This document shows positions 1 through 64,000 of a stretch of DNA of 64,000 bases, one piece after another (the stretch's first letter is position 1; each line of letters starts with the position of its first letter). The translations under genes and the position numbers were made by a program. Origin of the DNA: Mobula hypostoma (taxonomy: Eukaryota); contig NC_086107.1 of assembly GCF_963921235.1 (NCBI RefSeq), positions 96,226,001 to 96,290,000 of the forward strand, written 5' to 3'. The notes under the pieces were generated by a model, which was not told where the DNA came from, searched no databases, and was given only the letters and a program-made list of their open reading frames with translations.

Positions 1-2943
1 GCCGACGGCAGGCTGGACAGTACCTCCAGACTCCTGAGGGAAATAGTAAAGACGGCCAAGCTGCGCGACGCCTTTGGCACCCCCACAGGTGGAGCACAGC
101 CGCAAGCCACCTGGACACGGTCGGACGGCTCAGCCCGCTCCCGGATCGACTTCCTCTTCCTGTCAGAGCCCCTCACGGTCAGGTCCACCGACGTCACGCC
201 GGTGTTCTTCTCTGACCACTGCCTTCTGAGAGCCACCTGTCGCTTACGGGAGGACCAGAAGGCAGGCAGGGGGACGTGGAAGCTGAATGTTAAGCTGCTG
301 ACCCCAGAGAACATCGAGGAACTAGAGAGGGAGTACACAGGTTGGAGAACCTTGAAAGCCTTCTTTGATTCCCCGGTTCACTGGTGGGAAGCCACCAAAG
401 AGAACATTAAGAGGTTCTTCATCCGCAAGGGTATCCAGAAGGCAAGGCAGGAGCAGAGGGAACTGCGTAAACTCCAGACAGAGTTGCAGCAACTTCTCCT
501 TCTGCAGTCGAAGGGGGTGGATGTCAGGGAGGAATTGCGAGAGGTGAAGGGCCGGCAAGCCCATAACCTCGCCGCCGAATCCTCCAAGATCATCTTCCGA
601 TCAAGGGTCCAAACCGTGGAGCAGGACGAGACGTGCTCACGCTTCTTCTTCCAAAAGGTGCACAGGGGGAGCTCTGTGATCCACAACCTTAAGGAAGAGG
701 ACGGCTCAGTCGCGTCCTCGCAGACCGACATACTGAGGATCTGCAAGTCCTTCTATGCCGGTCTGTACGACGAAAAGGCCACAGAATCCACAGCCTCCCG
801 CAACTTCCTGTCGTCTATCACGCAGGTCTTAGACGGCGGCAAGCGGGAGAGTCTGGATCAGCCACTGACCCTGGACGAGCTGACAGGCTCCATCCGTTCC
901 TTTGGGTCGGGTAAGACTCCCGGAAGCGACGGCTTACCGGCTGAGTTGTACTCGGCTCTGTGGAACTGGATAGGCCCAGACCTGCTGGAAGTGTACAATG
1001 CTATGCTTCTGGCCGGCAGGATGTCTGAGTCCATGAGGAAGGGCATCATCACCCTCATCTACAAGCAGAAGGGGGAAAGAGAGGACATTAGAAATTGGAG
1101 ACCCATCTCTCTCCTGAATGTGGACTACAAGATCCTGTCCAAGGCTATCGCCAACAGGGTCAAGTCTGCTCTGGGACAGGTGATCCACCCAGACCAAACC
1201 TGTGCTGTACCAGGCAGGAAGATCTCAGACAGCCTCGCGCTGCTGAGGGACACCATCGCCTACGTGCAGGACAGGAGGGTGGACGCCTGCCTGGTCAGCT
1301 TGGACCAGGAGAGAGCCTTCGACAGGATATCGCACACGTACATGGCGGACGTGCTCTCCAAAATGGGATTTGGGGAGGGAATCCGGAATTGGATCAGACT
1401 GCTCTACACAGACATCCGTAGTGCAGTCCAGGTCAACGGGTGGGAAACAGACAGCTTCCCCATCAGGTCTGGAGTCAGGCAGGGCTGTCCCCTCTCCCCT
1501 GTCTTGTTTGTCTGCTGCATAGAACCCTTTGCGGAAGCCATTAGGAGGGATGAGGGCATAAGAGGGGTGACGCTGCCAGGCAGTGGAGGGACCCAAGTGA
1601 AAACCTCCCTGTACATGGACGACGTCACCGTCTTCTGCTCTGATCCGAGGTCAGTTCGCAGGTTGATTGGCACCTGCGAACAGTTCGAGCTAGCGTCGGG
1701 GGCCAGGGTCAACCGCACGAAGAGCGAAGCCATGCTCTTCGGCAACTGGCCCGACCGATCCAGCGTCCCCTTCAACATCAGGTCTGACCACGTGAAGGTG
1801 TTGGGGATATGGTTCGGAGGGGCGGAGGCGTGCAACAAGAACTGGCAGGAGCGGACTGCCAAGGTGAAACAGAAACTGGGACTGTGGGGAGGGCGCTCCC
1901 TGTCGATAACGGGCAAGAACCTGGTCATCAGGTGTGAGGTGCTCTCAGGGCTGCTGTACTTGGCGCAGGTCTGGCCCGTCCCCCGCTCCTACAGCTCGGA
2001 AATCACCCGGGCTGTCTTCAGATTCGTCTGGGGATCCAAGATGGAGCGGGTGGGACGGACCGCCATGCACAAGTCCCTGGACAACGGGGGCAAGAACGTC
2101 CCCAATGTCGCCCTCACCCTGATGGCCAGCTTCGTATGTGGCTGCATCAGGTTGTGTGTAGAGCCCAGGTATGTGGGCACCAAGTACCGCTACGTGCCCA
2201 GGTTCTACTTGTCGCCCTGGCTACGAAGGATGGGTCTGGCCCCACTCCCGCGCAACGCCCCAGTCAGCTGGTCGTTGCCGGCATACCTGTCCTACGTAGC
2301 AAAGTTCTTCCAGGAGAACGCCTTTGACCACAGGGCCATCAGGCAGTGGTCGGCACGTAGTGTCCTGCAGGCACTGCAGGAGAAGGACGTGATGGACACA
2401 GTGGGGTGGTTCCCGGAGCAGACTGTCCAGTTCATCTGGCAAAATGCCTCATCGCCAGATCTAACCAACAGGCACCAAGACCTCGCCTGGCTGGCGGTGA
2501 GAGGGGCCCTCCCAGTCAGAGCCCTCCTGTACGCCCGGAACGTCGTCTCCGCACCCCATTGCCCACGGGAGGACTGCAGTGAGGAGGAGTCTGTGACCCA
2601 CCTCTTTGCACACTGCCAGTTCGCAAAGAGGGTGTGGAGGAGGATGGATGGGCTAGTGTCACGGTTTATCCCCAGCAGCTGCGTAACAGAGGACTCTCTG
2701 ATCTACGGGCTGTTCCCGGGGACACACACGGAGACCAACGTCCGGTGCTGCTGGCAGATCATCAACTCGGTGAAAGATGCTATTTGGTCGGCCCGTAACT
2801 TGATGATCTACCAGCACATGGAGATGTCCGTGGGAGAATGCTGCCGACTGGCACATTCTCGACTGCAGGAGTACGTGCTGAGGGACGCACTGAAACTTGG
2901 TGCAGCCACCGCAAGGGCCCGGTGGGGAAGGACCACAGTATAG
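1..2943 (+). CDS. K1 ORF2 (partial): APE endonuclease C-terminus, reverse transcriptase and C-terminal zinc finger
   Basis: Open frame from base 1. Motifs SRIDF, SDH, PGSDG, WRPISLLNVDYKI, QGCPLSP, YMDD, CPREDC..H..HC. The motif DQEKAFD reads DQERAFD in this copy. Confidence 0.9.
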   Translation, partial: ADGRLDSTSRLLREIVKTAKLRDAFGTPTGGAQPQATWTRSDGSARSRIDFLFLSEPLTVRSTDVTPVFFSDHCLLRATCRLREDQKAGRGTWKLNVKLLTPENIEELEREYTGWRTLKAFFDSPVHWWEATKENIKRFFIRKGIQKARQEQRELRKLQTELQQLLLLQSKGVDVREELREVKGRQAHNLAAESSKIIFRSRVQTVEQDETCSRFFFQKVHRGSSVIHNLKEEDGSVASSQTDILRICKSFYAGLYDEKATESTASRNFLSSITQVLDGGKRESLDQPLTLDELTGSIRSFGSGKTPGSDGLPAELYSALWNWIGPDLLEVYNAMLLAGRMSESMRKGIITLIYKQKGEREDIRNWRPISLLNVDYKILSKAIANRVKSALGQVIHPDQTCAVPGRKISDSLALLRDTIAYVQDRRVDACLVSLDQERAFDRISHTYMADVLSKMGFGEGIRNWIRLLYTDIRSAVQVNGWETDSFPIRSGVRQGCPLSPVLFVCCIEPFAEAIRRDEGIRGVTLPGSGGTQVKTSLYMDDVTVFCSDPRSVRRLIGTCEQFELASGARVNRTKSEAMLFGNWPDRSSVPFNIRSDHVKVLGIWFGGAEACNKNWQERTAKVKQKLGLWGGRSLSITGKNLVIRCEVLSGLLYLAQVWPVPRSYSSEITRAVFRFVWGSKMERVGRTAMHKSLDNGGKNVPNVALTLMASFVCGCIRLCVEPRYVGTKYRYVPRFYLSPWLRRMGLAPLPRNAPVSWSLPAYLSYVAKFFQENAFDHRAIRQWSARSVLQALQEKDVMDTVGWFPEQTVQFIWQNASSPDLTNRHQDLAWLAVRGALPVRALLYARNVVSAPHCPREDCSEEESVTHLFAHCQFAKRVWRRMDGLVSRFIPSSCVTEDSLIYGLFPGTHTETNVRCCWQIINSVKDAIWSARNLMIYQHMEMSVGECCRLAHSRLQEYVLRDALKLGAATARARWGRTTV

Positions 2944-3135
2944 GTTTCTCCACCCGTGGGAGTGGGAGGGGTCGGAGGGCGGGGAGTATACCCCTCAACA
3001 ATGAAATGATGTGGTATAAATACGGATATGTACTGTGTATAATGCAAACGTATGTAAAGGATGAAAAGTTATTGAATGGTTTATTGTATATATTTATTTT
3101 TGAATAAAGTATATTTTGAAATAAAAAAAAAAAAA
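1..3135 (+). mobile_element. Tx1-clade (Keno-type, U2-targeting) non-LTR retrotransposon, copy K1; its 5' part lies outside the window
   Basis: Near-identical to 5132-8262 (offset 5131). Carries the end of the APE endonuclease plus RT ORF2, AATAAA and poly(A) ending at 3135, followed by the U2 target remnant TCTGTTC (3136-3142). Confidence 0.93.
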
Positions 3136-3222
3136 TCTGTTCGCGCTGACGCAGGGGTGGATCCTAATGCTGATTGGCCTCCAATCTAACACCCCATACC
3201 AGCGACGACAGCAGTGAGGAAG

Positions 3223-4650
3223 ATGGCAGCAGCGAGCAGTGCATCGGCTCGAGGCCAAGGTATCAAGAACACTGTCAGGCTGACAGTGCGAGACCGGAAC
3301 GGGGGCACCGGCTTCACCCGAGAGACCTTCATCCGGAAGGTCTTGATGGAATGCTGCGGATTTACGCCTGACGACATCTACTGCGTCCAGGACTTTGCAG
3401 GTTTTTTCGACGTGACTTTCCGGCAGGCTGCAGGGTGGCAGAAGCTGTACCAGCAGCTTCAGCTGAAGGGGACAGAGGCGCCGCTGTCGCTGTTGAAAGC
3501 ACAGGCCCTCTTTGCCACGGCTACCCAGCAGGAACGGACAATCACGGTGCACATGTTCAACCCGCACGTGCCATTGGTCGATGTCCTTACATTCCTCGCT
3601 CGGTATGTGGAGAGCGTAGGAACACCAGCAGACGTGAAGGACGGACTGGGAATCTGGACCAGCAAACGGCAGGTCAAGGTGAAGCTGAGGTTGGACTCCA
3701 ACGGCGGCGTCATCCACCCCCCCTCCGTCTTCGCCATCGGAGGGAACCGAGGGTACACGGTGTACGCGGGGCAACCCAGGGTGTGCCGAAACTGCGGCAA
3801 GGCAGGGCACATCGCAGCCCAGTGCAGGGTGGTGATGTGCAAGAACTGCAAAACTGAAGGCCACCTGACCAAAGACTGCACGCAGGCCAAGTCCTGCAAC
3901 CTTTGTGGACAAGACGGCCACCTGTACAGAGCCTGCCCGAGGCGTGGGGGCACCTACGCACAGGCAACCAGGGGAGGTGCTGGTCCTGAAAGGGCCCAGG
4001 CAGTTTCGGACGCCCCTGCCAGCACTGCCGAAGAGGCACCCGACAGGGCGGACGATGAGACCAGGGAGGAAGGGGCAAGCACCCCGAGACCTGCCACCCC
4101 ACTGCAGACCCTCCAGGACCAAGCAAATGACGAGCAGGAGTCCATGGAGGAAGGGACAGCTGAGGTGGAAACGGAATGGAAGGTCGTGAAACGGAAAAAG
4201 ACCCAAAAGGCGGCGGCCAAGCGACAGAAGGCGGAGCAACGCAAGAAAAGGGCAGGGAACCACACAGCCTCTGGTACCCTGTCCTCTTCAGAGGAGGAGG
4301 GAGTTGGGGGAGGCCAGCAGCCCCAGCGGAAGAAGCGGCTGGCAGAACAGGTGGAGAGGAGGAGAGAGGAGGGGGAAAGTCTGCTGGCCACCCCCCAAGT
4401 ACAGGAGGCGGAGAGCAGCAGACACACCGAGCTCCGGGAATCCGGGAGCAGAGCCACGGTTGGCACCCAGCAGCCGGAAGGGGAAGCAGCCCAGGAAGCC
4501 AACAACCCCCCGGGCCCAGAACCAGAACGGCCACACACGGAGGAGTACTACCAGCAGTACCTGAGCCCACAGGAGGTGGAAAACTTCACAAAGGCGGTGG
4601 GAATGAAGGCTCAGGATGGCAAGGATGAGGACGGAGTGCAGCCAAAATAA
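3223..4650 (+). CDS. K2 ORF1: gag-like nucleic-acid-binding protein with three CCHC zinc knuckles and a charged low-complexity tail
   Basis: CRNCGKAGHIAAQC, CKNCKTEGHLTKDC, CNLCGQDGHLYRAC. ATG at 3223; the ORF track opens at GTG 3214. Confidence 0.88.
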   Translation: MAAASSASARGQGIKNTVRLTVRDRNGGTGFTRETFIRKVLMECCGFTPDDIYCVQDFAGFFDVTFRQAAGWQKLYQQLQLKGTEAPLSLLKAQALFATATQQERTITVHMFNPHVPLVDVLTFLARYVESVGTPADVKDGLGIWTSKRQVKVKLRLDSNGGVIHPPSVFAIGGNRGYTVYAGQPRVCRNCGKAGHIAAQCRVVMCKNCKTEGHLTKDCTQAKSCNLCGQDGHLYRACPRRGGTYAQATRGGAGPERAQAVSDAPASTAEEAPDRADDETREEGASTPRPATPLQTLQDQANDEQESMEEGTAEVETEWKVVKRKKTQKAAAKRQKAEQRKKRAGNHTASGTLSSSEEEGVGGGQQPQRKKRLAEQVERRREEGESLLATPQVQEAESSRHTELRESGSRATVGTQQPEGEAAQEANNPPGPEPERPHTEEYYQQYLSPQEVENFTKAVGMKAQDGKDEDGVQPK

Positions 4651-4660
4651 GAGACCTACA

Positions 4661-7600
4661 ATGATGGCAGACCTTAAATTGGCGTGCTTGAATGTGCGAA
4701 GTTTGAAGAGTACTGGGCGATGCGTCAGCACGCTCCAGTACCTGGACACTGTAAAGACCGACGTGACCTTCCTCCAGGAGTGCGGACTACCACATCTCCG
4801 TAACTACCGGAGGTGGTCACGGTGGTGGAAAAAAGGTTTGTCTGTGTGGTCGGGGGGCAACGATTGTCGCGCTTCCGGCCTGGGGATTCTGCTACGGGGA
4901 GGTAACTTCTCAATCACCCAAGTTAAAGAGGTGGTTGCGGGGCGCCTCCTGGTAGCAGACGTCAAATACCGGGGCACTCCGCTCCGGCTGATCAACGTGT
5001 ACGCCTCCCCCGTTCGGAGCGAGCGGCTGGCCGTCTTCGAGCAGCTCCCACAGCTGCTGGTGACGTCCCAGCCGGTCGTTCTGGCCGGAGACTTCAACTG
5101 CACCATTGATGCGGCTGGAGGACCCGGCAGCGCCGACGGCAGGCTGGACAGTACCTCCAGACTCCTGAGGGAAATAGTAAAGACGGCCAAGCTGCGCGAC
5201 GCCTTTGGCACCCCCACAGGTGGAGCACAGCCGCAAGCCACCTGGACACGGTCGGACGGCTCAGCCCGCTCCCGGATCGACTTCCTCTTCCTGTCAGAGC
5301 CCCTCACGGTCAGGTCCACCGACGTCACGCCGGTGTTCTTCTCTGACCACTGCCTTCTGAGAGCCACCTGTCGCTTACGGGAGGACCAGAAGGCAGGCAG
5401 GGGGACGTGGAAGCTGAATGTTAAGCTGCTGACCCCAGAGAACATCGAGGAACTAGAGAGGGAGTACACAGGTTGGAGAACCTTGAAAGCCTTCTTTGAT
5501 TCCCCGGTTCACTGGTGGGAAGCCACCAAAGAGAACATTAAGAGGTTCTTCATCCGCAAGGGTATCCAGAAGGCAAGGCAGGAGCAGAGGGAACTGCGTA
5601 AACTCCAGACAGAGTTGCAGCAACTTCTCCTTCTGCAGTCGAAGGGGGTGGATGTCAGGGAGGAATTGCGAGAGGTGAAGGGCCGGCAAGCCCATAACCT
5701 CGCCGCCGAATCCTCCAAGATCATCTTCCGATCAAGGGTCCAAACCATGGAGCAGGACGAGACGTGCTCACGCTTCTTCTTCCAAAAGGTGCACAGGGGG
5801 AGCTCTGTGATCCACAACCTTAAGGAAGAGGACGGCTCAGTCGCGTCCTCGCAGACCGACATACTGAGGATCTGCAAGTCCTTCTACGCCGGTCTGTACG
5901 ACGAAAAGGCCACAGAATCCACAGCCTCCCGCAACTTCCTGTCGTCTATCACGCAGGTCTTAGACGGCGGCAAGCGGGAGAGTCTGGATCAGCCACTGAC
6001 CCTGGACGAGCTGACAGGCTCCATCCGTTCCTTTGGGTCGGGTAAGACTCCCGGAAGCGACGGCTTACCGGCTGAGTTGTACTCGGCTCTGTGGAACTGG
6101 ATAGGCCCAGACCTGCTGGAAGTGTACAATGCTATGCTTCTGGCCGGCAGGATGTCTGAGTCCATGAGGAAGGGCATCATCACCCTCATCTACAAGCAGA
6201 AGGGGGAAAGAGAGGACATTAGAAATTGGAGACCCATCTCTCTCCTGAATGTGGACTACAAGATCCTGTCCAAGGCTATCGCCAACAGGGTCAAGTCTGC
6301 TCTGGGACAGGTGATCCACCCAGACCAAACCTGTGCTGTACCAGGCAGGAAGATCTCAGACAGCCTCGCGCTGCTGAGGGACACCATCGCCTACGTGCAG
6401 GACAGGAGGGTGGACGCCTGCCTGGTCAGCTTGGACCAGGAGAAAGCCTTCGACAGGATATCGCACACGTACATGGCGGACGTGCTCTCCAAAATGGGAT
6501 TTGGGGAGGGAATCCGGAATTGGATCAGACTGCTCTACACAGACATCCGTAGTGCAGTCCAGGTCAATGGGTGGGAAACAGACAGCTTCCCCATCAGGTC
6601 TGGAGTCAGGCAGGGCTGTCCCCTCTCCCCTGTCTTGTTTGTCTGCTGCATAGAACCCTTTGCGGAAGCCATTAGGAGGGATGAGGGCATAAGAGGGGTG
6701 ACGCTGCCAGGCAGTGGAGGGACCCAAGTGAAAACCTCCCTGTACATGGACGACGTCACCGTCTTCTGCTCTGATCCGAGGTCAGTTCGCAGGTTGATTG
6801 GCACCTGCGAACAGTTCGAGCTAGCGTCGGGGGCCAGGGTCAACCGCACGAAGAGCGAAGCCATGCTCTTCGGCAACTGGCCCGACCGATCCAGCGTCCC
6901 CTTCAACATCAGGTCTGACCACGTGAAGGTGTTGGGGATATGGTTCGGAGGGGCGGAGGCGTGCAACAAGAACTGGCAGGAGCGGACTGCCAAGGTGAAA
7001 CAGAAACTGGGACTGTGGGGAGGGCGCTCCCTGTCGATAACGGGCAAGAACCTGGTCATCAGGTGTGAGGTGCTCTCAGGGCTGCTGTACTTGGCGCAGG
7101 TCTGGCCCGTCCCCCGCTCCTACAGCTCGGAAATCACCCGGGCTGTCTTCAGATTCGTCTGGGGATCCAAGATGGAGCGGGTGGGACGGACCGCCATGCA
7201 CAAGCCCCTGGACAACGGGGGCAAGAACGTCCCCAATGTCGCCCTCACCCTGATGGCCAGCTTCGTATGTGGCTGCATCAGGTTGTGTGTAGAGCCCAGG
7301 TATGTGGGCACCAAGTACCGCTACGTGCCCAGGTTCTACTTGTCGCCCTGGCTACGAAGGATGGGTCTGGCCCCACTCCCGCGCAACGCCCCAGTCAGCT
7401 GGTCGTTGCCGGCATACCTGTCCTACGTAGCAAAGTTCTTCCAGGAGAACGCCTTTGACCACAGGGCCATCAGGCAGTGGTCGGCACGTAGTGTCCTGCA
7501 GGCACTGCAGGAGAAGGACGTGATGGACACAGTGGGGTGGTTCCCGGAGCAGACTGTCCAGTTCATCTGGCAAAATGCCTCATCGCCAGATCTAACCAAC

Positions 7601-8074
7601 AGGCACCAAGACCTCGCCTGGCTGGCGGTGAGAGGGGCCCTCCCAGTCAGAGCCCTCCTGTACGCCCGGAACGTCGTCTCCGCACCCCACTGCCCACGGG
7701 AGGACTGCAGTGAGGAGGAGTCTGTGACCCACCTCTTTGCACACTGCCAGTTCGCAAAGAGGGTGTGGAGGAGGATGGATGGGCTAGTGTCACGGTTTAT
7801 CCCCAGCAGCTGCGTAACAGAGGACTCTCTGATCTACGGGCTGTTCCCGGGGACACACACGGAGACCAACGTCCGGTGCTGCTGGCAGATCATCAACTCG
7901 GTGAAAGATGCTATTTGGTCGGCCCGTAACTTGATGATCTACCAGCACATGGAGATGTCCGTGGGAGAATGCTGCCGACTGGCACATTCTCGACTGCAGG
8001 AGTACGTGCTGAGGGACGCACTGAAACTTGGTGCAGCCACCGCAAGGGCCCGGTGGGGAAGGACCACAGTATAG
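4661..8074 (+). CDS. K2 ORF2: APE endonuclease, reverse transcriptase and CCHC finger
   Basis: LNVRSL, LQE, NVYAS, GDFN, SRIDF, SDH (APE); DQEKAFD, QGCPLSP, YMDD (RT). ATGATG lies 10 nt after the ORF1 stop; the frame is open from 4616. Confidence 0.93.
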   Translation: MMADLKLACLNVRSLKSTGRCVSTLQYLDTVKTDVTFLQECGLPHLRNYRRWSRWWKKGLSVWSGGNDCRASGLGILLRGGNFSITQVKEVVAGRLLVADVKYRGTPLRLINVYASPVRSERLAVFEQLPQLLVTSQPVVLAGDFNCTIDAAGGPGSADGRLDSTSRLLREIVKTAKLRDAFGTPTGGAQPQATWTRSDGSARSRIDFLFLSEPLTVRSTDVTPVFFSDHCLLRATCRLREDQKAGRGTWKLNVKLLTPENIEELEREYTGWRTLKAFFDSPVHWWEATKENIKRFFIRKGIQKARQEQRELRKLQTELQQLLLLQSKGVDVREELREVKGRQAHNLAAESSKIIFRSRVQTMEQDETCSRFFFQKVHRGSSVIHNLKEEDGSVASSQTDILRICKSFYAGLYDEKATESTASRNFLSSITQVLDGGKRESLDQPLTLDELTGSIRSFGSGKTPGSDGLPAELYSALWNWIGPDLLEVYNAMLLAGRMSESMRKGIITLIYKQKGEREDIRNWRPISLLNVDYKILSKAIANRVKSALGQVIHPDQTCAVPGRKISDSLALLRDTIAYVQDRRVDACLVSLDQEKAFDRISHTYMADVLSKMGFGEGIRNWIRLLYTDIRSAVQVNGWETDSFPIRSGVRQGCPLSPVLFVCCIEPFAEAIRRDEGIRGVTLPGSGGTQVKTSLYMDDVTVFCSDPRSVRRLIGTCEQFELASGARVNRTKSEAMLFGNWPDRSSVPFNIRSDHVKVLGIWFGGAEACNKNWQERTAKVKQKLGLWGGRSLSITGKNLVIRCEVLSGLLYLAQVWPVPRSYSSEITRAVFRFVWGSKMERVGRTAMHKPLDNGGKNVPNVALTLMASFVCGCIRLCVEPRYVGTKYRYVPRFYLSPWLRRMGLAPLPRNAPVSWSLPAYLSYVAKFFQENAFDHRAIRQWSARSVLQALQEKDVMDTVGWFPEQTVQFIWQNASSPDLTNRHQDLAWLAVRGALPVRALLYARNVVSAPHCPREDCSEEESVTHLFAHCQFAKRVWRRMDGLVSRFIPSSCVTEDSLIYGLFPGTHTETNVRCCWQIINSVKDAIWSARNLMIYQHMEMSVGECCRLAHSRLQEYVLRDALKLGAATARARWGRTTV

Positions 8075-8262
8075 GTTTCTCCACCCGTGGGAGTGGGAGG
8101 GGTCGGAGGGCGGGGAGTATACCCCTCAACAATGAAATGATGTGGTATAAATACGGATATGTACTGTGTATAATGCAAACGTATGTAAAGGATGAAAAGT
8201 TATTGAATGGTTTATTGTATATATTTATTTTTGAATAAAGTATATTTTGAAATAAAAAAAAA

Positions 8263-8411
8263 TCTGTTCTTATCAGTTTAATATCTGATACGTCCCTTAT
8301 CTGGGGACCATATATTAAATTGATTTTTGGAACAGGGAGATGGAATAGGGGCTTGCTCCGTCCACTCCACGCATCGACCCGGTATTGCAGTGCCTCTGGG
8401 AACGGTGCACT
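8263..8411 (+). ncRNA. RNU2: U2 snRNA gene, nt 39 to 3' end (interrupted by the Keno-type array; 5' end lies upstream of the window)
   Basis: TCTGTTCTTATCAGTTTAATATCTGATACGTCC...ATTTTTG (Sm site, 8323-8329)...GCTCCGTCCACTCCACGCATCGACC.GGTATTGCAG...GAACGGTGCAC matches vertebrate U2. Confidence 0.95.
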
Positions 8412-8424
8412 CCCCTTCTGGGGA

Positions 8425-8438
8425 ATTTCAAAGTAGCA
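8425..8438 (+). promoter_or_regulatory. Possible snRNA 3' box
   Basis: ATTTCAAAGTAGCA ~13 nt after the U2 end resembles GTTYN0-3AAARRYAGA. It is also present downstream of the second U2. Confidence 0.35.
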
Positions 8439-8550
8439 AAGAAAAGGAAAACGACGAAAGCTCCATCAGGCACAGCAGCACAGACAAGCATGCACGCACA
8501 TGGAGAGAGAGGAGAGCTAGCTTCTTGCTCTACACCTCTCCTGTGTCTGT

Positions 8551-8597
8551 GTCTGTCTGTCTGTCTGTCTGTCGATACAGCTCACTCACTCACTCAC
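8551..8597. repeat. (GTCT)n and (CTCA)n microsatellites
   Basis: Visible tandem tetranucleotides. Confidence 0.75.
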
Positions 8598-8630
8598 GCC
8601 ATGGGCAGACAACTCAACAACAGCACGAGC

Positions 8631-8663
8631 ATCATATCTGGGCCGTTTGGCCAAGATCAAGTG
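8631..8663 (+). pseudogene. Degenerate U2 snRNA 5' fragment (nt ~1-33)
   Basis: ATCATATCTGGGCCGTTTGGCCAAGATCAAGTG vs U2 ATCGCTTCTCGGCCTTTTGGCTAAGATCAAGTG: 27/33 identical by eye, ungapped. Confidence 0.55.
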
Positions 8664-9949
8664 CACATCCGGGCTGCAACCAGATCAGGTGCTGCAGGCA
8701 AGGCAGCAACTTCATGAGAGATGCCCCTTGGCATTCATTCCTGAAGCAAACTGCTCAACCGGCACACTCATTCTGATGCCTGCTCACTCGGCAGCTGCCT
8801 GCACCAAGCACAGAAGCAGAGTGAAGCGGAGCGGGCCGAAAGGCCTTTTCTGTCCCGCCACGCTCGCTCCACTTCTCAGGCTCAGGCTTCTCAGCTGCTC
8901 CTTGAAGCCAACGGAGGACGGGACGAACGAACGAACGAACGGACGGGCGAACGAACGAGGCGAACCAACGAATGATTTCACCAGCAGCCAGCCTGTCGGA
9001 CAGGCAGGCTCGTTTTAGTGTGCCAGCAGCCAGGGCTCGTGGACGGGAGGCATCCGATGGAGCCCGGCCACAGAGCAACGGGGCCCGGTGCTGCATCCTC
9101 CCCGCCTGCACCAGACTGCCAAGACTGCTGCTCTCCTGCCCAGACAGACAGACAGACAGACCAGCTACAAGCATCACCACCTAGCCATACCACCAGCAAA
9201 ACTCTGCCTACCTGCCCTGGCCTGGCCTGGCCTCCTCTGCTCTGCCCGACCCGACCCGACTCGACTCACAAATCTGCATTGTGATGCGTCTGCCTGCCCC
9301 TGCCCCAGCCCCAGCCCAAAGCCCCGCCCACCGTTTAAGGCAAGGCAGAGGCACAACCCCCCACTCCACCCACTCAGACCTCCCCAATATACATTGGCAG
9401 TGCAGTGCATCTCCAGCCTCGCTCAAAATCACGTCCCAAACCCCAAAATCACTCAAACCTCTCATGCTTACACGTACCTACTCGGCGTCCAGCTTTGGCG
9501 CACGTCTCCACAAGTGCCACATCCATCCACGTGCCCCTGCTTCACGCACAGCACAGCACTGTGCCTCCCTCCGGCAGGCATTTCGCCGATCCATTTCCTG
9601 TTTCACAACCAAGGCATAATCAGTACCCTTTTCCTTCCACAGCACAGCGCGCACACGCGCCCGCCCACTCCACCACCGAGCCATGCCGGCCAAAAACGCA
9701 CCTGCACAGCAGTGGGGCACAGGGCCGCCGTCAGCCCGCCACACATTTCCCTCCTTCCCTCCTATTTCTACATCCGTACACCCACCCCGCTGCAAAACCA
9801 GTCAGTCTGCTCAGGCGTCAGCACAGAGGCATAGTGAAGGGCCTCGGCCCTTCTCCCTTTACTGCCCTCTGTACATGTGACCAGAGCTTGGCAGATCCCT
9901 CAGCACTCCGTGTGCACGTGTGTCTGTGACTCTGTGTCTGTGTGAGATT

Positions 9950-9963
9950 GAGTGAGTGAGTGA

Positions 9964-10015
<52 letters not shown>

Positions 10016-10032
10016 CACACACACACACACAC
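9950..10032. repeat. (GAGT)n/(GA)n/(CA)n compound microsatellite
   Basis: Visible tandem repeats. Confidence 0.9.
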
Positions 10033-10477
10033 CCTAGCTGGCCGGCGCATCCAGCTGAACGGTCTCCTTCGGAGGCTCTGCCCTCTCCGGGAGGGAGCGA
10101 GCGGATGGGACTGCGCCGGGCGACAAAGGCAGAGGCCACGTGCGCCGCTCAAGACCGGTACGAGGGTTGTGGACGTGGCCAAAGTCCGCGGGCAGAAAAG
10201 CCTCCTGGCAAGTTTGGGAATAGGAGGTTGTCAGCTACAGGTGTGCCTGAGGAGAAACAATGGGTGTGCTCTCCAAGCCGAAGGCTGAAGTGCAGCCATT
10301 CACACCCTTGTGCCTTTATTTTGACGTGTGTGCAATTACAATTGTTGAGTGGCTTGAGTTTGTTTCATCTCCAGAAGCTGCAGACTTTGCGTCTGCACAG
10401 GCTATCATGGACACAGTGTCTGATGGAGCTTTTGTCGTTTTCCTTTTCTTTGCTACTTTGAAATTCCCCAGAAGGGG

Positions 10478-10625
10478 AGTGCACCGTTCCCAGAGGCACT
10501 GCAATACCAGGTTGATGCGTGGAGTGGACGGAGCAAGCCCCTATTCCATCTCCCTGTTCCAAAAATCAATTTAATATCTGGTCCCCAGATAAGGGATGTA
10601 TCAGATATATACTGATAAGAACAGA
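10478..10625 (-). ncRNA. RNU2: U2 snRNA gene, nt 39 to 3' end (3' half of the gene whose 5' half is at 50494-50545)
   Basis: Reverse complement of 8263-8411 with a few substitutions. Flanked by the poly(T) run 10626-10632, which is the element poly(A) on the - strand. Confidence 0.93.
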
Positions 10626-10782
10626 TTTTTTTGATTCTGCAGGGAGCGCTCATGAAGTCGCGTTCTTGACTCGCTCCATTACCTCTGAGTTTTTTTTCTC
10701 TATGGTCAGCTATACTTTAATTAACCATTAAGGCATCAACTCTTACAATACTTTGAATTAAACTGAATTCTCCGACAACTGG

Positions 10783-11682
10783 ATGGAACTTAGATCTGCT
10801 ATGTCTAAGAACGAGAAAGACGGCAAGGATGGTAAACCTCCGGTTAAACCGAAAGCTACGGATCTCCCTCCGACTGAATCACCGGTGACTTTGAAAGCGA
10901 TAGCGGAGTTAATTCAGAGGGAAATTTCAACCTCTGTTAGGGAGATGATTCGCGCGGAAATTGCAGGCCCTGTTAAAGACCTGATTCATACGGAAATCTC
11001 AACTAATTTCCAGAAAATTGCCGCTTTAATTGATAAGATGCAAACATGTATTGCGGAACATCAGTCGGCTATATCTGATCTTCAAAAATTCGTGCAACAA
11101 AGTGAGCTTAAGATGGGGAAAATCGAAGAAACAATTAATGTAATGAAGAAGAAACTTGACTTTTTGACTTTTAAAAACTCTGACTTGGAATCTAGAATGC
11201 GACGGCAGAATTTACGAATGATTGGCATGAGGGAAGCCGCTGAAGGTAACAACCCCATGAAATATTTCTCCCAACTTTTAAAAGATGCATTCCCTATTGT
11301 ATTTCCTGACCAACCACCGCTACTGGATCGTGTTCACAGAATCCCATCATACTCGTCTAGGTCAGATAGACCTAGGCATGTTATCTTACGTTTTCATTAC
11401 TTTCAAGACAAGGAGAGATTGTTTCGATTCGCTCGATCTAAAGGTTTCATTGATTTTTCGGATCTTAAGTTCCGATTCGTGGAAGATTTCAGTAAACCAA
11501 TCTGGGACCAACGGGTCCATTACAGATCCGTGATGTCGGAATTCTATAAGATGGATTTAAGACCAGCGCTGCTGTACCCTGCACGTCTAAGGATTCGCAT
11601 GGCAGATGGAGCCCTTCGTTTTTTTGATTCTCCATCGGATGCCCAGAGTTATCTGGATCAACTTTCATCTCCAACATCTTAA
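10783..11682 (+). CDS. L1-A ORF1 (coiled coil plus RRM/CTD, L1 ORF1p type)
   Basis: DLESRMRRQNLRMIG, DRVHR, RPRHVILRF, EDFS, LYPARLRI are typical L1 ORF1p motifs. Confidence 0.85.
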   Translation: MELRSAMSKNEKDGKDGKPPVKPKATDLPPTESPVTLKAIAELIQREISTSVREMIRAEIAGPVKDLIHTEISTNFQKIAALIDKMQTCIAEHQSAISDLQKFVQQSELKMGKIEETINVMKKKLDFLTFKNSDLESRMRRQNLRMIGMREAAEGNNPMKYFSQLLKDAFPIVFPDQPPLLDRVHRIPSYSSRSDRPRHVILRFHYFQDKERLFRFARSKGFIDFSDLKFRFVEDFSKPIWDQRVHYRSVMSEFYKMDLRPALLYPARLRIRMADGALRFFDSPSDAQSYLDQLSSPTS

Positions 11683-12648
11683 TTGCTTTCTTTTTAATTT
11701 TCTCCGTCGATCGGAGGCTGTGAATTGGTTGGTTTTAACTTTTCTGTGCCCTATTTGGGCAGAAAAGTTTACTTTCGATTTCTTAATATGGCTACTAAAC
11801 TTTCTTTTTAACTGCGTCATTTCTTTCTTTTCCCAGGGGATTCTGGGTGGTTACTTCCCTTTTGTCATCTTACGTATTTCCTGTGCGGCCTTAAATTTTG
11901 TAGTTTTTGTTTAAATTTTATTCTGTTTTGCTTTTTATAATCACTTTATGTTAATAATCCTATTTTTTTTTGTTGCTGTGTCTATTCATGAGTTTGAGGT
12001 TTATTGTGGTTTTTTTTTAATATATATTTTCCGGCTTTTGTTCTGTTCTGTGTGTATTCTAATTGAGTTAACTTTTTTTTACTTATTTTTTTACTGTTTT
12101 ACAATTAGCTGATCCTTTTCATATTTATACCTTTTTTTTAGGGAGCGTATACCGGAAGTCATGGGGGTAGTTTTAGCGCTTGCTTCTTTCTGGCGGGTCT
12201 GCTTTAGATTTTGCCTTGGGGTCTTGGGCTGGGGGGTGGCAGGAGGGGCTTCACGTTTTAGTTTGTTTTTCTTTGGGCTATATACATTATTGAAGTACTG
12301 GTTGCGTCCTTTTCCCCGGTATCTTTTGTATGTTCTGTTTCCTCTCCGGGTTTGTGGGTCGCGCCTATTGTCAATCCTCCTTGTCGTGGGTTGACTTTAG
12401 GATTTATGGAGTCTATTATTAATTTTGTCTCCTGGAATACTAATGGTCTTAATCATCCTATTAAAAGAAAAAAAGTTTTTAAAGTGTTCCGGAGACTTAA
12501 AGCACAAATTTTATTTTTACAAGAGACCCATGTACGGAGGGGGGACAGACTACGTTTTTTCAAATTCTGGAAGGGCCAACAATTTCATTCGAACTCCAAT
12601 GCTAAGATTCGAGGCGTCTCTATTTTTATAGATTCCTCAGTTACTTTT

Positions 12649-15600
12649 ATAGAAACATAGAAACATAGAAAATAGGTGCAGGAGTAGGCCATTCGGCCCT
12701 TCGAGCCTGCACCGCCATTTATTATGATCATGGCTGATCATCCAACTCAGAACCCAGCCTTCCCTCCATACCCCCTGACCCCTGTAGCCACAAGGGCCAT
12801 ATCTAACTTCCTTTTAAACATAGCTAATGAACTGGCCTCAACAGTTTGCTGTGGCAGAGAATTCCACAGATTCACCACTCTCTGTGTGAAGAAGTTTTTC
12901 CTAACCTCGGTCCTAAAAGGCTTCCCCTCTATCCTCAAACTGTGACCCCTCGTTCTAGACCTCCCCAACATCGGGAACAATCTTCCTGCATCTAGCCTGT
13001 CCAATCCCTTTAGGATCTTATACGTTTCAATCAGATCCCCCCTCAATCTTCTAAATTCCAACGAGTACAAGCCCAGTTCATCCAGTCTTTCTTCATATGA
13101 AAGACCTGCCATCCCAGGAATCAATCTGGTGAACCTTCTTTGTACTCCCTCTATGGCAAAGATGTCTTTCCTCAGATTAGGGGACCAAAACTGCACACAA
13201 TACTCCAGGTGTGGTCTCACCAAGGCCTTGTACAACTGCAGTAGTACCTCCCTGCTCCTGTACTCGAATCCTCTCGCTATAAATGCCAGCATACCGTTCG
13301 CCTTTTTCACCGCCTGCTGTACCTGCATGCCCACTTTCAATGACTGGTGTATAATGACACCCAGGTCTCGTTGCACCTCCCCTTTTCCTAATCGGCCACC
13401 ATTCAGATAATAATCTGTTTTCCTATTTTTGCCACCAAAGTGGATAACTTCACATTTATCCACATTAAATTGCATCTGCCATGAGTTTGCCCACTCACCC
13501 AACCTATCCAAGTCACCCTGCATCCTCTTAGCATCCTCCTCACTGCTAACACTGCCACCCAGCTTCGTGTCATCCGCAAACTTGGAGATGCTGCATTTAA
13601 TTCCCTCATCCAAGTCATTAATATATATTGTAAACAACTGGGGTCCCAGCACTGAGCCTTGCGGTACCCCACTAGTCACCGCCTGCCATTCTGAAAAGGT
13701 CCCGTTTATTCCCACTCTTTGCTTCCTGTCTGCTAACCAATTCTCCACCCACACCAATACCTTACCCCCAATACCGTGTGCTTTAAGTTTGCACACTAAT
13801 CTCCTATGTGGGACCTTGTCAAAAGCCTTTTGAAAATCCAAATATACCACATCCACTGGTTCTCCCCTATCCACTCTACTAGTTACATCCTCAAAAAATT
13901 CTATGAGATTCGTCAGACATGATTTTCCTTTCACAAATCCATGCTGACTTTGTCCGATCATTTCACCGCTTTCCAAATGTGCTGTTATCACATCCTTGAT
14001 AACTGACTCCAGCAGTTTCCCCACCACCGACGTTAGGCTAACCGGCCTATAATTCCACGGTTTCTCTCTCCCTCCTTTTTTAAAAAGTGGGGTTACATTA
14101 GCCACCCTCCAATCCTCAGGAACTAGTCCAGAATCTAACGAGTTTTGAAAAATTATCACTAATGCATCCACTATTTCTTGGGCCACTTCCTTAAGCACTC
14201 TGGGATGCAGACCATCTGGCCCTGGGGATTTATCTGCCTTCAATCCCTTCAATTTACCTAACACCACTTCCCTACTAACATGTATTTCGCTCAGTTCCTC
14301 CATCTCACTGGACCCTCTGTCCCTTACTATTTCTGGAAGATTATTTATGTCCTCCTTAGTGAAGACAGAACCAAAGTAATTATTCAATTGGTCTGCCATG
14401 TCCTTGCTCCCCATAATCAATTCACCTGTTTCTGTTTGCAGGGGACCTACATTTGTCTTTATCAGTCTTTTCCTTTTTACATATCTATAAAAGCTTTTAC
14501 AGTCCGTTTTTATGATCTCTGCCAGTTTTCTCTCATAATCTTTTTTCCCCTTCCTAATTAAGCCCTTTGTCCTCCTCTGCTGAACTCTGAATTTCTCCCA
14601 GTCCTCAGGTGAGCCACTTTCTCTGGCTAATTTGTATGCTACTTCTTTGGAATTGATACTATCCCTAATTTCTCTTGTCAGCCACGGGTGCACTACCTTC
14701 CTTGATTTATTCTTTTGCCAAACTGGGATGAACAATTGTTGTAGTTCATCCATGCAACCTTTAAATGCCTGCCATTGCATATCCACCGTCAATCCTTGAA
14801 GTGTCATTTGCCAGTCTATCTTAGCTAATTCATGTCTCATACCTTCAAAGTTACCCCTCTTTAAGTTCAGAACCTTTGTTTCTGAATTAACTACGTCACT
14901 CTCCATGTTAATGAAGAATTCCACCATATTATGGTCACTCTTACCCAAGGGGCCTCTCACGACAAGATCGCTAATTAACCCTTCCTCATTGCTCAAAACC
15001 CAGTCCAGAATAGCCTGCTCTCTAGTCGGTTCCTCGACATGTTGGTTCAAAAAACCATCCCGCATACATTCCAAGAAATCCTCTTCCTCAGCACCTTTAC
15101 CAATTTGGTTCACCCAGTCTACATGTAGATTGAAGTCACCCATTATAACTGCTGTTCCTTTATTGCACACATTTCTAATTTCCTGTTTAATACCATCTCC
15201 GACCTCACTACTACTGTTAGGTGGCCTGTACACAACTCCCACCAGCGTCTTCTGCCCCTTAGTGTTACGCAGCTCTACCCATATCGATTCCACATCTTCC
15301 CGGCTTATGTCCTTCCTTTCTATTGCGTTAATCTCTTTTTTAACCAGCAACGCCACCCCACCTCCCCTTCCTTCGTGTCTATCCCTCCTGAATATTGAAT
15401 ATCCCTGAACGTTGAGCTCCCATCCCTGGTCACCCTGGAGCCATGTCTCTGTGATCCCAACTATATCATAATCATTAATAACAATCTGCACTTTCAATTC
15501 ATCCACCTTATTACGAATGCTCCTTGCATTGACACATAAAGCCTTCAGGCACTCTTTTACAACTCTCTTAGCCCTTTTTAATGCTTGCCCTGGATTTGTC

Positions 15601-15692
15601 GACCTGCCACTTTTACTTTTCCCCTTTGTACTTTTTGCTTCTACGCTCACTTTACACCCCTCTGTCTCTCTGCACTGGTTCCCATCCCTCTG
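12649..15692 (-). mobile_element. CR1-clade LINE, 5'-truncated, inserted in the L1-A endonuclease
   Basis: (TTTCTATG)n 8-bp terminal repeat at 12649-12672 and a CR1-type ORF2. Confidence 0.9.
12747..15650 (-). CDS. CR1 ORF2 (APE endonuclease plus RT), uninterrupted
   Basis: NARSI, ITETW, YRPP, GDFN, SDH, DFQKAFDKV, GVPQGSVLGP, FADD, TRGH. The true start may lie slightly inside this ORF. Confidence 0.88.
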   Translation of the reverse strand: MSVEAKSTKGKSKSGRSTNPGQALKRAKRVVKECLKALCVNARSIRNKVDELKVQIVINDYDIVGITETWLQGDQGWELNVQGYSIFRRDRHEGRGGGVALLVKKEINAIERKDISREDVESIWVELRNTKGQKTLVGVVYRPPNSSSEVGDGIKQEIRNVCNKGTAVIMGDFNLHVDWVNQIGKGAEEEDFLECMRDGFLNQHVEEPTREQAILDWVLSNEEGLISDLVVRGPLGKSDHNMVEFFINMESDVVNSETKVLNLKRGNFEGMRHELAKIDWQMTLQGLTVDMQWQAFKGCMDELQQLFIPVWQKNKSRKVVHPWLTREIRDSINSKEVAYKLARESGSPEDWEKFRVQQRRTKGLIRKGKKDYERKLAEIIKTDCKSFYRYVKRKRLIKTNVGPLQTETGELIMGSKDMADQLNNYFGSVFTKEDINNLPEIVRDRGSSEMEELSEIHVSREVVLGKLKGLKADKSPGPDGLHPRVLKEVAQEIVDALVIIFQNSLDSGLVPEDWRVANVTPLFKKGGREKPWNYRPVSLTSVVGKLLESVIKDVITAHLESGEMIGQSQHGFVKGKSCLTNLIEFFEDVTSRVDRGEPVDVVYLDFQKAFDKVPHRRLVCKLKAHGIGGKVLVWVENWLADRKQRVGINGTFSEWQAVTSGVPQGSVLGPQLFTIYINDLDEGIKCSISKFADDTKLGGSVSSEEDAKRMQGDLDRLGEWANSWQMQFNVDKCEVIHFGGKNRKTDYYLNGGRLGKGEVQRDLGVIIHQSLKVGMQVQQAVKKANGMLAFIARGFEYRSREVLLQLYKALVRPHLEYCVQFWSPNLRKDIFAIEGVQRRFTRLIPGMAGLSYEERLDELGLYSLEFRRLRGDLIETYKILKGLDRLDAGRLFPMLGRSRTRGHSLRIEGKPFRTEVRKNFFTQRVVNLWNSLPQQTVEASSLAMFKRKLDMALVATGVRGYGGKAGF

Positions 15693-18600
15693 GATATTAT
15701 CAGGATATTATCTCTGATCCGAATGGTAGATTTTTATTGGTTAGTGGTTTACTATTTAATAAAAAAGTAGTTTTGGTTAATGTTTATGCTCCTAATATGG
15801 ATTGTCCGGAATTTTATAAATCATTGTTTGATCAGTTTCCGAATTTGAACGAGTTTTCATTGATTTGGGGCGGAGATCTTAATACCTGTTTATCTCCAGC
15901 TTTGGACCGTTCGGCTCCTTTACGGACTTTACCTAATAAATCTGCAAATTTGATTAATTTTTTCCTTTCTGATTCTGGGTCGACGGATATTTGGCGTTTT
16001 CTGCATCCTCAGGAAAAAGATTTTTCCTTTTTTTCACATGTTCATCATTCCTATTCAAGAATTGATTATTTTTTTATTGATTCTCGTCTCATTCCTTCAG
16101 TGATTAAATGTGATTATGATTCTATAACCATTTCGGATCATGCTCCACTTAAGCTTTCTATTAAAATTATGGCCAATATACCAAACAATAGACAATGGCG
16201 TTTTAATTCGCTGTTGCTTCAGGACTCGGACTTTGTTAATTTTATGAATGAACAGATTGAGCTCTTTTTTATAATTAACCATACAGAAGATATTTCGGTT
16301 AACACTCTTTGGGACACTTTTAAAGCCTATATTCGGGGTCAGATTATTTCGTATTCCGTTGCTTTGAGGAAGAAACAGAAGCAGGAGGAGATGGCAATTG
16401 TGGACAAGATTAAAGAAATTGATAAGAAATATGTTATGGCTCCTTCTGAGGAGCTATATAAACAAAGAACTGAACTTCAAATGGAACACAGTTTACTACT
16501 CTCGTCCTCGATTGTAAACCAATTAAAGAAAACAAGAAGTGATTTTTATGTTCACAGTGATAAAATTGGCAAGCTGCTGGCTAATCAATTGAAATCTAAT
16601 TATGTTAAATCTCAAATCAATCAGATTTATAACCAAAATGATCGATTGATATTGGATCATGTGGGGATTAATCAAACCTTTTGTGATTTTTATTCTTCTT
16701 TATATCAATCAGAGTCTCCTCGAGATTCTAAATATATGAATGATTTTTTAGATAAGTTAGACTTTCCTCAGATTTCACAGGATATGTCTTCTTTATTAGA
16801 TACTTCCATTACAATGGATGAGATTAAGAATGTTATTTTTTCTGTGAATCTGGGGAAAGCTCCTGGCCCTGATGGGTTTACCGTTGAATTTTATAAATGT
16901 TTTGCTTCTTTATTGATTCCTTGGCTCTATAAGGTTTTTGAGGCTTCTTTGAAACTGGGTAAACTTCCGGAATCTTTTAATAGAGCATCAATTTCTTTAA
17001 TACTAAAGAAGGATAAAGACCCTGCTCAATGTGCATCTTATAGACCAATATCTTTATTAAATGTTGATTCTAAAGTTTTTTCTAAGTTATTAGCAAATAG
17101 ACTAGAAAAAGTACTTCCTTCTATTATTTCGGAAGACCAAACGGGTTTTATTAAAGGTCGTTACTCTTTTTATAATATTCGTACATTGTTAAATATCGTT
17201 TATACTCCCTCACAAAATGTTCCTGAGTGTGTTATTTCTTTAGATGCCGAGAAAGCTTTTGATAGAGTAGAATGGCCTTATTTATTTAAGGTGCTTGAAA
17301 TGTTTAATTTTAGCCTGAAATTTATATCCTGGATTAAACTGTTATATCACTCCCCTGTAGCCTCGGTTCGTACTAACTCTTTAAACTCACCTTTTTTTCC
17401 TCTCTTTCGTGGTACTCGACAAGGCTGTCCTCTTAGTCCCCTATTATTTGATATTGCATTAGAACCTCTTGCAATTGCTATTCGAGAATCTTCAAATATT
17501 ACTGGGATAACTCGGGGATTAAAGTCCCATAAATTATCACTCTATGCTGATGATTTACTTTTATATATTTCTAATCCTGAGAGATCTATTCCTGCTGTTT
17601 TAGAGTTATTAGCACAACTTGGTCTTTTCTCAGGTTATAAATTAAATCTTAGTAAGAGTGAACTTTTTCCGATTAATAAACATCTTCCCTTATATTATAA
17701 ATTTCCATTTAAATTGATTAATAATTACCTTTCATATCTTGGGATTAAAATTACTTGTAAACATAAAGATTTATTTAAGACTAACTTTTTACCATTAATA
17801 GACCATATTACTCAACTTTCATCTAAATGGTTTCCTTTATATTTAACTTTGATTGGTCGTATTAATGCAGTTAAGATGTTTTTTTTGCCAAAATTTTTAT
17901 ATGTGTTTCAGGCATTACCAATTTTCGTTCCTAAATCTTTTTTTGATAAAGTCGACTCTAAAATTTCTTCATTTATTTGGCAGAATAAGAATCCGAGACT
18001 GGGTAAAATACATTTACAGAAAGCTAAGAGAGATGGAGGTTTAGCATTACCTAACTTTAGATTTTATTATTGGGCTATTAATATTCGACATATGAAATTT
18101 TGGTTACTTGACCGGGATATACTATCTATTCCTAAATGGGTAGCATTGGAATTACAATCTGTTCAGGGTTATACACTTGGTTCTATTTTAGGTTCATCTC
18201 TTCCTTTTGATTCGAAACGCCTTAAGCAGGTCTCTAACCTGATCGTTAAATATGCTTTGCGTATTTGGTTTCAATTCAGAAAATTTTTTGATCTTAATCA
18301 ATTCGGGTTAGCGATTCCTATTTTAGGTAACATATTTTTTCCTCCCTCTTTTACGGATCGCGCTTTTCAAACTTGGAAGACTAAGGGTATTTTACGGTTT
18401 TTGGATTTATTTTTAGATGGTTCCCTTATGTCTTTTGAACAATTATCTAATAAATATAACCTATCAAGAATACATTTTTTTAGATATTTACAAGTTAGAA
18501 ATTTTCTAAGTACTATACTTCCTTCCTTTCCAATGCTTCCTCCTATATATATTTTAGATTCGATAATTAACCTTAATCCATGTCAGAAAGGTGCATCGGC

Positions 18601-19590
18601 TATGATTTATAATATTATTATGAAACTCAGGAAAGCTCCATTTGATAAGATTAGGGTAGATTGGGAACAGGAATTGGGGCTTACCATTTCTGTGGATGAT
18701 TGGGGGCAGATTTTACAATTAGTTAATACTTCCTCTATTTGTGCTAAACATTCCCTAATTCAATTTAAAGTGGTGCATAGAGCACATATGTCCAAAGATA
18801 AGTTAGCGCGTTTTTACTCGCATATTAATCCTTTCTGTGATAGATGTTCGGGGCAGATAGCCTCTTTAACTCATATGTTTTAGTCTTGCCCTACTTTGGA
18901 AACTTTTTGGAGAGATATTTTCAATATTATTTCTAAGGTATTAAATATAGATATCTCTCCTCACCCTATTACTGCTATCTTTGGACTACCTAAAATTTCT
19001 AGTAATCTTTCCCCTTCAGCCCGTAGAATGATTGCATTTCTTACTTTAATGGCGAAAAGATGTATTTTACAACATTGGAAAGAGCTTAATGCTCCAACTA
19101 CCTTTTTTTGGTTTTCTCAGACGATTTTATGTTTGAATCTGGAGAAAATTAGAAGTAACCTTTATGATTCTTCATTTAAATTTGAACAGATTTGGGGACC
19201 TTTTATTTGATATTTTCATTTAATGTAATATTTACCCTTCTTGTTTTTTTTTTCACTGTTTTAATGGAGGTCGGGATTGAGGACGTGATTTTAAGTTTAA
19301 CTCTGTTTGGTTTCAAGTTAGCCCATTGCTTTGCTTTGCTTTTAGTTAGTTGCACGGTGGGTTTTTTTTTTGGGGTTTTTTTTTCTTTTTTTCCATTGAT
19401 ATATATAAAATTTAGTATACTATTATGTTATCTTGGTTTCTTATGCTTAAATTACATTGTTTGTAGTATTTTCTTTTTGGTATTGTTATCTTTTGGAATT
19501 TTATTATACTTTAACATTGTATTAATGTTTATATGGCTTACCTTTTTTGTATACTTACTCAATAAAAAGATTTAAAAAGAAAGGAAAGAA

Positions 19591-22500
19591 AAGAATCTCT
19601 CTTCCCGATGGAAATCGTCGTGTCTTCCATTCTACAACTGCCGCTTGAAGCTTTTTAGATGATAACTTCCCATCTGATACAGACACCCTTTCTTAATTTG
19701 TGTCTGGTGCTTCCAGCACCATTTTTTTTCCCTCTCTGGTGTTTTTCTTCAAAATAAACCTTCTACTGCTGTGCGATGAAGGTTTTTTATAAGTCTAAGA
19801 TTTTTGTTCTTTGTTTATTACTATAGTGATTATTCTATAACTTATATAGAATATTTATCTCCTGTGAATAACATCATTTGCCCTTCGTTAACCTTTTAAC
19901 TTATCCTTTTTCGTTATTACTAATGATCCGATTCGACGGTCATTTGTAGTTATATGTTTCCTATTTTTGATTTTCGCATAATTAAAATGGCGACTTGTCT
20001 TTCATTTTCTATAATCTCCTTTTTTTTTGGGACGCCATGTTCTTATGCTTCTTCTTCCCATAATCCATTTTTCTTATGTTGGAAGTGATTTTTTATTTAC
20101 TCGCTTATAATTAACTAATTATATGTACTGATACTGTTTTTTTAATTTCATATATTTTAGTAATTTTTACTATGTAGACTAATTTACAATACTGTTTATT
20201 TTTCACATATATTAGTCTTCGGGAGGTCACTTATTTAACATATATTTTTGGAGTTGCCCCCTGCAGAAATGGGGTTAAAGTTAGTATTAGTGCTTTTTTT
20301 CAGCCTTCTCTGGCTTAGTTTGGGGTTCTACTTGGGGTTGGGGGAGGGGGATGTCTTTTTCTTTTCTAATTTTTTCCATTGGGCTGATTCAGAACTACAA
20401 AGATGTCCGCAGTGTCGAGATTTCCGGTTCCTCTCTAATCATGCATTCCTCTTCCGATTTCATGAGTTCACATTATGGTTAACCCCTTACTTACCAAAGG
20501 GTTAATTTTTAGTTATGGCTCATACTATTAATTTTGTCTCTTGGAATACAAATGGTTTAAACCATCCAATAAAACGGAAAAAGATTTTCAAAATGTTCCA
20601 AAGACTGAATGCTCATATTATTTTTGCACAAGAGACTCATGTAAGGAAAGAGGACAATCAACACTTCTTTAAGTTTTGGAAGGGTTAACAATACCATTCA
20701 AATGCTCAAGCCAAAATTAAAGGCGTTTCAATTTTTATTGATCCCTCAATTACATTTATTCATCAAGACATTATTTCAGATCCTAACAGCAGATTTCTGT
20801 TAATTACTGGGGTACTTTTTAATAAAAAGGTTGCTATGGTTAATGTTTACGCTCCGAATGTGGATTATCCTGAATTCTTTAAACACTTACTCACTTCCTT
20901 TCCTAATTTAAACGAGTATATGTTGATAATGGGCGGTGATTTTAATTTATGTTTGAATCCCATGCTGGACAGATCCATAGGTAGTCCGGCTTTACCGAAT
21001 AAGTCGGCTACTATTATTAACTCTTTTATGTTGGATTCTGGGATTTCAGAAATTTGGAGATTTCTACATCCAAATGATAAGGAATTCTCCTTTTTTTCAC
21101 ATGTACATCGTTCTTTTTCCCGTATTGATTATTTTTTGATTGACTCTCGTTTGATTCCATATGTAGTTGATTGTAATTATGACATTATTGCTATTTCAGA
21201 TCATGCTCCAATGAAACTTTCCATTAAGCTAATGGATACCTTTTGTACTAGCAGACAATGGCGATTTAACCCTATTTTGCTTCAAGATCAGGACTTTGGC
21301 AAATTTGTAAAGGAGCAGATTGATTTCTTCTTTTCAACTAATACTACGGAAGAAGTTTCCAACGGAACTGTTTGGGACGCCTTTAAAGCTTATATCCGTG
21401 GTCAAATTATTTCCTATTCGGCTGGTTTGAAAAGACGTATTAACAATGAAATACTTCTGTTGGTTGATAAAATTAAAGAAGTCGATAAAAAATATGCTAT
21501 TTCTCCCAGTAAGGAGCTGTACAAACACAGAGTTCAACTCCAATTGGAACATAGCTTATTATTAACATCCTTGACTGAAAATCAATTAATGAGAACTAGA
21601 AGTGATTTTTATATTCATAGCGATAAATCGGGTAAATTACTGGCTAAGCAACTGAAATTTGATTCGGCTAAACGTCAAATTACTAAGATTCGTAAACAGG
21701 ATGATACTTTCACAGTTGATCATGTTGGGATAAACCAAACCTTTCAAGAATTTTATACCTCTTTATATCACTCTGATTTTCCTCATGATTCTAATTTCAT
21801 GCATGATTTTTTAAGTAAATTGAGTTTTCCGAAACTATCACCCGAAGATTGCCTATCATTAGAAACTTCCATTTCAGAGGAAGAAATTATAACTGCAATC
21901 TCATCATTGAATTCCGGTAAAGCACCCGGTCCGGATGGGTTTACAGTGGAATTTTTTTTTTCCTCCATTCTTTCTTCTAAGTTGTCTAGAATATTAAAGG
22001 AAGCAATCAGCTTAGGTAAATTACCACAATCGTTTTAAGAAGCCTCTATTTCCTTAATTCTCAAAAAGAATAAAGATCCTACTGATTGTGCATCATACAG
22101 ACCGATATCTCTTCTGAATGTAGACTCTAAAATTTTTTCAAAAATTCTAGCAACTAGACTGGAGAAGGTGTTACCTCAAATTATTTCCATGGATCAAACC
22201 GGATTTATTAAAAATCGTTATTCATCCTTTAATATTAGGAGGTTAATGAATATTGTTTATACCCCCTCATTTACTACCCCGGAATGTATTATCTCATTAG
22301 ATGCCGAGAAAGCCTTTGACAGAGTTGAATGGCCTTATTTATTTAATGTTCTTGAGAAATTTAATTTTAATTTGACATTTATATCTTGCATTAAATTGTT
22401 ATATTACTCCCCGGTAGCCTCGGTTTGTACAAATAATTATAGATCTCCTTTTTCCCCTCTTTTTCGTGGTACTAGGCAAGGTTGCCCTCTTAGTCCTTTA

Positions 22501-24664
22501 CTATTTAATATTGCTCTTGAACCTTTAGCAATTGCTATTCGTGACTCGCCAAATATTGTTGGTATTACCCGTGGAAACGAAATACACAACTTATCATTAT
22601 ATGCAGATGATTTGTTGTTATACATCTCTAACCCGGAGAAGTCAATTCCTGCTATCCTAGATCTGTTAGCTCAATTTAGTAACTTCTCTGGTTACAAATT
22701 GAATCTTAGTAAGAGTGAATTATTCCCTTTAAATAAGCATGTACCTATTTATGGACGTTTACCATTTAAATTGGTTATTGGTTCACTTATATATTTAGGG
22801 ATAACAATTACGAAAAAGTATAAAGATTTATTTAAAGCTAATTTTTTACCTTTAATTGATCAGATTAAACTTTTATTTACCAAATGGTCCCCAATCTCTC
22901 TGTCTTTGATTGGTCGGATTAATGCTATTAAGATGATCATTTTGCCTAAATTTTTGTATATATTCCAATCGGTTCCAATTTTTATCCCAAAATCTTTTTT
23001 TGATAATGTAGATTCAAAAATTTCCTCTTATATTTGGCAGAATAAAAATCCTAGGTTAGGTAAAAGGTATCTACAGAAATCTAAAAAGGAGGGGGGGCTC
23101 GCCCTCCCGAATTTTAGATTCTATTATTGGGCAATTAATATTCGATATTTAAAATTCTGGTTACAAGATTTGGACGCATCTTTAAACCCTCATTGGGTAA
23201 ATCTTGAATCTAATTCATTACAAGGGTTCTCCTTGGGTTCAGTTTTAGGAACTTTACTTCCTTTTACTTCTTTTAAATCATATAAACAAATGAACAACCC
23301 AATAGTTAAGCATACTTTACGTATATGGTTTCAGTTCCGAAGATTTTTTGGGTTTAATCAATTTATTCCAGCAAGTCCTATTACATCAAATTTTCTTTTT
23401 CAACCTTCTACGATGGATCAAGCTTACTTTGATTGGAAAACCAAAGGTATAATATCTTTTCGCGATTTATTCTTGGATAACTGTTTTATGTCTTTTGATC
23501 AACTCTCTAATAAATATAACTTACCCAGATCTCACTTTTCTAGATATCTACAGATTAGAAACTTTTTAATTACTGTCTTTCCTAATTTTCCACATCCATA
23601 TCCAATGGTCACTTTGGAAAAAAACTTAGATTTAAATCTCTCTCAGAAAAGTGTAGTAGCAATTATATATAATATAATTATGAATTTATGTCCTGATGCT
23701 TCTAATAAAATTAAAGCTGACTGGGAAAGAGAACTTGAGATTAATATACCGACTGAAAAATGGAAAAAATTCTTCAGTTGGTGAATTCATCCTCTGTATG
23801 TGCTAAGCACAGGTTGATACAGTTTAAAGTAGTGCACAGGCCTCATATGTCCAAAGATAAACTATCTCGTTACTACTCTTATATTAATCCAATATGTGAC
23901 AGATGCCATTCCGAGATAGCTTCTTTAACCCACATGTTTTGGTCATGTCCCTTGTTGGAGAAATATTGGAAAGATATTTTTGATATTATTTCAACGGTCC
24001 TAAATATAGACTTACAACCTCATCCAATTACTGCTATCTTTGGACTACCAATGATAGACTTAAATAATTTAACCTCTTTATCACGAAGGATGATTGCATT
24101 TCTTACTTTAATAGCTAGAAGGTCCATTTTGTTGAATTGGAAATAGATCAACCCTCCTATTGTATTTCATTGGTTTTCACAAACTATGGTATGTTTGAAT
24201 TTGGAGAAAATTAGAAGTGCAGTTTATGACCCTTATATTAAGTTTGAAAAAACTTGGAGGCCATTCATTCAGCATTTTCATTTGATGTAATTTGATCATT
24301 TCCAAACTTGTTTTATCTCCCTGTACTGTTGTTGGAGGGGATTGGAGTCGTCGACACTAAGGTTTTCTTCTTTTCCATTTTTAAGTTGTTTGCCCAAGTC
24401 TTTTAGGTTAGTTGATTAATTTTGTTTTTCTTTGGGGATGGGTTTTTTTTGTTTTGTTTTTTTTTTCTTTTTCATTTTTTTTTCCAGTTTTTTTATTTTG
24501 TATTATCCGGGGTTAGTTCTACATGTTTGGGAGCTTTGTTAATTTCCACTACTTGGTTTTGCAATTAATTTTTTTAAGTGTAACATTACATCTCCTTCTA
24601 TTTGTATTACGGCTATGTTCTGTTTCTGTATTTTGAAATTAATAAAAAGATTGAAAAAGAAAGA
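19591..24664 (+). mobile_element. L1-clade LINE 'L1-B', 5'-truncated at the end of ORF1; ORF2 decayed (ATG 20515, stop 24290)
   Basis: Begins RISLPDGNRR (ORF1 C-terminus). ORF2 fragments 20836-22038, 22168-23784 and 23760-24146 include YADD. AATAAA at 24641 and a GAAA tail. Confidence 0.88.
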
Positions 24665-24669
24665 ACAGA

Positions 24670-27600
24670 TTTTTTATTTCAAAATATACTTTATTCAAAA
24701 ATAAATATATACAATAAACCATTCAATAACTTTTCATCCTTTACATACGTTTCCATTATACTTGGTACATATCCGTATTTATAGCCACCCACGTGGCACT
24801 CCAGTAGTTCAGCTTACCATATCATTGTTGAGGGGTATACTCCCCGCCCACCGACCCCTCACACTCCCACGGGTGGAGAAACCTATACTGTGGTCCTTCC
24901 CCACCGGGCCCTTGCGGTGGCTGCACCGAGTTTCAGTGCGTCCCTCAGCACATTCTCCTGCAGCCGAGAATGTGCCAGTCGGCAGCATTCTCCCACGGAC
25001 ATCTCCATGTGCTGATAGATCATCAAGTTTCGGGCCGACCAAAGAGCGTCTTTCGCCGAGTTGATGATCTGCCAGCAGCACCGGATGTTGGTCTCCGTGT
25101 GCGTCCCCAGGAACAGCCCGTAGATCAGAGAGTCCTCTGTTACGCAGCTGCGGGGGATAAAACGTGACACAAGCCTGTCCATCCTCCTCCACACCCTCTT
25201 TGCGAACTGGCAGTGTGCAAAGAGGTGGGTCACAGACTCTTCCTCACTGTAGTCCTCCTGTGGGCAGTGGGGTGCGGAGACGATGTTCCGGGCGTACAGG
25301 AGGGCTCTGACTGGGAGGGCCCCTCTCACCGCCAGCCAGGCGAGGTCTTGGTGCCTGTTGATGAGATCTGGCAATGAGGCATTTTGCCAGATGAACTGGA
25401 CGGTCTGCTCAGGGAACCACCTCACTGTGTCCATCACCTCCTTCTCCTGCAGTCCCTGCAGGACATTACGTGCTGACCACTGCCTGATGGCCCTGGGGTC
25501 AAAGGCGTTCTCCTGGAAGAACTTTGCTACGTAGGACAGGTATACTGGCAACGACCAGCTGACTGGGGTGTTGCGTGGGAGTGGGGCCAGACCCATCCTT
25601 GGTAGCCAGGGCGACAGGTAGATCCTGGGCACATAGTGGTACTTGGTGCCCACATACCTGGGTTCTACACACAACCTGATGCAGCCACATACGAAGCTGG
25701 CCATCAGGGTGAGGGCGACATTGGGGACGTTCTTGCCCCCGTTGTCCAACGACTTGTGCATGACGGTCCGTCTCACCTGCTCCATCTTGGATCCCCAGAC
25801 GAATCTGAAGACAGCCCGGGTGATTTCCGAGCTGTAGGAGCAGGGGACAGGCCAGACCTGCGCCAAGTACAGCAGCCCTGAGAGCACCTCACACCTGATG
25901 ACCAGGTTCTTGCCCGTTATCGACAGGGAGCGCCCTCCCCACAGTCCCAGTTTTTGTTTCACCTTGGCAGTCCACTCCTGCCAGTTCTTGTTGCACGCCT
26001 CAGCCCCTCCGAACCAGATCCCCAACACCTTCACGTGGTCAGACCTGATGGTGAAGGGGACGCTGGATCGGTCGGGCCAGTTGCCGAAGAGCATGGCTTC
26101 GCTCTTCGTGCGGTTGACCCTGGCCCCCGACGCTAGCTCGAACTGTTCGCAGGTGCCAATCAACCTGCGAACTGACCTCGGATCAGAGCAGAAGACGGTG
26201 ACGTCGTCCATATACAGGGAAGTTTTCACTTGGGTCCCTCCACTGCCTGGCAGCGTCACCCCTCTTATGCCCTCATCCCTCCTGATGGCTTCCGCAAAGG
26301 GTTCTATGCAGCAGACAAACAAGACAGGGGAGAGGGGACAGCCCTGTCTGACTCCCGACCTGATGGGGAAACTGTCTGTTTCCCACCCGTTGACCTGGAC
26401 TGCACTACGGATGTCTGTGTAGAGCAGTCTAATCCAATTCTGGATTCCTTCCCCAAATCCCATTTTGGAGAGCACGTCCGCCATGTACGTGTGCGATATC
26501 CTGTCGAAGGCTTTCTCCTGGTCCAAGCTCACCAGGCAGGCGTTCACCCCCCTGTCCTGCACGTAGGCGATGGTGTCCCTCAGCAGTGCGAGGCTGCCTG
26601 AGATCTTCCTGTCCGGTACAGCACAGGTTTGGTCCGGGTGAATCACCTGTCCCAGAGCAGACTTGACCCTGTTGGTGATAGCCTTGGACAGGATCTTGTA
26701 GTCCAGATTCAGGAGAGAGATGGGTCTCCAATTTCTAATGTCCTCCCTTTCCCCCTTCTGCTTGTAAATGAGGGTGATGATGCCCTTCCTCATGGACTCT
26801 GACATACTGCCGGCCAGAAGCATAGCATTGTACACTTCCAGCAGGTCTGGGCCTATCCAGTTCCACAGAGCCGAGTACAACTCAGCCGATAAGCCGTCGC
26901 TTCCGGGAGTCCTACCCGACCCAAAGGAACGGATGGAGCCTGTCAGCTCGTCCAGGGTCAGTGGCTGATCCAGACTCTCCCGTTTGCCGTCATCTAAGAC
27001 CTGCGTGATAGACGACAGGAAGTTGTGGGAGGCTGTGGATTCTGTGGCCTTTTCGTCGTACAGACCGGCATAGAAGGACCTGCAGATCCTCAGAATGTCG
27101 GTCTGCGAGGATGTGACTGAGCCATCCTCTTCCTTAAGGTTGTGGATCACAGAGCTCCCCCTGTGCACCTTTTGGAAGAAGAAGCGTGAGCACGTCTCGT
27201 CCTGCTCCACGATTTGGACCCTTGATCGGAAGATGATCTTGGAGGATTCGGGGGGAGGTGCTGGGCTTGCCGGCCCTTCACCTCTCGCAATTCCTCCCTG
27301 ACATCCACCCGCTCCGACTGCAGAAGGAGAAGTTGCTGCAACTCTGTCTGTAGTTTACGCAGTTTCCTCTGCTCCTGCCTTGCTTTCCGGATACCCTTGC
27401 AGATGAAGAACCTCCTAATGTTCTCCTTGGTGGCTTCCCACCAGTGAACCGGGGAATCAAAGAAGGCTTTCAAGGTTCTCCAACCTATGGACTCTCTCTC
27501 TGTTCCTCGATGTTCTCTGGTTTCAGCAGCTATACGTTCAGCTTCCAAGTCCCCCTGCCTGCCTTCTGGTCCTCCCATAAGTGACAGGTGGCTCTCAGAA

Positions 27601-29813
27601 GGCAGTGGTCAGAGAAGAACACCGGCGTGACGTCGGTGGACCTGACCGTGAGGGACTCAAACAGGAAGAGGAAGTCGATCCGGGTGCGGGCTGAGCCGTC
27701 CGATCGTGTCCAGGTGGCTTGTGGCTGTGCTCCACCTGTTGGGGTGCCACAGGCGTCGCGCAGCTTGGCTGTCTTTACTATTTCCCTCAGGAGTCTGGAG
27801 GTACTGTCCAGCCTGCCGGGTCCTCCAGCCGCATCAATGGTGCAGTTGAAGTCTCCGGCCAGAACGACCGGCTGGAGCGTCACCAGCAGCTGTGGGAGCT
27901 GCTCAAAGACGGCCAGCCGCTCGCTCCACACGGGGGAGGCGTACACATTGACCAGCCGGAGCGGAGTGCCCCGGTATTTGACGTCTGCTACCAGGAGGCG
28001 CCCCGCAACCACCTCTTTAACTTGGGTGATTGAGAAGTTGCCTCCCCGCAGCAGAATCCCCAGCCGGAAGCGCGACAATCGTTGCCCCCCGACCACACCG
28101 ACAAACCTTTTTTCCACCACCGTGCCCACCTCCGGTAGTTACGGAGGTGTGGTAGTCTGCACTCCTGGAGGAAGGTCACGTCGGCTTTTACAGTGCCCAG
28201 GGACTGGAGCGTGCTGACGCATCGCCTGGTACTCTTCAAACTTTGCACGTTGCAGCACGCCAATTTAAGGTCTGCCGTCTTTGTAAGTCCTTTATTTCGG
28301 CTGCTCTCCGTCCTCTTCCTTCCAGTCCTGAGCCTTCCTTCCCACCGCCTTTGTGAAGTTTTCCACCTCCTGTGGGCTCAGGTACTGCTGGTAGTACTCC
28401 CCCGGGTGTGGCAGTTCTGGTTCTGACTTCCTGGGCTGCTTCCACTTCAGGCTGCTGTATGCCAGCCGTGGCTCTGCTCCGGGATTCCTGGAGCTGTGTG
28501 TCTCTGCTGCTCTCCGCCTCCTGTACCTGGGGGGTGGCCAGCAGACTTTCTCCCCTCTCTCTCCTCCCCTCCGCCTGTTCTGCCAGCCGCTTCTTCCGCC
28601 GGGGCTGCTGGCCTCCCCCAACTCCTTCCTCCTCTGAAGAGGACAGGGTACCAGAGGCTGTGTGGTTCCTTGCCCTTTTCTTGTAATCCTCTGCCTTCTG
28701 TCACTTGGCCGCGGCCTTTTGGGTCTTTTTACGTTTCACGACCTTCCATTCAGTTTCCACCTCAGCTCTCCCCTCCTCCATGGACTCCTGCTTGTCGTTT
28801 GCCTGGTCCTGGGGGGTCTGCAGCGGGGTGGCAGGTCTTGGGGTGCTTGCACCTTCCTCCCTGGTTTCATCGTCCGTCCTGTCGGGTGCCTCGTCTGCAG
28901 CGCTGGCGGGTACGTCCGAAACTGCCTGGGCCCTTTCAGTGCCAGCACCTTCCCTGGTCGCCTGTGCGTAGGTGCCCCCATGCCTCGGGTAGTCTCTGTA
29001 CAGGTTGCCAGCCTGTCCGCAAAGGTTGCAGGACTTGGCCTGCGTGCAGTCTTTGGTCAGGTGGCCTTCAGTTTTACAGTTCTTGCACATCAACACCCTG
29101 CAGTGGGCTGCGATGTGCCCTGCCTTGCCGCAGTTTCGGCACACCCTGGATTGCCCCGCGTACACCGTGTACCCTCCGTTCCCTCTGATGGCGAAGACGG
29201 AGGGGGGCTGGATGATGCCGCCGTTGGAATCCAACCTCAGCTTCACCTTGACCTGCTGTTTGCTGGTCCAGATTCCCAGTCCGTCCTTCACGTCCGCTGG
29301 TGTTCCTACGCTCTCCACATACCGAGCGAGGAATGTAAGGACGTCCACCACTGGCACGTACAGGTTGAACATCTGGAGCATGATTGTCCGTTCCTGCTGG
29401 GTTGCCGTTGTAAAGAGGGCCTGTGCTTTCAGCAGAGACAGCGGCGCCTCTGTCCCCTTCAGCTGAAGCTGCTGATACAGCTTCTGCCACCCTGCAGCCT
29501 GCCGGAAAGTGACATCGAAGAAACCTGCGAAATCCTGGACACAGTAGATGACGTTGGGCATAAATCCACAGCGTTCCATCAAGACCTTCCGGATGACGGT
29601 CTCTCGGGTGATGCTGGTGCCCCCGTTCCGGTCTCGCACTGTCAGCCTGACAGTGTTCTTGATATCCGGGCCTCGAGCCGATGCACTGCTCGCTGCTGCC
29701 ATCTTCTTCTTCCTCACTGCTGTCGTCGCTGGTATGGGGTGTTAGATTGGAGGCCAATCAGCATTAGCATCCACCCCTGCGTCAGCACGAACTCTTCTCC
29801 TCCGCCTTCTGGT
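24670..29813 (-). mobile_element. Keno-type Tx1 copy K3 (decayed)
   Basis: Reverse-complement homology to K2. RT ORF 24883-27210; ORF1 stop at 28701; frameshifts in EN. Confidence 0.92.
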
Positions 29814-29827
29814 CTGATAAGAACAGA
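29814..29827 (-). repeat. U2 nt 39-52 fragment (TCTGTTCTTATCAG), target-site duplication between array units
   Basis: Identical copies at 34974-34987, 40135-40148 and 45296-45309. Confidence 0.85.
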
Positions 29828-32800
29828 TTTTTTAAAATTTCAAAATATACTTTATTCAAAAATAAATATATACCATAAACCATTCAATAACTTTTCATCC
29901 TCTACATACGTTTCCATTATAGTCAATACATATCTGTATTTATAGCCACCCACGTGGCACTCCAGTAGTTCAGCTTACCATATCATTGTTGAGGGGTATA
30001 CTCTCCGCCCTCCGACCCCTCCCACTCCCACGGGTGGAGAAACCTATACCGTGGTCCTTCCCCACCGTCCCTTGCGGTGGCTGCACCGAGTTTCAGTGCG
30101 TCCCTTAGCACGTACTCCTGCAGCCGAGAATGTGCCAGTCGGCAGCATTCTCCCACAGACATCTCCATGTGCTGGTAGATCATCAAGTTTCGGGCCGACC
30201 AAAGAGCGTCTTTCACCGAGTTAATGATCTGCCAGCAGCACCGGATGTTTGTCTCTGTGTGTGTCCCCAGGAACAGCCCGTAGATCAGAGAGTCCTCTGT
30301 TACACAGCTGCTGGGGATGAAACGTGACACTAGCCCGTCCATCCTCCTCCACACCCTCTTTGCGAACTGGCAGTGTGCAAAGAGGTGGGTCACAGACTCC
30401 TACTCACTGCAGTCCTCCCGTGGGCAGTGGGGTGCGGAGACGACGTTCCGGGCGTACAGGATGGCTCTGAGTGGGAAGGCCCATCTCACTGCCAGCCAGG
30501 CGAGGTCTTGGTGCCTGTTGGTGAGATCTGGTGATGAGGCATTTTGCCAGATGAACTGGACAGTCTGCTCAGGAAACCACCCCACTGCGTCCATCAGGTC
30601 CTCCTCCTGCAATGCCTGCAGGACATTAAGTGCCGACCACTGCCTGATGGCCCCGTGGTCAAAGGCGTTCTCCTGGAAGAACTTTGCTACGTAGGGCAGG
30701 TATGCCGGCAACGACCAGCTGACTGGGGTGTTGCACGGGAGTGGGGCCAGACCCATCTTTCGTAGCCAGGGCGACAGGTAGAACCTGGGCACATAGTGGT
30801 ACTTGATGCCCACATACCTGGGTTCTCCACACAACCTGATGCAGCCACTTATGAAGCTGGCTATCAGGGTGAGGGCGACATTGGGGACGTTCTTGCCCCC
30901 GTTGTCCAGGGACTTCTGCATGACGGTCCGTCTCACCCGCTCCATCTTGGATCTCCAGACGAATCTGAAGGGAGCCCCGGTGATTTCCGAGCTGTAGGAG
31001 CGGGGGACAGGCCAGACCTGTGCCAAGTACAGCAGCCCTGAGAGCACCTCACACCTGATGACCAGGTTCTTGCCCGTTATTGACAGGGGGCGCCCTCCCC
31101 ACAGTCCCAGTTTCTGTATTAACTTGGCAGTCCGTTACTGCCAGTTCTTGTTGATCGCCTCAGCCCCTCCGAACCAGATCCCCAACACCTTCACGTGGTC
31201 AGACCTGATGGTGAAGGGGACGCTGGATCGGTTGGGCCAGTTGCCGAAGAGCATGGCTTCGCTCTTCGTGCAGTTGACCCTGGCCCCCGACGCCAGCTCG
31301 AACTGTTCACAGGTGCCAATCAACCTGCGAACTGACCTCGGATCAGAGCAGAAGACGGTGACGTTGTCCATGTACAGGGAGGTTTTCACTTGGGTCCCTC
31401 CACTGCCTGGCAGCATCACCCCTCTTATGCCCTCATCCTTCCTGGTGTTTTCCGCAAAGGGTTCGATGCAGCAGACAAACAAGACAGGGGAGAGGGGACA
31501 GCCCTGACTGACTCCCGACCTGATGGAGAAGCTGTCTGTTTCCCATCCATTGACCTGGACTGCACTACGGATGTCTGTGTAGAGCAGTCTAATCCAATTC
31601 TGGATTCCCTTCCCTAATCCCATTTTGGAAAGCACATCCGCCATGTACGTGTGCGATATCCTGTCGAAGGCTTTCTCCTGGTCCAAGCTCACCAGGCAGG
31701 CGTTCACCCCCCTGTCCTGCACGTAGGCGATGGTGTCCCTCAGCAGTGCGAGGCTGCCTGAGATCTTCCTGTCCGGTACAGCACAGGTTTGGTCCGGGTG
31801 AATCACCTGTCCCAGAGCAGACTTGACCCTGTTGGTGATAGCCTTGGACAGGATCTTGTAGTCCAGATTCAGGAGAGAGATGGGTCTCCAATTTCTAATG
31901 TCCTCCCTTTCCCCCTTCTGCTTGTAAATGAGGGTGATGATGCCCTTCCTCATGGACTCTGACATACTGCCGGCCAGAAGCATAGCATTGTACACTTCCA
32001 GCAGGTCTGGGCCTATCCAGTTCCACAGAGCCGAGTACAACTCAGCCGATAAGTCGTCGCTTCCGGGAGTCCTACCCGACCCAAAGGAACGGATGGAGCC
32101 TGTCAGCTCGTCCAGGGTCAGTGGCTGATCCAGACTCTCCCGTTTGCCGTCATCTAAGACCTGCGTGATAGACGACAGGAAGTTGCGGGAGGCTGTGGAT
32201 TCTGTGGCCTTTTCGTCGTACAGACCGGCATAGAAGGACCTGCAGATCCTCAGAATGTCGGTCTGCGAGGATGTGACTGAGCCATCCTCTTCCTTAAGGT
32301 TGTGGATCACAGAGCTCCCCCTGTGCACCTTTTGGAAGAAGAAGCGTGAGCACGTCTCGTCCTGCTCCACGATTTGGACCCTTGATCGGAAGATGATCTT
32401 GGAGGATTCGGGGGGAGGTGCTGGGCTTGCCGGCCCTTCACCTCTCGCAATTCCTCCCTGACATCCACCCGCTCCGACTGCAGAAGGAGAAGTTGCTGCA
32501 ACTCTGTCTGTAGTTTACGCAGTTTCCTCTGCTCCTGCCTTGCTTTCCGGATACCCTTGCAGATGAAGAACCTCCTAATGTTCTCCTTGGTGGCTTCCCA
32601 CCAGTGAACCGGGGAATCAAAGAAGGCTTTCAAGGTTCTCCAACCTATGGACTCTCTCTCTGTTCCTCGATGTTCTCTGGTTTCAGCAGCTATACGTTCA
32701 GCTTCCAAGTCCCCCTGCCTGCCTTCTGGTCCTCCCATAAGTGACAGGTGGCTCTCAGAAGGCAGAGGTCAGAGAAGAACACCGGCGTGACGTCGGTGGA

Positions 32801-34973
32801 CCTGACCGTGAGGGACTCAAACAGGAAGAGGAAGTCGATCCGGGTGCGGGCTGAGCCGTCCGATCGTGTCCACGTGGCTTGTGGCTGTGCTCCACCTGTT
32901 GGGGTGCCACAGGCGTCGCGCAGCTTGGCTGTCTTTACTATTTCCCTCAGGAGTCTGGAGGTACTGTCCAGCCTGCCGGGTCCTCCAGCCGCATCAATGG
33001 TGCAGTTGAAGTCTCCGGCCAGAACGACCGGCTGGAGCGTCACCAGCAGCTGTGGGAGCTGCTCAAAGACGGCCAGCCGCTCGCTCCACACGGGGGAGGC
33101 GTACACATTGACCAGCCGGAGCGGAGTGCCCCGGTATTTGACGTCTGCTACCAGGAGGCGCCCCGCAACCACCTCTTTAACTTGGGTGATTGAGAAGTTG
33201 CCTCCCCGCAGCAGAATCCCCAGCCGGAAGCGCGACAATCGTTGCCCCCCGACCACACCGACAAACCTTTTTTCCACCACCGTGCCCACCTCCGGGAGTT
33301 ACGGAGGTGTGGTAGTCTGCACTCCTGGAGGAAGGTCACGTCGGCTTTTACAGTGCCCAGGGACTGGAGCGTGCTGACGCATCGCCTGGTACTCTTCAAA
33401 CTTTGCACGTTGCAGCACGCCAATTTAAGGTCTGCCGTCTTTGTAAGTCCTTTATTTCGGCTGCTCTCCGTCCTCTTCCTTCCAGTCCTGAGCCTTCCTT
33501 CCCACCGCCTTTGTGAAGTTTTCCACCTCCTGTGGGCTCAGGTACTGCTGGTAGTACTCCCCCGGGTGTGGCAGTTCTGGTTCTGACTTCCTGGGCTGCT
33601 TCCACTTCAGGCTGCTGTATGCCAGCCGTGGCTCTGCTCCGGGATTCCTGGAGCTGTGTGTCTCTGCTGCTCTCCGCCTCCTGTACCTGGGGGGTGGCCA
33701 GCAGACTTTCTCCCCTCTCTCTCCTCCCCTCCGCCTGTTCTGCCAGCCGCTTCTTCCGCCGGGGCTGCTGGCCTCCCCCAACTCCTTCCTCCTCTGAAGA
33801 GGACAGGGTACCAGAGGCTGTGTGGTTCCCTGCCCTTTTCTTGTAATCCTCTGCCTTCTGTCACTTGGCCGCGGCCTTTTGGGTCTTTTTACGTTTCACG
33901 ACCTTCCATTCAGTTTCCACCTCAGCTCTCCCCTCCTCCATGGACTCCTGCTTGTCGTTTGCCTGGTCCTGGGGGGTCTGCAGCGGGGTGGCAGGTCTTG
34001 GGGTGCTTGCACCTTCCTCCCTGGTTTCATCGTCCGTCCTGTCGGGTGCCTCGTCTGCAGCGCTGGCGGGTACGTCCGAAACTGCCTGGGCCCTTTCAGT
34101 GCCAGCACCTTCCCTGGTCGCCTGTGCGTAGGTGCCCCCATGCCTCGGGTAGTCTCTGTACAGGTTGCCAGCCTGTCCGCAAAGGTTGCAGGACTTGGCC
34201 TGCGTGCAGTCTTTGGTCAGGTGGCCTTCAGTTTTACAGTTCTTGCACATCAACACCCTGCAGTGGGCTGCGATGTGCCCTGCCTTGCCGCAGTTTCGGC
34301 ACACCCTGGATTGCCCCGCGTACACCGTGTACCCTCGGTTCCCTCTGATGGCGAAGACGGAGGGGGGCTGGATGATGCCGCCGTTGGAATCCAACCTCAG
34401 CTTCACCTTGACCTGCTGTTTGCTGGTCCAGATTCCCAGTCCGTCCTTCACGTCCGCTGGTGTTCCTACGCTCTCCACATACCGAGCGAGGAATGTAAGG
34501 ACGTCCACCACTGGCACGTACAGGTTGAACATCTGGAGCATGATTGTCCGTTCCTGCTGGGTTGCCGTTGTAAAGAGGGCCTGTGCTTTCAGCAGAGACA
34601 GCGGCGCCTCTGTCCCCTTCAGCTGAAGCTGCTGATACAGCTTCTGCCACCCTGCAGCCTGCCGGAAAGTGACATCGAAGAAACCTGCGAAATCCTGGAC
34701 ACAGTAGATGACGTTGGGCATAAATCCACAGCGTTCCATCAAGACCTTCCGGATGACGGTCTCTCGGGTGATGCTGGTGCCCCCGTTCCGGTCTCGCACT
34801 GTCAGCCTGACAGTGTTCTTGATACCCGGGCCTCGAGCCGATGCACTGCTCGCTGCTGCCATCTTCTTCTTCCTCACTGCTGTCGTCGCTGGTATGGGGT
34901 GTTAGAATGGAGACCAATCAGCATTAGCATCCACCCCTGCGTCAGCACGAACTCTTCTCCTCCGCCTTCTGGT
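29828..34973 (-). mobile_element. Keno-type Tx1 copy K4 (decayed)
   Basis: 5160-bp period. Stops at 30400, 31135 and 33861. Confidence 0.92.
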
Positions 34974-34987
34974 CTGATAAGAACAGA

Positions 34988-37900
34988 TTTTTTAAAATTT
35001 CAAAATATACTTTATTCAAAAATAAATATATACCATAAACCATTCAATAACTTTTCATCCTCTACATACGTTTCCATTATAGTCAATACATATCCGTATT
35101 TATAGCCACCCACGTGGCACTCCAGTAGTTCAGCTTACCGTATCATTGTTGAGGGGTATAGTCTCCGCCCTCCGACCCCTCCCACTCCCACGGGTGGAGA
35201 AACCTATACTGTAGTCCTTCCCCACCGGGCCCTTGCGGTGGCTGCACCGAGTTTCAGTGCGTCCCTCAGCACGTACTCCTGCAGCCGAGAATGTGCCAGT
35301 CGGCAGCATTCTCCCACGGACATCTCCATGTGCTGGTAGATCATCAAGTTTCGGGCCGACCAAAGAGCGTCTTTCACCGAGTTAATGATCTGCCAGCAGC
35401 ACCGGATGTTTGTCTCTGTGTGCGTCCCCGGGAACAGCCCGTAGATCAGAGAGTCCTCTGTTACACAGCTGCTGGGGATGAAACGTGATACTAGCCCGTC
35501 CATCCTCCTCCACACCCTCTTTGCGAACTGGCAGTGTGCAAAGAGGTGGGTCACAGACTCCTACTCACTGCAGTCCTCCCGTGGGCAGTGGGGTGCGGAG
35601 ACGACGTTCCGGGCGTACAGGATGGCTCTGACTGGGAAGGCCCCTCTCACCGCCAGCCAGGCGAGGTCTTGGTGCCTGTTGGTTAGATCTGGCGATGAGG
35701 CATTTTGCCAGATGAACTGGACAGTCTGCTCAGGAAACCACCCCACTGCGTCCATCAAGTCCTTCTCCTGCAATGCCTGCAGGACATTAAGTGCCGACCA
35801 CTGCCTGATTGCCCTGTGGTCAAAGGCGTTCTCCTGGAAGAACTTTGCTACGTAGGGCAGGTATGCCGGCAACGACCAGCTGACTGGGGTGTTGCACGGG
35901 AGTGGGGCCAGACCCATCCTTCGTAGCCAGGGCGACAGGTAGAACCTGGGCACATAGTGGTACTTGATGCCCACATACCTGGGTTCTCCACACAACCTGA
36001 TGCAGCCACTTATGAAGCTGGCTATCAGGGTGAGGGCGACATTGGGGACGTTCTTGCCCCCGTTGTCCAGGGACTTCTGCATGACGGTCCGTCTCACCCG
36101 CTCCATCTTGGATCTCCAGACGAATCTGAAGGGAGCCCCGGTGATTTCCGAGCTGTAGGAGCGGGGGACAGGCCAGACCTGTGCCAAGTACAGCAGCCCT
36201 GAGAGCACCTCACACCTGATGACCAGGTTCTTGCCCGTTATTGACAGGGGGCGCCCTCCCCACAGTCCCAGTTTCTGTATTAACTTGGCAGTCCGTTACT
36301 GCCAGTTCTTGTTGATCGCCTCAGCCCCTCCGAACCAGATCCCCAACACCTTCACGTGGTCAGACCTGATGGTGAAGGGGACGCTGGATCGGTTGGGCCA
36401 GTTGCCGAAGAGCATGGCTTCGCTCTTCGTGCAGTTGACCCTGGCCCCCGACGCCAGCTCGAACTGTTCACAGGTGCCAATCAACCTGCGAACTGACCTC
36501 GGATCAGAGCAGAAGACGGTGACGTTGTCCATGTACAGGGAGGTTTTCACTTGGGTCCCTCCACTGCCTGGCAGCATCACCCCTCTTATGCCCTCATCCT
36601 TCCTGGTGTTTTCCACAAAGGGTTCGATGCAGCAGACAAACAAGACAGGGGAGAGGGGACAGCCCTGACTGACTCCCGACCTGATGGAGAAGCTGTCTGT
36701 TTCCCATCCATTGACCTGGACTGCACTACGGATGTCTGTGTAGAGCAGTCTAATCCAATTCTGGATTCCCTTCCCTAATCCCATTTTGGAAAGCACATCC
36801 GCCATGTACGTGTGCGATATCCTGTCGAAGGCTTTCTCCTGGTCCAAGCTCACCAGGCAGGCGTTCACCCCCCTGTCCTGCACGTAGGCGATGGTGTCCC
36901 TCAGCAGTGCGAGGCTGCCTGAGATCTTCCTGTCCGGTACAGCACAGGTTTGGTCCGGGTGAATCACCTGTCCCAGAGCAGACTTGACCCTGTTGGTGAT
37001 AGCCTTGGACAGGATCTTGTAGTCCAGATTCAGGAGAGAGATGGGTCTCCAATTTCTAATGTCCTCCCTTTCCCCCTTCTGCTTGTAAATGAGGGTGATG
37101 ATGCCCTTCCTCATGGACTCTGACATACTGCCGGCCAGAAGCATAGCGTTGTACACTTCCAGCAGGTCTGGGCCTATCCAGTTCCACAGAGCCGAGTACA
37201 ACTCAGCCGATAAGCCGTCGCTTCCGGGAGTCCTACCCGACCCAAAGGAACGGATGGAGCCTGTCAGCTCGTCCAGGGTCAGTGGCTGATCCAGACTCTC
37301 CCGTTTGCCGTCATCTAAGACCTGCGTGATAGACGACAGGAAGTTGCGGGAGGCTGTGGATTCTGTGGCCTTTTCGTCGTACAGACCGGCATAGAAGGAC
37401 CTGCAGATCCTCAGAATGTCGGTCTGCGAGGATGTGACTGAGCCATCCTCTTCCTTAAGGTTGTGGATCACAGAGCTCCCCCTGTGCACCTTTTGGAAGA
37501 AGAAGCGTGAGCACGTCTCGTCCTGCTCCACGATTTGGACCCTTGATCGGAAGATGATCTTGGAGGATTCGGGGGGAGGTGCTGGGCTTGCCGGCCCTTC
37601 ACCTCTTGCAATTCCTCCCTGACATCCACCCGCTCCGACTGCAGAAGGAGAAGTTGCTGCAACTCTGTCTGTAGTTTACGCAGTTTCCTCTGCTCCTGCC
37701 TTGCTTTCCGGATACCCTTGCAGATGAAGAACCTCCTAATGTTCTCCTTGGTGGCTTCCCACCAGTGAACCGGGGAATCAAAGAAGGCTTTCAAGGTTCT
37801 CCAACCTATGGACTCTCTCTCTGTTCCTCGATGTTCTCTGGTTTCAGCAGCTATACGTTCAGCTTCCAAGTCCCCCTGCCTGCCTTCTGGTCCTCCCATA

Positions 37901-40134
37901 AGTGACAGGTGGCTCTCAGAAGGCAGTGGTCAGAGAAGAACACCGGCGTGACGTCGGTGGACCTGACCGTGAGGGACTCAAACAGGAAGAGGAAGTCGAT
38001 CCGGGTGCGGGCTGAGCCGTCCGATCGTGTCCAGGTGGCTTGTGGCTGTGCTCCACCTGTTGGGGTGCCACAGGCGTCGCGCAGCTTGGCTGTCTTTACT
38101 ATTTCCCTCAGGAGTCTGGAGGTACTGTCCAGCCTGCCGGGTCCTCCAGCCGCATCAATGGTGCAGTTGAAGTCTCCGGCCAGAACGACCGGCTGGAGCG
38201 TCACCAGCAGCAGTGGGAGCTGCTCAAAGACGGCCAGCCGCTCGCTCCACACGGGGGAGGCGTACACATTGACCAGCCGGAGCGGAGTGCCCCGGTATTT
38301 GACGTCTGCTACCAGGAGGCGCCCCGCAACCACCTCTTTAACTTGGGTGATTGAGAAGTTGCCTCCCCGCAGCAGAATCCCCAGCCGGAAGCGCGACAAT
38401 CGTTGCCCCCCGACCACACCGACAAACCTTTTTTCCACCACCGTGCCCACCTCCGGTAGTTACGGAGGTGTGGTAGTCTGCACTCCTGGAGGAAGGTCAC
38501 GTCGGCTTTTACAGTGCCCAGGGACTGGAGCGTGCTGACGCATCGCCTGGTACTCTTCAAACTTTGCACGTTGCAGCACGCCAATTTAAGGTCTGCCATC
38601 TTTGTAAGTCCTTTATTTCGGCTGCTCTCCGTCCTCTTCCTTCCAGTCCTGAGCCTTCCTTCCCACCGCCTTTGTGAAGTTTTCCACCTCCTGTGGGCTC
38701 AGGTACTGCTGGTAGTACTCCCCCGGGTGTGGCAGTTCTGGTTCTGACTTCCTGGGCTGCATCCACTTCAGGCTGCTGTATGCCAGCCGTGGCTCTGCTC
38801 CGGGATTCCTGGAGCTGTGTGTCTCTGCTGCTCTCCGCCTCCTGTACCTGGGGGGTGGCCAGCAGACTTTCTCCCCTCTCTCTCCTCCCCTCCGCCTGTT
38901 CTGGCAGCCGCTTCTTCCGCCGGGGCTGCTGGCCTCCCCCAACTCCTTCCTCCTCTGAAGAGGACAGGGTACCAGAGGCTGTGTGGTTCCCTGCCCTTTT
39001 CTTGTAATCCTCTGCCTTCTGTCACTTGGCCGCGGCCTTTTGGGTCTTTTTACGTTTCACGACCTTCCATTCAGTTTCCACCTCAGCTCTCCCCTCCTCC
39101 ATGGACTCCTGCTTGTCGTTTGCCTGGTCCTGGGGGGTCTGCAGCGGGGTGGCAGGTCTTGGGGTGCTTGCACCTTCCTCCCTGGTTTCATCGTCCGTCC
39201 TGTCGGGTGCCTCGTCTGCAGCGCTGGCGGGTACGTCCGAAACTGCCTGGGCCCTTTCAGTGCCAGCACCTTCCCTGGTCGCCTGTGCGTAGGTGCCCCC
39301 ATGCCTCGGGTAGTCTCTGTACAGGTTGCCAGCCTGTCCGCAAAGGTTGCAGGACTTGGCCTGCGTGCAGTCTTTGGTCAGGTGGCCTTCAGTTTTACAG
39401 TTCTTGCACATCAACACCCTGCAGTGGGCTGCGATGTGCCCTGCCTTGCCGCAGTTTCGGCACACCCTGGATTGCCCCGCGTACACCGTGTACCCTCGGT
39501 TCCCTCTGCTGGCGAAGACGGAGGGGGGCTGGATGACGCCGCCGTTGGAATCCAACCTCAGCTTCACCTTGACCTGCTGTTTGCTGGTCCAGATTCCCAG
39601 TCCGTCCTTCACGTCCGCTGGTGTTCCTACACTCTCCACATACCGAGCGAGGAATGGAAGGACGTCCACCACTGGCACGTACAGGTTGAACATCTGGAGC
39701 ATGATTGTCCGTTCCTGCTGGGTTGCCGTTGTAAAGAGGGCCTGTGCTTTCAGCAGAGACAGCGGCGCCTCTGTCCCCTTCAGCTGAAGCTGCTGATACA
39801 GCTTCTGCCACCCTGCAGCCTGCCGGAAAGTGACATCGAAGAAACCTGCGAAATCCTGGACACAGTTGATGACGTTGGGCATAAATCCACAGCATTCCAT
39901 CAAGACCTTCCGGATGACGGTCTCTCGGGTGATGCTGGTGCCCCCGTTCCGGTCTCGCACTGTCAGCCTGACAGTGTTCTTGATACCCGGGCCTCGAGCC
40001 GATGCACTGCTCGCTGCTGCCATCTTCTTCTTCCTCACTGCTGTCGTCGCTGGTATGGGGTGTTAGATTGGAGGCCAATCAGCATTAGCATCCACCCCTG
40101 CGTCAGCACGAACTCTTCTCCTCCGCCTTCTGGT
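34988..40134 (-). mobile_element. Keno-type Tx1 copy K5 (decayed)
   Basis: 5161-bp period. Stops at 35561, 36296 and 39022. Confidence 0.92.
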
Positions 40135-40148
40135 CTGATAAGAACAGA

Positions 40149-43100
40149 TTTTTTAAAATTTCAAAATATACTTTATTCAAAAATAAATATATACCATAAA
40201 CCATTCAATAACTTTTCATCCTCTACATACGTTTCCATTATAGTCAATACATATCCGTATTTATAGCCACCCACGTGGCACTCCAGTAGTTCAGCTTACC
40301 ATATCATTGTTGAGGGGTATAGTCTCCGCCCTCCGACCCCTCCCACTCCCACGGGTGGAGAAACCTATACTGTAGTCCTTCCCCACCGGGCCCTTGCGGT
40401 GGCTGCACCGAGTTTCAGTGCGTCCCTCAGCACGTACTCCTGCAGCCGAGAATGTGCCAGTCGGCAGCATTCTCCCACGGACATCTCCATGTGCTGGTAG
40501 ATCATCAAGTTTCGGGCCGACCAAAGAGCGTCTTTCACCGAGTTAATGATCTGCCAGCAGCACTGGATGTTTGTCTCTGTGTGCGTCCCCGGGAACAGCC
40601 CGTAGATCAGAGAGTCCTCTGTTACACAGCTGCTGGGGATAAAACGTGATACTAGCCCGTCCATCCTCCTCCACACCCTCTTTGCGAACTGGCAGTGTGC
40701 AAAGAGGTGGGTCACAGACTCCTACTCACTGCAGTCCTCCCGTGGGCAGTGGGGTGCGGAGACGACGTTCTGGGCGTACAGGAGGGCTCTGAGTGGGAAG
40801 GCCCATCTCACTGCCAGCCAGGCGAGGTCTTGGTGCCTGTTGGTGAGATCTGGCGATGAGGCATTTTGCCAGATGAACTGGACAGTCTGCTCAGGAAACC
40901 ACCCCACTGCGTCCATCAGGTCCTTCTCCTGCAATGCCTGCAGGACATTAAGTGCCGACCACTGCCTGATTGCCCTGTGGTCAAAGGCGTTCTCCTGGAA
41001 GAACTTTGCTACGTAGGGCAGGTATGCCGGCAACGACCAGCTGACTGGGGTGTTGCACGGGAGGGGGGCCAGACCCATCCTTCGTAGCCAGGGCGACAGG
41101 TAGAACCTGGGCACATAGTGGTACTTGATGCCCACATACCTGGGTTCTCCACACAACCTGATGCAGCCACTTATGAAGCTGGCTATCAGGGTGAGGGCGA
41201 CATTGGGGACGTTCTTGCCCCCGTTGTCCAGGGACTTCTGCATGACGGTCCGTCTCACCCGCTCCATCTTGGATCTCCAGACGAATCTGAAGGGAGCCCC
41301 GGTGATTTCCGAGCTGTAGGAGCGGGGGACAGGCCAGACCTGCGCCAAGTACAGCAGCCCTGAGAGCACCTCACACCTGATGACCAGGTTCTTGCCCGTT
41401 ATTGACAGGGGGCGCCCTCCCCACAGTCCCAGTTTCTGTATTAACTTGGCAGTCCGTTACTGCCAGTTCTTGTTGATCGCCTCAGCCCCTCCGAACCAGA
41501 TCCCCAACACCTTCACGTGGTCAGACCTGATGGTGAAGGGGATGCTGGATCGGTTGGGCCAGTTGCCGAAGAGCATGGCTTCGCTCTTCGTGCAGTTGAC
41601 CCTGGCCCCCGACGCCAGTTTGAACTGTTCGCAGGTGCCAATCAACCTGCGAACTGACCTCGGATCAGAGCAGAAGACGGTGACGTCGTCCATGTACAGG
41701 GAGGTTTTCACTTGGGTCCCTCCACTGCCTGGCAGCATCACCCCTCTTATGCCCTCATCCCTCCTGGTGTTTTCCGCAAAGGGTTCGATGCAGCAGACAA
41801 ACAAGACAGGGGAGAGGGGACAGCCCTGCCTGACTCCCGACCTGATGGAGAAGCTGTCTGTTTCCCATCCATTGACCTGGACTGCACTACGGATGTCTGT
41901 GTAGAGCAGTCTAATCCAATTCTGGATTCCCTCCCCAAATCCCATTTTGGAAAGCACGTCCGCCATGTACGTGTGCGATATCCTGTCGAAGGCTTTCTCC
42001 TGGTCCAAGCTCACCAGGCAGGCATTCACCCCCCTGTCCTGCACGTAGGCGATGGTGTCCCTCAGCAGTGCGAGGCTGCCTGAGATCTTCCTGTCCGGTA
42101 CAGCACAGGTTTGGTCCGGGTGAATCACCTGTCCCAGAGCAGACTTGACCCTGTTGGCGATAGCCTTGGACAGGATCTTGTAGTCCAGATTCAGGAGAGA
42201 GATGGGTCTCCAATTTCTAATGTCCTCCCTTTCCCCCTTCTGCTTGTAGATGAGGGTGATGATGCCCTTCCTCATGGACTCTGACATACTGCCGGCCAGA
42301 AGCATAGCATTGTACACTTCCAGCAGGTCTGGGCCCATCCAGTTCCACAGAGCCGAGTACAACTCAGCCGGTAAGCCGTCGCTTCCGGGAGTCCTACCCG
42401 ACCCAAAGGAACGGATGGAGCCTGTCAGCTCGTCCAGGGTCAGTGGCTGATCCAGACTCTCCCGTTTGCCGTCATCTAAGACCTGCGTGATAGACGACAG
42501 GAAGTTGCGGGAGGCTGTGGATTCTGTGGCCTTTTCGTCGTACAGACCGGCATAGAAGGACCTGCAGATCCTCAGAATGTCGGTCTGCGAGGATGTGACT
42601 GAGCCATCCTCTTCCTTAAGGTTGTGGATCACAGAGCTCCCCCTGTGCACCTTTTGGAAGAAGAAGCGTGAGCACGTCTCGTCCTGCTCCACGATTTGGA
42701 CCCTTGATCGGAAGATGATCTTGGAGGATTCGGGGGGAGGTGCTGGGCTTGCCGGCCCTTCACCTCTTGCAATTCCTCCCTGACATCCACCCGCTCCGAC
42801 TGCAGAAGGAGAAGTTGCTGCAACTCTGTCTGTAGTTTACGCAGTTTCCTCTGCTCCTGCCTTGCTTTCCGGATACCCTTGCAGATGAAGAACCTCCTAA
42901 TGTTCTCCTTGGTGGCTTCCCACCAGTGAACCGGGGAATCAAAGAAGGCTTTCAAGGTTCTCCAACCTATGGACTCTCTCTCTGTTCCTCGATGTTCTCT
43001 GGTTTCAGCAGCTATACGTTCAGCTTCCAAGTCCCCCTGCCTGCCTTCTGGTCCTCCCATAAGTGACAGGTGGCTCTCAGAAGGCAGTGGTCAGAGAAGA

Positions 43101-45295
43101 ACACCGGCGTGACGTCGGTGGACCTGACCGTGAGGGACTCAAACAGGAAGAGGAAGTCGATCCGGGTGCGGGCTGAGCCGTCCGATCGTGTCCAGGTGGC
43201 TTGTGGCTGTGCTCCACCTGTTGGGGTGCCACAGGCGTCGCGCAGCTTGGCTGTCTTTACTATTTCCCTCAGGAGTCTGGAGGTACTGTCCAGCCTGCCG
43301 GGTCCTCCAGCCGCATCAATGGTGCAGTTGAAGTCTCCGGCCAGAACGACCGGCTGGAGCGTCACCAGCAGCAGTGGGAGCTGCTCAAAGACGGCCAGCC
43401 GCTCGCTCCACACGGGGGAGGCGTACACATTGACCAGCCGGAGCGGAGTGCCCCGGTATTTGACGTCTGCTACCAGGAGGCGCCCCGCAACCACCTCTTT
43501 AACTTGGGTGATTGAGAAGTTGCCTCCCCGCAGCAGAATCCCCAGCCGGAAGCGCGACAATCGTTGCCCCCCGACCACACCGACAAACCTTTTTTCCACC
43601 ACCGTGCCCACCTCCGGTAGTTACGGAGGTGTGGTAGTCTGCACTCCTGGAGGAAGGTCACGTCGGCTTTTACAGTGCCCAGGGACTGGAGCGTGCTGAC
43701 GCATCGCCTGGTACTCTTCAAACTTTGCACGTTGCAGCACGCCAATTTAAGGTCTGCCATCTTTGTAAGTCCTTTATTTCGGCTGCTCTCCGTCCTCTTC
43801 CTTCCAGTCCTGAGCCTTCCTTCCCACCGCCTTTGTGAAGTTTTCCACCTCCTGTGGGCTCAGGTACTGCTGGTAGTACTCCCCCGGGTGTGGCAGTTCT
43901 GGTTCTGACTTCCTGGGCTGCATCCACTTCAGGCTGCTGTATGCCAGCCGTGGCTCTGCTCCGGGATTCCTGGAGCTGTGTGTCTCTGCTGCTCTCCGCC
44001 TCCTGTACCTGGGGGGTGGCCAGCAGACTTTCTCCCCTCTCTCTCCTCCCCTCCGCCTGTTCTGGCAGCCGCTTCTTCCGCCGGGGCTGCTGGCCTCCCC
44101 CAACTCCTTCCTCCTCTGAAGAGGACAGGGTACCAGAGGCTGTGTGGTTCCCTGCCCTTTTCTTGTAATCCTCTGCCTTCTGTCACTTGGCCGCGGCCTT
44201 TTGGGTCTTTTTACGTTTCACGACCTTCCATTCAGTTTCCACCTCAGCTCTCCCCTCCTCCATGGACTCCTGCTTGTCGTTTGCCTGGTCCTGGGGGGTC
44301 TGCAGCGGGGTGGCAGGTCTTGGGGTGCTTGCACCTTCCTCCCTGGTTTCATCGTCCGTCCTGTCGGGTGCCTCGTCTGCAGCGCTGGCGGGTACGTCCG
44401 AAACTGCCTGGGCCCTTTCAGTGCCAGCACCTTCCCTGGTCGCCTGTGCGTAGGTGCCCCCATGCCTCGGGTAGTCTCTGTACAGGTTGCCAGCCTGTCC
44501 GCAAAGGTTGCAGGACTTGGCCTGCGTGCAGTCTTTGGTCAGGTGGCCTTCAGTTTTACAGTTCTTGCACATCAACACCCTGCAGTGGGCTGCGATGTGC
44601 CCTGCCTTGCCGCAGTTTCGGCACACCCTGGATTGCCCCGCGTACACCGTGTACCCTCGGTTCCCTCTGCTGGCGAAGACGGAGGGGGGCTGGATGACGC
44701 CGCCGTTGGAATCCAACCTCAGCTTCACCTTGACCTGCTGTTTGCTGGTCCAGATTCCCAGTCCGTCCTTCACGTCCGCTGGTGTTCCTACACTCTCCAC
44801 ATACCGAGCGAGGAATGGAAGGACGTCCACCACTGGCACGTACAGGTTGAACATCTGGAGCATGATTGTCCGTTCCTGCTGGGTTGCCGTTGTAAAGAGG
44901 GCCTGTGCTTTCAGCAGAGACAGCGGCGCCTCTGTCCCCTTCAGCTGAAGCTGCTGATACAGCTTCTGCCACCCTGCAGCCTGCCGGAAAGTGACATCGA
45001 AGAAACCTGCGAAATCCTGGACACAGTTGATGACGTTGGGCATAAATCCACAGCATTCCATCAAGACCTTCCGGATGACGGTCTCTCGGGTGATGCTGGT
45101 GCCCCCGTTCCGGTCTCGCACTGTCAGCCTGACAGTGTTCTTGATACCCGGGCCTCGAGCCGATGCACTGCTCGCTGCTGCCATCTTCTTCTTCCTCACT
45201 GCTGTCGTCGCTGGTATGGGGTGTTAGATTGGAGGCCAATCAGCATTAGCATCCACCCCTGCGTCAGCACGAACTCTTCTCCTCCGCCTTCTGGT
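40149..45295 (-). mobile_element. Keno-type Tx1 copy K6 (decayed)
   Basis: 5161-bp period. Stops at 40722, 41457 and 44183. Confidence 0.92.
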
Positions 45296-45309
45296 CTGAT
45301 AAGAACAGA

Positions 45310-48300
45310 TTTTTTAAAATTTCAAAATATACTTTATTCAAAAATAAATATATACCATAAACCATTCAATAACTTTTCATCCTCTACATACGTTTCCATT
45401 ATAGTCAATACATATCCGTATTTATAGCCACCCACGTGGCACTCCAGTAGTTCAGCTTACCATATCATTGTTGAGGGGTATAGTCTCCGCCCTCCGACCC
45501 CTCCCACTCCCACGGGTGGAGAAACCTATACTGTAGTCCTTCCCCACCGGGCCCTTGCGGTGGCTGCACCGAGTTTCAGTGCGTCCCTCAGCACGTACTC
45601 CTGCAGCCGAGAATGTGCCAGTCGGCAGCATTCTCCCACGGACATCTCCATGTGCTGGTAGATCATCAAGTTTCGGGCCGACCAAAGAGCGTCTTTCACC
45701 GAGTTAATGATCTGCCAGCAGCACCGGATGTTTGTCTCTGTGTGCGTCCCCGGGAACAGCCCGTAGATCAGAGAGTCCTCTGTTACACAGCTGCTGGGGA
45801 TAAAACGTGATACTAGCCCGTCCATCCTCCTCCACACCCTCTTTGCGAACTGGCAGTGTGCAAAGAGGTGGGTCACAGACTCCTACTCACTGCAGTCCTC
45901 CCGTGGGCAGTGGGGTGCGGAGACGACGTTCTGGGCGTACAGGAGGGCTCTGAGTGGGAAGGCCCATCTCACTGCCAGCCAGGCGAGGTCTTGGTGCCTG
46001 TTGGTGAGATCTGGCGATGAGGCATTTTGCCAGATGAACTGGACAGTCTGCTCAGGAAACCACCCCACTGCGTCCATCAGGTCCTTCTCCTGCAATGCCT
46101 GCAGGACATTAAGTGCCGACCACTGCCTGATTGCCCTGTGGTCAAAGGCGTTCTCCTGGAAGAACTTTGCTACGTAGGGCAGGTATGCCGGCAACGACCA
46201 GCTGACTGGGGTGTTGCACGGGAGTGGGGCCAGACCCATCCTTCGTAGCCAGGGCGACAGGTAGAACCTGGGCACATAGTGGTACTTGATGCCCACATAC
46301 CTGGGTTCTCCACACAACCTGATGCAGCCACTTATGAAGCTGGCTATCAGGGTGAGGGCGACATTGGGGACGTTCTTGCCCCCGTTGTCCAGGGACTTCT
46401 GCATGACGGTCCGTCTCACCCGCTCCATCTTGGATCTCCAGACGAATCTGAAGGGAGCCCCGGTGATTTCCGAGCTGTAGGAGCGGGGGACAGGCCAGAC
46501 CTGCGCCAAGTACAGCAGCCCTGAGAGCACCTCACACCTGATGACCAGGTTCTTGCCCGTTATTGACAGGGGGCGCCCTCCCCACAGTCCCAGTTTCTGT
46601 ATTAACTTGGCAGTCCGTTACTGCCAGTTCTTGTTGATCGCCTCAGCCCCTCCGAACCAGATCCCCAACACCTTCACGTGGTCAGACCTGATGGTGAAGG
46701 GGATGCTGGATCGGTTGGGCCAGTTGCCGAAGAGCATGGCTTCGCTCTTCGTGCAGTTGACCCTGGCCCCCGACGCCAGTTTGAACTGTTCGCAGGTGCC
46801 AATCAACCTGCGAACTGACCTCGGATCAGAGCAGAAGACGGTGACGTCGTCCATGTACAGGGAGGTTTTCACTTGGGTCCCTCCACTGCCTGGCAGCATC
46901 ACCCCTCTTATGCCCTCATCCCTCCTGGTGTTTTCCGCAAAGGGTTCGATGCAGCAGACAAACAAGACAGGGGAGAGGGGACAGCCCTGCCTGACTCCCG
47001 ACCTGATGGAGAAGCTGTCTGTTTCCCATCCATTGACCTGGACTGCACTACGGATGTCTGTGTAGAGCAGTCTAATCCAATTCTGGATTCCCTCCCCAAA
47101 TCCCATTTTGGAAAGCACGTCCGCCATGTACGTGTGCGATATCCTGTCGAAGGCTTTCTCCTGGTCCAAGCTCACCAGGCAGGCATTCACCCCCCTGTCC
47201 TGCACGTAGGCGATGGTGTCCCTCAGCAGTGCGAGGCTGCCTGAGATCTTCCTGTCCGGTACAGCACAGGTTTGGTCCGGGTGAATCACCTGTCCCAGAG
47301 CAGACTTGACCCTGTTGGCGATAGCCTTGGACAGGATCTTGTAGTCCAGATTCAGGAGAGAGATGGGTCTCCAATTTCTAATGTCCTCCCTTTCCCCCTT
47401 CTGCTTGTAGATGAGGGTGATGATGCCCTTCCTCATGGACTCTGACATACTGCCGGCCAGAAGCATAGCATTGTACACTTCCAGCAGGTCTGGGCCCATC
47501 CAGTTCCACAGAGCCGAGTACAACTCAGCCGGTAAGCCGTCGCTTCCGGGAGTCCTACCCGACCCAAAGGAACGGATGGAGCCTGTCAGCTCGTCCAGGG
47601 TCAGTGGCTGATCCAGACTCTCCCGCTTGCCGTCATCTAAGACCTGCGTGATAGACGACAGGAAGTTGCGGGAGGCTGTGGATTCTGTGGCCTTTTCGTC
47701 GTACAGACCGGCATAGAAGGATCTGCAGATCCTCAGAATGTCGGTCTGCGAGGATGTGACTGAGCCATCCTCTTCCTTAAGGTTGTGGATCACAGAGCTC
47801 CCCCTGTGCACTTTTTGGAAGAAGAAGCGTGAGCACGTCTCGTCCTGCTCCACGATTTGGACCCTTGATCGAAAGATGATCTTGGAGGATTCGGGGGGAG
47901 GTGCTGGGCTTGCCGGCCCTTCACCTCTCGCAATTCCTCCCTGACATCCACCCGCTTCGACTGCAGAAGGAGAAGTTGCTGCAACTCTGTCTGTAGTTTA
48001 CGCAGTTTCCTCTGCTCCTGCCTTGCTTTCCGGATACCCTTGCAGATGAAGAACCTCCTAATGTTCTCCTTGGTGGCTTCCCACCAGTGAACCGGGGAAT
48101 CAAAGAAGGCTTTCAAGGTTCTCCAACCTATGGACTCTCTCTCTGTTCCTCGATGTTCTCTGGGTTCAGCAGCTTTACGTTCAGCTTCCAAGTCCCCCTG
48201 CCTGCCTTCTGGTCCTCCCATAAGTGTTAGGTGGCTCTCAGAAGGCAGTGGTCAGAGAAGAACACCAGCGTGACGTCGGTGGACCTGACTGTGAGGGACT

Positions 48301-50493
48301 CAAACAGGAAGAGGAAGTCGATCCGGGTGCGGGCTGAGCCGTCCGATCGTGTCCAGGTGGCTTGTGGCTGTGCTCCACCTGTTGGGGTGCCACAGGCGTC
48401 GCGCAGCTTGGCTGTCTTTACAGTTTCCATCAGGAGTCTGGAGGTACTGTCCAGCCTGCCGTCGGCGCTGCCGGGTCCTCCAGCCGCATCAATGGTGCAG
48501 TTGAATTCTCCGGCCAGAACGACCGGCTGGAGCGTCACAAGCAGCTGTGGGAGCTGCTCGAAGACGACCAGCCGCTCGCTCCACACGGGGGAGGCGTACA
48601 CGTTGATCAGCCGGAGCGGAGTGCCCCGGTATTTGACGTCTGCTACCAGGAGGCGCCCCGCAACCACCTCTTTAACTTGGGTGATTGAGAAGTTGCCTCC
48701 CCGCCGCAGAATCCCCAGCCGGAAGCGCGAGAATCGTTGCCCCCCGACCACACCGACAAACCTCTTTTCCACCACCGTGACCACCTCCGGTAGTTACAGA
48801 GGTGTGGCAGTCTGCACTCCTGGAGGAAGGTCACGTCGGCTTTTACAGTGCCCAGGTACTGGAGCGTGCTGACGCATCGCCTGGTACTCTTCAAACTTTG
48901 CACGTTGAAGCACGCCAATTTAAGGTCTGCCGCTTTGTAAGTCCTTTATTTCGGCTGCTCTCCGTCCTCTTCCTTCCAGTCCTGAGCCTTCCTTCCCACC
49001 GCCTTTGTGAAGTTTTCCACCTCCTGTGGGCTCAGGTACTGCTGGTAGTACTCCCCCGGGTGTGGTAGATCTGGTTCTGGGCCCGGGGGTTTGTTGACTT
49101 CCTGGGCTGCTTCCCCTTCAGGCTGCTGGGTGCCGGCCGTGGCTCTGCTCCCAGATTCCCGGAGCTGTGTGTGTCTGCTGCTCTCCGCCTCCTGTACCTG
49201 GGGGGGTGGCCAGCAGACTTTCTCCCCTCTCTCTCCTCCCCTTCGCCTGTTCTGCCAGCCGCTTCTTCCGCCGGGGCTGCTGGCCTCCCCCAACTCCTTC
49301 CTCCTCTGAAGAGGACAGGGTACCAGAGGCTGTGTGGTTCCCTGCCCTTTTCTTGCGTTGCTCCGCCTTCTGTCGCTTGGCCGATGCCTTTTGGGTCTTT
49401 TTGCGTTTCACGACCTTCCATTCCATTTCCACCTCAGCTCTTCCCTGCTCCATGGACTCCTGCTCGCCGTTTGCCTGGTCCTGGAGGGTCTGCAGCGGGG
49501 TGGCAGGTCTTGGGGTGGTTGCACCTTCCTCCCTGGTTTCGTTATCCGTCCTGTCGGGTGCCTCGTCTGCAGCGCTGGCGGGTACATCCGAAACTGCCTG
49601 GGCCCTTTCAGTGCCAGCACCTCCCCTGGTCGCCTGTGCGTAGATGCCCCCACGCCTGGGGCAGGCTCTGTACAGGTGGCCAGCATGTCAGCAAAGGTTG
49701 CAGGCCTTGGCCTGCGTGCAGTCTTTGGTCAGGTGGCCTTCGGTTTTATAGTACTTGCACATCACCACCCTGCACTGGGCTGCGATGTGCCCTGCCTTGC
49801 CGTAGTTTCAGCACAGCCTGGGTTGCCCCGTGTACACCATGTACCCTTGGTTCCCTCCGATGGCGAAGACGGAGGGGGTGGTGGATGACGCCACCGTTGG
49901 ATTCCAACCTCAGCTTCACCTTGACCTGCCGTTTGATGGTCCAGATTCCCAGTCCGTCCTTCACGTCTGCTGGTGTTCCTACGCTCTCCACATACCGAGC
50001 GAATAATGTAAGGACATCTACCACTGGCATGTGCAGGTTGAACATGTGCACCGTGATTGTCCGTTCCTGCTGGGTAGCCGTGGCAAAGAGGGCCTGTGCT
50101 TTCAACAGCGACAGCGGCACCTCTGTCCCCTTCAGCTGAAGCTGCTGGTACAGCTTCTGCCACCCTGCAGCCTGCCGGAAGGTGACATCGAAGAAACCTG
50201 CGAAATCCTGGATGCAGTAGATGTCGTCAGGCGTAAATCCACAGCATTCCATCAAGGCCTTCCGGATGAAGGTCTCCCGGGTGAAGCCAGTGCCCCTGTT
50301 CTGGTCTCGCACTGTCAACCTGACAGTGTTCTTGATACCCGAGCCTCGAGCCTCGAGCCGATGCACTGCTCGCTGCTGCCATCTTCTTCTTCCTCACTGC
50401 TGTCGTCGCTGGTATGGGGTGTTAGATTGGAGGCCAATCAGCATTAGGATCCACCCGTGCGTCAGCGCAAACTCTTCTCCTCCGTCTTCCGGT
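45310..50493 (-). mobile_element. Keno-type Tx1 copy K7 (decayed; 5'-most copy, joined to the U2 5' end)
   Basis: Stops at 45883 and 46618. The 5' half is distinct, with its own lesions such as a 7-bp duplication at ~50341-50359. Confidence 0.92.
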
Positions 50494-50545
50494 CTGGTAA
50501 GAATAGAAACTACACTTGATCTGAGCCAAAAGGCCGAGAAGCGAT
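50494..50545 (-). ncRNA. RNU2: U2 snRNA gene 5' end (nt 1-52)
   Basis: The minus strand reads ATCGCTTCTCGGCCTTTTGGCTCAGATCAAGTGTAGTTTCTATTCTTACCAG, 48/52 identical to vertebrate U2 nt 1-52. Confidence 0.93.
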
Positions 50546-51213
50546 GCAGGCATACGCTTGAGTCGGCTACATCCTGCCTAGCCTCTGGTGTTTAGATTGA
50601 AGCAGGAGGCCTGGCAAAGACCTTGCTGCCCTGGCCCGCTGGCAGCTCTCCCCTAGGTTGTCTGGGATGGGTGGGTGTGCTGGACAGCTGTTGCCTACCT
50701 GGTCCGTCATGAGTGCAACTTGTCAGAGGATATGTAAAGCTGCTAGTGATCCACCAATCATCTGGGAGGGGGGCCGTACTTATGGGCGCCTACATCACTG
50801 GCACACTGCCTACGTCAAGGCTGCCGGCTTGCTCGGCCGGCTCCCAAGTCGGTCTCAGAGGCTGGCTCAACTTGCACTGCTCTCCTGGTCGTGGGAGGCT
50901 GGTCACGCTGTCCTGCCTACACAAAAGTCTGCAGGGGGAGTGGGAGCAGGCCGCTCGGCCCTTGAAGGCTGTCCCTGCACTCGACGACGAGAGACGCCTT
51001 TCGACTTTGCGCGCCCTGGCTGGCGCATCCAGCTGAAACGTCTGCTTCCAGCTGAAAAGTGCAGCCATTCACACCTCTGTGCCTTTGTTTTGATGTGCAA
51101 TTACATTTGTTGAGTAGCTACGTTTTAGCCACAGAAGCTGTAGACTTTGCGTCTGCACAGGTTGTTATTGGACAGTGTCTTTCCCCCCTCCCCACCACTT
51201 TTTTTTACCAGGG

Positions 51214-51311
51214 TCTCTCTTTCTCTCACCCACACAGACAGACAGACAGACAGAGACACACACACACACACACGGAATGCTGAGTGATCTGCCAGGGTCT
51301 GTCTGTCTCTG

Positions 51312-51348
<37 letters not shown>

Positions 51349-51355
51349 CTCTCAC
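51214..51355. repeat. (GACA)n/(CA)n/(CTGTCT)n/(CT)n microsatellite cluster
   Basis: Visible tandem repeats. Confidence 0.8.
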
Positions 51356-51439
51356 TGACACCCACATCGACTGGTTCACCCTTCCGTTGCTCAATTACTC
51401 CCATACCAGATGGAGAAGCGACCTGTCAGGGTGCTCTTG

Positions 51440-51598
51440 TAAATACGCAGTTTAGAGCGGGTCAGGAGACCCTTGCTTTCCTCAATCTCCTTAGAAAGTA
51501 GAGACGCTGCTGTGCTGCCTTGCTCAGGGAGTTGATATTAAGGGACTAGGTGAGATGACCAGCTGCTCAAAGCATTTCATAATGGTTGATGTTAAGGC
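51440..51598 (-). mobile_element. Rex1/Babar-like LINE RT fragments
   Basis: The minus strand translates to ALTSTIMKCFE and AQQRLYFLRRLRKARVS, which are typical Rex/Babar ORF motifs. Confidence 0.55.
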
Positions 51599-51605
51599 AG
51601 GTTAC

Positions 51606-52026
51606 TGTCACCTTCTTTTGTCACTGTCCCGACTGTTAATTCCCCATTTTCTCCTAATTTCCTTTGATGCCAGCACACCTGGTTTTCATCAAGACCTGCA
51701 GCATAAAAACCCCGATTTTGCACCCACTAGCTGCCAGATCGTCAGTTTTGTCAGTGTGGTAATTAATGTTTCCTGGCTGCTTAGGACTGTGTGTTCTAAG
51801 TTCGACTCCATTTCTGAGGTGTACCTGTGTAACTCCGTCTCTCTGTGGCAAGAAAATTTTGTCTGCCACTTTCCTTTCTGCGCTCCATGTCAAGATAAGT
51901 TCTGCCTGCCTCCTGCTTTCCTGCACTCCCTCCTGTTTGCCGTTCAGTGCTCATGTCCGCGTCTGCATCCTAACTCAATCTCCGTGCCTGTGTCCTGCGT
52001 TTGGGTTCACCTCGTTCATTGCAACA
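51606..52026 (+). repeat. 5' LTR of sushi-like Gypsy 'Gy-A'
   Basis: TG...CA ends, TATA-like CATAAAA at ~51702, followed by GAATGACCTAGCCACC and the gag ATG (MDPAD) at 52043. Confidence 0.6.
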
Positions 52027-52199
52027 GAATGACCTAGCCACCATGGACCCAGCAGACACGAATACCCTTCAACAAACACTTGCTAGCCAGGGTTCCCTAC
52101 TGGGACAGCACCACCAACTCCTCCTGGAGGTCATGGAGAACCTCCGTTCCCTGTCTGCTCACGTCACGCAGATCGGTGACCAGGTGGACTCATTGTACT

Positions 52200-53043
52200 T
52201 GTGACGACAGACCAAATTATCAGAAGATTGATGCCGATAAGAGGACAATGGAGGAACATTCAGAAATGTTAATGAGAGACGAGAGGGATTAACGAAAAGG
52301 AGACACAGTTCTGAGTATTGTCAGAGACCGGTGGCTTTGAACCCTGAACTGTTTGAAGTTTGATGGACAGGCGATACCCCAGCAGGGGAATAAAAAGGGA
52401 CAGGTTCGCTAAGGCAACAGACACATGACTCCACGAGGTAACGAGACCCTGGAAGCGGTGTGCCCCCACAAGTTGGTGGGAGGTTTGGAGGTTTGGTCGC
52501 GGAACCAGCCATAGACGCACAGGGTGGAAAGGTATGGGTCGGCGGGAACCTGGTGTGTGTGTCCGCCCTTGCCTGGGTGCCAGGTTCACCGCAGAAGAAC
52601 GATCATATCTGGAACGGAGGGGTCACAGCCGGTGACCTCAGAAGACATTACAAAGGGCTCGCCCGAAAGCTAACTGCGAGGAATATCGAAGGTCTGTTTG
52701 GAATCCGTTTTGAATATTCATTCGCTTTCGCTCTCTCTTCTCCCTGCCCCAATGGCACAACAGCGATTACTGCGAACTGAACTGAACTAAATTGAACTGA
52801 ACTTTGCGTCAGTTGAAACTGATCATTTACCCCTAGACTGCGATAGAGCTTGATTGATCCCATTATCTTAGTTCTGTGTACATGTGTGTTTTATCATTGC
52901 TAAACTGTTGCATTTATATCCTTTTGATTAGAGTACTGTGTTGCTTATTTCTTTAATAAAACTTTCTTAGTTCCAGTAATCCAGACTCCAACTAAGTGGT
53001 CCATTTCTGCTGGTTTGGCAACCCAGTTACGGGGTACATAACA
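52200..53043 (+). repeat. 5' LTR of Gypsy 'Gy-B'
   Basis: TGTGACG...CATAACA ends, AATAAA at ~52955, followed by a decayed tRNA-Pro-like PBS (TAAGGTTCTCATCCGCGAT). Confidence 0.65.
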
Positions 53044-55374
53044 TAAGTAAGGTTCTCATCCGCGATTTTGAACGCTAAATTTGAGACGGGGTAAATTGAT
53101 TGGGTTAAAATTCCCGAAAGAAAGAAAAGGCAAACAGCAGAAATGGAGATTGAGGAATTTCTAAAGGCGCTGACCTCGGAGGCATTAGAGGATGCCAGGA
53201 AAGCGGAATGGGCAGCTGTGGCCAAACGGTTGAATCTTAAGGGGAAGTCGACAATAAGGAGAGAGGAGATACACAGAGCTATCATAGAGCATTATGTGTC
53301 TAAAGGTGTGTTTCCCCAAGGGGAGCTGGAGGCGATATCTATTGGAAAACCTGGTGGAGACGCAGTACAGGTGCAGTTTGAAAAATTGAGACTCGAGCAC
53401 GAGTTCCGGGTACGGCAGCTAGAACACGAAGAGAAACAGTTAGAACGACAATGAGAAGAGAGAGAGAGGCAGTTGGAGTGAGAAGAGAAACAGAGGGAAA
53501 GGGAATTCCAGCTGGAGAGGTTAAAAATAAGGGCAGAACAGGGGCCCATGCTGAACCAAGGTGAAGGGTTCAGGGCAACCCAGGAGGTTAGGCTGGTTCC
53601 CCCATTTGACGATACCGATGTGGATCAGTACTTTCTCCATTTCGAAAAAGTTGCTGCAAGTCAGGACTGGCCGAGGGATAAGTGGGCTGTTTTGCTTCAG
53701 AGTGTACTTAAAGGAAAAGCCCAACAAGCTTACTAGGCTTTGTCCGCAGAAGATGCCCAGAGGTATGAGGTGGTGAGAGAGGCCATCCTCAGGATTTATG
53801 AGTTGGTCCCGGAGGCATACCGGCAGAGGTTCCGGAATGCGAGGAAGCAGTGGGACTGCACATATTTAGAGTTTGCCCGTGAGATGCAGACATATTGTGA
53901 GCGTTGGTGCGCCTCGAAAGGGGTCAATGGGGATTATGACAGACTGCTACAGCTAATCCTGATTGAGCAGTTTAAAGGTTGTGTCCCTGAAGGTATGAGA
54001 CCCTACCTAGATGAGAAAGAGGCAGACACTTTAGCCGCAACTGCTAAGTTAGTGGATGAGTACGCGTTGACACATAAAACGAAGTTTGCCCCGAGTAAAG
54101 GCTACCAGAAGGGTAGTCAGGATGGCGGGGGGAGTCCGCCAGAAAAGTCAGAAAGTAAGCCGGGGACTAGTGAGAAGGATAAGGTAGACCGGGAGCAGTT
54201 TGGTAGAAAGTCTCCTGGGGTCGTATGTTATAATTGTGGGAAAGTGGGACACTTTGCGTCCAGGTGCTTTGCCCCAAAGAAGGAGACGGGAAAGGGAAAG
54301 GCGGCGTTTCCGACTGGCTGTATTGAGCTGGTAAGCAAACCGCTAGGAGAGGAGAGGGCTAACAACGTTCAGGAAGGGCGCGAGAGGTTTATCTCGACCG
54401 GATTGGTGTCGGTGAAGGAGGGGTTAAATCCAGTTCCAGTGTGGATCTGGAGAGACCCGGGAGCGTGTCAGTCATTGATATTAAAGGGTGTGTTAGACTT
54501 TAGTTCAGAGACCGAGACTGGGAAAGTCAGGGTCATAAAAGGCATTGGGAAAGGGACTGAGGCAGTACCTCTGCACCAGATACACCTAAAAAGCAACTTG
54601 GTCTCTGGACCGGTCACGATCGGGGTGAGGCCTGAACTACCGATGAAAGGTGTAGAAGTCTTACTCGGTAATGACCTCGCCGGTGGAAATGTGTTCTCAG
54701 CAGTAAAACTGACAGGCCAGCCTGCCAGCATTGAGGCCCCGCCCATGGACTCACAGGTTTATCCCGTTTGCGCAGTGACTTGGTGTGTGTCCAGAAAGGC
54801 TGCCGAAGTAAATTTAGCTGAGACGTTTCTACCAGCCTTGTACCAGGGGGAGGTAGAAAGTGAAAAGAAGGCGCGTAGTGAAACAAGAGAAAGTGAAGTT
54901 GTTGAGGCTGACTCAGCATTAGCAAGGAAGGACTCTGTACAGACACAGGAGCGAGACGAGGAGCTGATGGTTTCGGCGGGGACAGCTCTCTCTGAAGCAG
55001 AATTAAAAAGGGAGCCAGTAGGCTATTGTGTGGAGGAGGGAGTGCTAAGGAAGAAAGGGAGACCAAGTATCGTGCCCGCAGATGAGGAATGGGGGATGGT
55101 GCCAAAAATTTATGGGAATGAGATTCTTAACCTGGCCCACAAGATACTCCTCGGTGGACATTTTGGGGGGAGGAAAGCAGTCGGCGGAATCATGAAAGAG
55201 TTTTACTGGCTGCACAGGAGGAAGGATGTAACTGACTATTGTAGACGTGAGTTAACACAGTTAGAGGCGATTAACATGTTAGAAGCTCACCACGATCAGA
55301 AAACAGATCCAGCTGGTGATATCATGAAAATTAATGAGGCTAGGGTGCCACCTGATAAGGGGAAAACCCATTTT

Positions 55375-58300
55375 TTAAAATATAATTTTAATTAAATTTT
55401 CAAAAAGAATACATGAAAAGATAAAATCTACCCACCCCCCCTCCCCCCCCATATATAGTCCTACCTAAAAAGAAAGAAAGAGAAAAAAAAGAGCCGCCTG
55501 GGTATTGGAAGGTTTCCACATGCTCCATGGGATTCAAAATAAATTTAGTATAATTATTCGTTACTTTCCCCAAGTAACCAAAATCTTTATCGGAGCACTT
55601 AAATATGCCATCCTATCTTTTGTAAATAAGGGCGCCAAATATTCAAAAATGTTACATATTTATGTCTTAAATTATAAGTAATTTTTTCAAGTGGAATAGA
55701 ACTAGCCATTTCATTATTCCAACAATCCATACTTAAATACGAATCAGATTTCCAAGGAACTGCTATAGTCTTCTTAGTTACTGCCAATGCAATTTTTATA
55801 AATTCTTTCTGATATTTATTCAATTTAAGTTTCGGTTTTATCCCTTCAATATCACCTAATAGAAACAATACAGGGCTATGTGGAAGTTCAATTCCAGTAA
55901 TTTGTTCCAATAAGACTCTTAAATTTATCCAAAAGGGTTGAATTTTAAAACAAGATCAAGTAGAATGTAAAAAAGTACCAATTTCTTGATTACACCGAAA
56001 ACATTTATCAGATAGATTTGAATTTAATCTATTTATTTTTTGTGGTGTAATATATAATTGGTGTAAAAAATTATATTGTACTAATCTAAGTCGAACACTT
56101 ATTGTATTTGTCATACTGTCAAGACAAAGTCTTGATCAATTTGTTTCATCAATATTAATATTCAGATCTGATTTCCATTTTTGCTTTGACTTATGGGTTC
56201 CTTGTTTAATTGTCTGTTCTTGAATCAAATTATACATACAAGAAATACATTTTTTAATTTTCCCTTTTTGAATTAAAATTTCAATTTCATTAGGCTTTGG
56301 CAAAAACATTGTTTGACCCAGCTTACCTATTAAGTAAGCCCTTAATTGAAAGTAACAAATGAAAGTATTATTAGATATTTTATATTTATCCTTTAATTGT
56401 TCAAATGACAACAATATACCTCGCTCAAAACAATCTCCTATAAATTTAATCCCTTTTTGGTACCAATTATATAAAAGTTGATTGTCCATTGTAAAAGGAA
56501 TAAGTCTGTTTTGGAACAAAGTTCTCCTTGCTAATAGAGAATTCTGTGTTTCATAATCAACATTTATCTTATTCCATAGATCAATCAAATGTGTTAATAT
56601 ACGAGATTCTTTCTTTTCCCGTATCCATTTAGATTCCCATTTATATATAAAATCTTCAGGTTTATTTTCTCCTATCTTGTCTAGTTCTATTTTAATCCAT
56701 GCTGGTTTTTGATCATCGAAAAAAGATGCAATAAATCTAAGTTGATTTGCTTTATAGTAGTTTTTAAAGTTTGGAAGTTGTAACCCTCCTAACCCAAATT
56801 TACATGTCAGTTTTTCCAATGATATTCTTGACATTTTACCTTTCCAAAGAAATTTTCTCACACATTTATTTAACTCTTGAAAAAATTTCTGTGGCAATTG
56901 TATTGGTAATGTTTGAAACAAATACTGTAATCTAGGAAATATATTCATTTTTACAACATTGATTCTACCTACTAATGTTATTGGTAGTATCATCCATTTG
57001 TCAAGATCTTCTTGAATTTTTTTCAATAGTGGTAAATAATTAAATTTATATAAATTCTTTAGATCATTATCAAGTCTTATACCTAAATATTTTATACCAT
57101 TTACCGGCCATCTAAATTGGGTTACTAATCGACAATGACTATAGTCTCCTTTAGTAAGAGGTAAAATTTCACTTTTATCCCAATTTATTTTGTAACCTGA
57201 TACCTTCCCATACTCATCCAATCTAGAAGATAATTTATGTAACGAATGTTGTGGGTTCGTTAAATAGATCAAAACATCATCGGCAAAAAGATAAATTTTA
57301 TATTCCTCTTGGTTAACTCTAAAACCCATAATATCTGGATCAATTCTAATTAGTTCTGCTAATGGCTCTATCGCCAATACAAATAAAGCAGGTGATAGTG
57401 GACAACCTTGTCTAGTTGACCTTTTTAACTGGAATGGTGTTGAAATTTGAGAGTTTGTCACTACTTTAGCTTTAGGGTTAGAATTTAAAGTTTTAATCCA
57501 ATTTATAAAAGATGTTCCTAACCCATATTTTTCTAATACTTTAAATAAAAAATCCCATTCTAATCTATCAAATGCTTTTTCTGCATCCAAAGCTACTACT
57601 ATACTCTTCTCATCCCTTTTTTGTGCCAAATGAATTATACTGAGTAGCTGAGTTACATTATCTGCCAATTGTCTATTTTTAATAAATCCTGTTTGATCCA
57701 TATGTATTAATTTTGGTAAATATTTAGATAATCTATTCGATAAAATTTTTGCTATTATTTTATAATCCGTATTCAATAAAGAAATAGGCCTGTATGATGT
57801 TGGTTTCATAGGATCTCTGTCCTTTTTTGGCAATACTATTACAATCGCTGTTGAAAAAGATTCTGGAAGTTTATGTATTTTTTCTGCTTGACGTATTAGT
57901 TCCATAAAAAGAGGAAATAATAAATCTTTAAATATTTTATAAAATTCAGGTGGAAAACCATCTTCTCCTGGAGATTTATTACTTTGGAGTGATCCTAAAG
58001 CTTCTTCAACTTCTTTTAATGTAAAAGGCATATCTAATCCCCTCTGTTCTACCAAATTCAATTTTGGAAGAGAAACTTGTGATAAAAACCTTTCTATCTC
58101 ATTAACATCATTTTGGGATTCTGATTGATATAATTCAGAATAAAAATTTTTAAAGGTTTCATTTATTTCAAGAGGTTTATAAGACATTTTATTTGCCCTT
58201 GTTCTAATTGCATTTATTGTTTTGGAAGCTTGTTCTGTTTTCAACTGCCAGGCAAGAATTTTATGTGCTCTCTCACCTAACTCATAATACCTTTGTTTAG

Positions 58301-59907
58301 TTCTTATAATTGCTTTTTCCGTTCTATATGTCTGAAGCGTATTATATTGTAACTTCTTATTGACAAGTTGTCTTCGTTTTTCTTCTGACATATATCTTTG
58401 AGATTCTTTTTCTATTCTTGTAATCTTTTTCCAATTGATCTAGTTCTGCCATATATTCTTTCTTAAATTTTAGACGTATAACTTATTATCTGGCCCCTAA
58501 GCTATGCTTTCATCGCATCCCATAATATAAATTTATCCTCCACTGAATGAAAATTTGTATCCAAAAAAAATTGAATCTGCTTTTTCATAAAATCACAAAA
58601 ATCTTGACGTTTTAATAATGTTGAATTAAATCTCCATCTATAAGCCACTTCTTCCTTATCAGCCATTATTATTGTCATTAATAAAGGAGAATGATCTGAT
58701 AATATTCTTGCTTTATATTCCATATTTTTCACTCTGTGTTGAATATGCATTGATAATAGAAAAAAAATCTATCCTTGAGTAAGTTTTATGTCTATGGGAA
58801 TAGAACGAATAGTCTCTTTCTTTAGGATTGATTCTTCTCCATATATCTTCAAAAGTTCGTAACTTATATCAGGGTAGAAAAAAACTTTGCTCCCTTTAAT
58901 TATCAATGGCCCTTTTCTATCTTTGGCAGCTCGAGCAGCTGCCTGTAGAATCCTTTCCTTGTCTTGAAATCTTAAGAATTTTATTAAAATCGATCATGGA
59001 TATTGGTCATCTTTTGGTTTTGGTCTTAGAGCTCTATGTGCCCGCTCAATTTCAATTGGTCGAACCTCCTCTCCCATTTGCAAAACATCCGGGATCCATC
59101 TTTGAAAAAATTCTATTGGCTTTTCTCCCTCCATACCTTCTGTAAGACCAACAATTTTAATATTATTACGTCTACTGAAATTTTCCAACATGTCCACTTT
59201 CTCCAAGAGTCGGTTTCTTTCCGAGTTCCAGACAAGCAAATCATTTTCTGTTTTTTCCACTCTATCATTCATAAGCCCCATTTCTCTTTCCATCTTCTGA
59301 AGCTTCTTTTCCATTTTGTCCTGTCTTTCCATAACTTTATTATAGCACCTCTTCGTATCTCTAAGCTCTTCTCTTACTTTTCTTAATTCAGCCGTTGATT
59401 GCAATATAGCCTCTCGTATGTCTCTATCATCTCCTTTACTCCCACTCGCTTCCAATTCTTCCTCCTCTTCTTCATCTGTGTTCTCTGCAGAATCCAGTTC
59501 TGACTCTGAGTCATTTTCAATTGCAGTGGGTGTTGGTTCTTGTAGTTTGCGTTGTGTCGATTTGCGCATGCGCTCTTCTTTGCGCATGCGCATTTCCGGT
59601 GTCTTCTTTGGAGAAACCGTTGCCACCGCCATTGCTCCCTGTTCTACCGAAGGAGATCCAACCTGAGTCCAAGGCTCCATCGTTGCAGTAGGCCCTTTTT
59701 TCTTCCCGTCTCGCGGCTGTTTCGCAACATCAGACTTCTTTTGTTGCAGTTTAGGAGGCATATCGTAAAGTAATCTTACAAAGTTTATAAATAGTTTTCA
59801 GAAAATATTTACCAACTTTGTTTTATTTAAACGGTACTTTACTGATTTGTTGCGGGAGAGCTGGATTTACACGTCTCAATCCCACGTCATCACGTGACGC
59901 CCCCCTC
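55375..59907 (-). mobile_element. L1-clade LINE 'L1-C' with intact ends and an internal deletion, inserted in Gy-B
   Basis: 15-bp TSD GGGAAAACCCATTTT at 55360-55374 and 59908-59922. ORF1 58994-59761 (LENFSRRNNIKIVG, ERAHR); ORF2 56136-58391 (FADD). Confidence 0.88.
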
Positions 59908-61448
59908 GGGAAAACCCATTTTGAAAAGGTAAGTGTGGTGGTGACCAGATGGGAGAACTCTATTGTGTTGACCGACTTTGCTGTTGAGTTCTCTCCCTTA
60001 ATCCCCGAACAAAGCGAACCGCTAAGAGAGCTAATTAAACAGCATGCCCACATAGCTTCAGATGTCCCGAGGCGACGCAAAGAGCTGGGACATGGAGCTG
60101 TTGTCACATCAGGTCAGCCTAGTGAGCAACATCCCTATAGGATGATTAATTCAGTGACAAACGGGCTAAAGAACACAGAAGTGTATATTGGCGATGTAGT
60201 GGTCTGGAATGACACGTGGGAGGAGCACATTATGGCAGTAGAGGAGCTGTTTAAATGGCTGTCTGAAGCCAGCCTGACAGTGAACCTCACAAAAAGTGAG
60301 TTCGGCCACGCGAAGGTCACTTATCTGGGATTTGTGGCAGGACAGGGGCAGCTGGCTCCGATGCAGGCTAAGGTGCGGGCTATCTCTGAAGTCCCCACCC
60401 CGACAGACAAGAGAGCCCTGAGAAGGTTCTTGGAGATGGTGGGGTACTATCGGAAGTTTTGCAGAAAAAAAAACAACTTTGCAGATAGTACCCACCCTCT
60501 TACTAAGCCCTTGCCAAAGAATGCTAAGCCACTGAGTACCCCCTGGGGAAGCCTGAGCACTGGACAGTCGACTACTGGCCTGAGTCACACACTGCACAGA
60601 ACCCCTGCCTCTCCTTCTCTCCGGAAACCATCGGGAACAGGTACGATTCAATTTAATTTCCTCTCCTCAAGCCCCTCTATTTCTTGGTTACCCCTGGTTA
60701 AGCCGTCATAACCCCCACATTGACTGGTCCACTGGGAGATAGTCAGCTGGAGTTCACTCTGCCATTCCACTTGTCTACAATCAGTCCTTTCCCCGGTGAA
60801 GGTCACTGCGACCTCGTCTGCTTCTGAACCCTCCGGCTTATCCAAGGTTCCATTAGAGTATCACGATCTGGGAGAAATGTTTAGCAAGCAATGGGCTCTT
60901 TCCTTGCCTCCACATCGCCCTTACGATTGCACTATTGACCTTCTCCCCGGAGCCTCTCTACCCACCAGTCGGCTGTACAACCTGTCCCAACCAGAAAGGG
61001 AAGCAATGGAGGCTTACCTAAATGAGTCTCTCACCACTGGCATTATCCGACCCTCATCTTCTCCTGTAGGTGCAGGTTTCTTCTTTGTGGGGAAAAGAGA
61101 CGGCTCACTGCACCCCCGCATTGACTACCGTGGCCTGAACAACATCACCACAAAGAATAAGTATCCCCTGCCCCTTATCAACTCTGCTTTCGAGCCCCTT
61201 CACGGAGCCACAATTTTCTCTAAGTTGGACCTGCGGAATGCCTATCACCTGGTCAGGTTACGGGAGGGAGATGAATGGAAAACAGCTTTTAACACCGCCC
61301 CCCCCCCCCCGGTCATTTCAAATATCTGGTCATGCCATTCGGTCTCACCAATGTCTCCGCCGTCTTCCAAGCCCTGGTAAACAATGTCCTTAGGGATCTT
61401 AATCTTCTCCCATAGTCTTCAGGAACACACCCACCATATCCATCAGGT

Positions 61449-62114
61449 AAACACCAGGAATTCTGCAGATGCTGGAAATTCAAGCAACACACATCAAAGT
61501 TGCTGGTGAGTGCAGCAGGCCAAGCAGCATCTCTAGGAAGAGGTACAGTCGACGTTTCAGGCCGAGACCCTTCGTCAGGACTAACTGAAAGAAGAGCTAG
61601 TAAGAGATTTGAAAGTGGGAGGGGGAGGGGGAGATCCAAAATGATAGGAGAAGACAGGAGGGGGAGGAATGGAGCCAAGAGCTGGACAGGTGATTGGCAA
61701 AGGAGATATGAGAGGATCATGGGACAGGAGGCCCAGGGAGAAAGACAAGGGGGGGGGAACCCAAAGGATGGGCAAGGGGCATAGTCAGAGGGACAGAGGG
61801 AGAAAAAGGAGAGTGAGAGAAAGAATGTGTGTATAAAAATAAATAACGGATGGAGTACGAGGGGGAGGTGGGGCATTCGCGGAAGTTAGAGAAGTCAATA
61901 TTCATGCCATCAGGTCAGAGGCTACCCAGACGGAATATAAGGTGTTGTTCCTCCAACCTGAGTGTAGCTTCATCTTTACAGTGGAGGAGGCCGTGGATAG
62001 ACATATCAGAATGGGACTGGGATGTGGAATTAAAATTTGTGGCCACTGGGAGATCCTGCTTTCTCTGGCAGACAGAGCGTAGGTGTCAGCAAAGCGGTCT
62101 CCCAGCCTGCGTCG
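61449..62114 (-). mobile_element. Penelope-like element 3' fragment (GIY-YIG endonuclease C-terminus and 3' region)
   Basis: 13-bp TSD ATATCCATCAGGT at 61436-61448 and 62115-62127. The minus strand gives [14 protein letters not shown]...LPVATNFNS...LEEQHLIFRLGSL.PDGMNIDFSNF. Confidence 0.8.
61547..61582 (-). ncRNA. Minimal type I hammerhead ribozyme
   Basis: AGTC-CTGACGA-AGG(GTCTCGG)CCT-GAAA-CGTC-GACT: conserved core, stem I AGTC/GACT, stem II AGG/CCT, palindromic ACGT stem III. Confidence 0.7.
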
Positions 62115-63100
62115 ATATCCATCAGGTCCTTTCTTCAGAGGCTTTTGGAGAACAAACTATTCGTTAAGGCAGAGAAGTGCAAGTTCCATGCCCATTCTGT
62201 AAGTTTCCAGGGGTACTTCATTGAGAGCGGGCAAGTGAGGGTGGATCCCGAAAAGATCCCGGCGGTGGCACAGTGGCCAAAACCCACTACGCTCAAGCAA
62301 CGTCAGCGATTTCTGGGGTTTGCAAACTTCTACTGTCGCTTCAGCAGGGATTACAGCCGGGTGGCAGCGCTCCTTACTCAACTCACCTCTCCTGCGACCC
62401 TTTATCACTGGACGCCGGAACGGACTCAGCCTTCTCGGAGCTGAAGAGGCGTTTCACCCCCGCTCCCACCCTGGTCCAACCTGACCCCTCTTGCCAATTC
62501 AATGTGGAACTTGACGCCTCCAACTTTGGGGTGGGAGAGGTCCTCTCCCAACGCTCCGGCACAGACCAAAAACTCCATCCCTGCGCCGCCTTCTCTCGCC
62601 GTCTATCCCCCGCCAAATGGAACGATGTTAGGAACCGGGAGTTGCTGGCCATCAAACTCGCCTTGGAGGAGTGGAGGCACTGGCTGGAGGGAGTTGAACA
62701 TCCCTTCATTGTCTGGACAGACCTTAAGAGCCTGGCATACATCCAAACCGCTGGACACCTTAATTCCCGCCAAGCCCGATGGGCATTATTTTTTGGCTGT
62801 TTCAAATTCACCCTCACCTATCCTCCTGGTTCCAAGAATGGGAAGCCAGATGTTATCTCTCGTCAATATGTTTCCGAGGAGAGCCTTCCCAACCCTGATA
62901 CCATCCTGTGTTGTGGCTGCCCTCACTTGCGAGATCGAATCCATAGTCAAAAAGGCCCAACGGACCCAATCTGACCCAGGCAATGGACCCCCCAATCACT
63001 TCTTCGTGCTTGTCTCTGTTTGGTCTCAGGTTCTCCAGTGGGGGCATAGTTCTCGTTTCGCCTGCCATCCCGGAATCGATCGAACTCTGTCCCTTCTTTT

Positions 63101-64000
63101 GGATCGGGATAACAGAGTGGTGTGGGAGCTGAAATTCTGAAGTAAGGCAGTTTTTTAAAAAACTTCTTCGAGTGCAAGAAGAAGGAGACTGCACAGGCGC
63201 GTGATGTAACAGGACAGAGTGGAGCGTTTAAAAAGGGGACCACCCTATACAGCGGGCAGCTGTCGGAGCGGGCAGCGCAGTGAGTGGTAGCAGAGTGTAG
63301 GGCTTTGGCTTCAACGGGCTTCGGCGGTGACGGGAAGAGGAAAGAGCGAGGAACCAACTCTTTGTTCCCCCACTCCCCTTGGCGAATCAGCCCGGACAGA
63401 CAGGATCAGCAGGGCTCACACAGCTAACGGTACGAACTAACAGTTTAAAAAGTTCATCTGTTTGGCAAGGTAAGTGGGTGAGTAGACTTATTATTTTTCC
63501 TGTTTCATTCCTGTAGAATTAGCTAGCATGCCTGCAGGGTTAGTGCTATGTTCAGGGTGTCAGATGTGGGAATCCTGCAAGACCTCCAGCCTCCCTGATG
63601 GCCACATCTGCGCCAGGTGCACCGAGATGCAGCTCCTCAGAGACCGTGTTAGGGATCTGGAGCTGCAGCTTGAGGACCTACTGCTTATCAGGGAAAGTGA
63701 AGAGGTGATAAACAGGAACTACAGGGAGGTAATCATCCCTAGGCTACAGGGGTCAGAAAATTGGGTGACTGTCAGGAGAGGGAAGGAAAATGCCCGGAGA
63801 GTGGAGAGCACACCTGTGGCTGTCCCCCTCCGCATCTTGTTCTGGATGCTGTTGAGGGGGATGACCTGACAGGGGACGCCCATAGTGACCGGGTCTCTGT
63901 CACTGAGCCTGGCGCTGTTGTGCAGGAGGGAAGGAGGGAGAAGAGGAATGCAGTAGTCATAGGGGATTCCATAGTCAGGGGAATGGACAGGAGATTCTGC
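63101..64000 (+). mobile_element. CR1-clade LINE 5' end (5'UTR and ORF1 from 63528, frameshifted), continuing beyond the window
   Basis: CSGCQMW...CARC zinc finger, leucine zipper, WVTVRRGK, then the esterase motif AVVIGDSIVRG at ~63950. The 5' boundary is approximate. Confidence 0.78.

Follow-up and report, generated by a model that had tools for sequence, protein, structure and literature searches.

The window, the 64,000-nt stretch of DNA analysed here, contains two convergent U2 snRNA genes, both of which are occupied by copies of a two-ORF, poly(A)-tailed LINE of about 5.1 kb, here called K. Very probably, K is an element of the Keno kind that inserted in sense orientation into U2 after the GUAGUA sequence, and the larger of its two arrays was then enlarged by unequal crossing-over.

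Anatomy of the two U2 loci

A blastn search with the intact copy P2 as query identified seven K copies in the window, which represent only two loci: P1 and P2 on the plus strand, and M1 to M5 on the minus strand (24670-50468, 92.8-93.5% identical to P2). Their arrangement is as follows:

1..3135, plus strand: K copy P1, 5' part cut by the window start; tail of 13 A; ORF2 open over all 980 visible codons
3136..3142, plus strand: P1/P2 spacer, U2 nt 39-45 (TCTGTTC), a target-site duplication
3143..8262, plus strand: K copy P2, intact; 5' UTR of about 80 nt; 3' UTR tail of 9 A
8263..8415, plus strand: 3' part of the plus-strand U2 gene, nt 39 to end, then about 58 nt of conserved 3' flank
10474..10616, minus strand: true 3' remainder of the minus-strand U2 gene, nt 48 to 3' end (Rfam match)
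10617..10631, plus strand: left copy of the 15-bp target-site duplication AAGAACAGATTTTTT; in minus-strand reading, A6 and U2 nt 39-47
10632..24660, plus strand: later insertion block of 14,029 bp, unrelated LINEs outside K
24661..24675, plus strand: right copy of the 15-bp duplication, end of the M1 tail and U2 nt 39-47
24670..29827, minus strand: K copy M1, dead, 3'-most unit, with the 14-nt U2 39-52 spacer at its 5' end
29828..34987, minus strand: K copy M2, dead, chimera; 5' part M1-like, 3' part M5-like
34988..40148, minus strand: K copy M3, dead, chimera; switch at unit positions 2845-3358 (window ~37304-36791)
40149..45309, minus strand: K copy M4, dead; 5' part that of M3, 3' part 0.11% from M5
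45310..50493, minus strand: K copy M5, dead, 5'-most unit, with extra frameshifts of its own
50494..50508, minus strand: 5' junction TTCTATTCTTACCAG, a mutated form of U2 nt 38-52; 14-bp target duplication, upstream copy
50509..50545, minus strand: U2 nt 1-37, 5' half of the minus-strand gene, ending in GTAGT of the branch-point recognition sequence

All seven copies lie in sense orientation and end in poly(A) followed by U2 from nt 39, and U2 from nt 39 onward is likewise found downstream of both arrays. The first-pass annotation had described seven APE-type copies of about 5.1 kb with such ends, which blastn, motif counting and Pfam confirmed; its seven TCTGTTC start positions were exact, and an eighth, at 10625-10631 on the minus strand, had been missed. 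The A6-TCTGTTC motif occurs eight times in the window without mismatch (plus strand, 3130 and 8257; minus strand, 10619, 24663, 29821, 34981, 40142 and 45303), each time as a 3' junction of K or of K-derived sequence; 0.15 occurrences are expected in shuffled sequence, and eight or more were reached in 0 of 100 shuffles. Rfam matches to U2 were obtained at 8223-8415 (plus), 10474-10646 (minus) and 50414-50545 (minus).

The U2 sequence that had been noted after each copy does start at nt 39, but it mostly consists of short pieces, with the rest of the minus-strand gene at 10474-10631. Only 7 nt (nt 39-45) follow the tail at 3136, only 9 nt (nt 39-47) the tail at 24669, and only 14 nt (nt 39-52) the tails at 29827, 34987, 40148 and 45309. 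Five of the seven "U2" flanks are thus just 7- or 14-nt target-site duplications between copies, and such a duplication is kept at every inter-copy junction, U2 39-45 between P1 and P2 and U2 39-52 at all four internal M junctions. In the P1/P2 spacer, the letters GTTC may stem either from U2 or, by microhomology, from the 5' end of the element.

It had also been proposed that two U2 genes on opposite strands are each broken at nt 38/39. U2 is indeed present at both arrays, but the 3' junction may equally be placed at 37/38, because A38 is indistinguishable from the poly(A) tail. The break is seen from both sides in the minus-strand gene, but from one side only in the plus-strand gene, because the 5' half of the latter lies outside the window.

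The 14-kb block beside the minus-strand array

The M array is parted from the 3' part of its U2 gene (10474-10631) by a block that arrived later and is flanked by the 15-bp duplication. Its content comprises:

10783-11682, plus strand: L1-type ORF1 (Transposase_22)
12747-15143, minus strand: RT element
15581-18883, plus strand: APE-RT ORF2
~20605-23939, plus strand: second ORF2, 66% identical to the APE-RT ORF2

The U2 piece at 10474-10646 was also considered as a third U2 gene carrying a different element. This reading was rejected because a 15-bp direct repeat (M1 tail and U2 39-47) brackets the block, and because the adjoining end of the block consists of the 5' UTR and ORF1 of a plus-strand L1-like element.

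Coding content and kinship of K

The intact copy P2 has two ORFs:

3223-4650, plus strand: P2 ORF1, 475 aa; RBD_ZCCHC3_1st, RBD_ZCCHC3_2nd and zf-CCHC knuckles (Pfam)
4616-8074, plus strand: P2 ORF2, 1152 aa; APE-RT-zinc finger

In ORF2, Pfam recognizes Exo_endo_phos (aa 40-245, 4.6e-14), RVT_1 (aa 535-776, 2.1e-38) and zf-RVT (5.6e-10); the RT contains YMDD, and the stretch encoding the APE domain is free of stops and frameshifts. On inspection by eye, CCAAT/ATTGG and TGACGCA motifs are present in the 5' UTR of about 80-110 nt. For ORF1, a Mobula protein shows 92% identity, and K probably comes from a mobulid-like ray; relatives of ORF1 are annotated as the host protein 'ZCCHC3-like' in public ray genomes; these are probably mis-annotated LINE ORF1s. 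Pfam gave no match to Transposase_22, the L1-type ORF1 domain, in K ORF1, and the only such match in the window is the one at 10783-11682. Pfam likewise found no restriction-like endonuclease in K, where zf-RVT is the only domain C-terminal to the RT.

These features bear on whether K could belong to Utopia, the U2-targeting LINEs with a restriction-like endonuclease described in the accessible part of PMC4640811. Both share the insertion point, with downstream U2 starting at nt 39, and both have variable 5' junctions. However, Utopia has a single ORF with a restriction-like endonuclease, whereas K has an N-terminal APE and two ORFs, so that membership in Utopia has next to no probability.

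To place K by its ORF2, a metagenome scan was performed with A6 plus U2 nt 39-71 as query, which returned 25 loci with this junction. K-ORF2-like coding sequence is present at 21 of the 25, the distant relatives sharing 28-37% of their amino acids with K, and the U2 5' end also lies upstream at 11 of the 25. In a careful tree of 29 rows, K falls into a clade of 12 rows with 100/100 support that includes L018, L001 and L016, three U2-flanked APE LINEs picked out by the poly(A)-U2(39) junction alone; the target is known for 4 of the 12 rows. The L1-like LINEs of the window itself fall outside this clade, and a quick 44-row tree agrees. The best match to the K ORF2 in the protein database reaches 46% identity, and among K relatives from the protein search, the ESM Atlas and cluster names no Tx1 or Keno label occurs, only 'reverse transcriptase' or 'hypothetical'.

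Since its ORF2 groups with three unrelated elements at the poly(A)-U2(39) junction, K appears to be a U2-specific LINE of the Keno kind, a likeness drawn from insertion site, domains and U2-inserted relatives in trees that were built without named Tx1, Keno, Kibi, Koshi, Dewa or Mutsu sequences. The first-pass label 'Keno-type' is upheld to this extent, by the APE-RT-zinc finger order, the U2 site of Keno and the clade shared with independently found U2-junction elements. Judged from sequence, the insertion specificity of K in its host genome would rest on two independent loci together with relatives in other organisms.

Independence of the two loci and proposed insertion mechanism

The copies P1 and P2 form a young pair that is open over the parts visible in the window; they are 99.8% identical over 3131 nt, and P1 has no stops or frameshifts. 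At 169 sites all M copies differ from P, and these differences are biased towards the third codon position (first/second/third positions, 8/13/33 in ORF1 and 25/24/51 in ORF2), which indicates that P and M diverged as functioning elements. The 5' junctions also differ, with a 7-nt spacer at P versus a 14-nt spacer plus 24 further nt at M. Based on the codon bias and on these junctions, the two loci appear to be independent insertions.

It is highly improbable that K lacks target specificity and that an inverted segmental duplication carried a single chance insertion beside U2, flanks included, to a second place. Such an event would fit the U2 3' parts of the two loci, which are convergent and, including 58 nt of flank, 96% identical. 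However, the similarity between the loci stops 58 nt beyond U2, and both the third-position bias and the differing 5' junctions speak against a common copy. A chance insertion is further contradicted by the distant relatives at the same U2 base in 21 of the 25 independently found loci.

For targeted insertion, the following steps are probable. K inserts in sense orientation directly after the GUAGUA branch-point recognition sequence. Its endonuclease would nick the antisense strand opposite U2 nt 38/39, and the poly(A) RNA would be reverse-transcribed from this nick by target-primed reverse transcription. The sense strand would then be cut behind nt 45 or nt 52, 7 to 14 nt farther downstream, and the staggered cut would leave U2 nt 39-45 or 39-52 duplicated on both sides of the element.

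History of the M array

All five M copies share three 1-bp deletions causing frameshifts, at P2 coordinates 4879, 5454 and 5702. M1 to M4 additionally share a 17-bp and a 12-bp deletion, both of which are lacking in M5, and M2 to M5 share an identical tail, TTTT followed by A6. The remaining differences are segregated by position. Sites at which only M5 is odd all lie at or below unit position 2845 (131 of 131), and 87 of the 90 sites at which only M1 is odd lie at or above 2802. In the 5' part, M1 to M4 differ by 0-0.6% and M5 by 4.8%, with no difference between M3 and M4; over the 3' part, the difference between M4 and M5 is 0.11%, and that of M1 is 5.5-6%. The inner copies M2, M3 and M4 are recombinant chimeras of the outer copies M1 and M5, and the combination of an M1-like 5' part with an M5-like 3' part is the signature of unequal crossing-over. 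Because the frameshifts are common to all five copies and the inner three are chimeric, at least three of the five were made by unequal DNA exchange, M4 probably being the most recent product. The larger pile has thus grown mainly via DNA recombination rather than by repeated jumping.

If the copies had been stacked, their age should change steadily from one end of the M array to the other; these site patterns rule this out. Differences found only in M1, or only in M5, fall about equally on the three codon positions (16/12/15, 18/13/16, 9/11/16 and 19/9/14), which points to neutral decay in place. The divergence between M1 and M5 is uneven, about 7.7% in the first 1200 nt and about 2.4% at 1200-2800; the history, and with it the way in which the common frameshifts spread, may therefore have been obscured by earlier conversion events.

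In the first-pass annotation, the family was taken to build its arrays from stacked elements. As a general account of the arrays, repeated retrotransposition, in which every new copy would land in the piece of U2 target that the preceding insertion kept at its edge, has a low though appreciable probability. It is in line with the retention of U2 39-45 or 39-52 between all copies, as a double insertion leaves, with P1 and P2 being intact where visible and having tails of different length (13 versus 9 A), and with the accepted origin of R1 dimers as double insertions in the accessible text of PMC5932611. For the five-copy array this claim fails. The three frameshifts common to all M copies and the identical tail of M2 to M5 argue against it, and for M2 to M4 it is refuted by their position-segregated M1/M5 chimerism. 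Neither order of stacking, with the newest copy 5' or 3', fits, because M5 and M1 lack different common features: M5 the deletions of M1 to M4, and M1 the tail form of M2 to M5 and 87 variants of the 3' part. For the founding M5/M1 dimer and for P1/P2, double insertion, exchange between duplicated targets and mobilisation of a dead copy by the proteins of another copy all give the same architecture.

An assembly artefact, such as long reads wrongly joined over one or two genuine copies, is a very unlikely source of the tandem arrangement. Neighbouring units are partly identical, as in the 5' parts of M3 and M4, but the units differ by 0.6-4.7% in an order that follows their position, and the array is anchored at both ends by the unique 14-kb insertion and by unique flanks. 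Among 20 rows of sequencing runs that contain part of P2, the share of sampled words found was 0.74-0.88 for organism A, 0.42-0.51 for organism B and 0.32-0.34 for organism C. The DNA runs of one organism contain 0.74-0.77 of the P2 words, a further point against an artefact, although these runs may be the source sample itself. No RNA run was among the listed runs containing P2 words.

For growth by unequal crossing-over, we infer both the order of events and the origin of the first dimers. An old insertion of a subfamily diverged by 6% would have died and become the dimer of M5 and M1. After about 4.7% of neutral decay, this dimer would have been raised to five copies in two or more rounds of unequal crossing-over, each between copies paired out of register. 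The block of unrelated LINEs would have been inserted last, at the junction of the M1 tail and U2, duplicating 15 bp.

Comparison with known site-specific elements

The original description of Keno is reportedly that of Kojima & Fujiwara in 2004. In the accessible parts of PMC4640811, PMC4494074 and PMC6136364, Keno elements are APE-type LINEs of the Tx1 clade that insert specifically into U2 snRNA genes (KenoDr1, KenoFr1, Keno-1_SSa, Tx1-5_BF and Tx1-1_HM) with frogs, fish, lancelet and hydra as hosts; arrays of Keno are not described in those parts. The 3' target of Keno is given as TCTGTTCTTATCAGTTTAAT in the available text of PMC6136364, and according to that of PMC4640811 the downstream U2 starts at nt 39, identically for Keno and Utopia. 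The first-pass statement that K occupies this very position in U2 is consistent with both sources. K resembles Keno in its APE and RT, its sense orientation in U2, its poly(A) abutting TCTGTTCTTATCAG (U2 nt 39 onward), its animal host and the destruction of the target gene by the insertion, but differs in that its host is apparently a batoid ray.

Tandem arrangements have been described for other elements. In the accessible portion of PMC4640811, Utopia-1_NVit is 'occasionally inserted in tandem in U2 genes'. The crocodilian elements SINEU-3 and Tx1-Mar form tandem insertions 'sandwiching a TSD' (PMC4494074, as far as its accessible text goes) and share with K tandem copies with a target duplication between them and, presumably, the Tx1-clade machinery; in contrast to K, their target is a Mariner transposon, and the tandems were read as sequential insertions.

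For the R1 tandem array of Drosophila melanogaster, the available text of PMC5932611 proposes double insertion followed by unequal exchange. Judged against that text, both R1 and K are site-specific LINEs that form head-to-tail arrays in a multicopy RNA gene and retain a target-site duplication between copies, and the M array resembles the R1 array in its expansion by unequal exchange, that is, out-of-register recombination, with chimeras in M2 to M4. R1 differs in its 28S rDNA target with a 33-nt duplication, as against U2 with 7 or 14 nt, and in an array size of hundreds of kb, as against five copies here; in K, the chimeric units show the products of exchange directly. The architecture of the K array follows the Drosophila R1 model, with a dimer that retains the target duplication and subsequent unequal exchange.

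Concluding remarks

The window presents two stages side by side, a young, coding-competent pair and an old, dead array, and in the latter the growth by unequal crossing-over is readable base by base. The Keno kind is thereby extended to what appears to be a cartilaginous fish. Repeated targeted insertion is not shown by array architecture alone.

U2 genes are few, and the accessible part of PMC4640811 raises the question of how a parasite can persist when it kills its own target. As a tentative explanation, which we regard as possible rather than probable, Keno-type LINEs might persist by way of a few 'sacrificed' U2 genes, in which recombination-driven arrays hold most copies, including intact sources such as P1 and P2. 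On this view, recombination between the duplicated 7-14-nt target copies might also give rise to the founding dimer, or might remove the element and leave a repaired gene. The copy number of the family would then be set mainly by unequal exchange rather than by fresh insertion, which would leave other U2 genes untouched.

K Copies and the Two Interrupted U2 snRNA Genes

The window contains the motif A6-TCTGTTC eight times, whereas chance predicts 0.15 occurrences and none of 100 shuffles reached eight. Seven of the eight lie where the first-pass annotation had placed TCTGTTC behind copies of K, a ~5.1-kb two-ORF LINE; the eighth (10619-10631, minus strand) was absent from its list. A blastn search within the window, using one copy as query, retrieved seven copies of the 5.1-kb unit and no further K fragments. 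The plus-strand copies P1 and P2 are 99.8% identical, and the minus-strand copies M1 (3'-most) to M5 (5'-most) share 95.3-99.4% identity with each other and about 94% with P2. The annotation had also proposed two U2 genes, each interrupted, and this holds, as the 3' part of the minus-strand gene was recovered at 10631-10474. The 3' parts of the two genes, together with 58 nt of flank, share 96% identity, beyond which they diverge.

K copies and U2 snRNA pieces in the window
1-3131, plus strand: K copy P1, 5' part cut by the window start (blastn)
3143-8262, plus strand: K copy P2 (blastn)
Between 24670 and 50468, minus strand: K copies M1-M5 (blastn)
8223-8415, plus strand: U2 match (Rfam)
10474-10646, minus strand: U2 match (Rfam)
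50414-50545, minus strand: U2 match (Rfam)
50545-50509, minus strand: U2 nt 1-37 (read directly)
8263-8415, plus strand: U2 nt 39 to end (read directly)
10631-10474, minus strand: U2 nt 39 to end (read directly)

All seven K copies end in a short A tail (13 nt in P1, 9 in P2, 6 in M1; TTTT and then six A in M2-M5), which is followed by U2 starting at nt 39. Since A38 of U2 is indistinguishable from the K tail, the 3' break lies at 37/38 or 38/39. P1 and P2 are separated by TCTGTTC (U2 nt 39-45) only, and the four internal M junctions by TCTGTTCTTATCAG (nt 39-52) only, directly followed by 24 nt of an M-type 5' leader absent from P2. The minus-strand array is preceded at its 5' edge by U2 nt 1-37 and a mutated copy of nt 38-52, which adjoins M5; together with the nt 39-52 spacers, this indicates that the target duplication in the M lineage comprises U2 nt 39-52. 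Insertion of P2 duplicated nt 39-45, with GTTC assignable to either partner (microhomology).

A Probable Later Insertion in the Minus-Strand Gene

Downstream of the M1 tail, TCTGTTCTT alone is present, followed by unrelated AT-rich DNA. An identical 15-bp sequence (AAGAACAGATTTTTT on the plus strand, corresponding to A6 and U2 nt 39-47 on the minus strand) is found at 10617-10631 and 24661-24675, and the 14,029 bp in between (10632-24660) consist of unrelated LINE pieces. The block end adjoining U2 is a plus-strand 5' UTR with ORF1. We interpret the block as LINE sequence that arrived later, by a non-specific insertion that duplicated 15 bp of target and parted the M1 junction from the remainder of the gene. 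The presence of two ORF2s within one duplication may reflect nested or adjacent insertions. Elsewhere in the window, an ORF at 53884-55395 probably represents part of an LTR-retrotransposon gag-pol, and an L1-like LINE adjoins it.

Other coding features in the window
10783-11682, plus strand: L1-type ORF1, in the 14-kb block
12747-15143, minus strand: distant RT, in the 14-kb block
15581-18883, plus strand: APE-RT ORF2, in the 14-kb block
About 20605-23939, plus strand: second APE-RT ORF2, in the 14-kb block, 66% identical to the first
53884-55395, plus strand: ORF with SCAN-like, CCHC and integrase zinc-binding matches
55965-59761, minus strand: L1-like LINE (RT ORF 56136-58391, ORF1-like piece 58994-59761)

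Coding Capacity of K

P2 is intact; its ORF2 contains the YMDD motif and an APE-domain stretch free of stops and frameshifts, and the 980 visible ORF2 codons of P1 are all open. M1-M5 are all dead: reading through the APE part of ORF2 requires three or more frame changes in each, and stop codons are present as well. By eye, TGACGCA, ATTGGCC and CCAAT are seen in the first ~60 nt of the K 5' UTR (3143-3222; 50380-50470, minus strand), which may represent an internal promoter.

Open reading frames of P2
3223-4650, plus strand: ORF1, 475 aa, two ZCCHC3-type RNA-binding domains and CCHC knuckles
4616-8074, plus strand: ORF2, 1152 aa, APE-type endonuclease, reverse transcriptase and zf-RVT finger

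The best database match to ORF1 comes from Mobula (92% over 77% of the query) and the next ones from other rays and sharks, which makes a batoid ray the probable host. The close ORF1 relatives P0085, P0087 and P0088 are labelled 'zinc finger CCHC domain-containing protein 3-like' or 'uncharacterized protein' in public ray genomes, but look like LINE ORF1s rather than host genes. For ORF2, the nearest database relatives are amphibian proteins (46% identity). Their P0003 cluster (90% identity grouping) from Pleurodeles waltl has locus tags that follow one another closely on one contig (007924, 007931, 007938, 007944, 007947, 007951, 007953) and 005298-005304 on another, which hints at tandem clusters there as well.

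Relation to Keno and Other snRNA-Inserted Elements

In the available text of PMC4640811, PMC4494074 and PMC6136364, Keno is described as a U2-specific APE-type LINE of the Tx1 clade with the 3' target TCTGTTCTTATCAGTTTAAT, while Utopia employs a restriction-like endonuclease at the same insertion point, with downstream U2 from nt 39. K matches this published description of Keno in its APE endonuclease, sense orientation and nt 39 junction, in agreement with the earlier assignment as a Keno-type element in U2.

As an operational reference set, metagenome contigs were scanned for A6 followed by U2 nt 39-71, yielding 25 loci. K-ORF2-like coding sequence is present in 21, with HSP identities of 22-44% (28-37% where the match is nearly full-length); in the remaining four, upstream sequence is scarce or absent, or no match was obtained. 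Ten loci encode an intact ORF2 (1124-1222 aa), and in 11 the U2 5' end is also found upstream. A careful maximum-likelihood analysis (LG+G4, 29 rows) places K in a 12-row clade with 100/100 support, together with the U2-flanked loci L018, L001 and L016. Five U2-flanked loci form a second clade nearby, and the window's own L1-like LINEs lie in the outgroup. A quick 44-row tree agrees.

In nine of the 11 two-junction loci (L001, L005, L007, L009, L011, L014, L016, L017, L025), U2 nt 1 to ~22-29 precede the element, and nt ~27-38 are deleted; L001 contains the identical 5' junction twice, at 74 and 8698. Such uniform 5' junctions could derive from a heritable U2 leader, through transcription from the U2 promoter and annealing of the cDNA end to the target, a mechanism previously suggested for R2. 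Upstream U2 ends at nt 38 in L008 and at nt 51 in L018, the latter resembling K.

A second K-like LINE resides in a U1 snRNA gene (L022:7345-13509), on a contig that also bears a U2-inserted element. Its ORF2 pieces are 29-45% identical to K, its 5' end adjoins U1 nt 1-12 (ATACTTACCTGA), and its 3' end shows A6 and then CTTACCTGACGCGGG..., which is U1 by Rfam (75 bits). These junctions imply, for this single copy, that insertion took place behind U1 nt 3 and duplicated 9 bp, within the 5'-splice-site recognition sequence. For U1, the available text of PMC4640811 (2015) names a DNA transposon, Dada-U1, only.

Growth of the Minus-Strand Array

At 169 sites, all M copies differ from P2, with counts over codon positions of 8/13/33 in ORF1 and 25/24/51 in ORF2. 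This third-position bias indicates that P and M were still functional while they diverged and that they inserted separately. Differences found solely in M1 or solely in M5 are even over codon positions, which indicates neutral decay.

Single-base deletions at P2 coordinates 4879, 5454 and 5702 are common to the M copies (5/5), and M1-M4 additionally share a 17-bp and a 12-bp deletion. Sites at which M5 alone is odd all lie at unit position <=2845 (131/131), and those at which M1 alone is odd lie almost entirely at >=2802 (87/90). Within the 5' part, divergence is 0-0.6% among M1-M4 and 4.8% for M5; in the 3' part, the distance from M5 is 0.11% for M4, 1.1-1.6% for M2 and M3, and 5.5-6% for M1. 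Judged by these site patterns, the inner M units are chimeras, with a 5' part of the downstream-neighbour type and a 3' part of the upstream type. Out-of-register crossing-over in an M5-M1 dimer would generate chimeric inner units exactly as seen, and M4, with a 5' part identical to M3 and a 3' part 0.11% from M5, would reflect a second, very recent exchange. Stacked insertion was considered as the source of this array, but neither order accounts for the frameshift, deletion and site patterns. Thus, the first-pass annotation identified the element type and the target correctly, but the M chimeras contradict its building mode for the larger array.

The founding M5/M1 dimer and the P1/P2 pair possibly originated from double insertion, from exchange between duplicated target copies, or from mobilisation of a dead copy by the proteins of another. 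The M1-M5 divergence is uneven along the element, which hints at older conversion events. For the R1 array of Drosophila, the available text of PMC5932611 models a dimer that keeps the target duplication and subsequently undergoes unequal exchange, and the architecture of the M array matches this model.

Follow-up and report, generated by a model that had tools for sequence, protein, structure and literature searches.

Two halves of what is most likely one U2 snRNA gene in Mobula hypostoma, separated by an array of Keno retrotransposons

Two fragments of U2 snRNA gene sequence are found on the same strand of a Mobula hypostoma contig, approximately 40 kb apart, and the question that they raise is whether they are halves of a single gene and, if so, how the DNA between them came to be there. 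Within the window, i.e. the whole 64,000-nt stretch that was analysed (NC_086107.1, positions 96,226,001 to 96,290,000), U2 nt 1-52 are located at 50494..50545 (-; Rfam, exact string and alignment to the canonical unit of the genome) and U2 nt 39-191 at 10474..10625 (-; Rfam and the same alignment). Both Rfam matches are longer than the genuine U2 sequence that they contain: the match at 50545-50414 (-; 49.6 bits versus a gathering score of 46 for RF00004) is genuine only for nt 1-52, the remainder being a forced alignment into the 5' UTR of a Keno retrotransposon, and the genuine part of the match at 10646-10474 (-; 99.5 bits) is nt 39-191 (10625-10474). The halves overlap by nt 39-52, which read TCTATTCTTACCAG in the 5' copy and TCTGTTCTTATCAG in the 3' copy. 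The original prediction had placed the two pieces on one strand, in the correct order and overlapping by the 14-nt target, all of which is borne out by Rfam and alignment; its location for the 3' half is also right, although the end that it gave (10478) falls 4 nt short of 10474. The four changes that it listed in the 5' half (A23C, A38T, G42A and T49C) are present by comparison with the canonical U2 gene of the same genome. The U2 gene at this locus is disrupted and cannot make U2.

The sequences flanking the halves are those of an inverted U2 unit. Next to the 5' half is the upstream flank and promoter region (50546..51024, -, equivalent to canonical positions 1034-1500), and next to the 3' half is a 58-nt U2 3' flank (10416..10473, -) common to the canonical unit and to 8416-8473 (+). 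The halves and their flanks are 92-96% identical to the canonical unit, in inverted orientation, and their divergence from the array unit is uneven: the proximal promoter shows no change over 174 nt (0/174), the leader differs at 4/52 positions, and the 3' half aligned together with its flank over 212 columns has 8 differences. The region beside the 3' half has been rearranged, with canonical positions 650-1044 inverted at 10032..10421 (-), approximately 1.6 kb of the unit absent where this piece meets the U2 3' flank (at 10416-10421), and an inversion junction with the + array at approximately 10032. A third U2 3' half (nt 39-191, 8263..8415, +), absent from the original prediction, belongs to a neighbouring unit of opposite orientation that is occupied by Keno, the rest of which extends to 10032. 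The locus is an old, inverted U2 unit located at the distal margin of the main tandem array of U2 genes, which contains at least 21 intact genes spaced approximately 2.74 kb apart. It has apparently survived because it is inverted at the array edge; no Keno copy in the other occupied units is more than 0.5% diverged.

As had been claimed, nothing but transposon DNA lies between the halves, namely five copies of Keno, a pair of L1-like elements and a single CR1-like element. By its sequence, the repeated element is Keno, an L1-related LINE of a known U2-specific family. Its ORF2 contains Exo_endo_phos (4.6e-14), RVT_1 (2.1e-38) and C-terminal zf-RVT (5.6e-10) domains by Pfam, giving it an APE-type endonuclease and a reverse transcriptase, and its ORF1 contains two RNA-binding domains and CCHC knuckles. 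It inserts at U2 nt 38/39, duplicating nt 39-52, and its 3' flank is TCTGTTCTTATCAGTTTAAT, the sequence given as the Keno 3' target in an excerpt of PMC6136364; an excerpt of PMC4640811 describes Keno as APE-type and U2-specific. The 5' UTR is 105 nt long, and AATAAA is located 14 nt upstream of the A-run. The closest database proteins are amphibian and share the same domain order, but they are only 46% identical and hence the Keno described here is a distinct family; none of the nearest database proteins has been named Tx1 or Keno by any source.

The five Keno copies, A to E (all -), form a head-to-tail array in which the sole separator is the 14-nt U2 target TCTGTTCTTATCAG (nt 39-52, at 45296..45309, 40135-40148, 34974-34987 and 29814-29827, -). 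Copy A (45310..50493), which is parental and the oldest, has both ORF1 and ORF2 broken, and U2 nt 1-52 join it at the same nucleotide as in the eight promoter-adjacent copies of the contig. Copy E (24670..29813), the other parent, ends in a poly(A) tail followed by U2 nt 39-47 at 24669-24661. Copies B (40149..45295), C (34988..40134) and D (29828..34973) are hybrids with the 5' part of E and the 3' part of A, the switch being between alignment columns 2775 and 2828 in B and between columns 3312 and 3384 in C (with patches) and D. At 240 sites informative for A versus E, a model of a single E-to-A switch leaves 6 exceptions in B, 15 in C and 14 in D, versus 95-111 for the reverse (A-to-E) model. 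B and A show 2 differences over 2188 positions of the 3' part, B and E show 15 over 2859 positions of the 5' part, and each hybrid is within 0.1-0.5% of the matching parent over the stretch copied from that parent. All three carry both the premature ORF2 stop of A and the 17-nt and 12-nt deletions of E, and the reading frames are broken in all five copies.

Because B, C and D are recombinants of this kind, they are not insertions; they match the products expected of unequal crossing-over, as judged from their sequences. A and E are 2.0% diverged over the central 2 kb versus 7.2% and 5.6% at the ends, and for this reason even they may be the outcome of a single insertion and a very old duplication, and not of two separate insertions. 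The description of the interval as nested insertions is accurate for its L1/CR1 part, where the CR1-like element is inside an L1-like element, but not for its Keno part, which is a tandem array with hybrid copies; and to call the gene a sink for transposable elements overstates the number of events, which amount to approximately two Keno founders, one or two L1 events and one CR1.

The L1-like elements Y and Z, with the CR1-like element X inside Y, are bounded by a single 15-nt duplication (left copy 10617..10631, +; right copy AAGAACAGATTTTTT, 24661..24675, +). Y consists of a 5' part (10632..12650, +) with the 5' UTR, an ORF1 containing a Transposase_22 domain (9.1e-09) and the start of ORF2, and a 3' part (15695..19591, +) with the rest of ORF2 and an A-rich tail. 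Z (19592..24660, +) is full length for its family and 72% identical to Y in nucleotide sequence over ORF2; its ORF2 is split at 22038/22039, no ORF1 was seen in its 920-nt 5' region, and its boundary is the position at which 32 of 40 non-self genomic matches begin (19592). X (12651..15694, -) has endonuclease and reverse transcriptase domains, with repeats of the octamer TTTCTATG at its 3' end, a feature that we take to be typical of CR1. Similarity to human L1 ORF2p places Y in the L1 clade (1.5e-165) and X only at a distance from it (2.7e-21), with Keno between the two (2.4e-83). Since the right copy of the 15-nt duplication covers the tail of Keno E together with U2 nt 39-47, it ties the Keno array to this particular U2 3' half.

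The halves could nevertheless derive from different U2 genes, joined either when Keno copies recombined or when the minus-strand segment was created by inversion. Keno copies have demonstrably recombined here, the inversion junction and the 1.6-kb gap are less than 600 bp from the 3' half, the divergence from the array unit is unequal between the promoter and the 3' half with its flank, and the 14-nt overlap alone is not proof of one gene because all Keno junctions in the genome carry the same 14 nt. However, homologous Keno exchange between units cannot yield an A and an E separated by the 14-nt target alone, the polarity of the hybrids (E at the 5' end, A at the 3' end) is that of duplication products and not of deletion products, the duplication around the L1 block connects the tail of E with this 3' half, and no minus-strand U2 pieces other than the two halves were found in this part of the contig. 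An origin from two genes is therefore unlikely: the halves are most likely those of a single U2 gene, on the evidence of the sequence, with possibly some exchange of flanks given the evident recombination of Keno copies. It is distinctly unlikely that assembly, by expanding or mis-joining near-identical 5-kb repeats, created the array of five copies or some portion of the 40-kb structure. The copy number does rest on the assembly, in which B, C and D differ by only 0.56-1.03%, but each copy has private differences, the switch point of C and D is unlike that of B, the junctions are all regular, and one side is anchored by the unique L1/CR1 block.

Elsewhere in the genome, Keno has left copies that bear on how its RNA is made. 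Genome-wide, 42 full-length Keno 5' ends were found (versus 0 for a reversed control pattern), 14 of them in the U2 region of the contig and 28 elsewhere. Every one of the 28 dispersed full-length copies, all outside the contig, has a U2 leader that ends at nt 52; it starts at nt 1 in nine copies, at nt 2-3 in six and at nt 5-35 in 13. The 3' end is readable in 23 of the dispersed copies, and in 0/23 is the 3' flank U2, so that together with the 28/42 located outside the U2 region the specificity of Keno is a preference rather than strict; survival bias favours off-target copies, since copies in the array turn over. In twelve of the 23, a duplication of 8-25 nt directly adjoins the leader, and because this begins at the 5' edge of the leader, leader and element entered as one unit. 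Dispersed copies are 0.4% to 7% diverged from the active copy, in a comb-like tree with A and E basal. Their descent from A was considered on the basis of leader variants (A38T in copy L072, T49C in L030 and perhaps A23C in L029) and dropped, as no dispersed copy has more than one of the leader variants of A and the tree does not group these copies with A. At one ectopic locus, L027, a second Keno copy is found at the tail of the first.

Leaders of this kind might arise if the reverse transcriptase switched templates to U2 snRNA, or if the element inserted into scattered U2 pseudogenes; chimeras of snRNA and LINE sequence made by L1 template switching are known (PMC4494074, in excerpt), and a clear duplication is absent in 11 of the 23 readable copies. 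Both origins are very unlikely, however: the leader always stops at nt 52, the genomic Keno junction (28/28), it never includes the 3' part of U2, which should be present after a switch to the mature snRNA, no readable 3' flank is U2, and the duplication, where present, starts at the 5' edge of the leader. The invariable leader and the abutting duplications in these DNA copies give strong support, at the level of the family rather than of the particular locus where it was proposed, to the original prediction of a U2(1-52)-Keno chimeric RNA. The leaders that start at or near the first nucleotide of U2 suggest that the Keno template RNA begins at U2 nt 1. The U2 leader is also a simple marker by which retrotransposed off-target copies can be separated from on-target copies in any genome.

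Within the main array, six + units contain nine young Keno copies that are 99.5-100% identical to G (3146..8262, +), the copy in the neighbouring + unit, which has ORF1 and ORF2 open and lacks 28 nt at its 5' end. Upstream of G is F (1..3131, +, its 3' part being in the window), a full-length young copy whose 5' end, outside the window on the upstream side, immediately follows U2 nt 52. Three of the six units carry two Keno copies; among the downstream members of these pairs, two have 5' truncations, at differing points. The junction between F and G is only TCTGTTC (7 nt); it was rejected as proof of a younger downstream copy, as there is a 4-nt GTTC microhomology and a later 32-nt deletion explains the junction equally well. 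The upstream poly(A) tail is the longer one in 3/3 double-copy pairs, which points weakly against a younger downstream copy. The 3' junctions of the + array consist of poly(A) followed by TCTGTTCTTATCAGTTTAAT, except for one of six that reads TCTGTTTTTATCAG; the Keno 3' junction of the old locus reads TCTGTTCTTATCAGTATAT. Although Keno can re-insert beside a resident copy, as these double-copy units, their differently truncated downstream copies and ectopic locus L027 attest, five independent retrotranspositions into the retained 14-nt target (the sink originally proposed) are most improbable for the old locus, where each of B, C and D is a mosaic that switches once between E and A, shares the stop of A and the deletions of E, and is so close to the matching parent over the copied part.

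We consider it probable, as a whole, that an old inverted U2 unit at the array edge was split by Keno and the insert amplified by unequal exchange, and that the family uses as templates chimeric RNAs that start at the U2 start site. The history of the locus would have begun with A and E head to tail in one gene, separated only by the 14-nt target, as the result of either a second insertion at the retained target or a very old duplication, followed by divergence to approximately 5-7%. An unequal crossover pairing E of one chromatid with A of the other would then have placed a hybrid with the 5' part of E and the 3' part of A between them, and further unequal exchange and conversion would have brought the number of Keno copies to five. 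The L1-like pair Y and Z would have landed where the tail of E meets U2 nt 39, flanked by the single 15-nt duplication, and the CR1-like element would later have inserted into Y. The split gene itself is an ordinary outcome for a target-specific LINE, and the locus is a fossil of array growth, in which two parents and unequal crossing-over yield five copies without five insertions; it also prompted the genome-wide evidence for a template RNA starting at U2 nt 1.

With respect to the mechanism, Keno with its 105-nt 5' UTR would be transcribed from the U2 start site of the occupied gene, a start site that is read here from DNA copies, and the product would be a polyadenylated U2(1-52)-Keno RNA that serves as the template for retrotransposition. 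On insertion into a U2 gene, the leader would match the target and may give a seamless join; at other sites, the leader would be carried along and the promoter left behind. Any read-through transcript of the old locus from the U2/Keno strand would be sense to X and, as originally proposed, antisense to Y and Z (both on +). Among eight sequencing runs from two studies that contain the stretch spanning the U2-Keno junction, none is listed as RNA. An R2-like ribozyme at the Keno 5' end was rejected, as an Rfam search over the junction (E<=1) matched no known ribozyme, returning only U2 itself and one chance-level match. Promoters of the snRNA type are coupled to processing at the 3' box and produce long polyadenylated RNAs inefficiently, which counts against a 5.2-kb Keno RNA.

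A further proposal is put forward tentatively, with somewhat more doubt than confidence: Keno may lack a promoter of its own, every productive RNA may be a capped U2(1-52)-Keno transcript, the leader may act as a homology arm, and off-target copies may be dead. Pol II would start at the snRNA start site and make a capped fusion of 5.2 kb that ends at a normal poly(A) signal, and off-target copies would be dead on arrival because they keep the leader but lose the promoter. If this is true, the homology arm and the death of off-target copies would explain how target specificity is maintained, and a vertebrate snRNA-type promoter can give rise to a long, polyadenylated, translated mRNA.

The element belongs to a known family, and the mechanistic inference is absent from the literature searched. 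Like KenoDr1, KenoFr1 and Keno-1_SSa, which are APE-type non-LTR retrotransposons of the Tx1 clade, it has the same U2 insertion point and 3' flank (PMC6136364, in excerpt), and likewise it is APE-type and U2-specific (PMC4640811, in excerpt). The excerpts that our literature search returned make no mention of tandem growth by unequal crossing-over or of the U2(1-52) leader, and they hold no Keno or other Tx1-clade precedent for a U2 leader or for use of the U2 promoter; Kojima and Fujiwara 2004 may describe these. Utopia occupies the same U2 site as Keno but has a restriction-like endonuclease (RLE), whereas the Keno here is APE-type; Utopia-1_NVit occasionally occurs in tandem within U2 genes (PMC4640811, in excerpt). 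The leader resembles the 5' extensions of SVA-MAST2 and SINEU-2, retrocopies of which include an upstream piece of the host gene in which transcription started (PMC4494074, in excerpt). Such 5' transductions come from single source loci, whereas the same leader is found on every dispersed full-length Keno copy because the source loci are always U2 genes.

A further parallel is with R2 and R1 of rDNA, which are likewise target-specific LINEs in a tandem gene array, and which resemble Keno in their fast turnover inside the array, with old copies persisting at the edges. R2 has a restriction-like endonuclease and Pol I transcripts, from which the upstream rRNA is removed by a self-cleaving ribozyme. 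Unlike R2, Keno would use the start site of a Pol II snRNA gene, its leader is kept, and no known ribozyme was matched at E<=1. R2 depends on the promoter of its target gene by co-transcription (cited in PMC4494074, in excerpt). If transcripts confirm the chimeric RNA, Keno would be the Pol II snRNA-gene counterpart of R2 in rDNA, and a natural test of how a long mRNA escapes snRNA-type 3' processing.

The observation behind the original prediction was confirmed, and its interpretation proved partly right. Rfam identifies three U2 matches in the window: a 5' half (nt 1-52, 50545-50494, minus strand; the Rfam match runs 50545-50414, its remainder reflecting a forced fit of the model to the Keno 5' UTR), a 3' half (nt 39-191, 10625-10474, minus strand, within the Rfam match 10646-10474), and a further 3' half on the plus strand (Rfam match 8223-8415) that was absent from the original prediction. 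The coordinates of the split U2 are as predicted, except that its 3' end lies 4 nt further out (10474), and the four predicted substitutions in the 5' half (A23C, A38T, G42A and T49C) are present on comparison with this genome's canonical U2 gene. Both minus-strand halves contain nt 39-52, which is their overlap.

Self-comparison of the window and reading of the junctions place five Keno copies head-to-tail on the minus strand: A (50493-45310), B (45295-40149), C (40134-34988), D (34973-29828) and E (29813-24670), all with broken reading frames. At every internal junction a Keno tail is followed by TCTGTTCTTATCAG (U2 nt 39-52) and then by ACCAGAAGG, the 5' end of the next Keno. The arrangement is a tandem array, not the nest of five insertions originally proposed, and three of the five are recombinants. 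Pairwise divergence is 2.72% for A-B, 0.56% for B-C, 0.78% for C-D, 2.33% for D-E and 4.67% for A-E. When the 240 sites at which A and E differ were scored in B, C and D, B had the E state 5' and the A state 3', with a single switch point in the interval of alignment columns 2775-2828 and 6 exceptions, and C and D switched between columns 3312 and 3384 (15 and 14 exceptions, respectively); hybrids of the opposite polarity (A 5', E 3') would need 95-111 exceptions. Over the 3' part B has 2 differences from A in 2188 positions, and over the 5' part 15 from E in 2859; the hybrids carry the 17-nt and 12-nt deletions of E together with the ORF2 stop of A. Five separate insertions are very unlikely, the inner three copies being E/A mosaics.

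The order A, E/A hybrid, E is precisely what unequal crossing-over yields: recombination of E with the A of the other chromatid would leave an E/A hybrid between A and E, and later exchanges with conversion patches would bring the array to five copies. A and E differ by 7.2% over alignment columns 0-1500 and 5.6% from column 3500 onward, but by only 2.0% between, whereas the young copy G is 5-7% away from each of them along the full length, so their centres were homogenised earlier. A and E may be either two insertions or one insertion and an ancient duplication.

A 14-kb block (10632-24660) separates U2 nt 39-47, which follow the tail of Keno E, from U2 nt 39-191; on either side of it, at 10617-10631 and 24661-24675, stands a 15-nt direct repeat, AAGAACAGATTTTTT (plus strand), which straddles the Keno tail-U2 boundary. 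Within the block is an L1-like element Y (10632-12650 and 15695-19591, plus strand; ORF1 with the L1 Transposase_22 domain, ORF2 matching human L1 ORF2p with E 1.5e-165), interrupted by a CR1-like element X (12651-15694, minus strand) that has EN and RT domains, only distant similarity to L1 ORF2p, and TTTCTATG repeats at its end. A second L1-like element, Z (19592-24660, plus strand), is full length for its family, since 32 of 40 non-self genomic matches start exactly at 19592. Y and Z belong to different families and lie tail to head, the A-rich tail of Y abutting the 5' end of Z (window 19560-19600) with no duplication at the boundary and a single 15-nt duplication around the pair. Either one reverse-transcription event with template switching or a landing of Z exactly at the Y tail would fit.

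The main U2 array lies just upstream of the window (G000:C45:96226001-96290000), with 21 intact genes on the plus strand at a spacing of ~2.74 kb. Between it and window position 8262 are six Keno-occupied plus-strand units (window 1-8262 and G000:C45:96150001-96226000 of the same contig, loci L009-L014), three with one copy and three with two, whose 9 copies are 99.5-100% identical to Keno G (3146-8262, plus strand). In all six, U2 nt 52 leads into ACCAGAAGG at the 5' junction; the internal junctions of the double units are A21, 14 nt and a Keno copy truncated at position 2909; A18, 14 nt and a full copy; and A13, TCTGTTC and a copy without 28 nt (Keno G). Both frames of G are open (486 codons for ORF1, 1155 for ORF2), and Keno F differs from it by 0.19% over the 3,131 nt of F inside the window; with these near-identical young copies, the family looks to have been active recently. 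A 271-codon open frame in the unit spacer (9019-9834, plus strand; no Pfam match) has probably arisen by chance in GC-rich sequence. A Keno-occupied U2 unit with two tandem copies and canonical promoter flank (G000:C45:96426760 and 96431945, loci L043 and L044) lies ~137 kb past the window end, so the U2 locus extends beyond the transposon-rich stretch. Window positions 53737-63140 contain ORFs of the LTR-retrotransposon type (with SCAN, CCHC knuckle and integrase zinc domains, 53737-55395, plus strand) and further reverse transcriptase sequence (56136-58439, minus strand; fragments at 59791-61380, plus strand) and RNase H (62225-62974, plus strand).

The plus-strand array ends at 10032, where the canonical unit breaks and resumes inverted: 10032-10421 matches unit 1044-650, 10416-10626 (U2 3' half) matches unit 1749-1538, and 50494-51024 (U2 5' half and upstream flank) matches unit 1552-1034. 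All matches being inverted, both halves lie in one inverted segment at the array edge. At the inversion junction, plus-array unit position 595 meets inverted position 1044, and the unit lacks ~1.6 kb between its position 650 and the flank 3' of the inverted U2 (10416-10421). Directly upstream of the 5' half, 50546-50719 (minus strand) shows 0/174 differences from the array unit, compared with 4/52 changes in the leader (the U2 sequence directly upstream of Keno; Fisher p 0.0026) and 10/295 changes plus a 13-nt indel in the more distal flank (p 0.016); leader, distal flank and 3' half of the dead U2 are 3-8% diverged from the functional unit. The identical tract could reflect conversion or promoter constraint.

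That the two minus-strand halves are one gene is very probable. The 14-nt overlap is common to all Keno junctions and by itself proves nothing, but the predicted single split gene, with only transposons intervening, is supported by an unbroken chain of junctions: U2 5' half to A, A through E with only the target between copies, and E tail to 3' half through the duplication around the L1 block. In addition, exchange between Kenos of different units could not produce the junction A-14 nt-E, and both halves share the unusual inverted orientation; no other minus-strand U2 was found in this part of the contig. An origin of the halves from different genes draws on the rearranged surroundings (inversion junction and missing unit sequence), the clear recombination among Keno copies and the uneven divergence of the flanks, which were counted against a single gene.

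Full-length young Keno has a 5' UTR of 105 nt, ORF1 starting at nt 106 (475 codons counted from its ATG), ORF2 from nt 1499 (1152 codons) and AATAAA 14 nt before the A-run. In every 5' UTR a perfect 6-bp hairpin, GATTGG-CCT-CCAATC, with a CCAAT motif on each strand, occupies the same place (Keno nt 55-69; window 50430-50455, minus strand); the Rfam model aligned it to a U2 stem-loop, and it could mark a promoter or an RNA element or be due to chance. A pattern search found 42 Keno 5' ends genome-wide (0 for the reversed control pattern), 14 of them on the window's contig (8 after canonical promoter and U2 1-52, 6 after Keno tail and 14 nt) and 28 scattered over other contigs. U2 sequence ending at nt 52 precedes all 28 dispersed copies, starting at nt 1 in 9, nt 2-3 in 6 and nt 5-35 in 13, and the flanks upstream of these leaders are unrelated to the U2 promoter. 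The 3' end is readable in 23, the tail of the other five lying outside the examined piece; none of the 23 has U2 after it, and 12 have a target-site duplication of 8-25 nt starting directly at the leader's 5' edge, a clear duplication being absent in the other 11. Leader and Keno thus arrived together as a single retrotransposed unit, U2(x-52)-Keno-poly(A). In a tree of the first 1.5 kb of A, E and the 16 dispersed copies with that much sequence, the dispersed copies form a comb from 7% to 0.4% from the active copy, with A and E basal; the leader was therefore present throughout the family's visible history in this genome. At one dispersed site (L027/L057, G000:C22, about 6554401-6561351), the tail and poly(A) of one Keno give way to a duplicated flank of 9 nt, after which come a U2(12-52) leader and another Keno copy, so re-insertion at a resident copy's tail also occurs outside U2.

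Judged from genomic sequence, the simplest reading is that the leader derives from transcription of an occupied gene from its U2 start site, and for the family as a whole the dispersed leaders strongly support the predicted U2(1-52)-Keno chimeric RNA. Reverse transcriptase switching onto mature U2 snRNA would also attach U2 sequence, but would not be expected to end at nt 52 every time and is unlikely; Keno insertion into U2 pseudogenes, likewise unlikely, would leave U2 on the 3' side, where 0/23 have it. At U2 itself, leader and target sequence are identical, which would allow seamless full-length joins on target. A truncated on-target copy with the 14 nt indicates that staggered nicks, at 38/39 and 52/53, give rise to the duplication.

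Published accounts describe Keno as an APE-type, U2-specific LINE of the Tx1 clade in frogs, fish, lancelet and hydra, and Utopia as an unrelated element using the same U2 site, which in one wasp is "occasionally inserted in tandem" (PMC4640811, PMC4494074). R2 is described as dependent on its target gene's promoter (cited in PMC4494074); no such statement about Keno was found in the literature searched. The element here is a newly recognised member of the Keno family: the target quoted in PMC6136364, TCTGTTCTTATCAGTTTAAT, agrees with its junctions, the domain content of this putative Tx1-clade member fits, and the closest database proteins are amphibian (46% identity). Specificity for U2 is not strict here: two thirds of the full-length copies are off target, a share inflated by survival bias, since the array copies are all young except for the A-E relic.
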